The notes beneath the pieces were generated by a model. It searched no databases and was not told the DNA's origin. It was given only the letters and a program-made list of their open reading frames with translations. Position numbers and translations under genes: made by a program. DNA of 64,000 nt from Pirellulales bacterium (GTDB lineage: Bacteria; Planctomycetota; Planctomycetia; Pirellulales; JBBDJB01), in contig JBBDJB010000025.1 of NCBI GenBank assembly GCA_040880125.1, forward strand, positions 34,268 to 98,267. The letters run 5' to 3'. Of this stretch, positions 1 through 64,000 are shown one piece after another; position 1 is the first letter of the stretch; each line of letters opens with the position of its first letter.

Positions 1-1296
1 GGCGATGGTCGTTTGGAACTGTTGGATTTCGCCTTCGCTGGCGATACGTTCCAGCTCAATTTCCGCCACGCTCCGCCCCAATCGTGACGGCACCGGCGAG
101 GTCAACGCCTGTTCTCGCAAGATGCTGGGCATCCTCCGCTCGATCTGGTTCAGCTCGTCGTTCCACTCTTGGATTTGTTCGCCGCGCTTAGCCTCGAGAA
201 TCTGCAGCTCCGCGGCAACTCGATCGAACTCGGCCTGGCTGATGTACTGTTTCTCGCGGAGTTGCTTGGCGCGATCATATTCGCTGCGGGCCATCTTCAG
301 CCGGGCATCGGCCTCGACCCGATCCTCCTCGCGCCGGATCTTCTCCTGAAGGTAAATCCGCTTTTGGAGATCGACGGCGGATTGCAGTCGATGCGCTGCG
401 GCGATGTTCCCACCGGGCTGGGCCCCCTCCCGGGACTGGGCGGAACCGCTCGGGCTGCTGCTGCCTCCGCTACCGGAATCGCTTCCGTTGCCGCTGTTGG
501 TGGCAACCGGCTCCACCGCCTCGATTTCTTGGGCTAGCCCTTCCTGCATGCTGACCAATTCGTTGAGCTGCGCCACGCAGTTGTCGCGGCGCACTTTCGC
601 TAGTTCCAGGTTGAGCTCGAGCGTGGAAGTGTCGTCCTGCAATCGCTCCAGGTCTCGGGCGACGTCGACAATGCCGTGCTCGCGGCTGAAGTCGAGGTAA
701 GCGGTCGTGGCTGCGGTCAGTGCTTCGCGGCTGCGGACGAGACCCTGCCGATACTCCTCGATATACTTTTCGATGGCCTCGTTCCGCGTGTGGACGACGT
801 GATCGACGAATAGCTCCATCAAACGCTTTAGCATCTCCTGCCCCTGCACTTCGTGCGGCCAACTGAGCGTGACCTCCAGAGTACTGGACCCCATCGGCGT
901 GTGCGTGTGAACGGCGCTGACGATCTCCTGCGGCGGCGCATCCAGCGCAAACTCGTCGCGCAATTCGTCGACGGTCTCGCGGGCGGTGACCATCGTCGCC
1001 ACCGTCTGCAAGTCCGGCGGAACGTAGTGCGGCGCGCCGGAGGTGCTGCGGTTGTAAAGCAGCGTCCCGCTAAAGTTCCACGAATTAGTGGCATGGTTCT
1101 CGCCGACGTAGTATGCCGCCGCGGCGCTGATCGCGCCGCACACCAGCAGCGTATGCCAGTGCCGGCGCAGCATGCCCACCAGAGACACACCCGGCGCGGG
1201 CGCTTCCTGCGTCTGATTGATGGGGCTCGGGTGGTAGGGCCCGGGAACAAAGTTATCCGCCGGCATCAACTGTGTGGAACGGTTTGTCTTTTTCAT
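1..1296 (-). CDS. polysaccharide chain-length determinant / co-polymerase (Wzz/GumC-like PCP family); C-terminus lies beyond the window start
   Basis: Absent from the supplied ORF track because it runs off the edge. My minus-strand translation from the ATG (complement of 1294-1296) reads MKKTNRSTQLMPADNFVPGPYHPSPINQTQEAP...VSLVGMLRRHWHTLLVCGAISAAAAYYVGE, a basic patch plus TM helix as in PCP N-termini. Long coiled-coil text follows (EKYIEEYRQGLVRSREALTAA..., RLKMARSEYDRAKQLREKQYISQAEFDRVAAELQILEAKR). The frame stays open to nt 1. It lies directly downstream of the O-antigen-ligase-like gene on the same strand. Confidence 0.6.
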   Translation of the reverse strand, partial: MKKTNRSTQLMPADNFVPGPYHPSPINQTQEAPAPGVSLVGMLRRHWHTLLVCGAISAAAAYYVGENHATNSWNFSGTLLYNRSTSGAPHYVPPDLQTVATMVTARETVDELRDEFALDAPPQEIVSAVHTHTPMGSSTLEVTLSWPHEVQGQEMLKRLMELFVDHVVHTRNEAIEKYIEEYRQGLVRSREALTAATTAYLDFSREHGIVDVARDLERLQDDTSTLELNLELAKVRRDNCVAQLNELVSMQEGLAQEIEAVEPVATNSGNGSDSGSGGSSSPSGSAQSREGAQPGGNIAAAHRLQSAVDLQKRIYLQEKIRREEDRVEADARLKMARSEYDRAKQLREKQYISQAEFDRVAAELQILEAKRGEQIQEWNDELNQIERRMPSILREQALTSPVPSRLGRSVAEIELERIASEGEIQQFQTTIA

Positions 1297-1415
1297 CGCA
1301 GTCGCCTTGGTGCATCACTTTCGCAAGAAGTCCAGTAAAGCATAGCTTCGTCCAATTCGCCCTTCGCTAATCTTTCATCAGTCCTCGATCGCGCCATACG
1401 CACATTCCCGCCATT

Positions 1416-2840
1416 TCAAGACGGATGCCCGGGAACGAGCCTCCTGGAGACGCCACGGCCGGGCTGACGGGCCATGGAGCCCGCATTCCACGATGGCCGC
1501 TCCTCGAGCGCCAGCACGTGCGCGTGCGCCCGCCAACTGGCCGCCAAGCCGAAGGTCGAGAGAAACATGAAGCCGAAGTCCCGGGCGAGCCATACGGTGA
1601 GCATGAGGCACATCTGCGCCACCAGCACGCCGCACGTGCTGGCCGCGAACAGCGAATACGGTGCCGTAACCCGCCCCGCCTGTTTGGCCAGGTAATAAAT
1701 CGTGCAGGCACCGAGAAGCAAAAACAGCAGTACGCCCAGGTATCCTGAGCTGAGGATCATGTAAATGTAGTGATTGTCAATCGAGGCGAACCGCGGTTCG
1801 AGGTGGTCCTCCACGTACTCCATGTGCGGCGAGCCATCGATCGGACCCAGCTTGCCGAAACCGAGCAGTCCCGCCTCGGCAATGGCCCGCTCGTACACCA
1901 GGAATTGCAGCCAGCGGTGGTCGGTGCCGGTGTAGGGATACGGCTCGCCATCAATGAAGAACACCTCGTAGTCTTTCTCGCCCGACCAGGTGGTTAACAC
2001 TTCATAAGCCAGATGTCGCCCGGCAAGCACCGCGATACAGGCCAGCAGACCCACCGCGAACAGTTGGACTCGCCACTTCGGCCAAGACAGAAAGACCGTA
2101 ACGTAGGCGGCAAAGATCAACCCCAGGGCGGGGCCTCTGGACATCGTGCACAGGATCGCAGCGGCGTTTGCACATGGCACCAGCAGCCACCACTTCGGCC
2201 CGTCCCCCTGATAGGCCCTGCGCGCAGCCTCCAGCGTCCAGGGGGCGAGTAGCAACAACACCATTCCAAAATAGATTGGGTGCGTAAAAGGCCCCTCGGC
2301 TCTTTTGAAACCCAGTCGCAGCGTGTGGGGCTGTTCGAAGGGGCTACTGTGGTTGGTTACATAGCTGATCGGGTTGACCTTGGCGACCGCCTCGAATCCA
2401 GCCCACACCGCCAGGAGCAGGCACGCATAGGCCACAAGCGGCGTAATCCGCCGAATATCCTCGTACGACTGAAACAGCAGCCGCCCTAGTACATACGGCA
2501 TCAGCCACTCCTGCACCGGCCGGACCAGGAGCGAAATCTTCAAGCCCGCGGCGGAAACCTCGGAAACCAATACCACCAAGGCCAATCCGCCCATCAAGAT
2601 GTCCGCCAGGACGAAGCGGCGAGGCAGTCGCGTAGTCGGATGAAGCGCGACGCACGCAAATAGTGCGATGCAGATGCTGGTCTGCATGTCGAGTCGGATT
2701 GGACCGTAGTTGCGGAACAGCCAATAGGGAACAATCAATGCCATGATCCAGCCCACCGACACAGCCGCGCGCACGCCTTGCGCCAGGGTCACCCGGACCA
2801 GGAAAACGCAAATGGCCAGTATCAGCACGTAAAACATCAA
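1416..2840 (-). CDS. O-antigen ligase / polymerase family (Wzy_C-type) integral membrane protein
   Basis: 474-aa ORF with many hydrophobic segments. The loop text RLGFKRAEGPFTHPIYFGMVLLLLAPW resembles the R..G.F.HPN loop motif of the O-antigen ligase family. Sits in the polysaccharide locus. Confidence 0.65.
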   Translation of the reverse strand: MMFYVLILAICVFLVRVTLAQGVRAAVSVGWIMALIVPYWLFRNYGPIRLDMQTSICIALFACVALHPTTRLPRRFVLADILMGGLALVVLVSEVSAAGLKISLLVRPVQEWLMPYVLGRLLFQSYEDIRRITPLVAYACLLLAVWAGFEAVAKVNPISYVTNHSSPFEQPHTLRLGFKRAEGPFTHPIYFGMVLLLLAPWTLEAARRAYQGDGPKWWLLVPCANAAAILCTMSRGPALGLIFAAYVTVFLSWPKWRVQLFAVGLLACIAVLAGRHLAYEVLTTWSGEKDYEVFFIDGEPYPYTGTDHRWLQFLVYERAIAEAGLLGFGKLGPIDGSPHMEYVEDHLEPRFASIDNHYIYMILSSGYLGVLLFLLLGACTIYYLAKQAGRVTAPYSLFAASTCGVLVAQMCLMLTVWLARDFGFMFLSTFGLAASWRAHAHVLALEERPSWNAGSMARQPGRGVSRRLVPGHPS

Positions 2841-3637
2841 GAGAACCTGTCAGAAGGATCGCAATGCGGCACAATCCCTGTTCATGGTAATAACTATTGG
2901 AAGTACCGCAATTCGCCTAACTGGTGACGACGCCCGTTTTTCGCGACTTCGCTCGGTAGATAATACGGCCTGTATCATTTTGATAATTGTGATGGTGATT
3001 CGTCATGTGCCGACCGCGCCGGTCAAGTTGACTCGCGTCCCAGTCGGCCTCGCAAGCGGAGTTGTCTTTCAACCGGCCTCTTTCGGCTCACCAGAGCAAA
3101 CCCGCTGAGCGACCGCGATGTCCGGCAGGTGCAGCGCACTGACGCGATCGTGCATCTCACACAAGTGCCCGGCGGCACGCCTGGCGAGTGCCCCGGATGC
3201 CCTGGCGCTCACCCACGGCCGGCGAATAGCTTTAACAATTCTAGGACATCCTTGACGGGCCGAGCCTGTCGCCTCGTCGCTGCCAACTCCTTGAAATACG
3301 CATCCGGCAACCTTTCGCGCGGGACGGTCTACCATGACGGCCCCGAACGGAACTGCTCGCGCCGTGGCAGCTTTCTAAGTGCGATCCGATAATCCGGACA
3401 GCCCGCAAGGTTTAACGCACGAGCGGGAAAAAGCCGGTTTTGCCGGGCCATTTTCGCCGACTCCAACCCGAGCCAACGTATCGAACTTGCCGATAACAAT
3501 GGCTAGCAGTCGGTACAGGGCGACCATGGTTCGCATTGCCATCACTGCGCCCCACCCCCACCGTCCCCGCCACGCCTTCCACACCTGGCCTGTGGGCGAT
3601 TCACACCGCGGCCCATACGAACCCTCAAGGCAGCTCC

Positions 3638-5392
3638 ATGGATGGACCAACTCGCTACTGGGCCCTGGCAATAGCGCTGGTGGTCCTGACGGGCTGCTAC
3701 CACCACCCTGCGCATGACGTGGTATTCGACGCCGCCAGCTTTGCGCCGCCTCCGGTGACCTGTTGCGAGACCTACACCTCCGGTGTATTTGCCGATCCGG
3801 CCGCCATGGCGCCGCCGGTCATTACGGCCGCGGTCGACGAAATTCCGCGGCGCGAGCAGGTGCCGCTCTCGCTGACAGAAGCCAGGCGAATCGCCCTGGA
3901 AAACAACAAGAACATCGCCGTCGTCGGATTTCTCCCCGGCGAAGCCGAGGCAATCATCGCCGCGGAAATCGGCGTGTTCGACACCATCGGCGGCTTCGAA
4001 GCCGAGGCGGGCAAGCTCGACGAGCAGGTGGTCAGCCTCATCGAGTCGGTTGGTTCCCTCTCGCCCACGCAGCAGACCGACTTCTTCTCGCCGCTGGACA
4101 TGAACAATATTTACGTTCAACAGCCCCTGCGGACCGGCGGTATTGTCGAAGTAGGGCTCGGCACGGACTACCAGTTCCTCGATCCGGCCGGTTCGTTCGT
4201 TTTCGTCAACCCGGCTTGGCGCTCTGCGCTGAACTTGAGCATCACGCAGCCTATCTTCCAGGATGCCGGGCGCGCGGTTGTCGAAGCCCCCATCCGGATC
4301 GCGCAGGCCAATCACCAGCAGGCCGTGCACGACTTCCAGACGGTTGTGCGGACGGTGCTTCGCGAAACGGAAGAGGCCTACTGGACCGTCTATCTGGCGA
4401 AGCGAGAACTGGACATACAGAATGATGCGTTCTACCAGGCGGCCGACACCTTCGAGCGGGAAGAAGAATTGCTGAATCTCGGCGAAGGCGCGCTTCCGGA
4501 CCTGGCCGAAGCAGAAACCCAATTCGAGGCGTTCCGCATCGCCCGCGCCCAGGCGCAGTTTGGCTACGATGCGGCGCAGCGAAACCTGACTCGGCTGCTC
4601 GGCTTCCCGGTCGATTACAGCCGCGAGGTCGTACCGGAAACAGCACCAGAAGTTGAGCCGGTGAATCTGGATTGGTCGATGGCGGTCGTCGCGGTCCAAC
4701 AGCGGCCGGAGATTCTCGCCCAGCAGGCAACCATCCGGGCCGCGCAGACGAACCTCTTTCTCCAGGAAAATGGGCTGGCGCCGGATATCGACGTTGGCTT
4801 CGACTATGCCATCACCGGTCTGGCCGACCGGTTTGACGACTCGATGGATGTCGTGGGCGACAATGACTTCAACAACTGGACGCTCGGCCTGAGCTGGCAA
4901 CGTCCGTTCGGCCGGTTGGTCGCCAACGCGGCAGTGCGCCAGGCACGCCTGGCCTTGAGCCGCGAGATGGCGGCCCTGGATGAGATCGAGCTGGAGGTGA
5001 TGCACGAGTTGCACCAGGCGTACCAGCGACTGGTCACCGCGCAGCGGGTGCTGGAAATGCACGCCCGGCGCCGCGCCGCGGCCGCGCAGCAGTTGGAGGC
5101 CCGGCGTGAGCTGTACCTGCAGCGCCGTGCCACGCTCGACCTGCAGCTCGAAGCCGAACAGATTTACGCCATCGCCCGGCTGGCCGAGAGCGCCGCTTTG
5201 ACGGAGTACCAACAGGCACTGGTCGAGTGGCGATTCGCCAGCGGAACGATGTTCAACAGCGGCGTTGTCATCGAAGAAGCGGTCCCCACCCCCGAGTCGG
5301 ACGAAGCCGCGCCGGAGGAAGCTGTGGATCCCGCAGCGAACGACGCACAAGCCCCCATGCCGCCGCAAATTCAGCGCGTGCCGATGCCGTAA
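3638..5392 (+). CDS. TolC-family outer membrane efflux/export protein (lipoprotein-type signal)
   Basis: The ORF 3536..5392 has an internal ATG at 3638 giving MDGPTRYWALAIALVVLTGC, a lipobox-like signal. LSLTEARRIALENNKNIAV plus a duplicated helical-repeat architecture is typical of the outer membrane efflux protein family. The antisense 685-aa ORF is treated as a shadow. Confidence 0.75.
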   Translation: MDGPTRYWALAIALVVLTGCYHHPAHDVVFDAASFAPPPVTCCETYTSGVFADPAAMAPPVITAAVDEIPRREQVPLSLTEARRIALENNKNIAVVGFLPGEAEAIIAAEIGVFDTIGGFEAEAGKLDEQVVSLIESVGSLSPTQQTDFFSPLDMNNIYVQQPLRTGGIVEVGLGTDYQFLDPAGSFVFVNPAWRSALNLSITQPIFQDAGRAVVEAPIRIAQANHQQAVHDFQTVVRTVLRETEEAYWTVYLAKRELDIQNDAFYQAADTFEREEELLNLGEGALPDLAEAETQFEAFRIARAQAQFGYDAAQRNLTRLLGFPVDYSREVVPETAPEVEPVNLDWSMAVVAVQQRPEILAQQATIRAAQTNLFLQENGLAPDIDVGFDYAITGLADRFDDSMDVVGDNDFNNWTLGLSWQRPFGRLVANAAVRQARLALSREMAALDEIELEVMHELHQAYQRLVTAQRVLEMHARRRAAAAQQLEARRELYLQRRATLDLQLEAEQIYAIARLAESAALTEYQQALVEWRFASGTMFNSGVVIEEAVPTPESDEAAPEEAVDPAANDAQAPMPPQIQRVPMP

Positions 5393-5417
5393 GCGTGATT
5401 GGAACTCCGAGCGGCTG

Positions 5418-6293
5418 CTACGCCGGCTGGCGCTTCCGCTGGAGAAAATAAGCGGCCAGCCCCTCTTGCCAGTCCGGCAGCCTTGGACCGTCGAGGGCGT
5501 GATATTTCGTCGTATCCAGCACGCTGTATGCGGGACGCGGCGCCACCGCGCCGAACTGTGCGCTCGTAATCGGCCGCACATCGACTTCCAACCCCGCACG
5601 GCGAAAGATCGCTTGTGCGAACTCGTACCAGCTCGTCGCGCCCGAATTCACCACGTGGTACGTGCCGTAGGCGTGCGTCTCAATCAGAAACAATATCGCG
5701 GCGGCCACGTGCGGCACATAGCTGGGCGTGCAATGCTGGTCGGCGACAACGGATAGCTCCCGTCGCTCGCTTCCCAGTCGGAGCATCGTCTGCACGAAGT
5801 TCCGCACCTGCTGCCCCGGCGCCGGATGCGCGTAAAGGCCGCACGTGCGAACCACGTAGTGCCGCTCCCACCTGGCGGCATGACGCTCCGCCGCAAGTTT
5901 TGATCGCGCATACACGCCCTGGGGAGCCGGCGTGTCCGATTCGCGCCAGGGTGTCCGCCGCACGGGATCGCCCTGGCCGAACACATAGTCGGTGCTGAGC
6001 TGCACCAGCGGGCAGTCCAGTTCACGGCACACCTCGACCATCCGCTCTACCGCGGTGGCGTTGATCGCGTCGCACAGTTCCGGTTGGCTCTCGGCGCCGT
6101 CGACGTCGGTAAACGCCGCCGCATTGATGACGGCGGCCGGCGAGGTCTCTCGCAGCAATCGAACGAATGCATCGCTGGTGATATCCGCATCCGGACGGTC
6201 CGCGGAAATGGCCCGTTCGCCCAGGCGCCGACAAAACTCCGCTCCAAGCTGTCCGGCAGCGCCGGTTACGACGATCCTGGTCATTGGATTCAC
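5418..6293 (-). CDS. rmlD: dTDP-4-dehydrorhamnose reductase
   Basis: RIVVTGAAGQLG Rossmann motif, AVINAAAFTDVDGAESQPE and STDYVFG match the RmlD pattern. Adjacent to rmlA and rmlB. Confidence 0.9.
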   Translation of the reverse strand: MNPMTRIVVTGAAGQLGAEFCRRLGERAISADRPDADITSDAFVRLLRETSPAAVINAAAFTDVDGAESQPELCDAINATAVERMVEVCRELDCPLVQLSTDYVFGQGDPVRRTPWRESDTPAPQGVYARSKLAAERHAARWERHYVVRTCGLYAHPAPGQQVRNFVQTMLRLGSERRELSVVADQHCTPSYVPHVAAAILFLIETHAYGTYHVVNSGATSWYEFAQAIFRRAGLEVDVRPITSAQFGAVAPRPAYSVLDTTKYHALDGPRLPDWQEGLAAYFLQRKRQPA

Positions 6294-6436
6294 CGGTCGA
6301 GAAAGGCGCCGCTGAGACAGCGGCTGCCGCGGCCTCTAGCAGCGTGTTGAAAAACTGGGACAGCCACGTCGCAAATGAAAATACTCCGAAGTCTCGCTTT
6401 CCACTCTCGGAGCCAGTCCGATTGTGAAGCGAGCAG

Positions 6437-7345
6437 TCAACTGTCCAGCGCGTGGTAGTGCTCGACCAGGTCGAGCAGGTACTGGCTGTACTCGTTCTTC
6501 ATGCTTTGGGCGAACCGCACGACGTCCTCCGCCTGGATGTAACCTTTACGTAGAGCGATCTCTTCGAGGCAGGCCACTTTGAGACCCTGCCGCTGCTCGA
6601 TTACTTCCACGAAATTCGCCGCTTGCAGCATCGTCGTGTGCGTGCCGGTATCCAGCCAGGCAAATCCGCGGCTGAGCCTCTCGACGTGAAGCTGGCCCTG
6701 CTCGAGGTAGCGACGGTTCACGTCGGTGATTTCCAGTTCGCCGCGCGCCGACGGGCGCAGGTCGCGAGCGATGTCCAATACCTGGTTGTCGTAAAAGTAC
6801 AGGCCCGGCACGGCGAAGTGCGACAGTGGCTTTTGCGGCTTCTCCACAAGCGAAATCGCGCGGCCGCTCGCGTCGAATTCGACGACGCCGTACCGCTCCG
6901 GGTCCTTCACCGCGTAGGCAAAGATCGTCGCTCCCATTTCCAGTTGCGCCGCCTTGCTGAGGATGGCCTGCAAGCCCTGCCCGTAGAAAATGTTGTCTCC
7001 CAGCACCAAGGCCACGCGCTCCTTCCCGACAAAGTCGGCCCCGATGATGAACGCCTGGGCCAGCCCCTCCGGCCGCGGCTGGACGGCGTAGCGGATGGAA
7101 ATCCCCAACCGCGAGCCATCGCCCAGCAGGCGCTCGAAATGACCCACGTCGTCGGGCGTCGAGATCAGCAGAATGTCGCGGATGCCGGCGAGCATCAGCG
7201 TCGAAAGCGGATAGTACACCAGCGGTTTGTCGTAGACCGGCAGCAGTTGCTTGCTGACCGCCAGCGTTACCGGATACATGCGCGTACCCGATCCACCTGC
7301 CAGGATGATCCCCTTGCGACATGCCGGTGCGGAAGTTTCGACCAT
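6437..7345 (-). CDS. rmlA: glucose-1-phosphate thymidylyltransferase
   Basis: [54 protein letters not shown] is the canonical RmlA N-terminus. Confidence 0.92.
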
Positions 7346-7411
7346 GGATTCCTTGCTCGCGAGATGGAGCAGTAATGGGCGCGCAGCCGGCGCCGTAAGA
7401 ACTCGTCAGGC

Positions 7412-9052
7412 TCAGCGGGAGGCCTGCTCCACTTGATCCAGTCGGTAGGGACTGCCGGGTTGATCCTCGTGCCGGATCTCGTCGACCGGACCTCGCTTCC
7501 CCTCGCCTGCATACAGACGGTTGGGCGCATTGAACACCCAGCCCGGTTCGTCGCTGACGTTCTGATACGCGTGTACCACCCCGGGCGGGATCACCACCGC
7601 ATGCGGATTGCTTTGCCCCACGTCGCAGACCATCCGCTTGCCGTAGCTCGGAGAACTTCGCCGCGCATCCCACAAGTACAAGCGGAAATCGCCCGGCCCC
7701 ACGAAGGCGAAGTAGTCGGTCTGGTCGACATGTTCGTGTGGTCCGCGGGCTACCCCCGGCTCCGTCTGGCTGACATAGGCCATGGCCGGGTGAACCTCCG
7801 CGGCGAGCTCGTCGTGGCGGAACAGCTCGGTCAACCAACCCCGGCTGTCGCGGTGCTGCGAAAGCGGCCTCAGGAGCACGCCGGGGATCATCTCGCACGA
7901 CTCCGCGGCGAACGGGCCTTCGGAAGTCGCAGCGGCGCGACCGTCGCTGGCCGCCACACTTTTCGCCTGCGCGACGCCATCGGTCGAAAACATGCTGCGC
8001 TCTAATCCCAGTCGCCGGCGGTCATATTTATCGGCGCAGACTTGCTCCACCCAGTCGCGATGATCGCGGTACCAGGCGACCGTCTGTTGCAGACCTTCGG
8101 CAAAGTCGATCTGCGGAGTCCATCCCAGCTCGCGCGCGATCTTGCCCGCGTCCACCGCGTAGCGGAAATCGTGTCCCGGCCGATCGGTGACGAACTCGAT
8201 CAGCCCGTCGCAAGGACGGTGTGGCAGTTCAGGCTCTAAGCTGTCAACCGCCTGACAAACCATCCGCACAACATCAATGTTCGCCCGCTCGCAGTTCCCG
8301 CCGATATTGTAGACCTCGCCGGGCTGGCCCGCTTCCAATACCCGCACCAGCGCGCGGCAGTGATCGCTCACGTGGAGCCAGTCGCGCACGTTTTCGCCCC
8401 GTCCGTACACCGGCAGCGGCTTTCCCTCCAGCGCGTTGAGGATCGTCAGCGGAATCAACTTCTCCGGAAACTGATACGGGCCGTAGTTGTTCGAGCAATT
8501 CGTAATCAGCGTAGGCAGATGGTAGGTGTGAAAGTACGCGCGAACGAAATGATCGCTCGACGCCTTCGATGCCGAGTACGGTGAATTCGGTGAGTAGGCA
8601 GTGCTCTCCTGAAATCGTCCATCGTCGCCCAGCGAGCCGTAGACCTCGTCGGTCGAGACGTGCAAGAAGCGAAACTGTCGCTGCTCCTTGTCCGCGAGCC
8701 CTTTCCAGTACGCCAGCGACGCTTCCAGCAGTTGAAAGGTCCCGACGACGTTCGTCTGCACAAAGCTCGCGGGACTGCCGATGGAGCGGTCAACGTGCGA
8801 CTCCGCCGCGAAGTTGATCACCGCGGTGCACTCGTACTGTTCGAGAAGGCGCAGCACAAGCTTGCCGTCGGCGATATCGCCCTCCACAAACACATGGCGC
8901 GGATCGTCCCGCACATCGCGTAGCGATTCGAGGCTGCCGGCGTATGTCAACCGGTCGAGATTGACCAGCCGAGCACCGGTCGCGCTCAGCGCGTGCCGCA
9001 CGAAGTTACTGCCGATAAAGCCGGCGCCGCCGGTCACCAGGATCGTCTTCAT
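7412..9052 (-). CDS. rmlB-rmlC: fused dTDP-glucose 4,6-dehydratase (N-terminal ~345 aa) and cupin-type dTDP-4-dehydrorhamnose 3,5-epimerase-like domain (C-terminal ~165 aa)
   Basis: N-terminus MKTILVTGGAGFIGSNF...YSASKASSDHFVRAY carries the SDR YxxxK motif of RmlB. After a ~35-aa Ala/Ser linker come IPGVLLRPLSQHRDSRGWLTELF and ARGPHEH...AVVIPPGVVHAY, a cupin epimerase-like fold. Confidence 0.85.
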   Translation of the reverse strand: MKTILVTGGAGFIGSNFVRHALSATGARLVNLDRLTYAGSLESLRDVRDDPRHVFVEGDIADGKLVLRLLEQYECTAVINFAAESHVDRSIGSPASFVQTNVVGTFQLLEASLAYWKGLADKEQRQFRFLHVSTDEVYGSLGDDGRFQESTAYSPNSPYSASKASSDHFVRAYFHTYHLPTLITNCSNNYGPYQFPEKLIPLTILNALEGKPLPVYGRGENVRDWLHVSDHCRALVRVLEAGQPGEVYNIGGNCERANIDVVRMVCQAVDSLEPELPHRPCDGLIEFVTDRPGHDFRYAVDAGKIARELGWTPQIDFAEGLQQTVAWYRDHRDWVEQVCADKYDRRRLGLERSMFSTDGVAQAKSVAASDGRAAATSEGPFAAESCEMIPGVLLRPLSQHRDSRGWLTELFRHDELAAEVHPAMAYVSQTEPGVARGPHEHVDQTDYFAFVGPGDFRLYLWDARRSSPSYGKRMVCDVGQSNPHAVVIPPGVVHAYQNVSDEPGWVFNAPNRLYAGEGKRGPVDEIRHEDQPGSPYRLDQVEQASR

Positions 9053-9696
9053 TGATGCCCCTTACCTTGCTCGTCGGGCTATTTGCAAATTCCACGGTCG
9101 CGGAAGTTCCCGCCTGTGCTACCACCATACCGCACTGCCGGCAAAACCGCGTCGCCAGCGCACCCCGACCGTGTTCGAGTTACCGTGCTTTCGGTTGAAT
9201 CACCGGCACATACCGGCCACGCAACGCTCCAATCACAATGTAATTCGCAAGAGAATATACCTCCGGGCGGCACCTCGCCACGGCGAAAGCTTCTGGTAAG
9301 TTGCTCGCCTCCGATCACAGCCGCCGCCCGAGCCGGGGGCACCCTCAATCCGTCGGAGCCAGCAGGGAGCCCCCCTCAGGGGAGCCACCCAACAATCCCC
9401 TATTCTGCCTCATTTCCGATCGCGATCAATTCCCGTATCCCCTTTTAGATAATTGACTTGCGCAGTTTCGCCCTCCGCTGTGGCGATCTGTCGCACTTGC
9501 CGATTCGGGGGGTAGCTCACCCATAATCTGCTGGAAGTTTCATTATTCGCGTGAGTTTATGCGTTCGATCGGGAATAATGTTTCGGCGACTGGGGGTATC
9601 TGCACACCTCGTGGCAATCAGGACAATTGGCCAAGATGCGCAAGAACGGGCGCTCGCTTGGCCAGAGGCACGTTAGACGAAGGAATCGCGGGCAAA

Positions 9697-11133
9697 ATGA
9701 GTCGCTACGAAACACCGGTGGTCGTCGTCGCCGATTCAAGTGCGGAGTTCTTTGATTCGGCGTGCTGCCAACTTGAGTCGGAAGGTTACGAGCTACGCTG
9801 GGCCTCCGAGCGCCAAGAGCTCGACGCGCAACTGACCCGAGACCGTATCGACCTGGTCCTCTTGGATCAAGGCTTTCACCCGACCGGCGGGCACGATCTG
9901 TTGGCCGAGTTGTCCTACCGGCGAGTCTCCACACCCGTCATCTTACTGAGTGATCGTCCGTCGATCGGGTGCGCTGTCAAGGCCACCAAGCTGGGGGCCT
10001 GCGATTATCTCGTCAAACCGCCCGACTGGGCGTATCTGCGCCGCTCCGCATCGCGCGCGATCAACTCCTTCCAACTTCAAAATCGCATGCAGGGTTTTCA
10101 CACCAGCGCCAAGGCAGATAGTTTCTCGCCGCCGATACTGGGCGACGATCCGAGTATCGGCCAGGTGCGAAGAACGATCGCCGAGGTTGCCGCCACCGAC
10201 GCAAAGATCCTCGTGCTCGGCGAAAGCGGTACCGGCAAGGAGCTCGTCGCCCGCGCGATCCACCATCAAAGTCTGCGGCGTCACGGTCCGTTCATCCCGG
10301 TCAACATGGCCGCGCTGCCGACCAATCTCGCCGAGAGCGACTTGTTCGGCCACGAGAAGGGTTCATTTACCGGCGCAGATTACACCCGGCGGGGATACTG
10401 CGAGCTGGCCCACAAGGGAACCCTCTTTCTCGACGAGATCGGCGAGATGGACATCGCGCTGCAAGCCAAACTGCTGCGCTTCCTCGAGGAGCAGTTGTAC
10501 CGCCGCGTGGGAGCTGGCGAGTTGCGGAAGGTGAACACCCGGATTGTAGCGGCAACCAATCGGGACCCGGCCCAGTTGGTTTGCGAGGGCAAGCTCCGCG
10601 AGGATCTGTATTACCGACTCAACGTCGTGCCGATCCTAGTGCCGCCGCTACGACAGCGCTGCGGTGATATCCCGCTATTGGCCCATTGGTTTTTGGAGCG
10701 GGCGGTCCGCGACAACGACAAGCGCGTCACCGGCTTCACGGAGGCGGCGCTTGATGCCATGCAAAACTACCCCTGGCCGGGCAATGTCCGCCAGCTTCAG
10801 AACGTCGTTTCGCGGCTGGTCATCCTCGCGCGGAACTGCCAGATCGACGTGGACGTGCTACCGCCGGAGATTAACTCGCACGGCGGACGCTCAATTGCAC
10901 CGCCCACGTACCGCGTCTGGCCCCGCGAGCAAAGCGACACGCTGCGCCCGATGGATCAAATCGAGAAGCAGGCGATACTGGAGGCTCTGGCCCGCGCGCA
11001 CGGGAACGTGGTCGATGCGGCCCAATTGTTGGGCGTCGGCCAGGCCACTGTGTACCGCAAGATCAAGCGCTACGGCATTGAACTCGGGCGGCGCCGCCCG
11101 AGTACCCGTACGGCCACCTCGTGCAGCGGTTGA
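9697..11133 (+). CDS. sigma-54-dependent response regulator (NtrC family: receiver + AAA+ + Fis-type HTH)
   Basis: ATG at 9697 (MSRYETPVVVVADSS). Receiver Asp in DLVLLDQ. GESGTGKELVARAIH is the Walker A. GHEKGSFTGA is a GAFTGA-like loop. C-terminal AAQLLGVGQATVYRKIKRYGI is the HTH_8. Confidence 0.85.
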   Translation: MSRYETPVVVVADSSAEFFDSACCQLESEGYELRWASERQELDAQLTRDRIDLVLLDQGFHPTGGHDLLAELSYRRVSTPVILLSDRPSIGCAVKATKLGACDYLVKPPDWAYLRRSASRAINSFQLQNRMQGFHTSAKADSFSPPILGDDPSIGQVRRTIAEVAATDAKILVLGESGTGKELVARAIHHQSLRRHGPFIPVNMAALPTNLAESDLFGHEKGSFTGADYTRRGYCELAHKGTLFLDEIGEMDIALQAKLLRFLEEQLYRRVGAGELRKVNTRIVAATNRDPAQLVCEGKLREDLYYRLNVVPILVPPLRQRCGDIPLLAHWFLERAVRDNDKRVTGFTEAALDAMQNYPWPGNVRQLQNVVSRLVILARNCQIDVDVLPPEINSHGGRSIAPPTYRVWPREQSDTLRPMDQIEKQAILEALARAHGNVVDAAQLLGVGQATVYRKIKRYGIELGRRRPSTRTATSCSG

Positions 11134-11147
11134 CGTTCCCCGTGGCC

Positions 11148-11170
11148 GTAGCTGATTCGTAAGAATTCAG
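11148..11170 (+). repeat. hairpin repeat family C copy (gtagctgattcgtaagaattcag)
   Basis: Lies 15 nt after the stop of the sigma-54 regulator gene. Imperfect CTGA(A)TTC / GAATTCAG stem with a GTAA loop. Confidence 0.7.
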
Positions 11171-11486
11171 CCAGCCAGCAGCCGACGCATCGTCCACGCG
11201 GACGCCGTTTGGCATATCCCACCACAAGCGGTACGATCGCCCGAGACAACCCGTACAATCGTGCCGTCCCGCTATGACGGTCAGCACGGCCTGCCAGCCT
11301 GCTGGCGAAAAGCTAGAGTCGAGAGACATACAGCGCGCGCACCGTTGCAGTACGCCTCGTTAGGAGATTTTGCTGCCTCGGCGGCAGTGACACCCCCCTT
11401 CCGTGCCACCCATGCGTCCGGCGCGGCACGGCAGTATTGGCGACTTTTCGCCTTGAGGCCGCCGATCATTTGGAGTTCGACCCGTC

Positions 11487-12983
11487 GTGAGTTCGCCCGT
11501 CACCTCCACTTCGACAATTCCGGACTCCGACGGCCAGGCCGTCGTGGGAAGCGAGACGGAGCAGCCGCCGCAACCGCAGAAACGTAGCCGTGTCTTCGAC
11601 GCTTCCGTCTGGACCATGGTCGGCTACGTCGGCAGCCAAGTGCTGCGGCTGGGCGGCAACGTTGTCCTCTCCTACTGGATCGCCCCCTCGGCGTTCGGCT
11701 TGATGACGCTGGTGAACATCGTCGTCAACGGACTGAACATGTTCTCCGACGTTGGGCTCGGCGCGAGCATCATCCAGAACGACCGCGGCGACGATCCGAC
11801 GTTCCGCAACACGGCCTGGACCGTGCAGACCATCCGCGGCGTCATTCTTTGGCTCTGCGCCTGCCTGCTCGCATGGCCGGCGTCGCTGTTCTATGAAGAA
11901 CCACGCCTGCTGTGGTTGATCCCCGCGGTCGCCATCTCGGCGTTGATCTCCGGGTTCGACTCCACGTCCCTGTTTACGGTCAGGCGGCACTTGCAGTTCG
12001 GCCGACTCACGATCCTCGAGCTTTCAGCACAGGCAATCGGCGTTTTCGTCATGTTGACTTGGGCATGGATCTCGCCCAACGTCATCGCCCTGGTGGCCGG
12101 GTCGCTCGTGACGGCGCTGGTGAAAATGGTGGCCAGCCACTTTTTTATCGCCGGGGCGGGCAACCGCTTTCAATGGGATTCGGAAGCATTCACCTCGTTG
12201 ATTCACTTCGGCAAGTGGATCTTCATCAGCACGATTATCACCTTCTTCGCGGAGCAATCCGACCGGCTCGTACTCGGCAAGCTCGTTTCCATGGACGCCC
12301 TGGGCGTTTACGGGTTTGGCTTCGCGATCGGCGTGTTGCCGTTGATGCTGCTTTCCCGATTGAGCACCTCGGTTGTCGTCGCGCACTTGGCCCAGGCGTA
12401 CCGCGCGGCCCGCGACAGCATGCGGCATCAACTGTTTGCCGCACGAGAAATTCTGCTGCCGCTGGCGGTGTTTATCGTCCTGGGGGTGGTCCTGGAGGCC
12501 GAAAGCTTTTTCATCCTCCTCTACAGCGAAGAGTACCACGGCGCCGGTCCGATCGCCCAACTGCTCAGCGCCTGGGTATGGCCCATGATTCTCAGCTACA
12601 CGCTCAACGGTGCGCTGCTCGCCACCGGCGACTCGCGGAGCCTCGCCGTGCACAACCTGGGCACGTTCCTCGGCACGGTCGTCGCCAGCATCACCGGCTT
12701 TTACCTGGCCGGGATCAGCGGCTTCATCGTCGGCATGGCCGTCGGCGCGCTATGCGGCTATCTGGTGATTCAGGTCTGCCTGAGCGGCCACGGCATAAAC
12801 TCGGTGCATCAGGATCTCCGCTTCACGTTTTATCTGGGCGCCCTGGCATTCCCGTCGCTGTGGCTGGCGGACTACGTGAGTCAATTCGGCCCGTGGTTCG
12901 ACCAATTCGTGCGCGTGCCCGTTCTGATCGCGGTCGGCCTCTGGGCCCTTCACCGCCTCCGCGGCCTCTGGCATCTGCGCTAG
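11487..12983 (+). CDS. polysaccharide/oligosaccharide flippase (Wzx-like, MOP superfamily)
   Basis: 498-aa ORF with a GTG start, ~12-14 hydrophobic segments and a polysaccharide-biosynthesis-protein-like N-terminus (VGSQVLRLGGNVVLSYWIAPSAFGLMTLV). The start codon is uncertain. Confidence 0.7.
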   Translation: MSSPVTSTSTIPDSDGQAVVGSETEQPPQPQKRSRVFDASVWTMVGYVGSQVLRLGGNVVLSYWIAPSAFGLMTLVNIVVNGLNMFSDVGLGASIIQNDRGDDPTFRNTAWTVQTIRGVILWLCACLLAWPASLFYEEPRLLWLIPAVAISALISGFDSTSLFTVRRHLQFGRLTILELSAQAIGVFVMLTWAWISPNVIALVAGSLVTALVKMVASHFFIAGAGNRFQWDSEAFTSLIHFGKWIFISTIITFFAEQSDRLVLGKLVSMDALGVYGFGFAIGVLPLMLLSRLSTSVVVAHLAQAYRAARDSMRHQLFAAREILLPLAVFIVLGVVLEAESFFILLYSEEYHGAGPIAQLLSAWVWPMILSYTLNGALLATGDSRSLAVHNLGTFLGTVVASITGFYLAGISGFIVGMAVGALCGYLVIQVCLSGHGINSVHQDLRFTFYLGALAFPSLWLADYVSQFGPWFDQFVRVPVLIAVGLWALHRLRGLWHLR

Positions 12984-13294
12984 AAGGTTTTCGCAGGCCG
13001 CTGTCCAAAGGTTTTACGTAACGCGTGGACAGCGAGGCACTCCCACTCCCTCGCGGGGAGAGGGCCGGGGAGGGGGGAAGAAGAGAGGACACCGCCGGGA
13101 ATGTCTGTGACACGTGTTGCGGCCCGACCCGTCCATCTCCCACACCGGTCCGCCCTTCTACCCTCTTTGGTGCGCATTTTGCTGCAATTTCACACCTCTG
13201 CCCCGCGGCCACACGTGCCGGCGTACAATAGACGATCGACAGGCAGCCGGCCTGAACCTGGGGCAGACTTCCCGTATCACCAGGAGGAGGAACC

Positions 13295-14590
13295 ATGTTC
13301 CGCTTTACGATCGGAGCCGCCGCCCTGGCGACTTTCCTGCTGATCGCCCCCGCCCACACGCAGGCGCAAGGTCTTTACATCGGTCCCGGGGGCGTCGGGA
13401 TCGGAATCGGCAACGCGCCGCGCGGCTATGCCTACGGATACCGCAATCCGCAGTACAACCGGTACGGCCTTTCGCCGTCCCGCCTCTACAACTATTACGG
13501 CAATCGCTCCTACAGCCCGCGCTCGTACCGGCCGTACTACTATGACAATTTCACCCGCGGCTACTCGCTGGGCTTCGGCAGCGGCGCGGCTTATCCCTAC
13601 TGGGGGCCGCGCACGTATTGGTCTGGCGATCGCTGGTGGGGTTATGGGATCGACCTTACGCCGCGATACTACTACGGCTATACGCCGTCCTACACGTACA
13701 CCAGGCCGACGTACGATTACGACCTGGACCCGTACGGCCTGAGCACCCGCTCCGCACTGACGGCACCGGCGCGCGAGGAGTTGACGCAGCTCGGTTGGGA
13801 TGACCTCCGCCAGGTGATCTCCAACGGCGCCGACATACTTCGCCGTGAGCTCGACGAGATCGGCACTGGCGAGGCCTGGGCCGATTATCTTCTACTCGAC
13901 CAATTGAACGAAGCGATCATCGGCGACCGATTGGGCCCACCCGACGCCGAAGCCTCTGAAAAGCTCCGCGACGTGCTCGCCCGGTTCGACGCCGTGGCCG
14001 AGAATCCCGACTACCAGAGGATCTCCGACATGGCCGGCTTCATCACGGTGCGCCGTGCGGTGGACGATTTCCTCATTTCGCCCGAGGATCGTTACCGGCG
14101 CGTGCTGGCCACGACGGCCGCCGCCCTGGAGATCTCGCTGGATGACGTGGCCACCGGCGCGCGCTGGCACCAGTACTTGGGCCTCGACACGCTGACCGGG
14201 CTCCACGAAGACCCGGCCGCCCCGGAAACGCTGCAGGAGTCGCTTGCCCGCTTCGACGCCACTACCGAGAACGAGGAGTATCGCACGATCTCCGGCTTGA
14301 CTGGTTTCACGGCCACGCGGCAGGCCCTGGCTGATTACGTGCAGTTCATGTCCGGCGAGGAAGAAGGCGCGGCACCGGCAGAAGTCGAGGAAGACCTGTT
14401 GCCGCCTCCACCGGAAGCGACCGAGCTAGAAGTACCGGCCGACGTCGTCCCCGAACAGGCCACACCGCAAGATGCGGCACCGGCTGATCCCACTCCGGCA
14501 ACTCCGCCGCCTCAGCCGCAGCCAGCCCCCGATGCCCAAACGCCGAACGTGGAAGCACCGGGCGATGCAGTGCCGCAGCAGCAATCGTAG
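13295..14590 (+). CDS. secreted protein of unknown function: signal peptide, Tyr/Gly/Arg-rich low-complexity region, two tandem ~90-aa modules, Pro/Glu/Ala-rich tail
   Basis: GGAGG sits upstream of the ATG. The signal peptide is MFRFTIGAAALATFLLIAPAHTQAQG. I count 28 Tyr in the following 123 residues. The repeated module is ..GTGEAWADYLLLDQL..LARFDAVAENPDYQRISDMAGF / ..ATGARWHQYLGLDTL..LARFDATTENEEYRTISGLTGF. Confidence 0.65.
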   Translation: MFRFTIGAAALATFLLIAPAHTQAQGLYIGPGGVGIGIGNAPRGYAYGYRNPQYNRYGLSPSRLYNYYGNRSYSPRSYRPYYYDNFTRGYSLGFGSGAAYPYWGPRTYWSGDRWWGYGIDLTPRYYYGYTPSYTYTRPTYDYDLDPYGLSTRSALTAPAREELTQLGWDDLRQVISNGADILRRELDEIGTGEAWADYLLLDQLNEAIIGDRLGPPDAEASEKLRDVLARFDAVAENPDYQRISDMAGFITVRRAVDDFLISPEDRYRRVLATTAAALEISLDDVATGARWHQYLGLDTLTGLHEDPAAPETLQESLARFDATTENEEYRTISGLTGFTATRQALADYVQFMSGEEEGAAPAEVEEDLLPPPPEATELEVPADVVPEQATPQDAAPADPTPATPPPQPQPAPDAQTPNVEAPGDAVPQQQS

Positions 14591-14717
14591 CGGCCCTGGC
14601 CAAAGTTCGCCCGTTGCGAGAGAATGACCGATTCCGAGTGAGTTCGGATTTGCCGGTAGCGCCGCCGCTCCGACTGCCGAGCCATCGATCGAAATCTCCC
14701 CCAGCCGCGCGGCCTTC

Positions 14718-15266
14718 ATGAAATACGACATCCGATCCACTACAATTCTCACCGTGCGGCATCGCGGCCGCGTCGCCCTGGGCGGCGACGGACAGGTCAC
14801 CCTCGGCGACTCAATCGTCAAGGCCGACGCCGTGAAGATCCGCCGCCTGATGGATAATCAGGTCATTACCGGCTTCGCCGGCGGCAGCGCCGATGCCTTC
14901 GCCCTGCTGGAGCGCTTCGAGGCCAAGCTGAAGGACTACCCGCAAAACGTCCCCCGGGCGGCCACAGAACTGGCCAAGGACTGGCGCACCGATCGGGCGC
15001 TGCGGCGGCTGGAGGCGATGCTCGTGGTGGTCGACGCCCGCCACACGCTGCTGGTCTCCGGCACCGGCGATGTGATCCAACCGGCGGACGGCGTCCTGGG
15101 CATTGGGTCGGGCGGCAACTTCGCCGTCGCCGCCGGCCGTGCGCTGGTTGCCCACACCGAGATGGACGCCGGTCAGATCGTCCGCGCCGCCCTGGAAATC
15201 GCCGGCGACATCTGTATCTATTCCAACCGGAACATCGTCGTGGAGGATCTCGAGTGCAAGACCTGA
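14718..15266 (+). CDS. hslV: ATP-dependent protease subunit HslV
   Basis: [23 protein letters not shown] is the HslV N-terminal nucleophile region, here preceded by the 7 residues [21 protein letters not shown] is also present. Confidence 0.92.
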
Positions 15267-16591
15267 CGCCCCGTCAGATCGTTGAGGCGCTGGACCGGCA
15301 CATCATCGGTCAGGCCGATGCCAAGCGGGCGGTCGCCGTGGCGATCCGCAACCGCTGGCGCCGCCAGCAACTCGACGAAGAGATGCGCCGCGAAGTAGCG
15401 CCCAAGAACATCCTCATGATCGGCCCGACCGGCGTCGGCAAGACGGAAATCGCCCGGCGGCTGGCCAAACTCACCGGCGCACCGTTCATCAAGGTCGAAG
15501 CGACCAAATTCACCGAGGTCGGCTACTACGGCCGCGACGTCGAGAGCATGATTCGCGAGCTGGTCGAAAACGCCATTAGCCTGGTGCAGGAGCAAGAGCG
15601 GAAGAACGTCGAGGAGGAAGCCCGGGAGCGAGTCCAGCAGCGGCTGCTCGATCTGCTCGCCCCGGCGCCGACCAGCATGGACGTCGGCGCGGACTCGCCC
15701 GATTCGCCGGAGCGCTACGAGCGCACACGCGAAAAAATGCGGGCGATGCTGGCCTCCGGTGAGATGGAGCATCGCAAGGTCGAGGTGACGATCGAGCAAA
15801 AGGGTGCGCCGATGGTGCTGGGCGGAATGGGACTCGACCAGCCCGACTTCGACTTCCAAGGCATGCTGGATAAGCTCATTCCCAAGAACGTCGTCCGCCG
15901 CGAGATGGCGGTCGCCGACGCCCGCAAGGTCCTGTTCGAGCAGGAGTGCGAATCGCTGATCAACCACGAGAAGGTCCAATCGCAAGCGATCGAGTTGGCC
16001 GAGAACCTCGGCATGATCTTTCTCGATGAGTTGGACAAGGTGGTCGCCGGCGAATCGGCACGCGGCGCGGATGTTTCCCGCCAGGGAGTGCAGCGCGACT
16101 TGTTGCCGATCGTCGAGGGAACGACCGTGCAAACCAAGTATGGTTACGTGAAGACCGACCACATCCTCTTCGTGGCGGCCGGTGCGTTCCACAAGAACCG
16201 ACCCAGCGACCTGATGCCGGAGCTACAGGGCCGCTTTCCCATCCGCGTCGAGCTAAGCGATCTGACGAAGGACGATTTCGTCCGCATCCTCACCGAGCCC
16301 CGCAGCGCGCTGACCAAGCAGTACGTGGCGCTGATGGGCACCGAAGGCGTCGAGATCGACTTCACCGAAGACGCCATCGAGTCCTTAGCCGACTACGCAT
16401 TTCAGGTAAATCAATCGACGCAGAATATCGGCGCCCGGCGGCTCTACACGATCATGGAGCGTCTGCTGGAGGAGCTGAGTTTCGAAGCGCCGGAGATGAA
16501 GATGGGCCGCGTCGAGATCAACGCCGCCTACGTCCGCGAGCGGTTGGAGAAGGTGAGCCAGGACGAAGACCTGAGCAAGTACATCTTGTGA
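15254..16591 (+). CDS. hslU: ATP-dependent protease ATPase subunit HslU
   Basis: [51 protein letters not shown] (Walker A) and IFLDELDK (Walker B) are all present. A GTG start overlaps the hslV stop. Confidence 0.95.
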
Positions 16592-16778
16592 ATATCTCCC
16601 GATGCTCCGATTGACCGTAAACCGACTGATCGGCGCCGTCGAGTTTTGATCGTGAGTCGCGGGACGCTATAATCACTGCACGTTCTGCGAATAGGCCCCG
16701 CCGCTAGTCGCAGGCTGGGCACGTTTTAACAGCCACAACATTCAGAAGTCGGCTGTTCTACGCAAAGTGTGCGCGCCG

Positions 16779-19313
16779 ATGAAATTGAAGATCGTACATT
16801 TCGACGCCTACCGTAGCCTTCTGGACGCCCGGCTCGAACTCGAGCAAGGTTGTGTAGGCCTTGTAGGTATAAATGAGTCAGGTAAATCAAATGTGCTAAA
16901 CGCAATAAGCTATCTGAACATCTCGAAACACCTGTCTCGCTCGGACACACCGAAAATGGCCCGAGAACGTGATCCGTGTATTCGGTTTGAGTTTTCGCTC
17001 GACGATAGCGATTACGAAGCAATTTATTCCCACCTTTCGGATTGGTGCGCACACTCGTGCACTGTGCTACAGTCAAATCTCTCACAAGCGACGCTTGTGT
17101 ACCACGTGATGTTCGACCGAATGGACGCGAAGGAGAAGCGATTTTTATCAATTGATGGTCTCCAATTACGGAAACAGGTTTATTTGCTCCGCGAGTCGCC
17201 TCCTTTTGATCTCGATTACACGGTGAATATTGACGGGGAGCATGTATTTTTATCCGAAGCTCCGCTACTTGATGAAGCCGCCTATAGCCACAATGTGGAC
17301 CTAGATCGGCTTCGGAGTCGGTTGTCAAGCATCGACGACCAAATCGGTAAGATCAATTCCGCGAGCAGTGTAGAATCTCAATCTGCAGCCGATGCGAATA
17401 CGAATCAAGACGCTTCGGATAGTCGCGCGGAGTCGTCCGTAACTGAAAGCACGAGCGACGCTTCCAGCCAGAGTGACGGTGAACGTACATTGCAATCCAC
17501 CCTCAAGGCGGAGCGTGATGAAATTTGGCAGTCCCTGGAGGGCGTCAGAACGCCTGAATTGATAGATGAAGCAATACAATCGCTAGCAGCCGCCAATGAA
17601 AGAGAGGAAGAGGTTCGAAGCAAACTCGCAAAGGCGAAGCGGCGATTACAAAAAAAGAAGAGCGCGGAGAAAACTGATAGCGAGCAAGCTGTTGAATCTG
17701 TGGACGAGAAGAATTCAGTGGAGGAACTTGAAGACGAGCACGAACTAGCAATAGCTGACGTCGATAGGCAAAAACAAATTGTGACGGCACTTAGGCGCAC
17801 CGTCTCGGATTGGTACACGAATGCGTTCGAAGCAAGCCCAGTGAGTTTAACATTCGGGCCCGACTCCTCACTCTCAGAATTGCTCCCAAACGTTGTAATA
17901 TGGTCGCACACGGATGAATACATTCTTCAAGGTGAAACGCAATTTGCGGACATGGAGAAAGCGCACTCGCTTGAAGAATTGTCCCGTCCCCTCGTCAATC
18001 TGTTCAGAATCGGGCTGGACATTGAGTCGATCGAAAATCTGAAGAGTACAATTGATGAAATACAACTGGACGGCAACGAGCGTAGCCGCCATCAGGATCG
18101 GATCAACACTAGAGTGCAGGAGTACTTAAAAAGCGTCTGGCCTCAATACGACCAGCGGATCAGTGTAGCAATTGAACAGGAGCGGATTCGCGTACATTTT
18201 TCTGACCCTGCTTGTGATGATCCAAGCTACTATCATATGCAGGAGCGGAGCCAGGGGTGTCAGACATTCATATCTTTTTTGCTCACAATTGGCGCAGAAG
18301 CTAAGCATGGCGTAATTAGGGACACTGTACTTCTTCTCGATGAGCCTGAAACACACCTTCACCCATCTGGTGTGCGGTTCATGCTGCGCGAGCTAATAAA
18401 AGCTGCCGATGCGGGGAATATCGTTGTGTTTGCCACACACTCAGTCTTCATGATAGACCGATCGAAATACGACAGGCATGTGATCATTAAAAAGGCGAGC
18501 GAGCGAACACAGATCGAGCGATCTTCTAGCGGACGAATCGGGCGATTTATGCAGGAGGAAGTACTCTATGGCGCACTCGATGTCGATCTGACGAAGGATT
18601 TCAACAGCCTAACCAATGTCAATTTCGTGTTCGAAGGCATTGGGGACGCCCTGCTATTTAGCTGCGTCTACCGGCATGGTGTAAATGAGAAAGTTCGTCC
18701 GTTCCCGATTGATGGCGTGTCATTTCATCACGGCGGAAAGTGCAGTGACATAATAAAGTGGCTAAAGGCACGGCCAATTCAGCTTGGTTCGATATGGATA
18801 TTTATATTGGATAGTGATACCCCTGGTCGTGATTTACGTGCTTTCATTGAAGGTCGCTATGCGGACTTTATGGATAGCTACGTGCGCATATTTAGATACG
18901 ATCTTGATGGGAGTGGCGTGGCGGATGTTCAATTGGAGGATTTATTATCTGAGGAGCTCGTCGTTGAAGCTATACAGCGAGCAGCGGCAAAGACGGGCGA
19001 GCATCTCGAAAGTGGATTCAGCTGGTCGGGTACCTTCGGGAGTTATTTTCCGGGCGTGCTGAAGAGCTGCAAAAATAGAGATGTATTTAAGGGAGTATTC
19101 AAGGATGAGTTGAATAGCGGTATCAAAGAACTAGTCGAATCCAATCGCCCAGCCACGATCCTGAAAGATCGCGCGCCTCGCTACATTGAGTGGGCTAAAG
19201 GGGTCATCAAATCCGTCCACCCAAATCGGAAGAAGAGCAGCCCCGTAGCGGCGGACGCGAAATCGTCCGCTAAGCAAAAAGTCCCGGCGGTCAAGAATGG
19301 CGATGCTACATGA
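16779..19313 (+). CDS. ABC-type ATPase with long coiled-coil/low-complexity insertion fused to a C-terminal TOPRIM (OLD / DUF4435-like) domain; OLD/PARIS-like putative defence nuclease
   Basis: Motifs in order: Walker A GINESGKSN near the N-terminus; ~450 aa insertion; signature-like ERSQGCQTF; Walker B VLLLDEPETHLH; H-loop FATHS. The C-terminal module from ~18615 carries FVFEGIGD and ILDSDTPGRD (Glu + DxD). The gene is markedly lower in GC than its flanks. ATG at 16779 is preferred over the GTG at 16767. Confidence 0.6.
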   Translation: MKLKIVHFDAYRSLLDARLELEQGCVGLVGINESGKSNVLNAISYLNISKHLSRSDTPKMARERDPCIRFEFSLDDSDYEAIYSHLSDWCAHSCTVLQSNLSQATLVYHVMFDRMDAKEKRFLSIDGLQLRKQVYLLRESPPFDLDYTVNIDGEHVFLSEAPLLDEAAYSHNVDLDRLRSRLSSIDDQIGKINSASSVESQSAADANTNQDASDSRAESSVTESTSDASSQSDGERTLQSTLKAERDEIWQSLEGVRTPELIDEAIQSLAAANEREEEVRSKLAKAKRRLQKKKSAEKTDSEQAVESVDEKNSVEELEDEHELAIADVDRQKQIVTALRRTVSDWYTNAFEASPVSLTFGPDSSLSELLPNVVIWSHTDEYILQGETQFADMEKAHSLEELSRPLVNLFRIGLDIESIENLKSTIDEIQLDGNERSRHQDRINTRVQEYLKSVWPQYDQRISVAIEQERIRVHFSDPACDDPSYYHMQERSQGCQTFISFLLTIGAEAKHGVIRDTVLLLDEPETHLHPSGVRFMLRELIKAADAGNIVVFATHSVFMIDRSKYDRHVIIKKASERTQIERSSSGRIGRFMQEEVLYGALDVDLTKDFNSLTNVNFVFEGIGDALLFSCVYRHGVNEKVRPFPIDGVSFHHGGKCSDIIKWLKARPIQLGSIWIFILDSDTPGRDLRAFIEGRYADFMDSYVRIFRYDLDGSGVADVQLEDLLSEELVVEAIQRAAAKTGEHLESGFSWSGTFGSYFPGVLKSCKNRDVFKGVFKDELNSGIKELVESNRPATILKDRAPRYIEWAKGVIKSVHPNRKKSSPVAADAKSSAKQKVPAVKNGDAT

Positions 19314-19426
19314 GCGTGTTATGAATCCACTCATTTGTCGGCCGCCAATTAACAGTCGCTAGTGACTAATGCCGGCAGAATCAAGTTATCGCAATGGGTG
19401 TATGGCGATCGCTGTCGGAGGCAGCC

Positions 19427-19692
19427 ATGAAAGCAACCCACGACGGTAAGACTGATACTCTCACTACCATTTTTCACGACGGCCGAGGTTACCGAAAGCG
19501 ATGAAGACAAGCCTGGCGTCATTCTCGACTACGACGACGGCCGACAATCTCGTGAGCCTGGAGGTGCTCGATGCCACACGGCGAGTCGCGGACGCACGCA
19601 GTATGCAGTTCCAGATGGACGAATCAGTGTCCGCGGATGCACAGGATATCGGTTCATCGGCGGTAGGCAACGGCTGTCCCGTTCGGCCGTAG
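19427..19692 (+). pseudogene. frameshifted DUF2283-like small gene remnant
   Basis: Three reading frames together spell a DUF2283-like protein: MKATHDGKTDTLTTIFHD / AEVTESDEDKPGVILDYDDG / DNLVSLEVLDATRRV. No single frame is intact. Confidence 0.35.
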
Positions 19693-19712
19693 CTAATTTC
19701 GCAAGGATTCAG
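19689..19712 (+). repeat. hairpin repeat family C copy, degenerate (gtagctaatttcgcaaggattcag)
   Basis: Similar to the copies at 23867, 25432 and 27198. Directly abuts family A copy 19718-19740. Confidence 0.5.
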
Positions 19713-19717
19713 CCGGT

Positions 19718-19740
19718 GGCACAGACATTCCTGTCTGTGC
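19718..19740 (+). repeat. hairpin repeat family A copy (ggcacagacaTTCCtgtctgtgc)
   Basis: Perfect 9-bp stem GCACAGACA/TGTCTGTGC with a 4-nt loop. Intergenic, at the right edge of the low-GC island. Confidence 0.9.
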
Positions 19741-19775
19741 GTTTTGATCTCCGCCGATGGTCCACACAACGGACC

Positions 19776-20075
19776 CTACGGCTCGATCGCTTGCGCGATC
19801 ATCTCGCGCAGCGAATCCACCTCAACGCCGCTGATCAGAAAGCGCTTCTCCGGTGAGGTGGCGCCGCTGACCAGCTCGATCCGCCTCTTGGCCACGCCCA
19901 GCGTCTTGCTCAGCAGCGCGACGATCGCCTTGTTCGCCTTGCCCTTCTCCGGCGCTTGGGTTACCGAGACGCGGAGCATCCCCTGGCGGCAGCCTTCGAT
20001 CGCGTCTCGCCGCGCGCCGGCATGCGCCTTGACCGGCAGGATGACACCCTGCGGATGCGCTGCGAGCTCGATCAC
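19776..20075 (-). CDS. DUF167 (YggU-like) protein
   Basis: LRVSVTQAPEKGKANKAIVALLSKTLGVAKRRIELVSGATSPEKRFLI matches the YggU/DUF167 pattern. Overlaps the yggS stop by 4 nt. Confidence 0.8.
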   Translation of the reverse strand: MIELAAHPQGVILPVKAHAGARRDAIEGCRQGMLRVSVTQAPEKGKANKAIVALLSKTLGVAKRRIELVSGATSPEKRFLISGVEVDSLREMIAQAIEP

Positions 20076-20779
20076 GACGTCATCCTTTCGAACACCGCCG
20101 ACCCGACGCGCACGATGGTGGCCCCTTCGCGAATCGCCTCTTCAAAGTCGCCGCTCATGCCCATCGAAAGCTCATCCAGGCTCGCCCCTTCCGGCACGCT
20201 GGGCCGCAGGCGGTCGCGCAGCTCGCGCAGTTCGGCGAAGTTCCGCCGCGCGACGTCCGTCCCGCCGGTGCGGCTGGCCATCGTCATCAGCCCGCGCAGC
20301 TCGACGTGCGGATAGCCGGGCATCCGCTCCACCAGCGGCAGCAGTTCCTCCGGCTGCAGCCCCTGTTTCTCGACGTCGCCCGAGACGTTGACCTCCAGCA
20401 GCACCGCGCAGCGCCGCCCTAGCTGCGTGGCCTCGTCGTCGATCGCCTTCAGCAGGCGCGGGCTATCGACCGAGTGGATCAAGTGGACCAGCGGCAGCGT
20501 ACGCCGCACCTTGTTCCGCTGCAAATGTCCGACCAGGTGCCACTGGACCTGCGGATCGGACAGCGATTCGGTCTTCTGCCACAGCGACTGCGGCCGGCTT
20601 TCGCCCAACTGCCGGCAGCCGGCCGCGATGACGGCCCGCGCTTCCTCCAGCCCCACGTATTTGGTGACCACCACCAGGGTGACATCCCGCGCGGTTCGCC
20701 CGCTCATCGTGGCGGCCGCATCGATCCGCTCGTTGATGCGGGAGAGGTTCTCGGCGATGCGGTCGGGCGTTTCAGACAT
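20072..20779 (-). CDS. yggS: YggS-family pyridoxal-5'-phosphate homeostasis protein
   Basis: VTLVVVTKYV, WHLVGHLQRNK and LSMGMSGDFEEAIREGATIVRVGSAVF are YggS hallmarks. Confidence 0.9.
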   Translation of the reverse strand: MSETPDRIAENLSRINERIDAAATMSGRTARDVTLVVVTKYVGLEEARAVIAAGCRQLGESRPQSLWQKTESLSDPQVQWHLVGHLQRNKVRRTLPLVHLIHSVDSPRLLKAIDDEATQLGRRCAVLLEVNVSGDVEKQGLQPEELLPLVERMPGYPHVELRGLMTMASRTGGTDVARRNFAELRELRDRLRPSVPEGASLDELSMGMSGDFEEAIREGATIVRVGSAVFERMTS

Positions 20780-20806
20780 GGCCGCGCGAGGCTCGCCAGT
20801 TCACGG

Positions 20807-22633
20807 CTATTCGATTTCGATCAGCTCTTCGACATCGCCACTGGTGGAAAAGCGGCCGAAGAGAAACTCGGTGGCGAGGTTTTGCCCCAGCACGGTGCGG
20901 TTCCCCAGGCCGGACATCGCCCGATAGATGAGCCACTGATCGCTGCCGCACTGGGCACGGTAGCCGACGGCCGTATCGCGCGAAACGACTTCGAGCGATT
21001 CGGCCACGGTCAACTGCCGCCACGTCCGTTGCCGCGCGGAGCGCCGCCGGTTGAGATCGAATAGCAAGGGCGCGCTGAGGTTCTGGCCGGTCAGATGTTG
21101 GTGGAGCCTGAGCCGGCCGTCTTCCACGCCGAGCGTGCCGCCGCGCGGATCGGTCCGCCACTCCGGCAGCGCCAGCGGCATCACCAGCGCGCGGGGCTGC
21201 CGGCCCGACAAGTAGCCTTCGCGCGTATCTTCTTCCGGGCGCCATTCGACCGTCGGCCCCAGCGGCAGCGTGCCGGTGTACTCGATTTCCGATGCCGACG
21301 GCTCGACGCGGATATTATCCGCCAGATACAGCAGCCCATCCTCGCGGGCGAGCAGAAGCTGCCGCTGCACGCGCGCCGCATCGCCCAGGTCGATCTCCAG
21401 TTCCAGGTAGTCGACCTCTTCATCGGACACCCAGCACAACTGCTCCCAACTGTTCACCGGTTCGAAGCGACGGCCGCCGATGGCCAAGTCGATGCCCCAC
21501 TCGCCGGCGAGCACCGTCTCGCCGCCGCACTCCAGTTCCAGCAGCAGCCGTGCGTCGCCGTAGTTGACCGCCAGGCGCGACGCCCCGGCCGACCAGTCGG
21601 GCCGCAACACGGCCGCTGCCGACCATTCCGACTCGACCGCCGGATCGGGCAGCTCGCGCGAAGCCTTTCCTTTGATACTGCGGGCGAAGCTGCGCGGCAG
21701 CGACTCGCGCGCGGCCGTGCGATCGGCCGCGCTGCCGCCGTAGCGTAGCGCCGCCTCGAACAGCGCCGCGTTCCACGCGCCCGCGGCATCGCCGCTGAGC
21801 AATTGGCTACCGTCGGCACGAGCCAGCCGCAGCATTTGCGTGACCGCCCATTCGAATTGCGATTCGGCCACCTGGGTGTAGCACGACGAGGACGCCGCCT
21901 CCGCCATCGCCCGGCACCGCGTCCAGCACGCCATCAGCGGGCGGAGTCGTTCCAGATGCCGCGCTTCGATCAGACCCTCGCCGTCAGTCAGTTCGATCAG
22001 ACCCTCGGACAGCCGGCGTCGGCCTTCCGCGGCAGCCTTCCGGCAGGCGTTGATCTCAGGAAACAGATAGCCGAGCGTCCACGGCAGCTCGCCCCCCCAA
22101 AGCTGCGCGATCAGCGGATCGGCGGCGAGGTCGACTGCGGCCGCATCCTCGGCGATCTGCAACAGCACGTCCAGCAGTTCCCACCAAAGCTCGGGCGACA
22201 CCGGTCCGGCCAGTCGCGGCAGCGCATGACAAACGGCCAGCATCTGCACGGCCAGTTCGAGCGTCGGCGGCGCGCTGGCCGATTCCAGCGACCACGGAGC
22301 AAGTTGCTCGGCCAGCGTGCGCTCCGGCCGCTTGCGCTTACCCGAGGCTAACAGCGCCGCGACCAGCGGATCACCCGCCAGCTCGCCTTCGACTTCGGGC
22401 AGGTTCCACAACAGTGGCGAGGTGCGCCCCGGCAGCAGCCCCTCCAGCGGCGCCGGCGATTTCCGCGCGGCCAGATGCGCTATCCAAGCGTCCCAACCGG
22501 GGCCGCTTTCGCCGGCACGGCATGCGCTGACTTGCTGCGGCGCCGAAGTGTGCCACAGGCGGCGCGAAAGGCGGCCTGTATGACGGCGGAGCGATGAGCC
22601 TTCGCGGCTGTCGGGTTTGGCGATCGTGGCCAT
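20807..22633 (-). CDS. hypothetical protein (possibly heparinase II/III-like C-terminal fold)
   Basis: 608-aa ORF with plausible composition. The C-terminal half has beta-rich text (VNYGDARLLLELECGGETVLAGEWGIDLAIGG...) reminiscent of heparinase II/III-family C-domains. I recognise no firm motif. Confidence 0.5.
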   Translation of the reverse strand: MATIAKPDSREGSSLRRHTGRLSRRLWHTSAPQQVSACRAGESGPGWDAWIAHLAARKSPAPLEGLLPGRTSPLLWNLPEVEGELAGDPLVAALLASGKRKRPERTLAEQLAPWSLESASAPPTLELAVQMLAVCHALPRLAGPVSPELWWELLDVLLQIAEDAAAVDLAADPLIAQLWGGELPWTLGYLFPEINACRKAAAEGRRRLSEGLIELTDGEGLIEARHLERLRPLMACWTRCRAMAEAASSSCYTQVAESQFEWAVTQMLRLARADGSQLLSGDAAGAWNAALFEAALRYGGSAADRTAARESLPRSFARSIKGKASRELPDPAVESEWSAAAVLRPDWSAGASRLAVNYGDARLLLELECGGETVLAGEWGIDLAIGGRRFEPVNSWEQLCWVSDEEVDYLELEIDLGDAARVQRQLLLAREDGLLYLADNIRVEPSASEIEYTGTLPLGPTVEWRPEEDTREGYLSGRQPRALVMPLALPEWRTDPRGGTLGVEDGRLRLHQHLTGQNLSAPLLFDLNRRRSARQRTWRQLTVAESLEVVSRDTAVGYRAQCGSDQWLIYRAMSGLGNRTVLGQNLATEFLFGRFSTSGDVEELIEIE

Positions 22634-22983
22634 GGCAAGCGGCTTCCTGCGGTGCGAAAAGGGCGGAACTTCGTGTCCGGCGCGGCCGGCGAGCTCCGTG
22701 CGGCTCGGTTGGACTTCGGTCGTACAAAGGGATATCTTACAAAACGTGGGGCCATGAATCTGCCCCTTTGGTCCGTTTCTCCGCGGGACTTATGGAAAGG
22801 GCCTGTGAACAATCCGGCCGGCTCCGGGCACCCAAGCGATAGCCGCAGTACGGGCGTGTCCCGGCTCACCTTGCCCAGCCGTGCCGTTGCCCTGGCAAAC
22901 GACAAACCGAACCCCGAATCCCGCACCCCGGACGCCCTCTGCACATCTTGCACATCGGCCACTAACACCAGAAGAGGCCCACG

Positions 22984-23859
22984 ATGTCGTACCACCACCG
23001 GGTCGGAATAACTGCGTCGGCGGCCTTGATGGCGATCGCTCTCCTGCTGGCCCCGGCCAACGTGTCCTGGGCACAGCTCATCGACGACGCCGAAGACCCG
23101 CCGGTCACCGAGGAGCAACTGGCCGCCCGCAAGCTCGCACCGCCCGAGGGTGCCCGACGGCTGGTGCCCGAGCACGATCTCTGGGTGGACCGCGAGAAGA
23201 AGCGGGTGTACATCGACGGCCGGATCTGCCTGCGGCGGGGTCAACTGGAGATGTTCGCCTGCCCGCAGGGGACGAAGGAGCACGAGTCGATCGTGGCGGC
23301 CAACACGAAGGCCCAGGTGGCGCACGCGGCGCTGCTGCTGGTCGGAGCGAAGGTCGGCCAGCCGGTGCAGTTCTCGCCCGAGTACGTGCCGGCCTCCGGC
23401 ACCGTGATCGAGGTGTACGTCATTTGGAAGGACGCCGAGGGCAAGCAGCACCGCGTACCGGCGCAGGAGTGGATCCGCAACACGCGCACCAAGGAGCCGA
23501 TGAAGCACAACTGGGTGTTCGCCGGCAGCGGCTTCTGGACGGACGAGACGGACGGCAAGCGATACTACCAAGCCGAGGCGGGCGACTTCATCTGCGTCTC
23601 GAATTTTCCTAGCGCCACGCTCGACCTTCCGGTCGAGAGCACCGCCGCCAACGCCGGGCTGTTGTTTGAAGCCCTGACCGAAAAGATCCCACCGCTCGGT
23701 GCCCCCGTGCGATTAGAGCTGGTCCCCAAGCTGCCGGAGGACGTAAAGGCGGAGGGTGCCGAAGCCGCTCCGGCTGAAAGCGATGCTGTCGAAAAGGCAT
23801 CGGCCGATGAGCCTGCGGGCGAGCCTTCTGCCGATTCCGCCGACGAACGCCGTAGTTGA
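22984..23859 (+). CDS. secreted protein, YdjY-domain-like, acidic C-terminal tail
   Basis: Signal peptide MSYHHRVGITASAALMAIALLLAPANVSWAQ. The core LWVDREKKRVYIDGRICLRRGQLEMFACPQGTKEHESIV resembles what I recall as the YdjY domain. Confidence 0.55.
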   Translation: MSYHHRVGITASAALMAIALLLAPANVSWAQLIDDAEDPPVTEEQLAARKLAPPEGARRLVPEHDLWVDREKKRVYIDGRICLRRGQLEMFACPQGTKEHESIVAANTKAQVAHAALLLVGAKVGQPVQFSPEYVPASGTVIEVYVIWKDAEGKQHRVPAQEWIRNTRTKEPMKHNWVFAGSGFWTDETDGKRYYQAEAGDFICVSNFPSATLDLPVESTAANAGLLFEALTEKIPPLGAPVRLELVPKLPEDVKAEGAEAAPAESDAVEKASADEPAGEPSADSADERRS

Positions 23860-23866
23860 AACAGCC

Positions 23867-23890
23867 GTAGCTGAATTCGTGAGAATTAAG
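23867..23890 (+). repeat. hairpin repeat family C copy (gtagctgaattcgtgagaattaag)
   Basis: Begins 8 nt after the stop at 23857-23859. CTGAATTC / GAATT(A)AG stem with a GTGA loop. Confidence 0.8.
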
Positions 23891-24171
23891 ACGGCTCGGC
23901 GTTCTGCCCAGCGCCCTCCACAACCTCGATGAAACTGCTGGTGCGGCATCCCTTCGCGATCAGCTAGCGTGTGCGCTATAGTCCTCCTTTGCACTCGGCC
24001 GAAGTGACCAGCAACGCACGAGTTGCACAGCGGCCGCGCGGCGCTGTGGGGGGCCATTTTACGTCCGCGATTTGACGAACATTAGGCGAACCCCGTAGAA
24101 TAGCGCACACGCATTTCGGCGGGAGTGCATCGCGAGTCCGCGTGCCCCGCTAGTCTCAAGTATGGATACAC

Positions 24172-25356
24172 ATGCGACTTGCTGATTTTATCTTCGCGAA
24201 TCGTGAAGCGATTCTCCAGGAGTGGGAGGCCTTCGCCCGGACGATCAACTTAGGCGAGAAAATGGACGCGCTGGCGCTTCGCGACCATGCCGAAGAGATC
24301 CTCCTCGCGACTGCCCGGGACATGCGATCGGCGCAAAGCGCGGTCGAGCGCTCGTCGAAGGCCCAGGGAAACCACCACGGGAGCGACGGCGAAGCACTGG
24401 ACGGGGCCTCCGACAAGCACGCCATCGGCCGCCTGGGTTCCGGATTCGACCTGCTGGCAGTGGTTTCGGAATATCGAGCGCTGCGCGCCAGTGTGCTGCG
24501 GCTATGGCATGAGAGTGGGCCCCAGCCCGATGGCAACGACGTTGACGACGTCACCCGCTTCAACGAATCGATCGACCAATCTCTTTCCAAGGCGGTTAGC
24601 AGTTACACCAGACGGGTGGACCAGTCCCGCGACCTCTTCCTCGCGATTCTGAGCCATGACCTGCGCAATCCGCTGAACTCCATCGCCATGTCGGCTTCGC
24701 TGCTGCCGCACCTGTTCCAGCCCGACACCCATGCGATCACAGTGGTTTCTCAGATCGCCACGAACGCCGGGGTTATGGCGAGAATGATCGGCGATCTTCT
24801 CGATTACACCCGCACGCGGCTCGGCGCGGGCATGCCGGTTTCCACGGCCCCCATGGACTTGGGCACACTCTGCCAGGAATTGTACGACGAATTCCGGACG
24901 GCCCACCCGGATCGGCTCCTTCACCTCCAATCAGAGGGCGATTTGCATGGCAACTGGGATGCCGATCGACTGCGTCAGGCCATCTCCAACCTGCTGGGCA
25001 ACGCCATCCAGCATAGTCCTGACAGCGCGACCGTTTCGTTGAAAGTGTGCGGAGTAGCCGGCGACGTCGAACTGGAGATCCACAACGACGGCCCTCCGAT
25101 TCCGCCGGGCGAGCTGGCGAAGATCTTCGAGCCGCTGGTGCGGGGTTCGAGTGCCGAACGCCCTCAGCCGAACCGTCCCGGCAGCATCGGCTTGGGTCTG
25201 TACATCGCCCGTGCAATCGCCCAATCCCACGGCGGCACCATCGACGCGACCTCATCCCGGGAAGCGGGCACCACGTTCCACGTGTGCCTGCCGCGCGGGT
25301 CTCTCGCCCATTCCGGCCAAGCAATCTTGGGCGAGGAACACCTCCGCTCGATGTGA
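24172..25356 (+). CDS. cytoplasmic sensor histidine kinase (HisKA + HATPase_c)
   Basis: H-box FLAILSHDLRNPLNSI, N-box LLGNAIQHS and G-boxes IHNDGPPIP / GSIGLGLYIARAI. No TM segments. The N-terminal sensing region is MRLADFIFANREAILQEWEAF. Confidence 0.85.
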   Translation: MRLADFIFANREAILQEWEAFARTINLGEKMDALALRDHAEEILLATARDMRSAQSAVERSSKAQGNHHGSDGEALDGASDKHAIGRLGSGFDLLAVVSEYRALRASVLRLWHESGPQPDGNDVDDVTRFNESIDQSLSKAVSSYTRRVDQSRDLFLAILSHDLRNPLNSIAMSASLLPHLFQPDTHAITVVSQIATNAGVMARMIGDLLDYTRTRLGAGMPVSTAPMDLGTLCQELYDEFRTAHPDRLLHLQSEGDLHGNWDADRLRQAISNLLGNAIQHSPDSATVSLKVCGVAGDVELEIHNDGPPIPPGELAKIFEPLVRGSSAERPQPNRPGSIGLGLYIARAIAQSHGGTIDATSSREAGTTFHVCLPRGSLAHSGQAILGEEHLRSM

Positions 25357-25431
25357 GGGTGGGGGAGAGTTGGTTCGGACGCTACGGCCAGTGAGTGAGC
25401 GAACTCGCGTCCAAATCCGCCGACGAAAGCT

Positions 25432-25455
25432 GTAGCTGAATTCGTGAGAATTCAG
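25432..25455 (+). repeat. hairpin repeat family C copy, perfect (gtagCTGAATTCgtgaGAATTCAG)
   Basis: 8-bp perfect stem with a GTGA (GNRA-type) loop. Lies between the kinase gene and the start of the low-GC island. Confidence 0.9.
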
Positions 25456-25467
25456 AGGAGTCCATGT

Positions 25468-25902
25468 ATGGGTGCCGCCTATTTCATCGTCCTCAACTCG
25501 GACGATCCGGGCTTCAACACCACCGTTGACGGCAAAGCATTGTCCCGTCATTCAGGACGGATCGACGCAAAAGCGAAAGTCCTGGGGTTCAAGTCGCTTG
25601 ATGAATACTGCAGTCAATCACCTGAAGATGCACGATCTTTGTTGGCGGACCTGATGGGAATGGAAGATGAAGATGACCTGCCGCCAGATGCCGAAGAAAC
25701 GCTAGGCAACTTACCGCCGGAAGAATGGTGTGATTCGGAGCACGGCATCGATTATGCGAAACGAGTCGGTGACGCGATCCGCCAGAATCCACAGGCAGTC
25801 GAGGATGCGGATGCCATCCTTTCCGATCTTGATTCGATGGTTGCAGTTCTGACGCAAGCAAAAGATCGGGGATTGAAGTGGCATTTGCAGGTCGACTTCT
25901 GA
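25468..25902 (+). CDS. small acidic hypothetical protein
   Basis: GAGGAG sits 8 nt upstream of the ATG at 25468. 144 aa with no signal peptide and an Asp/Glu-rich centre (MGMEDEDDLPPDAEETLGNLPPEEW). Lower GC than the backbone. No family recognised. Confidence 0.5.
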   Translation: MGAAYFIVLNSDDPGFNTTVDGKALSRHSGRIDAKAKVLGFKSLDEYCSQSPEDARSLLADLMGMEDEDDLPPDAEETLGNLPPEEWCDSEHGIDYAKRVGDAIRQNPQAVEDADAILSDLDSMVAVLTQAKDRGLKWHLQVDF

Positions 25903-26005
25903 TCTAATTGAATCGACGTGAAAAGCCAGCGACAAGCAGTTGAACGTGAGCGGCGGAGCACATCGCAATTGAAGCCACCGTTACGGGCCGCCGCCAAAGC
26001 CGCCT

Positions 26006-26905
26006 ATGGTGACGTCTATCGACGACGCGACGGTCGTGCTAAACAGGGACCATATGATGCAGTCGATTCTTGATTTCGCGGATCAACGATTTGTCGTACA
26101 TGACAACCTAGACGTATTGCGGGATCTCCATATATTGAAGTGGCCCGGCAAGAGATGCAACTTGGGAATCGCCCTAAATAAGGAGGTCGTAATTCTCAAT
26201 TGGCGTCGGATGGCAACGTACCGCGTTCAACTTTCCAACCTGGCCCACTATCTCGGCAAGGATATAAAACGTGTGCGTGTATACGCGTGTAGGTCCGAGT
26301 TGGGACCACCGTTAACAACCGAATATGTCAATCAGTATTTGTGTGGCAGCGAGGATAACCCGTATAGCGTGTGGAACTTGGTCCAGTACATGATGTCCTC
26401 AACATCGAGCCAGCACTTGACGCAGTTCCCTCCACTGCGATGTGACAAAGAGGATCAGGATGCGAGGATCGACGAAATGCGACGCCTGGCGCAACTTGGC
26501 GACGTGTTATTCAGTTTCGATAGAACTTCGGGCCTTTCCCACCTGATACGTCGGTATGATTGGTGCATGTGGTCTCACTGTGCCATGTGTTGTGGCAATA
26601 ATGATGTAGTTGAAGTATCCATAGACGGAGCCACGGAGTCAAACATTAGCGACTTAAATCGCCCCGGACTCGACGTGGGTCTATATCGGTTGAGTTCACT
26701 CGAACCGGCTGAGAACGGCGCGAAGGCTGTTGAAGCCATGCGAAATCACATTGGGCGAGAGGGGTACCCGTGGTTGGAAGTGGTGCTCATAGGAGTGCGA
26801 AAGAACCTACGCTGGATACGACGGATATTGCCAACGTCACAGCGTTCAATTACGCCTGCTGATCTGATGTATTCGAATCAGTTTAAGCTTGTCTGCTATG
26901 CTTGA
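26006..26905 (+). CDS. hypothetical protein; C-terminal half resembles a YiiX/YaeF-type permuted papain-fold (peptidase C92-like) domain
   Basis: GDVLFSFDRTSGLSHLIRRYDWCMWSHCAM aligns by eye with E. coli YiiX GDIIFQISRSSQSQAIQLATHSDYSHTGM. The C-terminal SITPADLMYSNQFKLV aligns with VVSPQAVFDAPQLTTV. The YCSEVV catalytic-Cys position reads PWLEVV here. The N-terminal ~160 aa are unrecognised. Low GC. Confidence 0.45.
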   Translation: MVTSIDDATVVLNRDHMMQSILDFADQRFVVHDNLDVLRDLHILKWPGKRCNLGIALNKEVVILNWRRMATYRVQLSNLAHYLGKDIKRVRVYACRSELGPPLTTEYVNQYLCGSEDNPYSVWNLVQYMMSSTSSQHLTQFPPLRCDKEDQDARIDEMRRLAQLGDVLFSFDRTSGLSHLIRRYDWCMWSHCAMCCGNNDVVEVSIDGATESNISDLNRPGLDVGLYRLSSLEPAENGAKAVEAMRNHIGREGYPWLEVVLIGVRKNLRWIRRILPTSQRSITPADLMYSNQFKLVCYA

Positions 26906-26963
26906 ATGATCAAGGTAGACTCTCGTCGGTTGCCGTGCCGCTATGGCGGATAACAGGCTGGCA

Positions 26964-27077
26964 CTGAGTACGACGCCGCGTTGTCCTGCGTAGTGTGCGC
27001 GTGCGCCGTTCGAGCCGCGGTTAAGCGTGGCGTCCTCGGGTCGTAGCCCGGCTGGCATTGATGTCGCCCGTGCCGGC
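26964..27077 (-). pseudogene. decayed fragment of an alkaline-phosphatase-family gene (paralogous to the 3' part of 32692..34020)
   Basis: Hand alignment: 26964-27035 versus 32780-32851 gives 56/72 identical. The fragment then lacks ~40 nt present in the intact gene, after which gggtcgtagcccggct is shared. No intact frame. This is a GC-rich patch inside a low-GC island. Confidence 0.5.
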
Positions 27078-27197
27078 AACGGGCCGCAAGAGGCTAATCC
27101 GCACGGGGTACAGCAACACGACCTCCACAATCTTGAATGATGCGGGCGCCGAAAACGCCGACCAAGTGCTGCACAGCTGATTGCCACGAGAGCAGTC

Positions 27198-27221
27198 GTA
27201 CCTGCATTCGCAAGAATTCAG
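27198..27221 (+). repeat. hairpin repeat family C copy, degenerate (gtacctgcattcgcaagaattcag)
   Basis: Matches the family C consensus at most positions. Intergenic. Confidence 0.55.
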
Positions 27222-27259
27222 GTACGGCTGACGTCCGACAGGAACTGTATCCTTGCACG

Positions 27260-27787
27260 TCACCCACCGTACCGATCAGGCGGCGTCGAACAAATCGGCA
27301 CTGGCGATTTGTTCGGGAGAAACGTTATTCGTACAACGTATCGTTCGCTGGCGGATTGATGAAATCGGGAGACGACTTCACAAACTTGGAAGTCGTCATT
27401 GTAAACAATCGGAAGATACGAAAAATCCATCCCGTGCGATCCGTCTAGTGTATCCATCACGCCGGAAACGTAGTCGAGCAAATCACGCCGAGGGTCCACT
27501 GCTGATGCAAATAAGTCGAAATCGAGTCCGATAGGGCCATGCGACCACGCACGATCGCCCATCGCCTCAAGGGCAGCCGTGCGTAGCGCCAGGAACCGAG
27601 TGTAGTGTCGGTGCTTCGGATTGCGAATCGAGAACGAAGTGTCCTTGAACGGAGGAAGGCCAAGAACATCGAGCTGGATGGACTCGCCTGGGCGCGATCG
27701 GTGCATAGTCGGGAGGCGGCCGGGATCGTAGGGGAGGACAAGAACTCGGTCTTCTTGGGTGGCTGATCCCATGTCAGGCTCCTTCAC
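27260..27787 (-). CDS. RusA-like (Holliday-junction resolvase fold) protein
   Basis: The ordered pattern LGLPPFK ... GPIGLDFDLF ... RRDLLDYVSGVMDTLDG ... IVYNDDFQVCEVV ... RYVVRITF mirrors RusA (PP..K, GPV.L.I.F, DLDN..K..DAL, DD.QV, final beta strand). The acidic spacing is DLLD rather than DLDN. Confidence 0.45.
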   Translation of the reverse strand: MKEPDMGSATQEDRVLVLPYDPGRLPTMHRSRPGESIQLDVLGLPPFKDTSFSIRNPKHRHYTRFLALRTAALEAMGDRAWSHGPIGLDFDLFASAVDPRRDLLDYVSGVMDTLDGSHGMDFSYLPIVYNDDFQVCEVVSRFHQSASERYVVRITFLPNKSPVPICSTPPDRYGG

Positions 27788-27816
27788 CCTAGATGATGCG
27801 GATGGTTAAACGTAAT

Positions 27817-27997
27817 CAAACGTCTCCCGCAGCGCGGCGGCCAGGTCGAGAAGCGGCTGTTCGCCTGGCCCGCTGTACGAGGAGCCGTGCATGACGGCCA
27901 GCGTTTGCGGCCGCAGGGCGGATAGCCCGCGCAAGATGCCCTCGGTCTGGCGGGTGTAGGGCATGTAGCCGGCCAGGGGACCGGCCTGCATCTGCTG
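27817..27997 (-). pseudogene. orphan duplicate of the 3' end of the MBL-fold gene (copy of 28966-29146)
   Basis: The 181-nt blocks align without gaps at roughly 90% identity. The fragment translates as [60 protein letters not shown], against the intact C-terminus [60 protein letters not shown]. The upstream part of the gene is missing. Confidence 0.75.
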
Positions 27998-28216
27998 TGT
28001 CACGCCGGCGGTGCAGACCAGGGGATGAAGCCGCCGGGAGTACCGCAAGTACCGCTGCGCCGGCCGATACTGCTACTATAGAGCGGCCGGGCGCTCCGCG
28101 AATCCCTAGTATATTAGTGGAGTTTAATCCAAGAAGTTTGTTGTACTTTCGGTGTTGTTCTGTTTACGATGGCCCCCAAAGGTCGCTTTTTACATCTAGC
28201 TGTGGGGGTTGTTCTA

Positions 28217-28888
28217 ATGAACCGCACTCGAATTCGACTCGCCATTGGTTGCCTGCTCTTGGTATGGGGAACCTCGGCTCGCGGGGAGCAAATCCTCGCC
28301 ACCCTCGTCGCGCCCGCCACGGATTTTGGCAGCCCGGGATTAGGCGTATTCGACGTGCAAGAGGTCGACCTCTTCATCGACCCTGCCGCGACAAATTGGA
28401 TCGCCTGGAATCGATTCGACGCGGTCATTGCCACCACGCCGCTGCGTCCCGGCGAGTTTCTGCTGGGAAACAACGCCACGGAAATCGATGACTTCTTTTC
28501 GCTGACCATCACCAATCCCGATGGCGCGACTTCAACCGCTTCCTACGACCGAAACGGCTCCTTTGGTGCGCCGATCGGTCAACAAGCGGTTATCTTCGGC
28601 TTAGCCGATATAACACCCGACGTCCTGCGGGGAGACAACTTTCGAACGCCGCAAGTCTTTGATGAAGGTGGGCAGCAGAACGAGATTTTCACCCGCGCCG
28701 GCGTCTACAATTTCGAGCTCAGCTTTACCGACATCGGCACCCTGGCTTCCTATCCGGATGTCTATTTCTTGGTCTCGGTGCCAGAACCCTCCACGGTATC
28801 CTTGGCGGCGGTCGGCGCATGCATCGCCGGTGCGATGCTTTTGTCCAGGAGGCGATCGGCAAAGCGCCTCCACCGACGCACAAATTGA
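28217..28888 (+). CDS. PEP-CTERM sorting-signal protein
   Basis: Signal peptide MNRTRIRLAIGCLLLVWGTSARG. The C-terminus VPEPSTVSLAAVGACIAGAMLLSRRRSAKR gives PEP motif + TM + basic tail. Confidence 0.8.
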   Translation: MNRTRIRLAIGCLLLVWGTSARGEQILATLVAPATDFGSPGLGVFDVQEVDLFIDPAATNWIAWNRFDAVIATTPLRPGEFLLGNNATEIDDFFSLTITNPDGATSTASYDRNGSFGAPIGQQAVIFGLADITPDVLRGDNFRTPQVFDEGGQQNEIFTRAGVYNFELSFTDIGTLASYPDVYFLVSVPEPSTVSLAAVGACIAGAMLLSRRRSAKRLHRRTN

Positions 28889-28954
28889 CGGCTGCGTAGT
28901 ATTGCGTCGCCACGACGCTCACCAGGCAAGATCGTGTGCGCGAGTGCGCTGGCG

Positions 28955-29680
28955 CTACTCCCCCTCAAACGTCTCCCGCAGCGCTGCGGCCAAATCGCGA
29001 AGCGGCTGCTCGCCTTGCCCGCTGTAGGAGGAGCCGTGCATGATGGCCAGCGTTTGCGGCTGGAGGACGGATAGCCCGCGCAAGATGCCCTCGGTCTGGC
29101 GCGTGTACGGCATGTAGCCGGCCAGGGGACCGGCCTGCATCTGCTGCATCGCGCGGCGGCTCGGCTCGACCAGGTCGGACGTGGTCAGCGCCGCCACGTC
29201 GCCGAAGTGGTGGAACAGGTCGGAGCAGAAGAGCGTCTGCCGGGTTTCCTCGAACAGCACGCCCGCGTCCCAGCCGTGCGGAATGTGCGGCGAGCGATAG
29301 AAGCGGTACCGGTACTTGCCCGTGGTGAGCACGTCGTCCGCCGTCATGCCGAGCGCGGGCCGGATGGCGAAGTCGTCGACATTGACCAGCTTGCCGACCA
29401 GTGTGCAGACGGGCTGGGCCTGCGGGGCGATCCGCAGCCAGTCGTTCAGCGCGCCGCATTCGTCCGACTCGAAGTGGCTCCAGGCGATGTGGCGGAGCGT
29501 GGCCGGATCGATCAACGTGGCGACCGCGTCACGCAGCGCCGGGAACATCGCCCGCAGGCCCGTGTGAAACAGCAGCGGCTCCTCATCGCGCACCAGGAAG
29601 TGATTGAACTGCATATCGAGCGGCGGGACGTAGATCGAGAGCCGGAACAGATCGGGGGCGATTTCGTCGATGGTGGCCAT
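28955..29680 (-). CDS. MBL-fold metallo-hydrolase-like protein (ODP/flavodiiron-type lactamase domain)
   Basis: Start placed at the ATG (complement of 29678-29680), giving [43 protein letters not shown] resembles the H.E.DH.G metal motif. The longer ORF to 29932 would read through a heptamer repeat and into the GT gene. Confidence 0.75.
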
Positions 29681-29683
29681 GTG

Positions 29684-29730
29684 CGGGGTTCGGGGTTCGG
29701 GGTTCGGGGTTCGGGGTTCGGGGTGCGGGG
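29684..29730. repeat. tandem heptanucleotide repeat (CGGGGTT)x5 + CGGGGTG + CGGGG
   Basis: Read directly from the sequence. It gives seven GGGG runs on the + strand (C-rich on the mRNA-sense strand of the MBL gene). It begins 4 nt upstream of that gene's start codon, and the unit length is not a multiple of 3. Confidence 0.95.
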
Positions 29731-29813
29731 CAGCCGACGCGTGTCGATTCCGTCGCGGCCGCCCGCTGAGGCTCGATGCACGGCCGGGTTTTTGCGTCGC
29801 GATACTCCCCGCG

Positions 29814-31094
29814 CTATCGCGTAGATTTCTGTTGAAGCACATTTTCCAGCGCATCGCAAGCGCGCTGAACGCCGCGCTCTTGGAGGACTTGCTGCCGGAT
29901 GCGAGATGCTCGCTCCGCATAGGCGGGATCATCGAGCAAGCGACTCAGTTCCGCCGCCGCGCGCTGCGGCGTGTAGCGGCCTTTGGTAAGCGTGCGAGCG
30001 ATGCCCAGCCGAGTGGCGCGATGGGCATGATCCGGTTGGTCCCACGCGTGAGGAACCACGAGCATCGGCCGGCCCGACCGCATGGCGTGGGCCGTCGTGC
30101 CGACTCCTCCGTGATGGACGATTGCCGCAGCCCGTGGAAACAGCTCCGCGTAAGGTGCGTATGGTGCGGCGATCACGCCCGGCGGCAGTGAAGTTAAGCA
30201 GTTGTGGCTCTGGCGGCCCACGATGAGGACTGCGCGGCGGTTCAAGATCTTCGCGCATCTCGCGCTCTGTTCGAAGAACGAGCCGGCGTGCCCGGAGACG
30301 GCCGAGCCGAGCGTGAAGACGATCGGCGGAGGCCCTTCCTCCAGAAAACTGGCTACCGACTCAGGCAGCGCTGCCTGGGTAGGTTCCTCGTAGAACGGAA
30401 AGCCGGTGAGGATCGTCTGCCGAGGCCAATCGGGCTGCCGTTCTGCGAGCAGACTGGAAAACAGCGCCAGAACCAGCAGCGGCGAGTGACTATCGAAGAG
30501 CGGATTGCCATCGGTCACCGGCGGGAGGCCGAGCTTCTTCCGCAGCCGGTACCAGTCTCTGCCAATGAATCGCGTGGCACGTTTTCCGAACCAGAGCAGC
30601 GGCCTCCACAATGCCGGACCGGCGACCCGCAGCTTGCGCGAGAGCAGCGGAGCGACATCGAGTACCGGCGGGTCGTGTGCGGACAAGAACACCAGCGGGA
30701 TGTGTACTGCCGAGACCCACGGGATCGCCGTCTTTTCTGCCACCAAACGCGCGGCGTAACTGGCGTGCATGGCGACGAGCAGGTCCGCACCTCGGGCTGC
30801 CGTCAGCGTGTCCTCATACGTTTCCGCAAGCGCTGGCATCACCAACTCGCGGCCGACGCGCAGCAAACCCCAGCGTGGATGGCTAAGCCGTCGAACCGCA
30901 TCGCCGTCCTGCAGCCAATCGCAGTCCGGACGCACCGAGCGGAACTCAAGCCCTAGCGACTCGACCTTTTCCCGATAGCACGGGCTGGTGGCCATAACCG
31001 CCTGGTGACCGCGCCGGTGCAACTCGAGGGCGATCGCCAGGTAAGGGTGCAGGTCGCCCAACGAACCCCAGGTCGTGATGACAATTCGGCTCAT
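29814..31094 (-). CDS. GT1-family glycosyltransferase (UDP-glucuronosyl/MGT/rhamnosyltransferase-like)
   Basis: [33 protein letters not shown] and [31 protein letters not shown] match the GT-B donor-binding signature. Confidence 0.85.
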
Positions 31095-31333
31095 GCCAGA
31101 AGTCTCACCGTTGGGGTATGAAGCCAGCCCGGCGATTGCTGAGAGACCCCGATTTCTAGCGAAGTATAGCCGCCAGGTAGCGACATTGGCATTGTTTTAC
31201 GACAAGCGGCAGGGCTCATTGACAATAATGCTGGCTCACCGACGAAAGATATACAGGCCGTCCTCACTTGCTTCGCAGGCGGGGAGAGGACCAGCCCTAC
31301 TGATCCCGAGAGCTCCAATTGCACAGAGACTCC

Positions 31334-31888
31334 ATGAACGCAGCGCCCACGACCAGCACTACGAACGACTCTGTCCGCTTTGATCCAACCGCGATCACGC
31401 GGCCTGACCCCACCTTGCTGCAGTACTACCTTGTCATCTCTCTGCTGACGCTCGTCGGCTTCCCGTTCGTCTTTTTGCCGCTGCTTTTCAAATACTACAC
31501 ATTGAAGTACCGTTTCGACGACAGCGGCATTTCGATGAGTTGGGGAATTCTCTTCCGCCGCGAGATCCACTTGACGTACCGCCGAATTCAGGACATCCAT
31601 CTGACGCGCAATCTGATTCAGCGCTGGATGGGATTGGCAACGGTCGGGGTTCAAACGGCTTCGGGTAGCGCCGGGCCGGAGATGAGCATCGAAGGCGTTC
31701 TGCAGGCGGAACAACTCCGCGACTTCCTGTACGCGGAGATGCGCGGAGCGAAAGCGGAGGCGAGTTCGGATCTCCCGGCCACGGGCGACGCGCGGGATGC
31801 CCAAGCGACGGACGACGAGGCGCTCTCTCTATTGCGAGAGATCCGCGACGAACTGCGTCGGCTGGCGGAAGGGAAGGGCGGGCTATGA
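31334..31888 (+). CDS. bacterial PH-domain membrane protein (YdbS-like)
   Basis: Two TM helices followed by YYTLKYRFDDSGISMSWGILFRREIHLTYRRIQDIHLTRNLIQRWMGLATVGVQTASG. ATG at 31334 is preferred over the TTG at 31319. Confidence 0.75.
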   Translation: MNAAPTTSTTNDSVRFDPTAITRPDPTLLQYYLVISLLTLVGFPFVFLPLLFKYYTLKYRFDDSGISMSWGILFRREIHLTYRRIQDIHLTRNLIQRWMGLATVGVQTASGSAGPEMSIEGVLQAEQLRDFLYAEMRGAKAEASSDLPATGDARDAQATDDEALSLLREIRDELRRLAEGKGGL

Positions 31889-32640
31889 GCGGCCGGGTCG
31901 AACAGGTGTCGCAGTGGTGCTATCGGGGCGTGTGGGGCGTACTCACTCGCTGGTTTCGTGTTCCGGATCGACCGCCGACGCTGCCCTCGCTGTCGGGGGA
32001 GAAAATCACGTCGTTCCAGCCGGATCGCGGATTCCTACGGTATCTGCTCTTGCAATTCTGGATCGCTCTGGTGGTGATCGACGGAGTGATTCTTGTCGGT
32101 TGGCTCGTCATCACGATTGCGTCTCCGATTGTGGGCGCGATCCTCTTCGTACCTGCGTTGATCCTGGCCATCGTGCCCGACATCGTCGCCTACCTGGCGG
32201 TTCATCTGCGATTCGATACCACATGGTACGTGATGGGAGACCGAAGCCTGCGAATCCGTCGCGGGATTTGGGTGATCCACGAGACCACGTTGACGTTCGA
32301 AAACGTGCAAAACGTTTCGGTCCGTCAAGGTCCGGTGCAACGTTACTTCGGCATTTCGAATCTGCTTGTAGATACTGCCGGAGGGGGCCAATCGCAGGCC
32401 GGCCCGCACGGCGTGCAAGCCATGACCGCTCATCGTGGCCTGATCGAAGGGATTGCGGACGCCCAGCGGATTCGGGATTTGATCATGAAGCAGTTGCGCA
32501 AGTCGCGCTCGGCCGGTTTGGGCGACGAAGGGGACCTGCCCCATGCGGGGCGGAGTTGGGCCGCGGCTCACCTATCTGCACTGCGAGAAGTTCGCGACGC
32601 GGTGCGTGCCCTGCCACCGCCGGCAACGCCGAGCTCCTGA
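31885..32640 (+). CDS. bacterial PH-domain membrane protein (YdbT-like)
   Basis: ATGA overlap with the upstream gene. Carries YVMGDRSLRIRRGIWVIHETTLTFENVQNVSVRQGPVQRYFGISNLLVDTAGG. Confidence 0.75.
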   Translation: MSGRVEQVSQWCYRGVWGVLTRWFRVPDRPPTLPSLSGEKITSFQPDRGFLRYLLLQFWIALVVIDGVILVGWLVITIASPIVGAILFVPALILAIVPDIVAYLAVHLRFDTTWYVMGDRSLRIRRGIWVIHETTLTFENVQNVSVRQGPVQRYFGISNLLVDTAGGGQSQAGPHGVQAMTAHRGLIEGIADAQRIRDLIMKQLRKSRSAGLGDEGDLPHAGRSWAAAHLSALREVRDAVRALPPPATPSS

Positions 32641-32691
32641 AGCACAAACAGTCGTGACGCGGGAGTGCCGCCCCCGAGCACCTTGGGTCGA

Positions 32692-34020
32692 CTACTCCGG
32701 GCATCCAAACTCCCGCAGCACGATGCCCGCGACGTCGACGTCGCGCAAGGCGTCGCTGCCGAGGACGCCGGGCTTTGAACTGAGCAGCACGCCGCGCTGG
32801 CTGGCGTCGTGGGCCGGCGCTCCGTGCGAGCCGCGGGTGAGCGTGGCGTCCAGCGGGATGCTGCGGGTCGCCATGTCCAGGTGCATCTCGACGGGGTCGT
32901 AGCCCGGCTTGCGGTGGATGTCGACCGTGCGGGCAAAACTTGGCGCCTGCGCGTCGTCCAGCCACCAGTAGTAGGCCTGCCAACTGTTCGGCTCGGAGAT
33001 GAGCACCAACTCGCCGCTGCGGGCGTGGTTAAGATGGTACTTCGAAAGGCCGTCTCCTTGAAGCACCTCCGCCACCCCTTCGCGGCCCTCGAACAACCCG
33101 GCAACCTGGGCGATAACCTGCGGATCGGCATCGCGGACGAAGACGTGCGAGAACTGGTGATCGACCAGCGCCCAGGCGCGGCTGCCGGCCAGATCGAGAT
33201 GCTCGCCGTCCTCGTCGCGGCGGACTTGCAAAAGACCGGCGTCTCGAAGCAAGCGGTTGGGATACAGCACGTGATCGACCGGGACGATCGTGTACTCGCT
33301 GGCGGCCAGCCAGAACAGTTCCGCTTCGGCGTAGCTCTCCGCGAAGCCGGTAGCCATACGGGCGATCACCTCGTCCAACTCGGTCAGGGCGGTCAGCGCC
33401 TGTTCGCTGTCCGGGCCGAGCTTCTGCGCGGCGTAGTCCAGATGCGTCAGATAGATGTAGAAGAATCGCGGCCGCCACCGCTGCGCGGCGACCACGGCCG
33501 AGTCCGCGATCCAGGCGGTGGCCTTGATGTTGGCCAAGGGGCCCCAGAAGTGTTGCAGCGGGAAGTGGCCCATCTGGTCGCGCAGCTCGCCGTACAGCGA
33601 CTCGGGCCGGGTGTAGCACCACAGCGACTCGCTGCCGTCGGGGTTATGAATCGGCGCCGGCGTGCAGATCGTGTCCGCCCCGCAGCCCTTGCTGTGCATG
33701 GGAAACCACACGGCCGAGGTGAGCTGCGGATCGCGCTGGTGCAGCAGGTCCCAAATCTGCGGCCTCGTGATGCAGTCGTTCCAGGCGGTCCACATCTCGA
33801 CTTCGCCGCGGTCGCGCCAGTAGAAGCCGTTGGCCACCACGCCGTGCGCGTTGGGAAGCGCACCGGTGGTCATGTTCGCCTGCACAGGGCAAGTGACCGC
33901 CGGAAAGCTGGGCGTGAGCGTTGCCTGCTCGGCGCCACACAGCGCCGCCAGGCGCGGCATGCGGGCGAGATCCTGCCGGCGGAGTCCGGGAATCGACAAC
34001 AGCACAACGGACTGGGTCAT
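32692..34020 (-). CDS. alkaline-phosphatase-superfamily enzyme (type I phosphodiesterase / nucleotide pyrophosphatase family)
   Basis: [14 protein letters not shown]...[36 protein letters not shown] contains the nucleophile Thr motif region of the ENPP/AP family. Confidence 0.85.
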
Positions 34021-34212
34021 CGGGGCGGCGATCCGTGCTGGGCGAGAAGCGGCTGGAGAAACGCGGCGGCCTGCGGACCTTCGTGGCTGTGCCGGCTAAG
34101 CTCGACGTACAGCCCGCCATCATAGCCGACCTCGGCCAGCGCGGCGACGACCGGCGTTACCTTCGCCGCGAGGCGTTACGACGCACACCTGCTACCAGCC
34201 AGCCCCTTTTAC

Positions 34213-35187
34213 TCACGTCGAGTAAATCCACCGGCCGATCAGCATGGCCGGAATGGTCAACAGCAACACCATCACGGCCCAAAAGCTGCCGCGCACCGCG
34301 AAGACCACCACCGCGTCGAGCAGGATCAGCGAGAGGATGCAGTGCTTCACCGCGGCCTGCACGTTGCCGGGGCTGGGCGTGATCACCGCCCGTACGCATC
34401 GCCACGCGATCAGCACGGCGATCAATCCCCAGAACACGAACCACCGCGAGATCGGCACGATGATGCGGCGGTCCCAGTTGGGCAGCCAAGCCAACAGCGC
34501 AATGCCGGCCAGCAGCACGAGCGTGGCCAGTGCGAGTTGCCACCGCCCGCTGGTGACGGCCTCGCGCCGGGCGAACCACGTGACGCCAACGATATAGACG
34601 CCGATGCCGGCGGCCACCAGCCAGTGCGCGGTCTGCCACGGCAGCGGCGTGCCCAGCAGCGGATCGACGGCCAGGCTCATGCCGAGTAGCACGTTCAAAA
34701 AGCGGCATCCCCCCATGGCGACCGGACCCAGCGGGGTGCGCTTTAGGCCCGCGTCGTAGGCGAGCACGCACAGCGCCAGTGCACTGGCCACAATGCCGGC
34801 GCGCAGATCGCCGGCGAAGAAGCTGGCCAGCCACCCCAGCGCGGCTCCAAGAATCAGCAGTTCAAAGCCGAGCCACCGCGCGACGAACAGCGAGACGCGG
34901 CCCGAGGGTATCGGGCGGCTGGGCCGCTCCTGGCGATCGACCTCCACGTCGAACACGTCGTTGAGCACCATGCCGGCGGTGTAGAGCAGGCACGAGGCGG
35001 CGAATAGAAGAAAAAACAGCCCCGCCGGCTGGAGCGTGGGGTGCGTGAATAGAAAGCCCATCATCACGTCGGCGACCGCCGTGAAGATGTTCGGCAGGCG
35101 GAACAGTTGCAGATATGCCTGCGCGCGCGAACCGCCCACGCTCGCGGACGCAGGCTTCGCACGGGCAGTGGACTGGCTGCCGTTCAC
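34213..35187 (-). CDS. UbiA-family aromatic prenyltransferase
   Basis: YLQLFRLPNIFTAVADVMMGF and the NDVFDVEVDRQERPSRPIPSG motif (NDxxDxxxD), with ~8 TM segments. Start set at the GTG (complement of 35185-35187), which forms a GTGA overlap with the upstream stop. The longer ORF to 35475 would overlap the epimerase by ~290 nt. Confidence 0.8.
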   Translation of the reverse strand: MNGSQSTARAKPASASVGGSRAQAYLQLFRLPNIFTAVADVMMGFLFTHPTLQPAGLFFLLFAASCLLYTAGMVLNDVFDVEVDRQERPSRPIPSGRVSLFVARWLGFELLILGAALGWLASFFAGDLRAGIVASALALCVLAYDAGLKRTPLGPVAMGGCRFLNVLLGMSLAVDPLLGTPLPWQTAHWLVAAGIGVYIVGVTWFARREAVTSGRWQLALATLVLLAGIALLAWLPNWDRRIIVPISRWFVFWGLIAVLIAWRCVRAVITPSPGNVQAAVKHCILSLILLDAVVVFAVRGSFWAVMVLLLTIPAMLIGRWIYST

Positions 35188-36215
35188 AACAGTCGCACCC
35201 CGTTTCCATTCTCCTGGGCGTAATGGACGATCCCCCGCTCGATCCGCACACCGCTGGCCACGTCCTCGGCCAACAGCAGCGGCCCGTCCATGTCCACGTA
35301 GTCGAGCAGCGGCAACAACTGCGCGATGGCCGAGATGCCTACGGTCGACTCGGTCATGCAGCCGACCATCGTTCGCAAACCGAGCGACCGTGCCTCGTCG
35401 ATCATCCGCCGCGCAGGCGTCATCCCCCCGCACTTGACGAGCTTGACGTTTACTCCGTGAAAATATTCCGCGCACTTCGCCACGTCGGGCTCGGCAATAC
35501 AGCTTTCGTCGGCGATCACCGGCAGCGAGGTTTCGGCATAAACGCGCCGCATGCCGTCCGTATCTTCCGGCGGCAGCGGCTGCTCGATGAACTGGACGTT
35601 CAGCTCGGCCAACTGTCGCGACTTCTCGATCGCCTCGTCGGCCGACCAGCCGCAGTTGGCATCAACGCGGAATATCGCGTCGGTGTGCTGCCGCAACTGG
35701 CGGACGATCTCGACGTCGTGAGGCGTGCCGAGCTTGATCTTGTAGACGGGAAAGTCCGGCATCTCCCGCAGCTTGGCGATCATTTTGTCCAACTCATCGA
35801 TACCGATCGTGTAGTCGGTTGGCGGCCGATGCTCGGGCAACAGCCCCCACAGCCGATACACCGGTTGCCCTAGCCGCTTCCCCCACAGATCGTGTGCCGC
35901 CTGATCGAGGGCACACTGGGCAAACGGCTGAGATGCCAGGTCGGGCTGCATGGCTTGCCAGAAGTCGGCCGGCCAGGTGATAGTTCCGTCCTCGCTCGGC
36001 TCGATGGCTTCAATCTTTGCCCGGGCCGAGTCCAGTGCCGCCGTGATCGCTTCGATCGTCGCCCCGTAGTAGTCGGTCTCGGGCGCTTCGCCGTAGCCGG
36101 AGTGGACGCCGTCGGACAGCTCGACAACGAGCGTCCGCTGCACGTGGGTTGTGCCGCGCGCGATCGTGAATGCGTGACGCAGGGCCAGATCGAAACGGTG
36201 CAGCGTCATTTTCAT
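35184..36215 (-). CDS. enolase-superfamily dipeptide epimerase (L-Ala-D/L-Glu epimerase-like)
   Basis: Start MKMTLHRF forms an ATGA overlap with the DUF1611 stop. Motifs YKIKLG, RVDANCGW, IEQPL, IADES and NVKLVKCGG are the MLE-subgroup catalytic pattern. Confidence 0.8.
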   Translation of the reverse strand: MKMTLHRFDLALRHAFTIARGTTHVQRTLVVELSDGVHSGYGEAPETDYYGATIEAITAALDSARAKIEAIEPSEDGTITWPADFWQAMQPDLASQPFAQCALDQAAHDLWGKRLGQPVYRLWGLLPEHRPPTDYTIGIDELDKMIAKLREMPDFPVYKIKLGTPHDVEIVRQLRQHTDAIFRVDANCGWSADEAIEKSRQLAELNVQFIEQPLPPEDTDGMRRVYAETSLPVIADESCIAEPDVAKCAEYFHGVNVKLVKCGGMTPARRMIDEARSLGLRTMVGCMTESTVGISAIAQLLPLLDYVDMDGPLLLAEDVASGVRIERGIVHYAQENGNGVRLL

Positions 36216-37249
36216 CGGACGATCTCCTCGCGGAGCCGCAAGACCGCCTGCACCAGGACGTCTGCCCCGTGGCGAAACACGTCGCATGCCGGCAGCCCCA
36301 GCTCGTCCGACGCTCGGTGGCACTCGTCATCCGCTTCGGTGGCCGACAGGCGGCGGCTGTTCACGGCGATGCCGATCGCCCGGCAGGGGTGCATGATGCC
36401 GGCCACCGTTTCGTAGATGCGGCGCAGCTCGGTCAAGGACGGCAGCGGAACGTGCTCCATGGCGGCTACCTGAGTGCGGCCTGCTTCGTAACAGAGCACT
36501 AGCCCGTCGGGCAGCGTGCCGTGCAGGATCCCCAGTGTGACGGCCGAGTAGCTGGGGTGAAACAGGCTGCCCTGTCCCTCGATCAGCAAAAAGTCGTGCT
36601 GCTGGTTAGCCAGCACAAGTTTCTCGGCGGCGCCGTTGATGAAGTCCGACACGACGCAGTCCAGCGGGCAGCCGTCGCCTTCGATCATGATGCCGGTCTG
36701 ACCGGTGGCGACGAACTTGGCGTTGTGCCCCGCGGCGGATAGTCCGCGCTGCAACTCGATGGCGGTGACCATCTTGCCGACGCTGCAATCGTGTCCCACG
36801 GTATGAATCCGCACGCAGCCCTGTCGAAAACCGGGCCGCTGGGCGATGTCGCGCTCGCGGTTCTTGCGGACGTCGTGGATAGTGACGCCGCGCTGCCGGG
36901 CCGCCTCGGCGAACTCGGCATCGTCGCTGATAAAGTCGTGCAGGCCCGAGACGATATTCATCCCGCGCGTGATGGCCTTCAGGATAACCGGCCGCCAGGC
37001 GTCGGGGATGCGACCGCCGCGCGGCGCGATTCCGATCAGCAGCGTGTCGGCCGACGGTGCTTCTTCCAGCGAGCCGACCACGGGAATTCCACCGCCCACG
37101 CCCAAGAGTGCCTGCGAGGTAACCCCGCGCTGGGTGCTGTCCAGCACGGCGACGACTTCATCGGTGCGATAGCGAATGACACTGGCCGCCGTCTTGGCGG
37201 TATGCGGATTAGTGTGCCCCTCGGTCAGGATGACGATCTTGCGCGTCAT
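36212..37249 (-). CDS. DUF1611 domain protein
   Basis: MTRKIVILTEGHTNPHTAKTAASVIRYRTDEVVAVLDS and a P-loop-like core match what I recall of DUF1611. This family is commonly next to dipeptide epimerases. Confidence 0.75.
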   Translation of the reverse strand: MTRKIVILTEGHTNPHTAKTAASVIRYRTDEVVAVLDSTQRGVTSQALLGVGGGIPVVGSLEEAPSADTLLIGIAPRGGRIPDAWRPVILKAITRGMNIVSGLHDFISDDAEFAEAARQRGVTIHDVRKNRERDIAQRPGFRQGCVRIHTVGHDCSVGKMVTAIELQRGLSAAGHNAKFVATGQTGIMIEGDGCPLDCVVSDFINGAAEKLVLANQQHDFLLIEGQGSLFHPSYSAVTLGILHGTLPDGLVLCYEAGRTQVAAMEHVPLPSLTELRRIYETVAGIMHPCRAIGIAVNSRRLSATEADDECHRASDELGLPACDVFRHGADVLVQAVLRLREEIVR

Positions 37250-37336
37250 GCGATTCTCTCACGGCGCCCGTATCTGAATTTCACCGAGTAGGGTCCGCAG
37301 CGGACGCTACGTGCCGGCGCCTCTTGCCGATGCAGT

Positions 37337-38197
37337 TCACTCGACCGGGATCTCCAGCTTGCCCATCGCCGCGGTCAGGTACTCGCGGGCCTCGCGGGCG
37401 GCGTCGTCCGGCGCATCGATATAAGGATACAGCTCCACAGTCACCCAGCCATCGTACCCGCTGCCACGAATCGCCTGGAGCGTGGCCGGAAAGTCGATGG
37501 CCCCGCGGCCGGGGATCAGGTGCTTGTGCACTCGCGTGCCGGCAATGTCCTCGAAGTGGTAGTGGCGGGTGTGCGCGGCCATCCGATCGACCCAGTCCTG
37601 CGGATCCTCTCCGACGCAGTAGGCGTGCCCGATGTCGAAGTTTAGCCCCACCCGCGGCGAGTCGACCCGCTCCATGAACTTCAGGTACTGGCCGAATGTT
37701 TCGATCAACAGCCCCGGCTCGGGCTCGATCAGCAGATCGACGCCCACCTCCTCGGCCACCTCGACGCAGGGCATCAGCTCTTCATAAAAGATGTCGGCCG
37801 CCTGCTCCCAGGTCTGCCCCGGGGCCAGTTCACCGCCCGGCTCGGTCGTGATATTCGGCCCGCCGATCTCCCGGGCCAGCCGCAACGCCCGCTTGGTGTG
37901 CTCGCGGCGAATGGCGCGGTAGTGCGGGTCGGGATCCGTCCAGCCGGGGTGCCAGTACGGCTGTCGCGGATCGGCCACGGCGTTCATCATAAACGCGTTG
38001 ATATTGGAAATGGTCAACCCGTGCCGGTCCAGGGCCTTGCGAATCGACTCCTTCCGCTCTTCAAGTAGTCCCGCCGGCCAGGCGTGGGGCACGTCGGCCA
38101 GCACTTCGATGCCGCGGTAGCCCAACTCCGCGATCCGGGCGATCGTGTCCTCGATCGAGAAGTGCATGTAGGCATTGGAACTGAAGGCGAGTTTCAT
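37337..38197 (-). CDS. sugar-phosphate isomerase/epimerase (xylose-isomerase-like TIM barrel)
   Basis: MKLAFSSNAY...ELGYRGIEV...NFDIGHAY...HYHFEDI fits the AP_endonuc_2 / TIM-barrel pattern. Confidence 0.8.
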   Translation of the reverse strand: MKLAFSSNAYMHFSIEDTIARIAELGYRGIEVLADVPHAWPAGLLEERKESIRKALDRHGLTISNINAFMMNAVADPRQPYWHPGWTDPDPHYRAIRREHTKRALRLAREIGGPNITTEPGGELAPGQTWEQAADIFYEELMPCVEVAEEVGVDLLIEPEPGLLIETFGQYLKFMERVDSPRVGLNFDIGHAYCVGEDPQDWVDRMAAHTRHYHFEDIAGTRVHKHLIPGRGAIDFPATLQAIRGSGYDGWVTVELYPYIDAPDDAAREAREYLTAAMGKLEIPVE

Positions 38198-38400
38198 GGC
38201 GGGGCTCGGTGGGGAGGAATCACAGCACGGCCTGTCGCCGCGGCCGGCTTCTCGGAAAGCCTGTCATTGTACTTTGCCGCCCGTGGGGGTGAAACCACAG
38301 GTGGGAAAAACTGGCCGCCGGTGATGGCGGAAAACTCGCCTGGTGAAGAGTGAGTGGAGAGGAGAGTGCAGTGAGATTGGGCATAGTTTGCTCTGAGCAT

Positions 38401-38418
38401 CACTGCTGGCTTGTCCCA
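38401..38418 (-). repeat. hairpin repeat family B copy, degenerate (cactgctggcttgtccca)
   Basis: Reverse-complement relative of cacggctggacaagccagccgtg. Intergenic, at the left edge of the low-GC orphan gene. Confidence 0.45.
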
Positions 38419-38552
38419 ATGCTCTTCGGCACCTTTGTTGCCGGGCGATCTTTTGCGTGGGGCGCGGGGCATGGCGACACTTGGAACCAGCGGCGGTAGT
38501 TGTGACGGAGAAGACGGTTCACATGTCCAAAGAGGTCCGCGCAACAGCGGAG

Positions 38553-39824
38553 TCAATCTGTAGCGCTACTGGCTTTTGGCGCCGTTGGCGCGGCTTCCCC
38601 GGAGGACGTTGAGTTCTGAGGAGAGGGCTCTTCCGCCGAAAACGAACTGAAACCGGGTGAGTGGTTTAAGCTATTTGCATCTAATAGGTCCTGCGCCTTC
38701 TTCCGGTAACCATCCAGATTCGTCAGTTGTTCGAGCGTAGTCACGTTTGGGAGACGATAACCTCGCAATCGCAATTCGTGATTCACCATGGCCCAATACA
38801 TAGGATCGCGCAAGTGATCTGAAGGCGGGTTCGATAGTTGCGTTTCTAAGGCTTTCGCTAGATGCTTCACGATTCGAGGGACCTCCAGATCGGGCATGCC
38901 ATCAACTAAATCGAGGGACGCCACCATCAGTGTGCTGCCCAAATTAGGCTTTCCTCCGTTACCAACTGCGAGGACTTCGTATCCTGCCTGTATGACTCCC
39001 ATCAGTGCCGTCGCAGCATCTCGTTCGACAGACTCGACATAGTCATCCGATTGTTCAATACTCTGTAACGCTGTACGGAAGTGCCTTCGACCTCTCTCCG
39101 GCCGTCCCAAGGCATACTCAATTCGTGCCAACTGCCCCTGAAGCTGCAGCCGAAGATTCGTGTTTGCCGCTTTGGAAAGTCCGCGCTCAGCATATTCACG
39201 AGCAGATTTCATCTGCCCTGAGTTGTACATTCCAACCGATATCGCGAGCAGATCGCCCGCAAGCACTTTGCTTTCATTGAGTTTACTTAGTTCGTCAACT
39301 AATGCCACGCCCTGTTCTATCAGTGTTTCATTCGCTTGGATAAACCGTAGGTAGCCGAGCGTCGCATCTGTACGTACTCTAGTCGCTGTAACATCATCGC
39401 CGCCGTCCTCGAGCGTGTCCGCTACTGCTGATGCAATATTGAAGAACCCGTCTGCCATTATCTTGTTATAATAGACCTCTTGGTGTAAGTCGGTTAATTC
39501 AGCGCGAATACCTAAAAGGCGCTCGTGTCGCAAACGCTCGTTGGCGCGCCGTCCCTCCAGATACGTATAAATACCAGCAATGGTCGCGATCAGAAGTGTG
39601 CCCGTGACACCAACGCCCTGTAGCCGATTGCTAGGCTTATTGAGTCCGAAGGCCGCACAACACTTTCCGAGCCTTCCTGTTTTGGGCGAAGCAACTCTTC
39701 GTTCTTCTAACACCGTCGTACCCTCCTTTGTAAAGTAGCACCGGGACGGATAAAATCGCTCCGTTGCTGGACCAAACCGCAACACCGCGGGACTGCAGCC
39801 TAAGAACACCTCAGCATAAACCAT
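38553..39824 (-). CDS. hypothetical membrane-anchored protein with helical (TPR-like) repeats and a Ser/Pro-rich tail
   Basis: Low-GC ORF with a single TM segment (VGVTGTLLIATIAGIYTYL). TPR-like text: AREYAERGLSKAANTNLRLQLQGQLARIEYALGRPERGRRHFRTALQ. The start codon is uncertain and no family was recognised. Confidence 0.5.
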   Translation of the reverse strand: MVYAEVFLGCSPAVLRFGPATERFYPSRCYFTKEGTTVLEERRVASPKTGRLGKCCAAFGLNKPSNRLQGVGVTGTLLIATIAGIYTYLEGRRANERLRHERLLGIRAELTDLHQEVYYNKIMADGFFNIASAVADTLEDGGDDVTATRVRTDATLGYLRFIQANETLIEQGVALVDELSKLNESKVLAGDLLAISVGMYNSGQMKSAREYAERGLSKAANTNLRLQLQGQLARIEYALGRPERGRRHFRTALQSIEQSDDYVESVERDAATALMGVIQAGYEVLAVGNGGKPNLGSTLMVASLDLVDGMPDLEVPRIVKHLAKALETQLSNPPSDHLRDPMYWAMVNHELRLRGYRLPNVTTLEQLTNLDGYRKKAQDLLDANSLNHSPGFSSFSAEEPSPQNSTSSGEAAPTAPKASSATD

Positions 39825-39924
39825 CTTCCGCGCCTGGACACGAACACCGAGAAGAGAAAACCAACGTAAATCATGACGGGCAAGCAGCGATCGTAAGACC
39901 TACCGGAGACGATCCAGTGTAGCG

Positions 39925-40017
39925 AACGCCGTGGCTGTTTTGCACGATCGCTGGGTGCCACGGCTCACCTGGTCCCCGTCGTGAACAATACGACTGGACA
40001 AGCCAGCCGTGGCACCC
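39925..40017. repeat. cluster of hairpin repeat family B copies (full copy 39993-40017 actggacaagccagccgtggcaccc; inverted partial copy 39953-39965 gggtgccacggct)
   Basis: Read directly from the sequence. Shares GGCTGG-acaag-CCAGCC + GTGGCACCC with 42106-42134 and 58552-58580. Confidence 0.75.
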
Positions 40018-40035
40018 CCGGAAGCCGGCCGCGAT

Positions 40036-40060
40036 GCACAGACAAGAATGTCTGTGCCAC
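40036..40060 (-). repeat. hairpin repeat family A copy (gcacagacaagaatgtctgtgccac)
   Basis: 9-bp stem. The loop is agaa, versus ggaa in the consensus in this orientation. Lies 24 nt downstream of the ABC-2 permease stop. Confidence 0.85.
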
Positions 40061-40083
40061 CATCAGTCGCTAACCCATGAACA

Positions 40084-40911
40084 TCAACTGCTCGCGCTGC
40101 GATACGCCAGCAGCGAACGCTGAAAGATCCACCGTGAGATGACCAGGCTGCCGATAGTCGCGATGACGGCGAACGCGGCCAGCGGCCACGACTGTCGATC
40201 CAGCGGCAGCGCCATCAGCCGGGCCGGTACGTTCACTACCACCAGCACCGGCACGATGAACGTGAACAGTTGCCGCAGCGGCGTGCCGAACGTCCCGCTG
40301 TAAATTTCCATCGGGTAGCGCGAGAAGTTCGTGATGTAAAACCAGAAGTTGTACAGCGTCTGGTTGCGGCCCAGCCAGATGCTCGTCGCCGCCAGCGTGA
40401 TCATCAGGCTGTACAGAATGGCCACGCCGAACAGGATGTACATCGGGTACAGCAGCACTTGCTGCAGCGTGGGAAGATAGTTCAATCGGTAGAGCGAGTA
40501 GCCCAACAGCAAAGGCGCAACGAGAAAGTTCGCCAGGCTCGACCAGTTCACCCGTTGCAGCGACACGAGAAACTGCGTGTCGATCGGCTTGAGCAGCGCG
40601 AAGTCCAGCGCTCCGGTGCGGATCAGTTCGCTGAACTCTTCGGCGTTGGGCATGAAGAACGCCTGAACCAGGCTGTTGACGAACATGGTCGTGGCGATGA
40701 ACACGAAGAACTGGTACTTCCCCCAGCCGGTCCCCTCGCCGATCATCGGCGTATATTGAAAGATCAAGATGTAAAAGCCCAGGTTCATCATCATCCAGGC
40801 GACCGACGAGACCGCCTCGATCAGGAAGTTGGATCGGAACGTCATGTCCCGCACCAAGCTGTTGCGGGCGAAGGTGGCGAAGACGCGGGCATAAGCCGGA
40901 CGGTGGTCCAT
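40084..40911 (-). CDS. ABC-2 family transporter permease
   Basis: Start MDHRPAYARVFATFARNSLVRDMTFRSNFLIEAVSSVAWMMMNLGFYILIF, six TM segments. Abuts the upstream permease stop. Confidence 0.75.
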   Translation of the reverse strand: MDHRPAYARVFATFARNSLVRDMTFRSNFLIEAVSSVAWMMMNLGFYILIFQYTPMIGEGTGWGKYQFFVFIATTMFVNSLVQAFFMPNAEEFSELIRTGALDFALLKPIDTQFLVSLQRVNWSSLANFLVAPLLLGYSLYRLNYLPTLQQVLLYPMYILFGVAILYSLMITLAATSIWLGRNQTLYNFWFYITNFSRYPMEIYSGTFGTPLRQLFTFIVPVLVVVNVPARLMALPLDRQSWPLAAFAVIATIGSLVISRWIFQRSLLAYRSASS

Positions 40912-40912
40912 G

Positions 40913-41740
40913 TTATCCTCCAAAACCGCTGTAGCGCCGCTGGCCACGATTCAGCGCAATGCGGCAGAGGACCATAAACACCCCGACCCAGGCCACCTGA
41001 ATCCACATCCCACGAACCAGCTCCGCCCCCTCGATCTTGCCCAGGAATACCGCCGCGGGGAAATACGCCAGGTACTTCAGCGGAATCAGGTCCACTAACT
41101 GGTTCCACGGCGCCGGCAGCATGTCGAGCGGGAACATGTGCCCTGAGAAGAAAAAGTTGAACAGCATATAGACGAACAGCAGCGAGCTGACTTCCAGGAA
41201 CCAGAAGCCGACCATGCCGATCGTGGCTTCCAGGAAGAAGCCCAGCAGGAACGACAGGATCAGCGAGACGATGTACAGCCCCAGCACCTCTGGCTCGGGC
41301 CAGCCGTGGAAGTAGCCGCGGCAGAGGAAAAACACCAGCGCGAACGGCCCGGCCGCCACGGTGTAGTAGACCAGCTTATGGGCAATACGGTTGAGCAGCA
41401 GAAAGCCGATCATGTCGATCGGCTGGATCATGAACTTCTTGATCTCGCCGTTGCGGATCTGCAGCGCGATGCCCGAGGCCAAACCCGGCATGCTGGAAAA
41501 CGCCCGGGTGATCATCGTCAGCAGGTAGTAGGCGACCATATCCTGGTAGGCATAGCCGGCGATCTGATCGCGGCCGCCGTACGCTTCGATGGCGGAGAAG
41601 ACGGCCGACCAGAGGAAGATCTGGGTCACAATCGGCAGGAAGCGCATCAGCGTGCCCAGTGCGAAGTCGCCTCGATAGACGAGGCGCTCCTCCAGGCAAA
41701 TCCGCATAATGGTCCACCAGGTGGCAACTCGGGCAATCAT
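40913..41740 (-). CDS. ABC-2 family transporter permease
   Basis: Start set at MIARVATWWTIMRICLEERLVYRGDFALGTLMRFLP (ATG complement of 41738-41740). The 170-aa N-terminal extension of the listed ORF is translated repeat DNA (HRQECLCHNDASEKG appears twice) and is rejected. Confidence 0.75.
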   Translation of the reverse strand: MIARVATWWTIMRICLEERLVYRGDFALGTLMRFLPIVTQIFLWSAVFSAIEAYGGRDQIAGYAYQDMVAYYLLTMITRAFSSMPGLASGIALQIRNGEIKKFMIQPIDMIGFLLLNRIAHKLVYYTVAAGPFALVFFLCRGYFHGWPEPEVLGLYIVSLILSFLLGFFLEATIGMVGFWFLEVSSLLFVYMLFNFFFSGHMFPLDMLPAPWNQLVDLIPLKYLAYFPAAVFLGKIEGAELVRGMWIQVAWVGVFMVLCRIALNRGQRRYSGFGG

Positions 41741-41856
41741 GTAGTTACTTGGCTTGCGTGTCGAAAAGGGGGACTGACTCGATGCACGAGTACGTCTTTC
41801 CTCTTGTAAGACCTGCCCCGCATCGAGCCAGTCCCCTTTTTCGCTCGCATCATTAT

Positions 41857-41879
41857 GGCACAGACATTCCTGTCTGTGC
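41857..41879 (+). repeat. hairpin repeat family A copy (ggcacagacattcctgtctgtgc)
   Basis: Perfect copy, embedded in the ~60-nt direct repeat 41825-41885 / 42024-42083. Confidence 0.9.
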
Positions 41880-42054
41880 GCGGTGTTGGTACCCCCTTTC
41901 CCCGCAGGGGCGAGGGAGTAAGCCGCGGTAGATGCGGCCATGGATTCGGCTGAACTCTCGCGAGCGCGAGCTACGGGCGAAAGACACGACCGTGAAAAGG
42001 GGGACAGGCACTTCGCTGCGCTCAGAGCCAGTCCCTTTTCACTCGCATCATTGT

Positions 42055-42077
42055 GGCACAGACAATCTTGTCTGAGC
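42055..42077 (+). repeat. hairpin repeat family A copy, degenerate (ggcacagacaatcttgtctgagc)
   Basis: Second copy of the ~60-nt direct repeat, with stem mismatches. Confidence 0.7.
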
Positions 42078-42105
42078 GCGGTGCGGGGGGAACGCTGTCT
42101 CAAGG

Positions 42106-42134
42106 CACGGCTGGACAAGCCTGCCGTGGCACCC
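42106..42134 (+). repeat. hairpin repeat family B copy (cacggctggacaagcctgccgtggcaccc)
   Basis: One stem mismatch. Lies 28 nt after family A copy 42055-42077. Confidence 0.8.
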
Positions 42135-42692
42135 AGCGCGGTGCCGAAGCAAAAAGCGGGAACGTTTATAAAAGGAATGAGTGCGAAAGTGACAGCCGGC
42201 TGCACGCGCCAGCGGGGGCAAGTGCTTGCGACATACACGCCGGCCGCCACCTCGTTATTCTCTTCCCGCGGTGTGGCGGGTGCAATCCTCCTTACGGGGG
42301 CGCTCGGACGTCGACCGATTCGATAGCGCGCAAAGTTGTCGACTGTATTCGGTAGCGCGCGAAGTTCTTGTAAACGGCAGGCCGGCTTGTTACCGTTGGC
42401 CTCGCACGGCTAGTTCTCTTGCCCGCACCCGGGCCGTGCGCTTGGGCCGTACGGAAATAGCCAACAGGAGTCGTTTCCCGCCACACTTCACGTCATTGAC
42501 CCGAAGGGAGATTCGGTCATGCAAACTTCCGGCACCTACCCGGATGTCACACCCCAGACACGATGTCACGCACTCAGTAATCCCATCTCAAGACCACGCT
42601 TATCACGGCAAAACGCAGCGGCGGCTGAGCTGCGCGGTGAGAAGTCGCCGCTTCGCCGCGCCGTTTGTGAACTGCGTGTCGTTTCCATCGGC

Positions 42693-44120
42693 ATGCTGGC
42701 GGTCGCCATGTTGTTGGCCGCGCGGCCGGCACTTGCCCAAAAGGAAGCGCTGCTCGTGTCGATCGACAGTCGCGCGGACGAGACATGGCAGGCCGCCCGG
42801 CAGATTTGGGAGTGGGCCGAACCGGGTTACCAGGAGAAGCAGTCCTCCGCGGTGCTCGTCGAGATGCTCCGCGCGGCGGAGTTTGAGATCGAGCAGGGCG
42901 TGGCGGAGATTCCCACCGCGTTTACCGCCACGTTCGGGTCGGGTACGCCGGTGGTCGGCATCTTGGGCGAGTTCGACGCCCTGCCGGGACTTTCGCAGAA
43001 AGCCACGCCACAGCGCGACCCGCGCGAACCAGGCGGATATGGCCATGCCTGTGGGCATCATCTGTTCGGTACGGCGTCGGCCAGTGCCTGCATCGCGATT
43101 GCCGAGCAGATCGCAGCCGGGAACATCCAGGGCACGGTGCGCTTTTACGGCTGTCCGGCCGAGGAGGGCGGAGCCGCCAAGGCGTTCATGATTCGCGCCG
43201 GGCTGTTCGACGATTGCGATGCCGTGTTGCACTGGCACCCGAGCAGCCAGAACGCCGCCGGCGATCGCACTTGCCTGGCCCGCATGGCCGCCAAGTTCCG
43301 CTTCTACGGCACCAGCGCCCATGCCGCCGGCGCGCCGGAACAGGGGCGGTCCGCGCTGGATGCGGTCGAGCTGACCAACTACGCGGCGCAGCTTTTGCGC
43401 GAGCACACGCCCGACTTCACGCGGATTCACCACGTCATCACCGCCGGCGGCGGCGCACCGAACGTCGTGCCGGACTTCGCCGAGGTGTACTACTATATCC
43501 GCCATCCGGAGGCCGACGTCCTCAGCACACTATATCCGCGGCTGGTCAAGTGCGCGGAGGCGGGTGCTCTGGCGACCGAAACGCAGCTCGAGGTCTCCTA
43601 TCTCGGCGGCACGCAGCCGCTGCTTCCGAACAACACGCTGGCCCAGGTGGTGTTGGCGAACCTTCGCAAGCTCAACGACCTAAGCTACGACGACCAGCAG
43701 AAGGCCTTCGCGCTGCGGATCCAGGAGACGCTTGCTGAGCCTGAACCGCTGGAGGAGATCGAGGAAGTGACCGACCGCTCCGGCGACCTGGGCAAAGGCT
43801 CGACCGACGTGGGCGACGTCTCTTGGGTGGTGCCGACCACCGGCTTCTCGACTGCCTGCTGGGTGCCGGGCACGCCGGGCCACTCCTGGCAAGCGGTGGC
43901 CGCCGGCGGGATGAGCATCGGGCGGCAGGGCATGGTCCTGGCCGCCAAGGTGATGGGCGCGTCCGCCTGGGACCTGTACCAGCACTCCGAACTGATCGCG
44001 GGCGCAAAGTACGAACACTCGCGTCGTCGGGCCGGCCGCGGCTACGAATCGCTACTCGAGGATGAACAAGCGCCTCCGCTGGACTATCGTAGCGCTCCGG
44101 TCGGCGTGCTGGCGGAGTAG
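42693..44120 (+). CDS. M20-family amidohydrolase/peptidase (AbgB / M20D-like), exported
   Basis: Carries GILGEFDALPGLSQ, HACGHHLFG, YGCPAEEGGAAKAFM and FRFYGTSAHAAGAPEQGRSALDA. The signal-like MLAVAMLLAARPALAQ sets the start at 42693, which is uncertain. Confidence 0.8.
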   Translation: MLAVAMLLAARPALAQKEALLVSIDSRADETWQAARQIWEWAEPGYQEKQSSAVLVEMLRAAEFEIEQGVAEIPTAFTATFGSGTPVVGILGEFDALPGLSQKATPQRDPREPGGYGHACGHHLFGTASASACIAIAEQIAAGNIQGTVRFYGCPAEEGGAAKAFMIRAGLFDDCDAVLHWHPSSQNAAGDRTCLARMAAKFRFYGTSAHAAGAPEQGRSALDAVELTNYAAQLLREHTPDFTRIHHVITAGGGAPNVVPDFAEVYYYIRHPEADVLSTLYPRLVKCAEAGALATETQLEVSYLGGTQPLLPNNTLAQVVLANLRKLNDLSYDDQQKAFALRIQETLAEPEPLEEIEEVTDRSGDLGKGSTDVGDVSWVVPTTGFSTACWVPGTPGHSWQAVAAGGMSIGRQGMVLAAKVMGASAWDLYQHSELIAGAKYEHSRRRAGRGYESLLEDEQAPPLDYRSAPVGVLAE

Positions 44121-44178
44121 GGGGCGAGGCGACGCCGAGATTGTGCCACGTGAACGAACAACTCTTGGAGTAGACACC

Positions 44179-45219
44179 ATGAAGCTTCATACTCGCACGG
44201 CCAAGTCGCTCATGTGGATACTGCCGCTGGTACTGCTGCTGGCCGCCTCGGCGGCCGTCGCGCAGGATACCTCGCCCCTGCGGCCCGGAACGGAACTAAA
44301 AATCGAAGGGGCGGTCGCCTTCACCGAGGGCCCGGCCTGGCATCCCAGCGGCAACGTCTACTTCACGGAGATCGTCGGCAACCGCATCATGCGGCGCGAT
44401 CCGACCGGCGTCATGCACGTCTACCGTCAGCCCTCGGGCCGGGCGAATGGTCTGGCATTCGATCGCCAGGGGCGGCTGATCGCGTGCGAAGGCGGCGGCG
44501 AGGGCGGTAATCGCCGCGTGACTCGCACCGAGGCGAACGGGACGATCACCGTGCTGGCCGATCGCTACGAGGGCCACCGGTTCAACTCGCCGAACGACCT
44601 GGTCGTCGACTCCAACAATCGCATCTTCTTCAGCGATCCGCGGTACGGCGATCGCACTGACGTGGAGATGGTGGACGAGTCCGGACGGCCGATCGAGGGC
44701 GTGTATCGCATCGACGACGGCGCTCAGGTGATGCGGATCATCACGCATCAGGTGGCGCGGCCCAACGGGCTGGCGATTACCGCCGACCGCCGCGTGCTGT
44801 ACGTGGCGGACAACGTGAACGACGGAGCGGAAGGCGTCGGCGGCGCCCGCAAGCTATGGCGGTTCGAACTGACGCCCGGGGGCGACATCGTTCCCGAAAG
44901 CCAGCACCTGGTCTTCGACTGGGGCACCGACCGCGGGCCGGACGGGATGGCCATGGATCGTGCCGGCCGGCTCTACGTGGCGGCCGGTTTCAATAAACCG
45001 AATCCGCCGGCCGAAACCGCGGAGAAGTACAAGGCCGGCGTCTATATTATCTCGCCCGATGGCGAACTGCTCGACTTCGTGCCGGTGCCGGAGGACATGG
45101 TCACCAACTGCACGTTCGGTGGAGACGATCTGCAAACGCTGTTCATCACGGCCGGGCATAAGCTGTGGAGCGTGCGCGCGAATACGCCCGGCGTGGTGAC
45201 GTGGCTGCCGCCGCAGTAG
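44179..45219 (+). CDS. SMP-30/gluconolactonase/LRE-family six-bladed beta-propeller, exported
   Basis: Signal peptide MKLHTRTAKSLMWILPLVLLLAASAAVAQD. Carries EGPAWHPSGNVYFTEI, FNSPNDLVVD, PNGLAIT and PDGMAMD. Confidence 0.85.
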   Translation: MKLHTRTAKSLMWILPLVLLLAASAAVAQDTSPLRPGTELKIEGAVAFTEGPAWHPSGNVYFTEIVGNRIMRRDPTGVMHVYRQPSGRANGLAFDRQGRLIACEGGGEGGNRRVTRTEANGTITVLADRYEGHRFNSPNDLVVDSNNRIFFSDPRYGDRTDVEMVDESGRPIEGVYRIDDGAQVMRIITHQVARPNGLAITADRRVLYVADNVNDGAEGVGGARKLWRFELTPGGDIVPESQHLVFDWGTDRGPDGMAMDRAGRLYVAAGFNKPNPPAETAEKYKAGVYIISPDGELLDFVPVPEDMVTNCTFGGDDLQTLFITAGHKLWSVRANTPGVVTWLPPQ

Positions 45220-45332
45220 GGCGTTTTGCCGGCGGCCGTGGCGACGAGATTTTCGCGTGCGCACTGCGGGGGCGGTACAATGCGTTGAGAATTACTTTCG
45301 GCAATCGGTCTCCGCCAGGCGAGGGATGAGCC

Positions 45333-46385
45333 ATGTTCGCTGTTTCGATCACGCCGCAAGTCAGGGCAGGGCAGTTGGCCGCGCCGATCTTGCTGGCGTT
45401 CTCAATCCTGATCGCATCCCCGAGCCTTGCCTCTGAGCCGCCTGCGCCGGAGTCGGACGCCGTACGGCAGCGCCGAGCCGCCGAGCGAGGACTGGCCATC
45501 GTCCAGCGGGCCGCGGCCAACTATCCAGACCATCGCGCGTGCTTTGCGTGTCACCACCAAACCTTGCCCATGCACGCGATGGTGGCCGCGGGGCGGCGCG
45601 GCCTCGCGTTCGACGCCGAACTGTTGCGAGACCAGGCGGACTTCACGCATCTCTCCTTCGCCGGACGTGCCGACGACATGCGCGAAGGGCACGGCATCGG
45701 CGGCGCTTCGTTCACCGTGGCGTATGGCTTGTGGACGCTTGCGCTTGTCGACTGGCAGCGCGACGACACCACCGACGCGATGGTACATTTCCTGCTGGTG
45801 AATCAAAAGGAGGACGGCCACTGGTCGGTCTCGTCGCGCCGCCCGCCGTTGGAGGAGTCAAAACAATCGACGACGGCCATGGCGGCATACTTCCTGCGGC
45901 GGTATGCCGCGCCGGAAAAGGAGGAGCAAGCTGCTGAGGCCGTGGAGAAAGCCCTCGCGTGGCTGCGCGATTCGGCGATCGAAAGCCAGGAGGACGGTAA
46001 CGGGCTCGCTTGGGGCCTGCACGTGCTGGGGGCAGATGAGGCCGACGTGGAACAGGCTCGCCAGGCCTCCATCGCGCGGCAGCACGCCGACGGCGGCTGG
46101 TCGCAAATCCCTGAGATGGAGAGCGACGCCTACGCCACCGGCCAGACGCTGGCCGTGTTGGCGTCGACCGGCTGGGATCCCAGCGAGGAGGAGTATCGTC
46201 GGGGGATGGCGTTCTTGCTGCGGACGCAAGAAAGCGATGGCTCGTGGCGCGTGGAAACCCGCGCCCGCCCGGTCCAGGAGTTCTTCGACAACGGCGACCC
46301 GCATGGCAAGCACCAGTTCATCTCGATCCCCGCCACCAGTTGGGCCGTAACGGCACTGGCCGTCGGGCTGGAAGGGCAACGGTAG
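45333..46385 (+). CDS. exported prenyltransferase/squalene-oxidase-repeat (alpha/alpha-toroid) protein with a CxxCH motif
   Basis: Signal-like N-terminus. CFACH at ...HRACFACHHQTLPMH. Repeated DGHWS / DGGWSQ / SDGSWR motifs. Confidence 0.7.
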   Translation: MFAVSITPQVRAGQLAAPILLAFSILIASPSLASEPPAPESDAVRQRRAAERGLAIVQRAAANYPDHRACFACHHQTLPMHAMVAAGRRGLAFDAELLRDQADFTHLSFAGRADDMREGHGIGGASFTVAYGLWTLALVDWQRDDTTDAMVHFLLVNQKEDGHWSVSSRRPPLEESKQSTTAMAAYFLRRYAAPEKEEQAAEAVEKALAWLRDSAIESQEDGNGLAWGLHVLGADEADVEQARQASIARQHADGGWSQIPEMESDAYATGQTLAVLASTGWDPSEEEYRRGMAFLLRTQESDGSWRVETRARPVQEFFDNGDPHGKHQFISIPATSWAVTALAVGLEGQR

Positions 46386-46423
46386 CTGAATTTGCCGGTG
46401 TAGCTAAATCCGTAAGAATTCAG
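46382..46423 (+). repeat. hairpin repeat family C, composite/duplicated copy (gtagctgaatttgccggtgtagctaaatccgtaagaattcag)
   Basis: The stop codon TAG (46383-46385) of the upstream gene lies inside the repeat. Confidence 0.7.
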
Positions 46424-46603
46424 CCCCGCCGTAAGCCCGCTTTAGAGATCGCACCCGCGCGCAACTCCTAACTTCGCCGTCGCCCAATCGCGCGAGTGAG
46501 CTCAGCACGTTTCGACGCAGCTCCCGCCCGGGTATAATGTTGCCACGTGCCAACTCACCTGCCCGGAACCTGATTCCCCCACATGATCCGCGAGGAGCCT
46601 GCC

Positions 46604-47863
46604 ATGCGCGCGGCGCTGCTGCTTGCCCTGCTGATACTTCCCGCCCCCGTCTTTGCCGGCGACGCCTGGCCTCAGTTCCGCGGGCCCGCCGGCGACGGGA
46701 CGTCCGACTCTACCCGGCTGCCGGTGACCTGGAGCGAAACGGAAAACGTCATCTGGAAGACGCCCATCCACGGCCGCGGCTGGTCGTCGCCGGTCATCTG
46801 GGGCGATCAAATCTGGATGACCACCGCCACCGAAGACGGCAAGCAAATGTTCGCCGTATGCGTCGACCGCCAGACGGGCCGCATCCTTCATGACATCAAG
46901 CTGTTCGACGTCGAAAACCCCCGCGAAATCCACCAGCTCAATAGCTACGCGTCGCCCACGCCGGTCATTGAGGAAGGCCGCGTCTATATCCACTTCGGCA
47001 GCTACGGAACTGCCTGTCTGGGTACGACGAGCGGCGAAGTCCTATGGTCGCGCCGCGATTTGCCGTGCGACCACTTCCGCGGGCCGGGCTCGTCGCCCAT
47101 CCTGTTTGAAGACACGATGATCGTCCACTACGACGGCTTCGACTACCAGTATGTCGTCGCGCTCGATAAGCAGACTGGCGAAACGGTGTGGAAGCGCGAC
47201 CGCGACATCGAGTACGGCACCGACAACGGCGACTTCATGAAGGCCTACTCGACCCCGCAAATCATCGAGGCGGCCGGCAAGCTACAGATGATCAGCGCCA
47301 CCTCGAAGGCGGCCATCAGCTACGACCCCCGTACCGGCGAGGAGATCTGGCGGATTCATTACCCCGAATTCTCGGCCACCGCGCGGCCGCTGTTCGGTGA
47401 GGGGCTCGTGTTCATCAACACAGGCTTCGGCAAGGCCGATCTGTACGCCGTGCGGCCGGACGGCACGGGCGACGTGACCGACAGCCACGTCGCCTGGGTG
47501 TGCAAGCGCAGTGTTCCCTCGAAGCCCTCGCAGTTGCTCGTCGACGGCCTGCTATACATGGTGCACGACGCCGGCGTGGCCAGTTGTCTGGACGCGAAGA
47601 CCGGCGAGAGCGTCTGGACGCAGCGCCTGGGCGGCAACTTTTCGGCCTCGCCGCTGGCTGCCGACGGCAAGCTGTACTTCCTCAGCCACGATGGTGACGT
47701 AACGGTCGTCAAAGCCGGCCGGGACTACCAGGTGCTGGCGATCAACCGGCTGGACGACGGCTTCATGTCCTCGCCCGCAGTCTCCGGCCGCGCGCTGTAC
47801 GTTCGCACGCGCTCGCACGTGTACCGCATCGAGCAGCCTGCCGACGTCGCCTCCGGCGGTTAG
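46604..47863 (+). CDS. PQQ-like/BamB-like beta-propeller repeat protein, exported
   Basis: Starts MRAALLLALLILPAPVFAGDAWPQFRGPAGDG, followed by repeated W/G beta-propeller blades. Confidence 0.8.
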   Translation: MRAALLLALLILPAPVFAGDAWPQFRGPAGDGTSDSTRLPVTWSETENVIWKTPIHGRGWSSPVIWGDQIWMTTATEDGKQMFAVCVDRQTGRILHDIKLFDVENPREIHQLNSYASPTPVIEEGRVYIHFGSYGTACLGTTSGEVLWSRRDLPCDHFRGPGSSPILFEDTMIVHYDGFDYQYVVALDKQTGETVWKRDRDIEYGTDNGDFMKAYSTPQIIEAAGKLQMISATSKAAISYDPRTGEEIWRIHYPEFSATARPLFGEGLVFINTGFGKADLYAVRPDGTGDVTDSHVAWVCKRSVPSKPSQLLVDGLLYMVHDAGVASCLDAKTGESVWTQRLGGNFSASPLAADGKLYFLSHDGDVTVVKAGRDYQVLAINRLDDGFMSSPAVSGRALYVRTRSHVYRIEQPADVASGG

Positions 47864-47902
47864 GAAGCCCTTCAGTATAGAAAGCGACGGCAACCCATTA
47901 GT

Positions 47903-47925
47903 GGCACAGACATTCCTGTCTGTGC
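47903..47925 (+). repeat. hairpin repeat family A copy (ggcacagacattcctgtctgtgc)
   Basis: Perfect copy 40 nt after the stop of the propeller gene, at the left edge of the low-GC sigma/anti-sigma patch. Confidence 0.9.
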
Positions 47926-48232
47926 GCGACAGTGCCACTGTCAGCCCCAAACGGCGGCGGGTGCTTCTGCTGGCCCCTCCGGCAGTGCTTTCCCCAGCCC
48001 TCGTAGGGCGATTCGACATTAGTCACGAATGCCATATGCAAATCTCAAAACAATTAGGGGATTCCATCAGGAGTGGGTCACAACGTGTGTCGGTAATTTT
48101 GTTCCACCGCCGTCTGATACTTGATCTTCCACTCGGTCGATGTGACCGAACGCAATTCGAACTTGCCAGTACGTGACTACGAAAAGGGTTGCCTTTCTTA
48201 CGCATTATCCGTTCAGGAAAAGCCGGTATCGA

Positions 48233-48955
48233 CTAGCCCACGTGCTGCTGCATCAACGCATCAACATCATCTTTCTGCTCGATCGCCACCGGTAGGGATC
48301 CGCGTCCCATAAACGCAAACCAGGTTTTTGCCTGTAGCATCAGTGTGGCGTCCGTTGTGCCTTCCCAGCGATAGCTTTCGATCTTACTCCATCGCAGTAA
48401 ACTCCAATACTGCCACACTCCGTTTTCACAAAATCGCAATCTACCCGTCGATGTAATCATGAAAAACGATGCGAAAGTGAAAAGGAACAGGGAAATCAGA
48501 ATCGCGAATGCATCGGTGGACGCCACGAGCGAGCAAATGGCGCTCATGCAAAGAAAAACCGACATCGTGAGGAACATTTTCCTCGATGGGTGTGGCCCGC
48601 AGTCAAGCAGTAAATAGCCAGCGCGTGTACGCCCCATCAGCATCGAAACGAGAAAGGCTGAGAAAGTGACGGCCCAAACAACGCCAAATGTACCACCCAC
48701 AGCGAAAATCATACTTATGTGAAACAGCTTGCTGATCGCCAGTGAAACTGCACCGACTAACGTGTACATGACCGCAGCGACGATTGCTGCGTTTACCATA
48801 CCGCGTCGGTGCGCGGTTTTCGTCATCACAATCGCTTCAGCCGCTTGAAGGCTGCGCTGAAGCGAATCCTCTGGCATCGGTTCTGAGCGAAATCCATCCA
48901 TCATTGCGCTAAATTCAGAAGACATCTCATTCTCCCATTTCTTGTGTTCGGTCAT
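48233..48955 (-). CDS. membrane protein, probable anti-sigma factor, with a C-terminal bacterial-PH-like domain
   Basis: Its start overlaps the stop of the ECF sigma gene (TGATG). Four TM segments. The C-terminus RLRFCENGVWQYWSLLRWSKIESYRWEG...LMLQAK...LPVAIEQKD looks bPH-like. Low GC. Confidence 0.55.
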   Translation of the reverse strand: MTEHKKWENEMSSEFSAMMDGFRSEPMPEDSLQRSLQAAEAIVMTKTAHRRGMVNAAIVAAVMYTLVGAVSLAISKLFHISMIFAVGGTFGVVWAVTFSAFLVSMLMGRTRAGYLLLDCGPHPSRKMFLTMSVFLCMSAICSLVASTDAFAILISLFLFTFASFFMITSTGRLRFCENGVWQYWSLLRWSKIESYRWEGTTDATLMLQAKTWFAFMGRGSLPVAIEQKDDVDALMQQHVG

Positions 48956-49461
48956 CAATCAGACTCCCTGAGTGCGTCGAATACCTCACGCAGTTTCGCT
49001 CGTGCTTTGTGCAGAGCCATTGCGACGGCACCATTGGTAATTTCGAGAGTGCTTGCTATCTCGTCATGAGAAAGTTCTTCGAAGTGCACAAGGCAAAACA
49101 CCGCGGCTTGGCGCGGTGGCAAATCTGCCACGATCGATCGCAAACGGAGCGTCTCTTCGTGGTTGATGACCGTCGCTTCCGGCCCGGCGGCTGGATCCCA
49201 TAGTGATGAGTCCTGTATTGGCGAATTGTCAATCGAGTCGGTGATGCGCCGCTTCCGCAGCAGATCAATCGCCCGAAACGTCACCAATCGGTTCATAAAG
49301 GTTCTTGGGTGCGAGATCTCGCCACGCACAAAAAGTTCATGTGCTTCGATAAAGACTTCTTGCAGTACATCTTCACAATCCTGCGGATGCCGGAGAATTC
49401 GCCACGCCACCCGATACGCTGGTGGCCCATGCTCGCGAACAATTTGATTCCAGTTCGTCAC
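48955..49461 (-). CDS. ECF-type RNA polymerase sigma-70 family factor
   Basis: Region 2 is YRVAWRILRHPQDCEDVLQEVFIEA. Region 4 is PPRQAAVFCLVHFEELSHDEIASTLEITNGAVAMALHKARAKL. Confidence 0.85.
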   Translation of the reverse strand: MTNWNQIVREHGPPAYRVAWRILRHPQDCEDVLQEVFIEAHELFVRGEISHPRTFMNRLVTFRAIDLLRKRRITDSIDNSPIQDSSLWDPAAGPEATVINHEETLRLRSIVADLPPRQAAVFCLVHFEELSHDEIASTLEITNGAVAMALHKARAKLREVFDALRESD

Positions 49462-50064
49462 CGGGGTTCCTCAGTGATTCCTCAGGAAAGACAACAGCTT
49501 CTCCAAAGGATAGCCGTATCTGGAGAGCTTCAGATTTCCACGTGTGTAGGGAATTTCCGAAAATTCTGGAAAGAACGTGATGAGGCGACCAGCCGTTGAA
49601 GTTTGAACAGAATCCCGATGTAGGTGTTTTTCCTTCAATCGGCCGGCACACGACACCGGCTTGGACAACCTCGGAACATTTGGGCGATCAGAGGCGGTTG
49701 GACCATTCCGCCCGCCTTCCTGTTGGCGGTGGTGGAGACCTCCGTAATTGGAGAATCACTTTGACGACGCCAGCGCCCTGGTGATCGAAGCCCCAACCTG
49801 CCAGTCTCGAAAGTACATAATGAGGGCGTGCCCTTGGCGGCGGGAAAGGTTGGGAAGCGGGATATCTCCTTCCCTAAGCGGCTGCCATTCCACTCGCACT
49901 CACCGCGAATCATGCGCCGACCCACTTCCAATTCGGCGCGCGTATTGCCGGAAATCTTCGCTTCCCGGCGGGAAACCGCATATTCTGAGAATCCCAGCGT
50001 TTTTCTTTTGAGAACGAGTCGCCGGGTGCGTCTCATCTTGTGAACCGACTCGGAAAGAAGGCGG

Positions 50065-50580
50065 ATGGCACTGCCGGTCGATAGAAGCCTGGTAGATCGA
50101 TTGGTGGTCGAGCACTTGCCCGCCGGATTGCACTTTGCGCTGCGTTTGACCGGCAACGAGCACTCGGCGGAAGACGTGATGCAGGAGGCGTTGTGCCGTG
50201 TCTTGCGGCAATGGCGTTCCTTTCGCAGCGAGGCGAGCTTCAAGACCTGGTTGTTTCAGATCGTGGTCAACGTGGACCGCGACCGCCGCAGGCGGCGGAC
50301 GTTCGAGACGCTCGACAGGGAGCCCGCCTGTCCGCTTGCAGAACCGGCCGATCGTCTGGCCGTGGACGAGATGGACCATCGGGTTCGCGACGAAATCGGC
50401 CGCCTGCCCGACCGGCAGCGCGAAGTGGCGATTCTGTGTTTGGGTGAAGGAATGCGTGCGGAGGAAGTAGCGACGATCTTGGGAATTACCGAGCCCAACG
50501 TCCATAGCAGTTTGCACTTGGCGCGAAAGCGGATCGCAAAGGCGATCGGGTTCGACTACGCCCCGCAGAAACGATCATGA
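50065..50580 (+). CDS. ECF-type RNA polymerase sigma-70 family factor
   Basis: Region 2 is ALRLTGNEHSAEDVMQEALCRVL...FKTWLFQIVVNV. Region 4 is LPDRQREVAILCLGEGMRAEEVATILGITEPNVHSSLHLARKRI. Confidence 0.85.
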   Translation: MALPVDRSLVDRLVVEHLPAGLHFALRLTGNEHSAEDVMQEALCRVLRQWRSFRSEASFKTWLFQIVVNVDRDRRRRRTFETLDREPACPLAEPADRLAVDEMDHRVRDEIGRLPDRQREVAILCLGEGMRAEEVATILGITEPNVHSSLHLARKRIAKAIGFDYAPQKRS

Positions 50581-51695
50581 ACGAAGACTCGCTCGACAAT
50601 CAGATTCGCGAAGCGCTTCGTGTGGAAGCGAAGACCGAGCAGGTCTCTCGGCTGGAGGCGTTTTGGGAAGCGGAGTTGCATCGCCAGCGGCAGAAGCGGA
50701 CCGTGCGGCGCAGCCTCGCGCTGGCAGCGAGTTTGCTCGTCGCGGTCTCGATCGTCGGCTGGGCTTCCCGGCACGACTTGGGTGGACAAGATGTCGTGGA
50801 GGCGCCGCAGCCAGCAGTCCAGACTGCGCCCCCGGCGATCAGACCCTCGCCCGAGACACCGCAAATCGACGTCGACGTCCCCGCGCCATCGATCGGCCGC
50901 GAGCCGACGGCGCTCGAGCAACTGGTGTTCTACTCGCACTCGCCACGCGGCGTGGACAGGGCGAATGAAAGTCTCGCTTCCGTCGTTGACGACTTGATCG
51001 AACAAGTACAGACCGGCCAGGCGGATCCACAATCGGCTGTTGACGATGCCGCAGTTTCAACGGCGGAAATCGAACGGGAACTGCTGCGTCGGCTCGTGAG
51101 GTCGAAGGACGGCGAGAAGCTTACGCTTATGAAAATACTGGCGGCAGGTGGCAGCATGAAATCGATGCCGGCGCTGTTGCGAGTGAGCCGTAGTGCGGCT
51201 CATCGCGACGAAGCACTGGCGACGATCGAACAAATCGTCGGCCCGGAGGGACTGGCCCGCGTGGTTCGCCAGGCGAGCAATCCGCAGGTGCGAATGATTT
51301 TGATGCAACGGATGCTGGCCGACGGCTCGGACGAATCGGTCGCTGCCTTCTTGTCGCTGGTGCAAGATCCGGCGCGGCGGGCGGAAGCGTTTTCCGCGGC
51401 GGGTAGCGCGAATTCTTTTCCGACCGAAACGCTGTTCGCCTTGCTCCGGAGCGATGACCAGCGGATTCGGCTGTCGGCAGCGCTCGTGCTGGGACACGTG
51501 AACGGTCCGGACATTACTCGGAAGTTAGTTGTGTTGGTGTCTGCCGAGCAGTCCGCGCCAACGGAGGCCTGGATGGCGCTGCTGGCCTGCCGCGGCGAAC
51601 TGGCGGAGAAATTCTTGAACTACGCGACCGGTCGGCCGCAATTGCTCGGCCACGTCAATCAGGCTCGCGTGCAGTGGGCGCGGATGAATCTTTAA
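50577..51695 (+). CDS. probable anti-sigma factor: one TM segment, HEAT/armadillo-like periplasmic repeats
   Basis: ATGA overlap with the sigma gene. The TM segment is LALAASLLVAVSIVGW. The C-terminal half has HEAT-like text (DQRIRLSAALVLGHVNGPDITRKLV). Confidence 0.6.
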   Translation: MNEDSLDNQIREALRVEAKTEQVSRLEAFWEAELHRQRQKRTVRRSLALAASLLVAVSIVGWASRHDLGGQDVVEAPQPAVQTAPPAIRPSPETPQIDVDVPAPSIGREPTALEQLVFYSHSPRGVDRANESLASVVDDLIEQVQTGQADPQSAVDDAAVSTAEIERELLRRLVRSKDGEKLTLMKILAAGGSMKSMPALLRVSRSAAHRDEALATIEQIVGPEGLARVVRQASNPQVRMILMQRMLADGSDESVAAFLSLVQDPARRAEAFSAAGSANSFPTETLFALLRSDDQRIRLSAALVLGHVNGPDITRKLVVLVSAEQSAPTEAWMALLACRGELAEKFLNYATGRPQLLGHVNQARVQWARMNL

Positions 51696-51720
51696 TTCAC
51701 AAACATGGGAGGAACAGGCA

Positions 51721-52878
51721 ATGCGTGCGAACCAATTTATCGTTGTGGCAGCGGCTTTGCTGGCGATGCTCGGCGCGATCGTGAACCCGGCGACGGCTCA
51801 AACGCTACCTGACTTGCAGATTCGCGTATACGACGTCGGCGATTTCGTGATGGAGGTTCGGGACTACGAGTATCCCGGCAGTGACCAGGGTCCCGCCCTA
51901 GGACAGACCGCCCCAGGTTATGGCGGAGCAGGAATGGGAGGAATGGGAGGTGGAATGTTTGCTGTTCCGGCAGAAGCGGGACAGACTCCGATGGGCGGCG
52001 GTGTCGGCGGAATGCCAGCCGCCGCGGCGCCCATCAGCATGGAAGGCCTTACGCGCGTGATCCTGAATGTTGTCGCGCCTGACACTTGGAGTGAAGCGGG
52101 TGGTCACGGGCGGCTCGACAGTTTCGGTTCGTCCCTCATCATCGCACAAACTTCCGAGAACCACGCGCAAATCGAACAACTTCTTGCGCAGCTCCGCAAG
52201 AACCTAGGTGAGCATCGCACCGTGAAGATCGACGCCCGGTGGTTGCCATTGAACTCGGAGATGCTCGGTCAACTTGTTTCCGATAGTGGCGACGGCGCGG
52301 CGGTTAATCGCGAAGCGCTCGAACAGTTCAGTCGACAACCGGGAAGCATTCGGATGCGAACGAGTTGCTTCAGCGGGCAGTTGGTGTACGTGGTCAGCGG
52401 CACGAAGCGCAGCATCGTCTCGGGCTACATGCCCGTGGTGGGAAGTGTCGACGACGGCGCGGACTTGAGGGGGCTGGTATCGACAACGCATAGTGGCCCA
52501 TTTCGCTTTGTCGCCAACCAAACCAGTTCAGCGGTAAATCAGGGCGCCAATGTGGGGTATCATGCGCAAGTTGAAAAACTGAATATCGGCACCTTGCTGG
52601 AAATCCGACCAACGCTGGTGCGCGACACGAACACGGCGGTCGTCGATCTGAGAGCAACGGTCACCGGCTCGGAGAAATCGAACGGCGAAGCCGCAATATC
52701 GGTACGTCCCGGGCCGCCGGAGGTCGATCGGGTGGCAATCCAAACGGAAGAGTTGGCCACCACGTTGCGAGTTCCCCTGGGCGAACCGGTCCTCGTGGGC
52801 GGTATGACCGTTGCGCCGGCGGAACAGGCGGGGGACACCGAGCAATTGCAGCTCTACATGATCTTGGAAGTGCGCTAA
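51721..52878 (+). CDS. exported short secretin-like (GspD/PilQ C-domain-like) protein
   Basis: GGGAGG RBS and signal peptide MRANQFIVVAAALLAMLGAIVNPATAQ. VKIDARWLPL, IGTLLEIRPTLVRDTNTAVVDLRATVT and TTLRVPLGEPVLVGGM follow the secretin-domain pattern. A Gly/Met-rich linker is present. Confidence 0.5.
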   Translation: MRANQFIVVAAALLAMLGAIVNPATAQTLPDLQIRVYDVGDFVMEVRDYEYPGSDQGPALGQTAPGYGGAGMGGMGGGMFAVPAEAGQTPMGGGVGGMPAAAAPISMEGLTRVILNVVAPDTWSEAGGHGRLDSFGSSLIIAQTSENHAQIEQLLAQLRKNLGEHRTVKIDARWLPLNSEMLGQLVSDSGDGAAVNREALEQFSRQPGSIRMRTSCFSGQLVYVVSGTKRSIVSGYMPVVGSVDDGADLRGLVSTTHSGPFRFVANQTSSAVNQGANVGYHAQVEKLNIGTLLEIRPTLVRDTNTAVVDLRATVTGSEKSNGEAAISVRPGPPEVDRVAIQTEELATTLRVPLGEPVLVGGMTVAPAEQAGDTEQLQLYMILEVR

Positions 52879-52947
52879 CGTCTTGCCCGGCCCCAGTGGC
52901 CGGGTTATGTATAGAGGCTCCAGTCACACGCCCAGGAGCCACCATCC

Positions 52948-53850
52948 ATGTCGGAGAAATTCAAGGTCGCGGCCGTTCAGATGGATGTGGCCTTTGCGGC
53001 CGTCGACGAGAACCTCGCCCGGGTGGAAGACAAGCTCGCCGAGGCTGCTCGGCACGGCGCTCACCTGGTGGTGTTTCCCGAGTGCGCCCTGACCGGCTAT
53101 TGCTTCGACGCCTACGAGGAGGCGATGACCGTGGCCGAGCCGATCCCCGGCCCGGCGACCGAGCGCATTACGGCCGCCTGCCGCGCGACCGGCAGCTTCG
53201 CCATCGTCGGCATGCTCGAGGCCGACGGTGAGCGGCTCTTCAACGCCTGCGTGCTGGTGGGGCCCGAGGGCGTAGTCGGCACCTACCGCAAGGTTCACAT
53301 GCCGCGGCTGGGTGTCGACTGGTTGGCCACGCCGGGCGACCGCCCGTTCGAGGTCCATAGCACCGGCCCGCTGCGCGTCGGCATGAACATCTGCTATGAC
53401 GGCTCATTCCCCGAGGCGTCCCGCATCATGGCGCTCGCCGGGGCCGATCTATTGGCGCTGCCGACCAACTGGCCGCCCGCGGCCGAGCACTTCGCTCGGT
53501 ATGTCATTCCCACCCGGGCATTGGAAAACCACGTCTACTCGCTGTCGGCCAACCGCATCGGCACGGAGCGGGGCTTTCGCTTCATCGGGCTGAGCATGAT
53601 CTGCCATCCCACCGGCCGGCCGTTGGCCATGGCCGATCACGACCGCGAGGCGATCCTCTACGCGCAGGTCGATCCGGCGGTCGCCCGCCAGAAGCATCTG
53701 GTGCGCGTGCCCGGCAAGCATGAGATCGACCGCCTGGCCGATCGCCGCCCGGAGATGTATGGCGCGATCACCTCGCCGCACACCGGCGAGGCGGCAGCTC
53801 GCGATACCTCGCAGCCGCATCGCTCGGCGGAGCAGACGGCCGGCTCGTAA
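52948..53850 (+). CDS. carbon-nitrogen hydrolase (nitrilase-superfamily) protein
   Basis: FKVAAVQMD...HLVVFPECALTGY supplies the Glu, YRKVHM the Lys and NICYDGSFPE the Cys of the catalytic triad. Confidence 0.9.
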   Translation: MSEKFKVAAVQMDVAFAAVDENLARVEDKLAEAARHGAHLVVFPECALTGYCFDAYEEAMTVAEPIPGPATERITAACRATGSFAIVGMLEADGERLFNACVLVGPEGVVGTYRKVHMPRLGVDWLATPGDRPFEVHSTGPLRVGMNICYDGSFPEASRIMALAGADLLALPTNWPPAAEHFARYVIPTRALENHVYSLSANRIGTERGFRFIGLSMICHPTGRPLAMADHDREAILYAQVDPAVARQKHLVRVPGKHEIDRLADRRPEMYGAITSPHTGEAAARDTSQPHRSAEQTAGS

Positions 53851-54024
53851 TCGCTCGTCGAAGTATGCCTGTGACGTCGTGAATAACGATGGGAGCAGAT
53901 AAGTCCTTCCAAGCCGAAACTCTAGCGTGACCGCCGAAACGGGCCGGCATACCCTCACTCACCGACGAGACTTTCGGTCAGAGCAACATTGAACGACGTC
54001 GTATAGTGACCCCCGTCAACTGCC

Positions 54025-54438
54025 TCAGGGCACAATCTCCAGACTGCCCGTGGCAGTCTGGAATACGGCGAAATGACGACGGTCAATCGTGAACACACGC
54101 TCGATGGCTTCTCGCTTCGCGAGATGCATCAGGCAGGCATCAGCAAAATCGAACTGCTGGTCGGCGTACTTCGCAAGAATCGACCGAATGGGTTCCGCGT
54201 CGGATTCGGTGAGCGGCAGAATGGTCAACGCGCCAGCGCTTACCCGCTCCAGAAGCCTGTCGACGGCCCCTGGCGAATTCCTGAGGATGAAGGCCGCTTC
54301 CGTGATGACAGGCCAGCAAGTGAAAAGATTTCGCGGAAGCGCCCGTGCCTGCTCAACACAGCGGGTGTGGTACGCATCGCGACCAGAGAGCATTGCGACA
54401 ATCGGACCAGTATCAATCAGCACCGTTTTGGCGATCAC
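54025..54438 (-). CDS. vapC: PIN-domain ribonuclease toxin (VapC-type)
   Basis: VLIDTGPIVAML..., FTCWPVITEA and DFADACLMHLA carry PIN acidic residues. The start (GTG 54438 or GTG 54423) is uncertain. Confidence 0.8.
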   Translation of the reverse strand: MIAKTVLIDTGPIVAMLSGRDAYHTRCVEQARALPRNLFTCWPVITEAAFILRNSPGAVDRLLERVSAGALTILPLTESDAEPIRSILAKYADQQFDFADACLMHLAKREAIERVFTIDRRHFAVFQTATGSLEIVP

Positions 54439-54688
54439 GCCCGAATCCTTCCAGGTAATTCGGGTTGGTGCTGAGGTCGGAAGGAGCGTCCTTCACGATT
54501 CCGATCAGGTCACGCATGGCTTCATAGAACGATCCGCCCGCTTCCCGAGCAACCGGCCTTGAAGGCGGCGAGAGTCTGATCGCGTCCCAAAGAACCTCAT
54601 CCCAGGGCCTCCCGACCTGCTCCGCCTTCAGGGCGATCGCCTCCTTCATCTCGGGGCTGAGTTCGATTTGTTTGGGATCGGTGACCAT
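54413..54688 (-). CDS. antitoxin partner of the PIN toxin
   Basis: 91-aa ORF overlapping the toxin start. The C-terminal DLSTNPNYLEGFGRD motif is typical of small antitoxins paired with PIN genes. Confidence 0.6.
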   Translation of the reverse strand: MVTDPKQIELSPEMKEAIALKAEQVGRPWDEVLWDAIRLSPPSRPVAREAGGSFYEAMRDLIGIVKDAPSDLSTNPNYLEGFGRDRQNGAD

Positions 54689-54940
54689 ATCTGAATTTTA
54701 CCACAAAGGTGAGATAGCTCAGTACCCTTTGGACTGGCACCGTCCGCGGTTTTGGGCTCGTTTCCCACGGGTCGCGCTCCTTCTCGCTGCCCGAACCTAA
54801 CGCCCGCTCCGAGAAAAACTTGGCGTTTCGGTGTGTTTTGGGTATGCTGTCAGACGCCTCAACAGATAATCACTCCTTGATCCGTTCGCCGCATCACGGC
54901 TGATTTGCGGCGCACGCCCCACCACGATAAGGAGCACCGG

Positions 54941-56563
54941 ATGCAGGTCGCTCGCTGGAGTTGCGTCGCGGTATTGCTTTGGGCCGCCAGCATCGGGCGG
55001 AGCGTGGCCGGCGATCTGTTGCCGCCGGAGACGCCGATTCCCGAGGCGATCGACCACTACATCGGGGCCCAGCTCGCCGACGAGGAAATCACGCCCGCCC
55101 CTCCGGCCGACGAGGCCACGCTGGTCCGCCGGCTCACGCTCGATCTGGTTGGCCGCATCCCCACTGTGGCGGAAGTGGCCGCCTACCTGCAGTCGAGCGA
55201 CCCTCACAAGAAGGAACTGTTGATCGACCGGCTGATGCACTCGCCCGGCTATGTCCGCTACCAGGCCGTAGCGACCGACGCGATGCTGATGGGCGAGCAG
55301 CGCGGCCGATTGCGGGAATACTTGCAGGCGGCCATCGCGGAGAACCGCCGCTGGGATCAAGTCTTTCGTGAGTTGATCGACGCGGACGAGTCCGAGCCGC
55401 AGCGCAAAGGCGCGGCCGAATATCTCAAGGCGCACTTGAATGAGCCCGACGTCTTGACGAACGAAGTGAGCGTCGACTTCTTCGGCGTGAACATCAGTTG
55501 TGCGCAGTGCCACGACCACCCGCTGGTCGACGACTGGCGGCAGGATCACTTCTTCGGCATGAAGTCGTTTTTCAATCGCACCTTCCAGAGCGAAGGCTTC
55601 GTGGCCGAAAGCGCCTTCGGCGAGGTGAAATTCCAAACCACCGCGGGCGAGACGCGCGAGGCCAGCCCGGTGTTTTTAACCGGCACGACCATCGACGAGC
55701 CGGCCTGGGAAAACCTTGAGGAAAAGCAAAAGGCCGAAAAGGAGCTGTTCGAGAAGTTCAAGCAGGAAAAGAAGCCGCCGCCGCCGCCGGAGTTCAGCCG
55801 CCGCGATCAATTGGCTGACATTGCATTGCGGCCCGGCGAACAGGACTTCTTCGCCCGCTCGATTGTCAACCGCATGTGGCACCGCTTCTACGGCTATGGC
55901 CTGGTGATGCCCCTGGACCAGATGCACTCGGCCAATCCGCCCACGCACCCGGACCTGTTGGATTGGCTCACCCGGGATTTGATCGAGCACGGTTACGACC
56001 TGCAGCGGCTCGTGCGCGGCCTGATGCAAAGCGACACGTATGCCCGCAGCAGCCAGTGGGAAGGCGAAGGCAAGCGGCCCTGGCCGGATCTGTTCGCCGT
56101 GGCCCAGGTCAAGCCGCTCGCGCCGGAACAGTACGCTACGTCGCTTTACCTGGCCGCCTGTGATCCCGAACAGGTCGCCGGCGACGTGCCAACCGAGGAA
56201 CTGGAGAAGCGATTCGAGCAGATCGAGAATCGCGGCCGCGGATTGGTGGATCAGTTTCCGCCGCCGGGCGACCAGTTCCAGGTGAGCGTCACCGAAGGTC
56301 TGCTCTTGAGCAACAATGAAAAGGTCTCCAGCGAGCTGCTTGCCGAGCGCGACGAAACGCTGGTGGGCCGGCTGATGCAGATCGACGATCGCCGGCAACG
56401 TGTGGAAGCCGCCGTATGGAACACGCTCTGCCGCGGGCCGGCCGAGGAAGAAGCCGCCGTGCTGGTGGAATACCTGGCCGCCCGCGAAGACCGCCCGCTG
56501 GAGGCCTGCCGGCAAATGGTCTGGGCGCTGTTGACCAGCAGCGAAATGCGATTCAACCACTGA
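54941..56563 (+). CDS. DUF1549 + DUF1553 domain protein (planctomycete PSD-type)
   Basis: AAGGAG RBS and signal peptide MQVARWSCVAVLLWAASIGRSVAG. Carries IDHYIGAQLADEEITPAPPADEATLVRRLTLDLVGRIPT (DUF1549) and CAQCHDHPL, with a DUF1553-like C-terminus. Confidence 0.85.
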   Translation: MQVARWSCVAVLLWAASIGRSVAGDLLPPETPIPEAIDHYIGAQLADEEITPAPPADEATLVRRLTLDLVGRIPTVAEVAAYLQSSDPHKKELLIDRLMHSPGYVRYQAVATDAMLMGEQRGRLREYLQAAIAENRRWDQVFRELIDADESEPQRKGAAEYLKAHLNEPDVLTNEVSVDFFGVNISCAQCHDHPLVDDWRQDHFFGMKSFFNRTFQSEGFVAESAFGEVKFQTTAGETREASPVFLTGTTIDEPAWENLEEKQKAEKELFEKFKQEKKPPPPPEFSRRDQLADIALRPGEQDFFARSIVNRMWHRFYGYGLVMPLDQMHSANPPTHPDLLDWLTRDLIEHGYDLQRLVRGLMQSDTYARSSQWEGEGKRPWPDLFAVAQVKPLAPEQYATSLYLAACDPEQVAGDVPTEELEKRFEQIENRGRGLVDQFPPPGDQFQVSVTEGLLLSNNEKVSSELLAERDETLVGRLMQIDDRRQRVEAAVWNTLCRGPAEEEAAVLVEYLAAREDRPLEACRQMVWALLTSSEMRFNH

Positions 56564-56639
56564 GAGACGGATGGTGCTTTACGGTCTGAAAACGCGCATT
56601 TTTTTTGTGAAGTGCTTGTTTTTTAAGTGCTGTCTGCAT

Positions 56640-56678
56640 ATTATTACGGGTGGCTCGTTGGGAAGATCCCGTAATAAT
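56640..56678. repeat. perfect 11-bp inverted repeat ATTATTACGGG-N17-CCCGTAATAAT
   Basis: Read directly from the sequence. It sits in the AT-rich spacer and overlaps a TTGTTT-N17-TATTAT promoter-like arrangement (56616-56644). Confidence 0.85.
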
Positions 56679-56864
56679 CGGCGTAACGGCTGCCCGGCAA
56701 ACGGAGATGTCTGCAGAAAATTATGGTAGTGGAAATACACTAAACCACCCGGCTTTCGCGCCTGGCCTCCGGCACGGTTCGAATAGCACCAGTTCAATCA
56801 AACGGAAGGGAGTTTTTCAACACTTCTTAAAAATGGGTGTTGCAGAAACCTGACGAAAAACATC

Positions 56865-56885
56865 CCCGCGCCGCAGCGGCGCGGG
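56865..56885 (+). terminator. GC-rich perfect hairpin CCCGCGCCGC-a-GCGGCGCGGG followed 13 nt later by TTTTT
   Basis: A 10-bp stem is seen directly. The T-run is not adjacent to the stem, so terminator function is uncertain. Confidence 0.3.
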
Positions 56886-57051
56886 CTTCGGGATGCTGCT
56901 TTTTCAACGAAACATGGGGCCCCCCTTAAAGGCGCGTTGCAAAAAGCCGCGGGAGTCCGAGCGCGTACGGCGACCGCGGTGCAGGTCTGGATTCCTCATG
57001 AATTCGGCGACAATTACGCGGGGACGGCGGACGTGGGGGTAAAAGAAGACC

Positions 57052-57076
57052 GCACAGACAGGAATGTCTGTGCCAC
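57052..57076 (-). repeat. hairpin repeat family A copy (gcacagacaggaatgtctgtgccac)
   Basis: Perfect copy in inverse orientation, ~75 nt upstream of the DUF1501 start. Confidence 0.9.
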
Positions 57077-57152
57077 GTTCAAATCATGATGACACAGGCA
57101 GAAACGTCTGTACGGCGCTGCGATGGCAACCTCGGGATGTGGAGACCTCGAC

Positions 57153-58463
57153 ATGGCTGGAAAGAATAACGACGCTTCGGCTCGCACTGGCTCGGCCGTG
57201 TCGCGGCGTGGGTTCATGCAAACCGCGGCCGCCGCGGCGACCGCCATGGCCGCCGACATGACGCTGCTGGACGCGCTCAAGTCGCCCGCGCTGGCCGACA
57301 CGCTCAAGTCGCAGGGCAGGAGCGTCATCCTGCTTTGGCTCGCTGGCGGCGCCAGTCAACTCGAAACGTGGGATCCCAAACCCGGACGCGCCACCGGCGG
57401 CCCGTTCGCTTCGATTCCCACCGACGTGCCGGGCGTGCAGATCTCCGAGCTGATGCCCAAGCTTGCCCAGCGGATGAAGCACACCTGCCTGATCCGCTCA
57501 CTGAACACGGGCAACGCCGACCACGGCGGCGCGGCCACGCTCTTGCACCTGGGCCGCAGCGACCGCTCCGGCGTGCAATACCCGGACCTGGGCGCCATGC
57601 TCGCCCGTGAGCTGCGCCGCGCCCACAGCGACGTGCCGGACTACGTCTCCTTTTACACCTCGACCGAGGGCCGCGGAAACGCCGTCGGTCAGGCCGGCTT
57701 CTACGGCTCGCGCTACTCGCCCATGTTTCTCACTACCAACTCGATGCCCGAGAACATCCAGAAGCTCGAGGGCATCACCGAGGTGGATCATCTCCAGCGG
57801 GCTGAGCTGCGCAACCTGCTCAGCGAGCGCTTCGCCCGCGGACGCCAGACCGACGCGGTCGGCAGCCACAACGAGGCCTACGCCCGGGTGCGCGGCGTGA
57901 TGGCCAGCGAGAAGCTGTTCGACGTGCGGCAGGAACCGGAGCACGTTCGCCAGCGCTACGGCCCCACGCAGTTCGGCGAGCAAGTGCTGGTGGCCCGGCG
58001 GTTGGTCGAAGCCGGCGTGCCGTTCGTCAAAGTCGGCCGTGCGTGGTGGGACAGTCACGGACAGAATTTCGAGACGCACCTGGAGTTGGTCAGCGAACTG
58101 GATCACGTCATGAGCACGCTGTTGGACGACCTGGCCGAGCGCGGCATGCTGGAGTCGACGCTGGTGATCACGCTGGGCGAGTTCGGCCGTACGCCGCACA
58201 TCAACGCCAGCCTGGGCCGCGATCACTTCGCCCGGGCGTGGAGCGCCTCGCTCTCCGGCTGCGGCATCCAAGGCGGCGCCGTCTATGGCAAGACCGACAA
58301 AGACGGCAATGAAGTCGTCGAGGGCGAGGTCGGCGCGGCGGAGCTGTTCGCCACGATCTTCCGGGCCGTCGGCATTGATCACGAGAAGGAATATTTCCTC
58401 GGAGCCCGGCCTATTCCGCTGACCGAGCCGTACACCGAACCGATCCGCGCCGTGCTGGCGTGA
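57153..58463 (+). CDS. DUF1501 domain protein (sulfatase-fold), Tat signal
   Basis: SRRGFMQTAAAAATAMAA is a twin-arginine signal. VILLWLAGGASQLETWDPKP and GEFGRTP are DUF1501 hallmarks. Confidence 0.9.
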   Translation: MAGKNNDASARTGSAVSRRGFMQTAAAAATAMAADMTLLDALKSPALADTLKSQGRSVILLWLAGGASQLETWDPKPGRATGGPFASIPTDVPGVQISELMPKLAQRMKHTCLIRSLNTGNADHGGAATLLHLGRSDRSGVQYPDLGAMLARELRRAHSDVPDYVSFYTSTEGRGNAVGQAGFYGSRYSPMFLTTNSMPENIQKLEGITEVDHLQRAELRNLLSERFARGRQTDAVGSHNEAYARVRGVMASEKLFDVRQEPEHVRQRYGPTQFGEQVLVARRLVEAGVPFVKVGRAWWDSHGQNFETHLELVSELDHVMSTLLDDLAERGMLESTLVITLGEFGRTPHINASLGRDHFARAWSASLSGCGIQGGAVYGKTDKDGNEVVEGEVGAAELFATIFRAVGIDHEKEYFLGARPIPLTEPYTEPIRAVLA

Positions 58464-58517
58464 GAAACGCACGTGCGCAAGTTCTTGCAACTCAATTGTA
58501 AAGGCTGCGAAAGAGTC

Positions 58518-58542
58518 GTGGCACAGACATTCCTGTCTGTGC
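58518..58542 (+). repeat. hairpin repeat family A copy (gtggcacagacattcctgtctgtgc)
   Basis: Perfect copy 55 nt after the DUF1501 stop. Confidence 0.9.
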
Positions 58543-58551
58543 GACCCAAAA

Positions 58552-58580
58552 CACGGCTGGACAAGCCAGCCGTGGCACCC
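58552..58580 (+). repeat. hairpin repeat family B copy, perfect (CACGGCTGGacaagCCAGCCGTGgcaccc)
   Basis: 9-bp stem with a 5-nt loop. Lies 9 nt after the family A copy. Confidence 0.9.
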
Positions 58581-58674
58581 CAGGCGCGTCGTGCCTGTTC
58601 CCTTTTTGACGTACCGCGGGTAACGAATCCCACACCGAGTTTTGAACGAGTCAACGCGCGAAAGGAACAACGGG

Positions 58675-59673
58675 ATGGCCGACGCCCCCACGCTTCGCTC
58701 CACCAAGGAAATTAAGCGGCCGCAGATTTTCTTCTGCGTGGCTCGCCAGCCGGACGGGCAAAAGGTCTTCTGCGGCGCGTCCGACGGCAAGATCTACGCG
58801 TTTGACTTGGCGGAGGAAAAGCCGGAGCCGGCCGAACTGGTCGGCCACACCAGCTACGTAACCGGCGTGACGACCGCCGGCGACGTGCTGGTCTCCTGCA
58901 GCTACGACGGCCGGTTGATCTGGTGGGACGTCGCCACCGGGTCCATCCTGCGGACCGTCGATGCGCACCCAAAGTGGATCCGCCGCGTGGAGGCCTCGCC
59001 CGATGGAGCGACCGTCGCCAGTGTGGCCGACGACATGATCTGCCGCGTCTGGGACGTGCGCGACGGCCGCCTGCTGCACGAGCTGCGCGGCCATGATCCG
59101 CAGACGCCAAATCATTACCCTTCAATGCTATTCGCCTGCGCGTACTCGCCCGACGGCCGCCTGCTCGCCACGGCGGATAAGGTCGGTCGCACCCTCGTCT
59201 GGGATCTGGCCAGCGGGCAGCAGTGCGCGGCACTCGATGCGCCGCAGATGTACACGTGGGATCCGAAGCAGCGGCGTCACTCGATCGGCGGCATCCGTTC
59301 GCTCGCGTTCTCGCCCGACGGACGTCTGCTGGCCGTCGGCGGCATCGGGCAGATCGGCAACATCGATCATCTCGGCGGCCTTGCCCGCGTTGAAGTCTTC
59401 GACTGGCGCGCCGGCGAACGTACCAACGAGTTGGTCGCGGAAAAGCAAAACGGTCTGGTCGAGCGGCTCATTTTCCATCCGCAGGGCGACTGGCTGCTGG
59501 CCGCCGGCGGCGACAACGGCGGTTTTATTCACCTGTTGGATCTGAAGCAGAACAAGACAATCTCCGAGGCGCAAGCGCCGGCCCATCTTCACGACGCCAT
59601 CCTGGGCGACACGCCTGAGGTGCTCTTCACGTCCGGCCACGAGCACGTGATGCAATGGCAACTGGAAACATGA
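58675..59673 (+). CDS. WD40-repeat beta-propeller protein
   Basis: Repeated GH..-..WD units: LVGHTSYVTGV...GRLIWWD, AHPKWIRRV...CRVWD, LRGHDPQT...LVWD. ATG at 58675. Confidence 0.8.
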   Translation: MADAPTLRSTKEIKRPQIFFCVARQPDGQKVFCGASDGKIYAFDLAEEKPEPAELVGHTSYVTGVTTAGDVLVSCSYDGRLIWWDVATGSILRTVDAHPKWIRRVEASPDGATVASVADDMICRVWDVRDGRLLHELRGHDPQTPNHYPSMLFACAYSPDGRLLATADKVGRTLVWDLASGQQCAALDAPQMYTWDPKQRRHSIGGIRSLAFSPDGRLLAVGGIGQIGNIDHLGGLARVEVFDWRAGERTNELVAEKQNGLVERLIFHPQGDWLLAAGGDNGGFIHLLDLKQNKTISEAQAPAHLHDAILGDTPEVLFTSGHEHVMQWQLET

Positions 59674-59716
59674 GCCGCGGATATAACGGCGCGATCATCG
59701 CCGGGGCAGTTAAAAA

Positions 59717-60847
59717 GTGAGTGAGCGTCGCAGCAACAAGGGCCCGTGGACGCATCGGGCACTGGTGTGGATCTTCACGGTCCTGCTGGGCATTCTTTTC
59801 TATTGGCTGGTCGGTTTTGTCCTGAACGACATCAGCGATCTGCCCGGCCCCGACTACACCGCGCTGGAGCGCGAGCTGATCGACGACGAGGTGCTGGCCC
59901 GGAGCGAGGCGCTGGCGGAGCAGATCGCCGAGACCCAGCGCGACGTTGAAGACCAGCGGCAGCGTCAAGCGGTGCTGCGCGACAGCACGCAGAACTCGCA
60001 GCGCACGATGAACCAGTTGCTGGAGTTTCAGCGGCTGAGCCTGGAGAAAGACGTCTCGCCCTCCGAGGAAGAGCAGCAGGCGTTGGCCGAAAGCCAGCAG
60101 CTCTTTCTGCAAAACCAAGAGCAGTATCAACAGATCAACCAGCAGATCGCCCAGCTCGAACAGCAGTTGCGCGACCTTCAGGAGGAACAGCGGCAGGTCG
60201 AATCGCAACTTCAAACCGCTCGGCAAGAAGTCGTCTATCCTCGCCACGCAGTCCTGCAACAGCGGCACGACTGGAAGCAGGCGGCGCTGAAGCTGGCCGT
60301 GCTGTTGCCGCTGTTGGCGGTGGTCATCGTGCTGTTCTGGCGCGGCCGCGGTGGAACTTACGCGCCGATCGTCTACGCCCTGGGGGCGGCGCTGCTCGTG
60401 CGGGTGTTCCTCGTCATGCACGAGCACTTTCCGCGGTTCTACTTCAAGTACATCCTCATCGTCTCGGTGCTCGTCGTGGTGGCCTGGGTGCTGTGGCGGC
60501 TGCTGCGAATGATGGCCCATCCGCAAAGAGACTGGCTACTGGGCCAGTACCGCGAATCGTACGAGCGCTTCTTTTGCCCGGTGTGTGCGTACCCGATTCG
60601 GCGCGGCCCGCTCAAGTACGTCTTTTGGAACCGGCGAAGTATCAAAAAGCTGCACTTCCCGCCGCCGGGGCAGGCGACGGCCGACGAGCCGTACACGTGC
60701 CCGCTGTGCAGCACGCAATTGTTCGAGAAGTGCGAGTCGTGCGGCCAGATCCGTCACTCGCTGCTGCCCGCCTGCGCACACTGCGGCAACGAGCGGCCGG
60801 TCGAGACGATCATGGCTGCCGGGCAGCCGGCCGTCGAAGCCAAATGA
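59717..60847 (+). CDS. membrane protein with Gln-rich coiled coil and C-terminal double zinc-ribbon
   Basis: GTG start. TM segment ALVWIFTVLLGILFYWLVGFVL. Coiled coil QQALAESQQLFLQNQEQYQQINQQIAQLEQQLRDLQEEQRQ. Further TMs follow, then CPVC...CPLC...CESC...CAHC. Confidence 0.6.
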   Translation: MSERRSNKGPWTHRALVWIFTVLLGILFYWLVGFVLNDISDLPGPDYTALERELIDDEVLARSEALAEQIAETQRDVEDQRQRQAVLRDSTQNSQRTMNQLLEFQRLSLEKDVSPSEEEQQALAESQQLFLQNQEQYQQINQQIAQLEQQLRDLQEEQRQVESQLQTARQEVVYPRHAVLQQRHDWKQAALKLAVLLPLLAVVIVLFWRGRGGTYAPIVYALGAALLVRVFLVMHEHFPRFYFKYILIVSVLVVVAWVLWRLLRMMAHPQRDWLLGQYRESYERFFCPVCAYPIRRGPLKYVFWNRRSIKKLHFPPPGQATADEPYTCPLCSTQLFEKCESCGQIRHSLLPACAHCGNERPVETIMAAGQPAVEAK

Positions 60848-60928
60848 TCCGCTTGGCAGCCTGTTGATTTATCTCAACAGGCTGCTGCCACGTTTTCAAC
60901 TACCTGATAGGGAGGAGGCCTTTGAAAA

Positions 60929-61960
60929 CTATCTACCGAAGCGGCGGCCGATGCCGAGCAGCGCCGCGCCGAGGATCGCTAACAACCAAGTCGCCGGCTC
61001 CGGTACGCTGGCCACACTGAAGTTGTCGAACCCGAAGTCGTCGTGGTCCCCCGCGGTATTGTTGGGCGCGAGCCAGCCCACGCCGCCGAAGGCGCTGCCG
61101 GCGAAGTTGGTGAAGTCCGGCGCGCCGGGATCCATGCCCAACGAGGTGAGCGTCGGCATCTGGCCGATCGCGCCGGTGGCGAAGCCGATCAGCCATTCGC
61201 CGTCGGGCTCGAGCCTCGCGCGGAGGTTCCAACCCTCGTTCAGATCGTCATCGGCGATGCCCAGCAGCGGAATCGAGCCGACAACGCGCCAGCGGTCGTC
61301 GGTGTCGTCAACGCGCCACAGCGTGAGCGAATCGTCCAGGGCCGCGCCCTCGTGGCTGGAAGGAGGCACGTTGCCAGTGGCGTCAAACAAGGGATCGCCC
61401 AGCGACAACTTAAAACCGTTCATCATGTCGTCCGGCTCTTCGATAATCGTAGGATCGGAAGAATCCGAAAGGAGGATGAAGTCGGCCCGCCGCGAGGTAT
61501 TGATGTCGACGCTGTTACCGCTGAAGAAGACGTTCCATTCGATGGGCATCGAAAAATCCAACTCCGCGGCAATGTCCGTCACGACCGTCTCCACGACGGA
61601 GGTGCCGTCTTCCACACTTCGGTGGTTCGCCGAACGCAGCGAGCGCTCGCCAGCGAAATCCTGCGCTGGCGAAGTCGGCCACGATTCGGTGGTGATCGCC
61701 CAGGCTTCGACGTCGCCGGTCCAGGTGAGGTCTCCGCTTCCGGTAAACGGATCGGTGGCCGCTTGGCTCTCCCAGCTTTCGAGGATGACGCCGTGGGCCG
61801 GTGATGCGCACAACGTCAGCGCGGTGAACATCGCGGGAAGCAGTACAAGAGAGAAGCGAGCCGCACGCGCGAGCAGTCGCCGCGTGCGAGAACGAGAGAG
61901 GAAGGTTAAGGAGATAATGCGGCCCGTGAGATTGGTTAGGGCGCCAAGGTTTCCGTTCAT
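60929..61960 (-). CDS. PEP-CTERM sorting-signal protein
   Basis: The C-terminus VPEPATWLLAILGAALLGIGRRFGR is the sorting signal, and the N-terminus looks signal-like. The 576-aa antisense ORF (60585..62315) is treated as a shadow. Confidence 0.8.
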   Translation of the reverse strand: MNGNLGALTNLTGRIISLTFLSRSRTRRLLARAARFSLVLLPAMFTALTLCASPAHGVILESWESQAATDPFTGSGDLTWTGDVEAWAITTESWPTSPAQDFAGERSLRSANHRSVEDGTSVVETVVTDIAAELDFSMPIEWNVFFSGNSVDINTSRRADFILLSDSSDPTIIEEPDDMMNGFKLSLGDPLFDATGNVPPSSHEGAALDDSLTLWRVDDTDDRWRVVGSIPLLGIADDDLNEGWNLRARLEPDGEWLIGFATGAIGQMPTLTSLGMDPGAPDFTNFAGSAFGGVGWLAPNNTAGDHDDFGFDNFSVASVPEPATWLLAILGAALLGIGRRFGR

Positions 61961-62386
61961 TAGCCTGCCTCCAAGTTCAGGGAAGCGCCGATGCGCTGGG
62001 AAGTCGTTAGAACGCCGCCCACGACACCGTCGGAGCGGTCTGAAGAATACAGGGTCCGGGCGCGGAGCGTCAAACAGATTCGGGAATAACCGAGCCGGTT
62101 CGCGCGGGTTTCACCCACTGGCATTTCGCGTGCCCGTTCAGAAGGCTGTTTGCGGTTCTCTCCCGGTATGGGCGGACCGAGCCGCCGAAACGGAGAAAAT
62201 CGTTCGGGGGCAAGCGTCCTGGCCGGTACTGGCCGGCGCTTGTAACAGCGTATCGGGCGTCGCGACGGCTGGTTTCTCGGCCGGCTGCCCCCGGAAAATA
62301 TCGAGCTATATTTGAGAGCTACCGACTTGGTCCTGCCGCTGGCAGAGGCACCGCTGCGCGCTCCCCTGACGCACCAGTAGAAATTT

Positions 62387-63292
62387 ATGGTTGCCCCGAC
62401 TATATCCTCGCCGTCGCCGCAGCCGGGCGCGAAGAGCCCCCAGGCACAAGCCGCCCTGGTGAAGCTGTTCACCCGTATCAGCGAGATCTCCACGCTGCCG
62501 ACCGTCGCACAACAGATCATTACAATCGCCGGCGACGAGAGAAGCGGCGCATCCGATCTGTTGTGCGCGATCGAAAACGACCCGGCAATGGCCGCCCGCG
62601 TGCTGCGCCGCGTGAATTCGTCGTACTACGCACTGCGGAACAACGTAGCCGATCTGCAGATGGCGATCAGCTTGCTCGGCTTCCGCGAAGTGCGAAACCT
62701 GGCGCTGACCGTCTACGTTGCCCGCATCTTCCGCGATTGCGGCGACATCGGGTACTACAACCGCGAAGCCTTGTGGGATCACCTGGTGGCGGTCGGCGCG
62801 GGCGCGCGGCTGATCTGCCAAGTGTGCCGCCGCGGCCTGCCCGACGAAGCGTACACCGCCGGGCTGCTGCACGACATCGGTCTGATTCTCATGGATCAGT
62901 ACCTGCGCAATCATTTTTGCAAAGTCATTCAGCAGCTTTCGGAAACGGAGACTACACCGCAGGTCGAGCACAAGGTGTTCCCATTCGACCACGCGGAGTT
63001 GGGGGCGTTCGTCATCGAGCGCTGGAACTTTGCCCAACAGATCGTCGACGCCGCGCGGTTCCATCACACGCCCGAGACGTACAAGGGCGCGCACGGCGAC
63101 ATCGTGCATGCGGTGGCCGTGGCCAACTACCTGGTGAGCAGGGCCGGCTTCCCGGCGCTGGGCGTTCACAATGTTTTGCCGCCCGGCGACTCGGTGTACC
63201 GGGCGCTGGGGCTGCACGAAGCGCAACTCGCCGAGATCTGCCGCCGCCTCGAGCCGGCGCTGGAATCGGCCACTTCGATGGCCGCTCTGTAG
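62387..63292 (+). CDS. HDOD domain protein
   Basis: LPTVAQQIITIAGDERSGASDLLCAIENDPAMAARVLRRVNSSYY, AISLLGFREVRNLAL and GLLHDIGLILMD. Confidence 0.85.
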   Translation: MVAPTISSPSPQPGAKSPQAQAALVKLFTRISEISTLPTVAQQIITIAGDERSGASDLLCAIENDPAMAARVLRRVNSSYYALRNNVADLQMAISLLGFREVRNLALTVYVARIFRDCGDIGYYNREALWDHLVAVGAGARLICQVCRRGLPDEAYTAGLLHDIGLILMDQYLRNHFCKVIQQLSETETTPQVEHKVFPFDHAELGAFVIERWNFAQQIVDAARFHHTPETYKGAHGDIVHAVAVANYLVSRAGFPALGVHNVLPPGDSVYRALGLHEAQLAEICRRLEPALESATSMAAL

Positions 63293-63459
63293 CGCGTCAT
63301 TTTATCGGCGCGCCGCGTCCTCTCCGCCGGGCCTTGTCTCGCGCGCGGCCACGCATTACAACAGGCGTTGCCCACGGTCTGATCGCTCCGCTGCGGTGCG
63401 CGATCGACGGCATTCATGCCGCTTCCGCGAGCGGCATCCTCTTCGCAAGGCTGCACGAC

Positions 63460-63810
63460 ATGGACACCGACCTGCCACGCACCACCAGTCGCCCGCTACA
63501 GTTCGAGCACGGCACGGCCATCGGCATCTCCAACCGCTGGCACAAGGGACAGTACTGCTCCATTTTGACCAAGGCCGGTATCGTGGGCTGCGGAATCTAC
63601 GACCTGGAGACGCCCGCCGAATTCGGTCAGGCGATCGCCATCGCCAAGGGCACTCCGGAAAACCCGCTGGTCGAACCGGAAGACCTTTACGAAGCCACCA
63701 TCGTCGGACTCACGCCGCAGGCTGCGCAGTTGGGCATCGCGATTGGAATGACCGGCCGCGAGGCCGTCGAGCGGATGCTGCAGGCCAACGCGAGCGAGAC
63801 CGCTTCGTGA
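63460..63810 (+). CDS. DUF1805 (YunC-like) protein
   Basis: KGQYCSILTKAGIVGCGIYDLETPAEFGQAIAIAKGTPENPLVEPEDLYEATIVGLTPQAAQLGI. The ATG at 63460 lies inside a longer spurious ORF. Confidence 0.7.
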   Translation: MDTDLPRTTSRPLQFEHGTAIGISNRWHKGQYCSILTKAGIVGCGIYDLETPAEFGQAIAIAKGTPENPLVEPEDLYEATIVGLTPQAAQLGIAIGMTGREAVERMLQANASETAS

Positions 63811-64000
63811 GACAGCAGCCTTCGAAATCCGCCGCTTCGCGGACCGGCATCGAGGTCTTCCTGGACATGCTGCACGCAGCCGGCGTGCGGTACATCTTCG
63901 GCAATCCCGGCTCGACCGAGCTGCCTTTAAACGACGCGCTGGTCGTGGACGATCGGTTTCGCTACATCCTCGGCTTGCAGGAGATCCCGGTCGTCGCGAT
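63807..64000 (+). CDS. thiamine-pyrophosphate enzyme (benzoylformate decarboxylase / acetolactate synthase-like), N-terminal fragment, continues beyond the window
   Basis: Not in the ORF track because it is edge-truncated. The GTG at 63807 forms a GTGA overlap with the DUF1805 stop. Translation: (M)RQQPSKSAASRTGIEVFLDMLHAAGVRYIFGNPGSTELPLNDALV..., i.e. TPP_enzyme_N with GNPGS.ELP. Confidence 0.75.
   Translation, partial: MRQQPSKSAASRTGIEVFLDMLHAAGVRYIFGNPGSTELPLNDALVVDDRFRYILGLQEIPVVA

Follow-up and report, generated by a model that had tools for sequence, protein, structure and literature searches.

Short hairpin repeats recur between the genes of a 64,000-nucleotide stretch of a Pirellulales metagenome-assembled genome (MAG; the whole stretch is hereafter the window), raising the question of what these elements are and why they lie where they do. 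An initial annotation of the sequence had called them REP-like and suggested that they act as terminators or insulators, or as preferred insertion or recombination sites. [quoted passage not shown] The repeats described here are ordinary REP elements rather than a novel type of sequence; what stands out is that one of the hairpins, together with its transposase clade, is found in no fewer than seven bacterial phyla.

Hairpin families in the window

The most frequent repeat, family A, has the consensus GTGG-CACAGACA-TTCC-TGTCTGTG-C in the window, where seven intact and two degenerate copies are present, every one of them intergenic (Table 1). The pattern GGCACAGACA-N4-TGTCTGTGC matched at 19718, 40036(-), 41857, 42055 (one mismatch), 47903, 57052(-) and 58520, and produced no match in 100 shuffles. 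All seven copies named in the initial annotation were recovered in this way, its 58518 counting the GT before the core at 58520, and a fuzzy search added the degenerate copies at 13089-13113(-) and 57089-57113(+). The hairpin consists of a perfect 8-bp stem, which the outer G-C pair extends to 9 bp, closed by a loop of 4 nt, and GTGG abuts the stem directly in six of the seven copies. The published REP search rule specifies GTAG or GTGG located 0 to 2 nt 5' of a 7- to 20-bp stem with a 2- to 5-nt loop (PMC6006769), and the tag position, stem size and loop size of family A all fall within it.

Table 1. Repeat copies and one affected reading frame in the window, in order of position
Feature	Coordinates	Strand	Description
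Family A, degenerate remnant	13089..13113	-	5 mismatches; 105 nt past stop of polysaccharide-synthesis gene 11487-12983
Family C, degenerate stem	19689..19712	+	Directly upstream of A at 19716
Family A, intact	19716..19740	+	GTGG tag, CACAGACA-TTCC-TGTCTGTG, then C; DNA fold -9.9 kcal/mol, z = -3.6; 35 nt past stop of DUF167 gene (19776-20075, -)
Family C	23867..23890	+	8 nt past stop of gene 22984-23859
Family C, perfect copy	25432..25455	+	GTAG-CTGAATTC-GTGA-GAATTCAG
Family C, variant	27198..27221	+	GTAC at both ends; GTAC-CTGCATTC-GCAA-GAATTCAG-GTAC
Family B, 2 mismatches	39989..40017		TACGACTGG-ACAAG-CCAGCCGTG-GCACCC; minus-strand reading GTGC, 9-bp stem, 5-nt loop
Family A, intact	40036..40060	-	Loop TTCT; tandem orientation with B at 39989; 23 nt past stop of ABC-2 permease gene 40084-40947(-)
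Artefactual 5' extension of ABC-2 permease ORF 40913..42250	41801..42250	-	Arises from reading across two copies of A and one of B
Family A, tag ATGG	41855..41879	+	Within artefactual N terminus of ORF 40913..42250; part of a ~60-nt unit with second copy 198 nt downstream
Family A, 1 stem mismatch	42053..42077	+	TGTCTGAG; variant loop ATCT; inverted heterodimer with B at 42106, 28-nt spacer
Family B, 1 stem mismatch	42106..42134		
Family C	46400..46423	+	15 nt past stop of gene 45333-46385; preceded by partial duplicate at 46382
Family A, intact	47901..47925	+	37 nt past stop of PQQ-like beta-propeller gene 46583-47863(+)
Family A, intact	57052..57076	-	46 nt upstream of DUF1501 gene; doublet with degenerate A at 57089, tags inward
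Family A, degenerate	57089..57113	+	5 mismatches; ATGA-CACAGGCA-GAAA-CGTCTGTA; decayed partner of 57052
Family A, intact	58518..58542	+	54 nt past DUF1501 stop; inverted heterodimer with B at 58552, 9-nt spacer
Family B, perfect 9-bp stem	58552..58580		

Considering family A across genomes, the oriented consensus is rGT-GGCACAGACA-nTCy-TGTCTGTGC (184 hits). A GT[AG][AG] tag accompanies 230 of 250 core matches, and in 172 of the 250 GTGG directly abuts the stem. The loop differs by taxon (CTCT, ATCC or TTCC). The stem base shows compensatory changes (CA/TG, GG/CC, GA/TC, AA/TT, CG/CG and AG/CT): its two positions are paired in 234 of 250 matches, whereas shuffling of the partners left 174 paired on average and 185 at most.

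Family C, which the initial annotation had named without giving a sequence, is real: five copies with the consensus GTAG-CTGAATTC-GTGA-GAATTCAG lie in the 64 kb, all between genes. Its GTAG tag conforms to the GT[AG]G rule, and most of its stems are imperfect. Family B matched at 39989, 42106 and 58552 with two, one and no mismatches, respectively, against 0.07 matches expected. The three copies previously assigned to this family therefore stand, but the two degenerate ones, at 38401(-) and 39953(-), are half or tail fragments that do not rise above shuffles. The GTGGCAC element said to be common to A and B is made up differently in the two: in A it is the tag with the first bases of the stem, and in B it is a GTGC tag next to a stem with GTG at its end, read as the reverse complement. 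Because this minus-strand GTGC tag departs from GT[AG]G and no copy of B was present in the other loci examined, B is the weaker REP member. Family C was likewise absent from those loci, and a lone GTAGCTGAATT match in one of them (L004) is probably due to chance.

The spacers of the composite A and B units had been given correctly, as 9, 28 and 18 nt. By arrangement, the window contains one decayed A/A doublet (57052/57089), two inverted A/B heterodimers (42053/42106 and 58518/58552) and four singletons; inverted doublets are common in other genomes that carry the family A hairpin. Most A copies in the window are singletons, which counts against the REP reading in that the mobile unit is generally taken to be an inverted doublet (REPIN). 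An independent assembly contig (L213) both begins and terminates in family A copies, with a break falling precisely at the A copy at 58518..58542, which points to a high copy number of this family. A search of the whole window against Rfam gave no hit at the gathering score, and none of relevance at E <= 1 over 57000-58700.

The family A hairpin and RAYT genes in other genomes

The exact family A hairpin was found at more than 109 loci in about 54 assemblies from Acidobacteriota, Planctomycetota, Verrucomicrobiota, Lentisphaerae, Ignavibacteria/Kapaibacteria, Eisenbacteria and Sumerlaeota, whose GC contents range from 31 to 68%; 17 viral contigs also carry copies. In genomes other than that of the window, the hairpin or its compensatory variants bracket genes for RAYTs, identified by PF01797 and by the HUH and Y motifs. 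REP doublets that include the exact A hairpin bracket the RAYT core in one locus (L098), and in an acidobacterial locus (L075) family A lies about 40 nt past the RAYT stop. GTAG- or GTGA-CACAGACA-TTCC-TGTCTGTG flanks the RAYT gene in L114 and L115, while inverted GTGG-GGCAGACA or GTGG-AGCAGACA hairpins flank it in L110-L112. In total, the 'REPtron' arrangement, here a RAYT gene with the hairpin in its flanks, was found with the exact A stem in L098, L075, L114, L115, L133, L134, L135, L137 and L141, and with compensatory stem variants in L110-L112 and L193. The bracketed genes come from Verrucomicrobia, Acidobacteria and unlabelled metagenome contigs; among genomes labelled Planctomycetota, no case of a RAYT flanked by the hairpin was recovered. 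One acidobacteriotal RAYT (L033) is not directly flanked by family A and was left out of the evidence.

These transposases share an N-terminal region, RRNLPHW...YWVTFRL. In their alignment, H113-V114-H115, Y173 and N177 are invariant and P178 nearly so. The RAYT matches number roughly 1,400 homologues; PF01797 was precomputed for most of them, the JGI product name is 'REP element-mobilizing transposase RayT', and cluster members of the matches added only 'Candidatus Hydrogenedentes' to the hosts. Hairpin and transposase clade vary together. A CAGACA-nTCn core lies within 350 nt of 13 of the 14 RAYTs that are at least 50% identical to the reference, compared to 2 of 66 more distant ones (p = 4.5e-12), and family A is the cognate hairpin of one RAYT subclade. 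The initial designation of the repeats as REP-like is upheld by the GT[AG]G tag and short hairpin in both A and C and by this bracketing of RAYT genes by A.

No RAYT was detected in the 64-kb window itself by a motif regular expression or by tblastn with two RAYTs, and mobilisation in trans is therefore inferred for this Pirellulales MAG. We consider it highly probable that families A and C, and probably B as well, are REPs, non-autonomous elements copied or maintained by a RAYT encoded elsewhere in the genome. The Pirellulales genome would then carry such a RAYT, and this enzyme would be what spreads the copies. By analogy with the E. coli TnpA-REP paradigm, the RAYT may bind the folded family A hairpin (GTGG tag, 8-bp stem CACAGACA, loop nTCy), read the GT[AG]G tag, and cut and rejoin the adjacent single strand; the cleavage chemistry presumed for family A is that of the paradigm. 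New copies would settle where they are harmless, chiefly a short way downstream of stop codons and in long stretches between genes.

Alternatively, an autonomous IS200/IS605-type insertion sequence or another MITE family, rather than a domesticated single-copy RAYT system, could account for the hairpins, which would then be its ends or remnants. The enzymes of the two systems belong to the same HUH/Y1 superfamily, and IS200/IS605 TnpA likewise recognises a subterminal hairpin in single-stranded form with a guide tetranucleotide beside it. Two near-identical RAYT copies on one chromosome in some genomes, a RAYT with its REPs inserted within restriction-modification genes, and the copies on viral contigs would all fit an element of this type. 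However, symmetrical GT[AG]G-tagged REPs stand on both sides of the gene in place of distinct left and right ends, the loci read contain neither tnpB nor another passenger gene, and the hairpins greatly outnumber the genes and are dispersed singly, far from any transposase gene. We therefore regard an insertion sequence or MITE as very unlikely and retain the assignment to a REP-RAYT system.

Placement at gene ends and low-GC islands

As initially reported, all copies lie between genes, and four of the seven intact A copies are 23 to 54 nt past a stop codon; together with three C copies, the range is 8 to 54 nt. This placement could indicate that the hairpins are primarily transcription terminators, protectors of mRNA 3' ends or insulators that are selected at gene ends. 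The stems fold stably (as DNA, -9.9 kcal/mol with a z of about -3.5), and E. coli REPs stabilise upstream mRNA. In contrast, the stems are not consistently followed by a T-tract, and a terminator scan called 17 sites in the window compared to 18.1 in shuffles. The only REP sites that it flagged, 57073(-) and 58574(-), are both on the strand without an upstream gene. Two A copies (41855 and 42053) lie in a divergent promoter region and another (57052) upstream of a gene. Moreover, a structural terminator would hold neither an identical sequence with an asymmetric GTGG tag over seven phyla of 31 to 68% GC nor a position bracketing transposase genes. The terminator or insulator function first suggested is thus not supported, and we consider it unlikely as the primary role of the repeats. 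Under the REP interpretation, an influence of the repeats on mRNA 3' ends, if there is one, would be incidental and not the reason for their presence.

We also considered whether the motif is a site bound by a regulatory protein, be it a sigma-54 promoter (TGGCAC-N5-TTGC) or a palindromic operator, since GTGGCACAGACATTCC resembles the -24 TGGCAC element and is followed 5 nt on by TTCC. The -12 GC is missing, however, and the loop at that place reads TTCC, CTCT or ATCC depending on the taxon, on which grounds a sigma-54 promoter was rejected. In addition, most copies follow stop codons in either orientation, and RAYT genes have the motif beside them in arrays and doublets. A regulatory site of either kind is hardly credible in comparison with a REP.

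The low-GC patches of the window had been reported to carry a repeat at an edge in each case, and a role as preferred sites of insertion or recombination had been suggested from this pattern. On such a reading, the repeats would mark or serve as the places where horizontally acquired low-GC islands integrate or recombine. Some insertion sequences do target REPs. We compared the eight edges of four low-GC3 gene islands to 34 other intergenic regions. Descriptively, the pattern was present, with A, B or C at four of the eight edges (19.7, 25.4, 40.0 and 47.9 kb), but the excess over the 7 of 34 other regions that carry a repeat was not significant (Fisher p = 0.11). When only intergenic regions of at least 150 nt were included, p rose to 0.49, and the presence of a repeat instead tracked intergenic length (Mann-Whitney p = 0.002). 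The supposed patch at 57.05 kb is merely an AT-richer intergenic region. Seven repeat-bearing regions are not beside islands, no integrase or insertion sequence gene lies within the islands, and the sole visible duplication scar, 190 nt at 27816/28965 in a low-GC area, is without these repeats. With intergenic length considered, the association with island edges is not significant, and service as integration or recombination sites appears quite improbable; REPs settled in long intergenic regions remain the preferred reading.

The repeats also affect gene calls. As the initial annotation had recognised for the ORF at 40913..42250, the ABC-2 domain covers residues 205-443 only, and the roughly 190 N-terminal codons cross the repeats. 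Elsewhere, about 45 of 120 RAYT gene calls run into REP-encoded peptides. REP hairpins thus inflate ORFs, in that gene calls gain peptides such as QTFLSV, TDIPVC and QTGMSV, and they also break assemblies. Masking them would improve the gene models of Planctomycetota, Acidobacteriota and Verrucomicrobiota MAGs.

Relation to known REP systems and occurrence across phyla

The repeats resemble the E. coli REP/BIME elements and their TnpA-REP (RAYT, YafM; 4ER8) in having GT[AG]G directly 5' of a short hairpin (PMC6006769), in being extragenic and often located just past stop codons, and in the placement of a transposase gene with HUH and Y...NP motifs of PF01797 between inverted REPs. They differ in that the stem is perfect, with 8 to 9 bp and a 4-nt loop, in contrast to the longer, bulged REP of E. 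coli, to which they bear no sequence relationship. The hosts belong to the PVC group, Acidobacteriota and Ignavibacteria instead of the Enterobacteria, and the RAYT has its own N-terminal region. As in the REPIN-RAYT system of Pseudomonas fluorescens (Bertels and Rainey 2011; PMC3116915), several REP families occur in one genome, each hairpin family is paired with its own RAYT clade, and inverted doublets are found in many of the other genomes, among them Gemmata algarum, Planctomycetaceae and Thermoanaerobaculia. Unlike those REPINs, the copies in the window are mostly singletons and its two clean doublets combine A with B; and while REPINs are described as lineage-specific and mostly vertical, the present hairpin is common to several phyla.

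In Di Nocera et al. (2013; PMC3733652), tagged REPs are reported from Planctomycetes and Verrucomicrobia, including families in Opitutus terrae (GTAG-17 to -20, mostly GTGG), Rhodopirellula baltica (GTAG-20/21) and Planctomyces spp. GTGG tags, homo- and heterodimers, in-frame intragenic insertions and the sharing of some families by distant organisms are all described there. The consensus sequences of its 24 families are given in a figure, and comparison by peptide showed no identity of family A with any of them: its table of intragenic REPs lacks all six peptides encoded by the reading frames of family A, and neither a peptide nor a sequence of this family was found in its supplements. The phylum breadth found here, with Acidobacteriota, Ignavibacteria and others, exceeds the range listed in that study. 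These phyla are not mentioned in Nunvar 2010. Searching the literature for the hairpin sequence retrieved nothing but unrelated papers on eukaryotic primers and microRNAs.

To our knowledge, studies of REP-RAYT systems have been carried out almost entirely in Proteobacteria. It is conceivable, if somewhat short of an even chance, that the RAYT subclade and its near-invariant hairpin, GTrr-NNCAGACA-nTCy-TGTCTGNN, have reached at least seven phyla, with genomes of 31 to 68% GC, by horizontal spread as a self-contained REPtron, possibly carried by phages, given the copies on viral contigs. If so, few REP families would be as widely distributed as family A, and it would provide a counter-example to the view of REP and REPIN populations as lineage-specific and vertically inherited. 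Graded compensatory variants of the hairpin track RAYT divergence, and the resulting series of hairpins and transposases is a comparative data set for hairpin recognition by HUH/Y1 enzymes that also bears on horizontal movement. If the spread was indeed horizontal, it would constitute a natural series for the protein-to-hairpin recognition code of HUH transposases.

Hairpin repeat families of the window

The initial annotation placed two families of hairpin repeats, A and B, at the edges of low-GC patches. All seven of its family A copies were confirmed as matches to a single pattern, which had no match in 100 dinucleotide-preserving shuffles, and a fuzzy search added two decayed copies. For family B, three copies were found against 0.07 expected; two further "degenerate" copies proved to be mere half or tail fragments, for which shuffles gave equally good matches. 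A repeat finder recovered both families in the window, along with a third, family C (see the table).

With the loop setting the orientation, family A is GTGG-CACAGACA-TTCC-TGTCTGTG-C, with a perfect 8-bp stem (9 bp including the outer G-C pair), a 4-nt loop, and a GTGG tag that abuts the stem 5'. Folded alone as single-stranded DNA, the hairpin has an energy of -9.9 kcal/mol (z = -3.6). Families A and C agree with the search rule for repetitive extragenic palindromes (REPs), which calls for GTAG or GTGG 0 to 2 nt 5' of a 7- to 20-bp stem with a 2- to 5-nt loop (PMC6006769), and with the REP superfamily that Di Nocera et al. call "GTAG-tagged" (PMC3733652). Family B, which on the minus strand is GTGC-CACGGCTGG-CTTGT-CCAGCCGTG, is similar in build, but its tag departs from this rule. 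The minus-strand reading makes two of the A-B units inverted heterodimers and the third a tandem pair, and the GTGGCAC element common to both families derives from their tags. The A+B unit folds as single-stranded DNA at -22.9 kcal/mol (z = -4.6). Two family A copies in a divergent region (41820-41885 and 42018-42083, ~198 nt apart) also have flanks in common, ~35 nt on the 5' side (GAGCCAGTCCC-TTTT-C-CTCGCATCATT) and 6 nt on the 3' side; this is a local duplication whose unit is bigger than the hairpin.

Positions of hairpin repeats and associated features (window positions unless a locus is named)
Feature	Position	Sequence or arrangement
Family A, intact	19718, 40036(-), 41857, 42055, 47903, 57052(-), 58520	GGCACAGACA-N4-TGTCTGTGC
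Family A, decayed	13089-13113(-), 57089-57113(+)	
Family B	39989, 42106, 58552	CACGGCTGG-ACAAG-CCAGCCGTG
Family C	19685, 23863, 25428, 27194, 46396	GTAG-CTGAATTC-GTGA-GAATTCAG
A-B units	42053-42134, 58518-58580	inverted heterodimers, tags outward
A-B unit	39989-40060	tandem pair
Low-GC3 islands (n = 4)	16767-19313, 25444-27787, 38553-39824, 48233-49461	
L098 RAYT core	2211-2786	
L098 REP doublets	1465-1524, 2146-2208, 2788-2841, 3253-3309	
L110-L112 RAYT flanks		GTGG-GGCAGACA-TTCC-TGTCTGCC and GTGG-AGCAGACA-..., inverted, tags away from gene
L114 RAYT, upstream	L114:9647-9852	tandem array of eight GTAG-CACAGGCA-TTCC-TGCCTGTG hairpins, 25-28 nt period
L114 RAYT, downstream		GTAG-CACAGACA-TTCC-TGTCTGTG doublets
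L115 RAYT flanks		GTGA-CACAGACA hairpins

Placement among genes and low-GC islands

With window genes called by third-position GC, all copies lie between genes, as had been proposed. Four intact A copies follow a stop codon by 23, 35, 37, and 54 nt, which bears out the reported after-stop placement; two others lie in a divergent promoter region and one is 46 nt upstream of a gene. The open reading frame (ORF) 40913..42250, suspected of being inflated by repeats, is indeed too long, its ABC-2 domain spanning residues 205-443 only. The window is planctomycete DNA, and its genes include those for PSCyt2/PSD1, DUF1501, and WD40 proteins. Two ECF-type sigma factor genes, 48955-49461 (-), which sits in a low-GC island, and 50065-50580 (+), stand back to back across a 603-nt spacer without a repeat.

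The suggestion that the hairpins act as terminators found no support: a consistent T-tract is absent after them, and a scan of 39.5 to 59 kb gave 17 terminator-like sites versus 18.1 in shuffles. Two REP sites were flagged by the terminator scan, both on the strand without an upstream gene. Nor was the proposed link to island edges upheld, with a repeat at 4 of 8 island edges versus 7 of 34 other intergenic regions (P = 0.11; P = 0.49 when limited to intergenic regions of at least 150 nt). Because repeat presence in the window tracks intergenic length (median of 312 nt for repeat-bearing regions versus 103 nt for others; P = 0.002), the pattern is within what long spacers explain, and an island-edge effect could still emerge genome-wide.

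The island gene 16767-19313 (+; GC3 of 0.52) encodes an AAA_15 ATPase of 848 amino acids, with matches to Old (PADLOC, E = 1.6e-25), AriA, and GajA, all anti-phage families. It is probably a defense gene acquired horizontally. A 190-nt direct repeat (27816-28005 and 28965-29154, 92% identical) duplicates the 3' end of an ODP-family metallo-beta-lactamase-like gene (28955-29932, -) as an 80-codon fragment (27806-28048), with a PEP-CTERM protein gene (28169-28888) between the copies; it has the look of a scar left by an insertion or a duplication, in which REPs are not involved. A short tandem repeat of approximately seven GGGGTTC units (29681-29729) lies within or at the edge of the same metallo-beta-lactamase-like gene.

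RAYT genes bracketed by family A-type hairpins

A motif search of the loci analyzed revealed a core resembling a REP-associated tyrosine transposase (RAYT) in L098, a Verrucomicrobia metagenome-assembled genome. REP doublets lie on either side of it, including an exact A hairpin and the compensatory variant CACAGGCA/TGCCTGTG. In an Acidobacteria locus (L075), family A lies ~40 nt past a RAYT C terminus. Homologues of the L098 RAYT number 1,418 at E <= 1e-10; most have PF01797, and several are named "REP element-mobilizing transposase RayT." When 13 of these homologues were aligned, the HUH and tyrosine (Y...NP) motifs proved to be conserved. REP-encoded peptides occur at the ends of ~45 of the best 120 RAYT gene calls, and hairpins flank RAYT genes at further loci from other genomes (L110-L112, L114, and L115).

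Searching metagenomes with the RAYT alignment added 80 loci. Hairpins flank nearly all of these RAYTs, and RAYT clade and hairpin sequence co-vary: among RAYTs sharing 50% identity or more with that of L098, 13 of 14 have the CAGACA-nTCn core within 350 nt, versus only 2 of the 66 more distant ones (Fisher P = 4.5e-12). The exact A stem adjoins RAYTs in L133, L134, L135, L137, and L141. In L135 and L137, metagenome contigs with a GC content of 32 to 33%, GTAA-tagged CACAGACA-TTCC-TGTCTGTG flanks the RAYT genes, so the hairpin sequence is kept against genomic base composition. The best-supported reading is that family A is the cognate REP of the L098-type RAYT subclade.

Some of these genes have restriction-modification surroundings. 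At L098:671-4856, a whole doublet-RAYT-doublet unit is an in-frame insertion within a 1,395-codon ORF, a type IIG-like restriction-modification/methylase gene (FYTP...DPAVGSG...NPPY motifs) that is stop-free throughout and in which two more REP doublets are likewise in frame. The type I restriction-modification operon at L115:6064-15478 (hsdM, hsdS, RAYT, AlbA_2, hsdR) includes a RAYT of the L098 clade, placed between hsdS and the AlbA_2/Schlafen-like gene. Several JGI RAYT matches also bear the name "type I restriction enzyme R subunit," which may be an annotation artifact or a recurrent association.

Distribution, proposed mechanism, and relation to known REPs

A scan of 185,579 species, each represented by a single genome, for the 19 fixed bases of family A gave at least 109 loci, in ~54 assemblies among the matches listed, closed chromosomes included; ~4 matches are expected by chance under uniform composition (596 Gb × 2 strands/4^19; our own arithmetic). 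The matches listed include 41 loci in Thermoanaerobaculia, 18 in other Acidobacteriota, 32 in Planctomycetota (the isolate Gemmata algarum JC673 among them), 7 in Verrucomicrobiota/PVC, 8 in Ignavibacteria/Kapaibacterium, and 1 each in Lentisphaerae, Eisenbacteria, and Sumerlaeota. Among them, the oriented consensus is identical in every group and the loop is typical of the taxon. Thermoanaerobaculia have CTCT or CTCC, Planctomycetes and Ignavibacteria have TTCC or TTCT, and Pirellulaceae and some Acidobacteriota have ATCC. Inverted doublets, spaced 9 to 100 nt apart, are present in many genomes. The two base-of-stem pairs vary in a compensatory manner, with 234 of 250 core matches paired versus a maximum of 185 with shuffled partners. 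Seventeen IMG/VR viral contigs (L116-L132) each hold one or two exact copies of the family A hairpin and no RAYT in the stretches examined; in most of these copies the loop is CTCy, as is typical for Acidobacteriota.

By analogy with Escherichia coli TnpA-REP (PMC6006769; PMC3479197), the RAYT would bind the folded single-stranded hairpin, recognize its GT[AG]G tag, and cleave and rejoin adjacent to it; copies would survive at sites where they do no harm. A motif search and tblastn found no RAYT in the 64-kb window, and we infer that this Pirellulales genome has one of this type, active in trans. An independent Logan assembly contig of the same organism (L213), 100% identical to window 58514-64000, has its first base 4 nt ahead of the A copy at 58518. 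It runs on for ~1.6 kb after the end of the window and stops within a further A copy there. These ends are an effect of a high-copy repeat on the assembler; the repeats break assemblies.

REPs and RAYTs are already well described (PMC2817692, PMC3116915, PMC6006769), and RAYT groups are known to have a patchy distribution and to have been transferred horizontally on long time scales (PMC5581495). Tagged REPs are known from Planctomycetes and Opitutus terrae, in a study that also describes heterodimers, GTGG tags, copies lying in frame within genes, and families common to distant organisms (PMC3733652). Family A could be equated with none of the published families, those of PMC3733652 being set against it by peptides only: none of its six reading-frame peptides is present in that study's table of intragenic REPs. 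The REP-RAYT system here is an already known type of element, and its notable part is its breadth, with one hairpin and one RAYT subclade in at least seven phyla across a wide GC range.

Follow-up and report, generated by a model that had tools for sequence, protein, structure and literature searches.

An operon with ebo-type genes and an inserted DUF1611/epimerase pair in a Pirellulales bacterium

Genes and junctions at the locus

The window (the whole stretch of DNA analyzed, 64 kb from a Pirellulales bacterium) carries on its minus strand the five genes named in the original prediction, all present as ORFs with Pfam matches (Table 1). TIM1 is probably the first gene of the operon, and we infer that the operon genes are co-transcribed. 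Five promoter-like matches were found in the region around the one listed upstream of TIM1, against 1.6 expected, and a terminator-like hairpin (38330-38315) lies just upstream of it.

Table 1. Features of the operon and its upstream flank in window coordinates
Feature	Position	Strand	Description or evidence
EboF-like alkaline-phosphatase/NPP-family gene (AP)	32692..34020	-	442 aa; Pfam Phosphodiest, 154.7 bits
TIM2 relic, 3′ end of a second TIM-barrel gene	34017..34163	-	translation, homology to L001 TIM2
EboC-like UbiA-family prenyltransferase (UbiA)	34213..35187	-	324 aa, GTG start; Pfam UbiA, 63.4 bits
Enolase-superfamily N-acyl-D-Glu/dipeptide epimerase-like gene	35184..36215	-	343 aa; MR_MLE_C, 117.6 bits; MR_MLE_N, 32.2 bits
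DUF1611/DgcN-like gene	36212..37249	-	345 aa; Pfam DUF1611, 235.5 bits; DUF1611_N, 103.1 bits
TIM1, small xylose-isomerase-like TIM barrel	37337..38197	-	286 aa; AP_endonuc_2, 159.9 bits
Sigma-70-like promoter match (weak evidence)	38266..38293	-	TTCACC-16-TACAAT, 9/12 matches; ~70 nt upstream of TIM1
423-aa ORF without family assignment	38553..39824	-	low-GC stretch between ABC-2 permease genes and TIM1
Two ABC-2 permease genes	40084..41800	-	Pfam ABC2_membrane_6, 128 and 72 bits

Translational coupling had been proposed from two 4-nt overlaps, and the sequence bears this out, since both can be read in it: ATGA at the DUF1611 stop and epimerase start (36215..36212, minus strand) and GTGA at the epimerase stop and UbiA start (35187..35184, minus strand). 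Longer ORFs are possible (at most 420 aa and 379 aa), but homologues back the chosen starts. The closest UbiA homologue (P0001) has 324 aa and is 92% identical over 100% of the query, and in a second, independently assembled contig from this organism (L089) DUF1611 is called at 3348-4385, with the epimerase starting at 4382. An ATGA overlap occurs at the homologous epimerase/UbiA junction in both L094 and L001, and in L094 at the DUF1611/epimerase junction as well. Because they are kept in orthologous loci, the overlaps do not reflect chance. A third ATGA is found at 34017-34020, where the TGA of the TIM2 relic overlaps the AP start codon.

Relationship to ebo-type clusters

Profile scores assign the UbiA protein to the EboC/SCO3242 branch. 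It is not a quinone enzyme of the MenA/UbiA kind: its best NCBIfam models were EboC (195.8 bits against a cut-off of 250, residues 24-319) and the SCO3242 family (160.4 bits); no UbiA or MenA quinone-enzyme model matched at E<=0.01, and the one quinone/haem-type match, to haem O synthase, is weak (E 1e-05, 25.1 bits). The protein is 40% identical to a Haladaptatus UbiA, 33% to Bacillus EboC and 29% to Aureibacter EboC, and bears an NDxxDxxxDxxERPxRPxPSG motif and a conserved C-terminus. By sequence, AP is a full-length homologue of EboF: it aligns end to end with Aureibacter EboF (34% identity, E 2e-95, blastp) and with AP proteins of Bacillus (37%), Streptomyces (39%) and Haladaptatus (37%), all four encoded within ebo-type clusters, and shares the family motifs FPAVTC.VQ, FWGP, HLDY, DHQ..H, YYWW, DIH[RK]KPGYDP and GSHG. 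Both genes are under purifying selection relative to the closest relative, L093 (dN/dS 0.12 for UbiA and 0.11 for AP), although these values average in time before the TIM2 deletion (below) and a very recent inactivation would not show. Exact functions cannot be transferred, since UbiA, DUF1611 and the epimerase all fall under their NCBIfam equivalog cut-offs. Peptides encoded by Stieleria primers weakly supported the experimentally tested EboC as an orthologue of this UbiA and gave no support in the case of EboE or EboF.

The original prediction had equated UbiA, the TIM barrel and AP with EboC, EboE and EboF. This holds for AP and, below cut-off, for UbiA; TIM1 was rejected as EboE (27.3 bits, cut-off 250). 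It shares 46% identity with TIMa of Haladaptatus and 44% with that of Bacillus (blastp), both encoded immediately upstream of an EboC-like gene, and is the counterpart of the small TIM barrel at this place in Bacillus and haloarchaeal ebo-like clusters. The four reference clusters, taken from annotated plasmids, differ in gene order: eboA-TatD-eboC-DHQS-eboE-AP in Aureibacter, TIM-TatD-TIM-EboC-AP-Ino1 in Bacillus, AP..TatD-TIM-UbiA-TIM in Haladaptatus and Ino1-SCO3242-TIM-EboA-TatD-EboE-AP in Streptomyces.

Across 80 GTDB Planctomycetota species loci (70 scored for the upstream gene, 63 for downstream genes), the recurring arrangement is [ABC-2 exporter]-TIM1-UbiA-TIM2-AP, and a TatD gene resembling EboB is often close by. 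TIM1 and AP genes are co-conserved with UbiA in these loci, as anticipated: a gene 63-81% identical to TIM1 lies directly upstream of UbiA in 36/70, and AP follows UbiA within 3.5 kb in 27/63. Downstream of UbiA we found TIM2 and AP in 10 of the 63 loci, TIM2 only in 11 and AP only in 17. An ABC-2 permease is directly upstream of UbiA in 17/70 loci and is present in 20 of the 57 whose upstream flank spans 4 kb or more. TatD, ~42% identical to Aureibacter EboB, occurs within ~7 kb in 14/84 related loci, and Ino1 is adjacent to the cluster at L083. Within the 64-kb window, we found no EboA, EboD, true EboE, TatD or Ino1, in agreement with the reported lack of a sugar-phosphate cyclase and TatD.

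Upstream of TIM1, the window's ABC-2 permeases are 68-71% identical to those of L003, and the L003 ATPase has no match in the window. Two 51-nt palindromic repeats occupy the expected place of the ATPase gene. The 423-aa ORF appears to have been inserted between the permease genes and TIM1: its stretch has a GC content of 0.55 against ~0.65 in the flanks, Pfam gave only sub-threshold TPR matches, and tblastn found no match in the 84 related loci, while the independent contig L089 also contains it.

Insertion of the DUF1611/epimerase pair and loss of TIM2

The pair was inserted between TIM1 and UbiA in a single small lineage. Neither gene occurs near UbiA in any of the 80 species loci, and the pair is absent from all four reference clusters of other phyla (0/4). 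Nor does it stand in place of EboD or TatD, as had been suggested, since neither of these is ever found at that position in the 80 loci. Inside the operon the pair is confined to a small sub-clade comprising the window (the L089 organism), L094, L001 and probably L093. It is free-standing in the three other Pirellulales loci that were inspected, and at two of these its neighbors are genes of peptidoglycan recycling (Peptidase_S11/PG_binding, Peptidase_S66, GNAT and GHL10 genes); the free-standing pair at L092 has a differing gene context. The window epimerase is 59-65% identical to those of free-standing Pirellulales pairs. It scores 224.3 bits with NCBIfam DgcA (cut-off 400) and 132.9 bits with L-Ala-D/L-Glu epimerase (cut-off 343), and among solved structures its sequence is closest to chain 3iji_A (218 bits, full length), a deposit named ‘Muconate cycloisomerase’. 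The DUF1611 protein scores 299.6 bits with DgcN (cut-off 480), has 7XRJ and 2OBN as best solved structures and is 100% identical to an NCBI protein of ‘MAG: Pirellulales bacterium’.

The 192-bp gap between UbiA and AP, which the original prediction passed over, is not intergenic DNA but holds the relic of a second TIM-barrel gene. Over 43 aa, the translated relic shares 70% identity with the C-terminal end of L001 TIM2. TIM2 has an ortholog in the Streptomyces TIM just downstream of the SCO3242 prenyltransferase (44-49%, blastp). TIM2 is intact (283 aa) in L093, whose UbiA is 92% identical to the window's; positions 1003-1733 of L093 match just 58 bp of the window (34214-34157), which leaves the window ~673 bp shorter. 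A ~670-bp deletion absent from L093 has therefore removed most of TIM2 and left ~145 nt, although this deletion, like the absence of the ABC ATPase, is read from a MAG contig and could be an assembly error. In L001, mobile DNA has cut the epimerase short and TIM2 is broken into two ORFs, with UbiA, TIM2 and AP still there.

Interpretation as a probable chimeric operon

A chimeric ebo-type operon with an inserted pair and one lost gene is the best explanation, to which we give a probability of about 70%. Its backbone would be a Pirellulales form of the ebo-type cluster, [ABC-2 exporter]-TIM1-UbiA (EboC-like)-TIM2-AP (EboF-like). By analogy with characterized ebo systems, a cyclitol or sugar-phosphate precursor may be processed by the EboF-like phosphoesterase and the small TIM barrels, which resemble inosose isomerases/dehydratases. 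This would yield a (hetero)aromatic or cyclitol acceptor, to which the EboC-like enzyme in the membrane would attach a prenyl group before export of the product. The DgcN/DgcA-like module probably entered between TIM1 and UbiA in the ancestor of the sub-clade, with coupling to UbiA arising after insertion and the TIM2 deletion occurring recently in the window genome. Most likely the pair keeps a role in D-Glu/muropeptide salvage and is simply co-expressed. The locus is thus of interest as a rearrangement of a widespread cluster and is poor evidence for a new metabolite. The case for an undescribed prenylated molecule is weakened because ebo genes have already been tied to thallusin, an aspartate-derived meroterpenoid whose biosynthesis they determine (bioRxiv 10.64898/2026.05.21.724671). 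Its precursors are L-Asp and a cyclitol, EboC farnesylates hydroxyquinaldates, none of eboB, C, E and F is dispensable in the planctomycete Stieleria maiorica, and in Actinomycetota Ino1-3 replace EboD (bioRxiv 10.64898/2026.05.21.724671); EboC-type enzymes also farnesylate quinolines (PMC9235831).

An updated form of the original prediction, which we consider unlikely, holds that the pair was recruited into the ebo-type pathway, where it might convert D-forms into an L-acidic amino acid (Asp or Glu), or else produce a dipeptide or an N-acyl amino acid, for incorporation in the prenyl acceptor, giving a thallusin-like or new amino-acid-derived meroterpenoid. The aromatic core of thallusin does take up L-aspartate and, partially, labelled glutamate, but ebo producers of five phyla make thallusin without the pair (bioRxiv 10.64898/2026.05.21.724671). 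Overlapping junctions are kept across the pair-bearing loci, with that between the epimerase and UbiA persisting down to 65% UbiA identity (65-66% in L094 and L001); such persistence speaks against entirely neutral hitch-hiking, and the two functions may be truly linked. Free-standing pairs have gaps of 5-150 nt between the two genes. The epimerase is under purifying selection (dN/dS 0.25 against L094). However, beyond the pair's absence from the surveyed and reference clusters, its operon copies are no more divergent than housekeeping ones (59-67% identity to free-standing pairs against 64-76% within the sub-clade), giving no sign of neofunctionalization, and L001 has lost an intact epimerase while retaining the ebo-type genes.

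That the operon is unrelated to ebo clusters, its UbiA making a quinone, haem O, chlorophyll-type or archaeal-type ether-lipid product beside unrelated neighbors, is very improbable. Homologues are named ‘4-hydroxybenzoate polyprenyltransferase’ in JGI annotation, and the N-terminal half of UbiA has weaker NCBIfam matches to GGGP/DGGGP-type prenyltransferases (68-82 bits), yet the EboC and SCO3242 models score 2-3 times higher over the full length and far exceed haem O synthase. Linkage to EboF-like AP, EboB-like TatD and EboC-associated TIMs also recurs across Planctomycetota, Bacillus, Streptomyces and haloarchaea. A decaying locus, in which the module is being lost, the product is no longer made and intact-looking genes persist by chance or in other roles, seems quite unlikely. 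It would account for the TIM2 relic, the palindromic repeats in place of the ATPase, the low-GC insertion and the damaged TIM2 and epimerase of L001, but UbiA and AP are full length with all motifs and a dN/dS of ~0.11. Moreover, TIM2 is missing from many otherwise intact Planctomycetota clusters (the 17/63 loci with AP only), and it may be dispensable or encoded elsewhere.

An operon with EboC-like and EboF-like enzymes

The minus strand at 32692–38197 carries five intact ORFs, lying 5′ to 3′ in the order TIM1 (a xylose-isomerase-like TIM barrel), DUF1611, epimerase, UbiA and AP (an alkaline-phosphatase/NPP-family gene). This is the gene set claimed in the original prediction, and both start/stop overlaps it described (ATGA at 36212–36215 and GTGA at 35184–35187) are present on reading the sequence. 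Its start codons are also correct, though they give ORFs below maximal length, because homologue lengths and conserved overlaps agree with them: P0001, the nearest UbiA homologue, is 324 aa long and 92% identical at 100% query coverage; an ATGA overlap also occurs at the epimerase/UbiA junction of two related loci (L094 and L001); and the DUF1611/epimerase overlap is called identically in L089, which was assembled independently from this organism. A scan for consensus terminators between the five genes gave nothing convincing (matches inside coding regions were disregarded), and no riboswitch or other RNA in the 31.5–42.5 kb interval matched Rfam at E ≤ 0.1.

Features of the operon and its surroundings, in window coordinates
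Feature	Position	Strand	Remarks
ODP-family metallo-beta-lactamase-fold protein	28955-29932	-	
Macrolide-type (MGT/EryCIII-like) glycosyltransferase	29814-31094	-	
Bacterial PH-domain (bPH) membrane protein	31885-32640	+	
AP family	32692-34020	-	442 aa; Pfam Phosphodiest, 154.7 bits
UbiA	34213-35187	-	Pfam UbiA, 63.4 bits
Enolase superfamily (epimerase)	35184-36215	-	Pfam MR_MLE_N + MR_MLE_C
DUF1611	36212-37249	-	Pfam DUF1611_N + DUF1611
TIM barrel (TIM1)	37337-38197	-	286 aa; Pfam AP_endonuc_2, 159.9 bits
ORF without family assignment	38553-39824		423 aa
ABC-2 permease pair	40084-42250 (region)		
51-nt element, copy 1	41835-41885		
51-nt element, copy 2	42033-42083		
M20-family peptidase	42519-44120	+	divergent from permeases

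The UbiA protein appears to belong to the EboC/SCO3242 branch of prenyltransferases, without passing as an EboC equivalog. Its best NCBIfam model is EboC (NF035940; 195.8 bits vs. a curated cut-off of 250), to which residues 24–319 align over model positions 1–287 of 292, that is, at full length; an Aeoliella homologue scores 179.5 bits against the same model. The SCO3242 family ranks second (160.4 bits), and GGGP-type models reach at most 82 bits, over the N-terminal half alone. The EboC-like assignment in the original prediction is thus borne out by the top model, though under its cut-off, and the grouping with MenA/UbiA quinone enzymes that it had named as the opposing outcome was not seen: none of the 17 NCBIfam matches was a UbiA or MenA quinone model at E ≤ 0.01. 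Compared with L093, the closest related locus, dN/dS is ~0.11 for both UbiA and AP.

No curated HMM exists for EboF, so AP was compared with reference ebo-type clusters taken from annotated plasmids. Blastp aligned it at full length with the AP protein of the Aureibacter eboABCDEF operon (34% identity, E 2e-95); its identity to those of the Bacillus, Streptomyces, and Haladaptatus clusters is 37–39%, and in alignment it has the distinctive motifs common to ebo-cluster APs. Full-length homology to all four reference proteins together with these motifs places AP among the EboF homologues, orthologous or paralogous, as had been predicted. In NPP/alkaline-phosphatase enzymes the first metal-ligand Asp normally lies within a “DG” motif. 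At that position all aligned EboF-family sequences have P, I, or V (SIPGL, DIISL, DVVGL, NVVGL), and they retain the Thr nucleophile region and the His/Asp motifs; EboF enzymes may have an altered metal site.

The TIM barrels are a different matter. TIM1, which the original prediction equated with EboE, scores 27.3 bits against the NCBIfam EboE model (NF035939; cut-off 250), is 286 aa long vs. ~380 aa for EboE, and is 26% identical to Streptomyces EboE over 213 aa (blastp). Homologues of TIM2, a second TIM-barrel gene, had no match to the EboE model. For both types the best NCBIfam matches are models of sugar/inosose dehydratases, epimerases, and isomerases, IolE, IolO, and UlaE among them. 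The proposed partial ebo logic therefore stands for UbiA and AP and falls for the TIM barrel.

Ebo-type clusters in Pirellulales and other lineages

The ebo genes (eboABCDEF) occur in Bacteroidota, cyanobacteria, Pseudomonas, and eustigmatophyte plastids (PMC5133447; PMC6282210), and six Ebo families have been defined (PMC5133447). A 2026 preprint reports them as determinants of the biosynthesis of thallusin, a picomolar morphogen of algae. According to it, the planctomycete Stieleria maiorica loses thallusin on single deletion of eboB, C, E, or F; EboC farnesylates 6,7,8-trihydroxyquinaldate; and the aromatic core derives from a cyclitol and L-aspartate (bioRxiv 10.64898/2026.05.21.724671). 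The same preprint describes an inositol route (Ino1-3) instead of EboD in Actinomycetota, and planctomycete ebo genes that are scattered and lack eboA (bioRxiv 10.64898/2026.05.21.724671). Farnesylation of quinolines and hydroxyquinaldic acids by EboC-type enzymes has also been reported (PMC9235831).

A canonical operon with co-localised eboA, B, C, D, E, and F was not found in the window. Searches with reference EboA, B, D, E, and Ino1 (tblastn) returned only the weak TIM1/EboE similarity across the 64 kb, in agreement with the original prediction that sugar-phosphate cyclase and TatD are missing. The locus resembles an ebo cluster in placing an EboC-branch UbiA beside an EboF-family phosphoesterase and in having TIM-barrel enzymes within the operon; some related genomes have an EboB-like TatD nearby, and absence of eboA is also what the preprint reports for Planctomycetota. 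It differs in that the window lacks EboA, EboB, EboD, and a true EboE, at the locus or elsewhere, in that its TIM barrels (~280 aa) belong to other subfamilies, and in the below-cut-off UbiA, the linked ABC-2 exporter, and the embedded DUF1611/epimerase pair. Whereas the preprint's planctomycete genes are scattered, those here and in many Pirellulales are clustered.

Sampling one genome per GTDB species yielded 80 Planctomycetota loci, in which synteny was assessed by tblastn. TIM1 lies immediately 5′ of UbiA in 36/70 loci with sufficient flank, and an ABC-2 (ABC2_membrane_6) permease does so in 17/70. Downstream of UbiA (n = 63 loci) both TIM2 and AP are present in 10, TIM2 without AP in 11, AP without TIM2 in 17, and neither in 25, so that TIM and AP genes do recur beside UbiA in relatives, as the original prediction required (AP downstream, with or without TIM2, in 10 + 17 loci). 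An EboB-like TatD (~42% identical to Aureibacter EboB) occurs within ~7 kb in 14/84 related loci, and inositol-3-phosphate synthase adjoins the cluster in one (L083); EboA, EboD, and true EboE were never found in the related loci searched. From this synteny we reconstruct the ancestral Pirellulales module as (ABC-2 exporter)-TIM1-UbiA-TIM2-AP, a putative ebo-type cluster of the small-TIM/Ino kind.

The closest overall architecture is that of the clusters of Bacillus cereus and the haloarchaeon Haladaptatus, TIM-TatD-TIM-EboC/UbiA-(TIM)-AP(-Ino1). These share a TIM1 orthologue (44–46% identical) directly 5′ of the prenyltransferase and an EboF-like AP, and likewise lack EboE, EboD, and EboA; unlike the window operon, they contain TatD (Bacillus also inositol-3-phosphate synthase) and have no TIM2-subfamily gene, no ABC-2 exporter, and no DUF1611/epimerase pair. 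Both clusters, with their two small TIM barrels and TatD (and Ino1 in Bacillus), sit on megaplasmids. The Haladaptatus UbiA (40% identity) is the best annotated match found to the Pirellulales enzyme, which suggests that the small-TIM variant moved between domains. The actinomycete SCO3242-type cluster, Ino1-SCO3242 prenyltransferase-TIM-EboA-TatD-EboE-AP, is an “Actinomycetota-type” ebo using Ino1-3. There the TIM2 subfamily (44–49% identity to the Streptomyces gene) lies directly 3′ of the prenyltransferase, the AP proteins share 39% identity, and SCO3242 is the window UbiA's second model (160 bits); in contrast, EboA, TatD, EboE, and Ino1 are found there and absent here, and the window TIM2 has been deleted.

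For the genes deleted in Stieleria maiorica (Mal15_37820, _01440, _49730, and _03990), primers from the preprint's Table S6 were translated and the peptides searched. The internal EboC peptide scores best against a Pirellulaceae protein from the UbiA family considered here (53 vs. 46 for Aureibacter EboC), and EboB peptides match TatD genes flanking Pirellulales clusters with 1–3 mismatches. The EboE and EboF primer peptides gave no usable match, the EboF N terminus resembling Aureibacter EboF more, and a search for the named Stieleria proteins with a Rhodopirellula-clade UbiA query returned only MAG and metagenome proteins.

TIM2, which in relatives is located between UbiA and AP, has probably left a relic in the window. 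The 192-bp UbiA/AP spacer, missed in the first reading, is in one frame 70% identical to the TIM2 C terminus and would thus be a gene remnant, not intergenic DNA. L093 (UbiA 92% and AP 95% identical) has an intact 283-aa TIM2 whose stop overlaps the AP start, and its positions 1003–1733 are matched by just 58 bp in the window, giving a net deletion of ~673 bp; in the window the overlap survives, at 34017–34020, between the AP ATG and the TGA of the relic. Direct repeats at the deletion junction amount to short, chance-level matches. A 203-aa ORF between UbiA and AP in L003, another related locus, was considered as a degenerate TIM2 and rejected, having no Pfam match and no TIM2 similarity.

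The clustered Pirellulales module, its cross-phylum synteny, and the TIM2 relic are the main additions to the original prediction. Many Pirellulales keep this compact module, in which small TIM barrels accompany an EboC-like prenyltransferase and an EboF-like phosphoesterase, with linkage to an ABC-2 exporter. Its gene-by-gene synteny with the Bacillus, Streptomyces, and haloarchaeal variants offers a comparative handle on swappable accessory enzymes, the swaps indicated being of EboE for small TIM barrels and of EboD for Ino-type routes.

Origin and possible role of the DUF1611/epimerase pair

The two remaining genes resemble the DgcN-DgcA system of D-glutamate salvage (PMC10845958; PMC12363236), which likewise joins a DUF1611 protein to an enolase-superfamily racemase/epimerase and supplies the best NCBIfam model for each: DgcN (NF041892) aligns to DUF1611 at full length with 299.6 bits (cut-off 480), and the DgcA N-acetyl-D-Glu racemase (NF042940) matches the epimerase with 224.3 bits (cut-off 400). 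Both proteins are therefore under the equivalog cut-offs, and, unlike DgcN-DgcA, they are embedded in and overlap a prenyltransferase operon. L-Ala-D/L-Glu epimerases are another point of comparison: the closest solved structure by sequence is 3iji_A (“Muconate cycloisomerase”; 3IJI/3IJL/3IJQ; full length, 218 bits), but the AEE equivalog model gives 132.9 bits vs. a cut-off of 343. The 3IJI chain is the Bacteroides thetaiotaomicron enzyme, and 1JPD is E. coli YcjG. By eye, in the unaligned sequence, the stretches VYKIKLG, RVDAN, IEQP, IADES, and VKLVKCGG resemble the KxK motif, three acidic metal ligands, and second catalytic Lys. N-acyl-D-Glu chemistry of the DgcA type is favored for the epimerase because of its pairing with DUF1611, whose own nearest structures by sequence are 7XRJ and 2OBN.

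Across the 80 GTDB Planctomycetota loci, neither DUF1611 nor the epimerase was found within 10 kb of UbiA (tblastn). The pair lies inside the operon only in a small sub-clade: the window (with L089), L094, L001, and probably L093, where the 26 nt preceding the start codon of UbiA can be aligned to the 3′-terminal part of the window epimerase gene. L094 reads DUF1611-epimerase-UbiA-TIM2-AP, with ATGA at the DUF1611/epimerase, epimerase/UbiA, and TIM2/AP junctions and a 66% identical UbiA; in L001 UbiA is 65% identical and mobile DNA cuts the epimerase short. In that locus (region 1227–7413) DUF1611 and the beginning of the epimerase gene have given way to a block with HTH_17 genes, a DDE_3 transposase, and split, defence-like CAP12-PCTIR TIR-domain ORFs, and TIM2 is split into two ORFs. 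This distribution points to insertion of the pair between TIM1 and UbiA, and not, as originally proposed, to its standing in place of the cyclase (EboD) and TatD.

By analogy with known ebo systems, TIM1/TIM2 and the EboF-like phosphoesterase would process a cyclitol-phosphate precursor, the EboC-like enzyme would prenylate an acceptor in the membrane, and the ABC-2 system would export the product. The DgcN/DgcA-like pair most likely retains a D-Glu/muropeptide-salvage role and would merely be co-expressed with these genes. In three other Pirellulales loci examined, close homologues (59–67% identity) form a free-standing pair, surrounded in two by peptidoglycan-recycling genes (Peptidase_S11/PG_binding PBP, Peptidase_S66 LD-carboxypeptidase, GNATs, and GHL10) and in the third (L092) by unrelated neighbors. 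Alternatively, the pair's overlapping position inside the operon could reflect recruitment, in this sub-clade, as an amino-acid-supplying or -activating arm of the ebo-type meroterpenoid pathway; it might then convert D-Asp, D-Glu, or an N-acylated form of either to the L-acidic unit from which the quinoline core is built. We consider this unlikely, though possible, and the undescribed amino-acid-derived product of the original prediction finds no support in our evidence. Were recruitment true, the pair would point to how the amino acid enters ebo/thallusin-type biosynthesis. Either way the embedded salvage pair is a natural experiment and, if unlinked to the pathway, a clear case of fused operons with only the appearance of a biosynthetic unit. 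The M20 peptidase was considered as a deacylase partner of the pair and set aside, lying ~5 kb away on the opposite strand.

Exporter and flanking features

In the relatives searched, neither the glycosyltransferase nor the bPH gene has an equivalent beside the cluster; a single distant match (24% identity) lies ~4 kb downstream in the related locus L070. Low-GC islands lie at 16–20, 26–28, 38–40, and 48–50 kb (GC 0.52–0.55 vs. ~0.63–0.66); that at 38–40 kb (GC 0.55) holds the 423-aa ORF, which separates the permeases from TIM1. The cognate ATPase gene of the ABC-2 permease pair was not found anywhere in the 64-kb window, and L003 has the order ATPase-permease-permease; the ATPase-less pair may reflect rearrangement or an orphaned transporter. 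At the position of the relatives' ATPase gene, 5′ of the first permease gene, sit the two copies of the 51-nt element, separated by 198 nt and 88% identical to each other. The element contains the palindrome GCACAGACA-N4-TGTCTGTGC and has no further copies in the window (0 expected by chance). These repeats inflate the permease ORF, adding an N-terminal extension in which “...CLCHNDASEKG...” is repeated.
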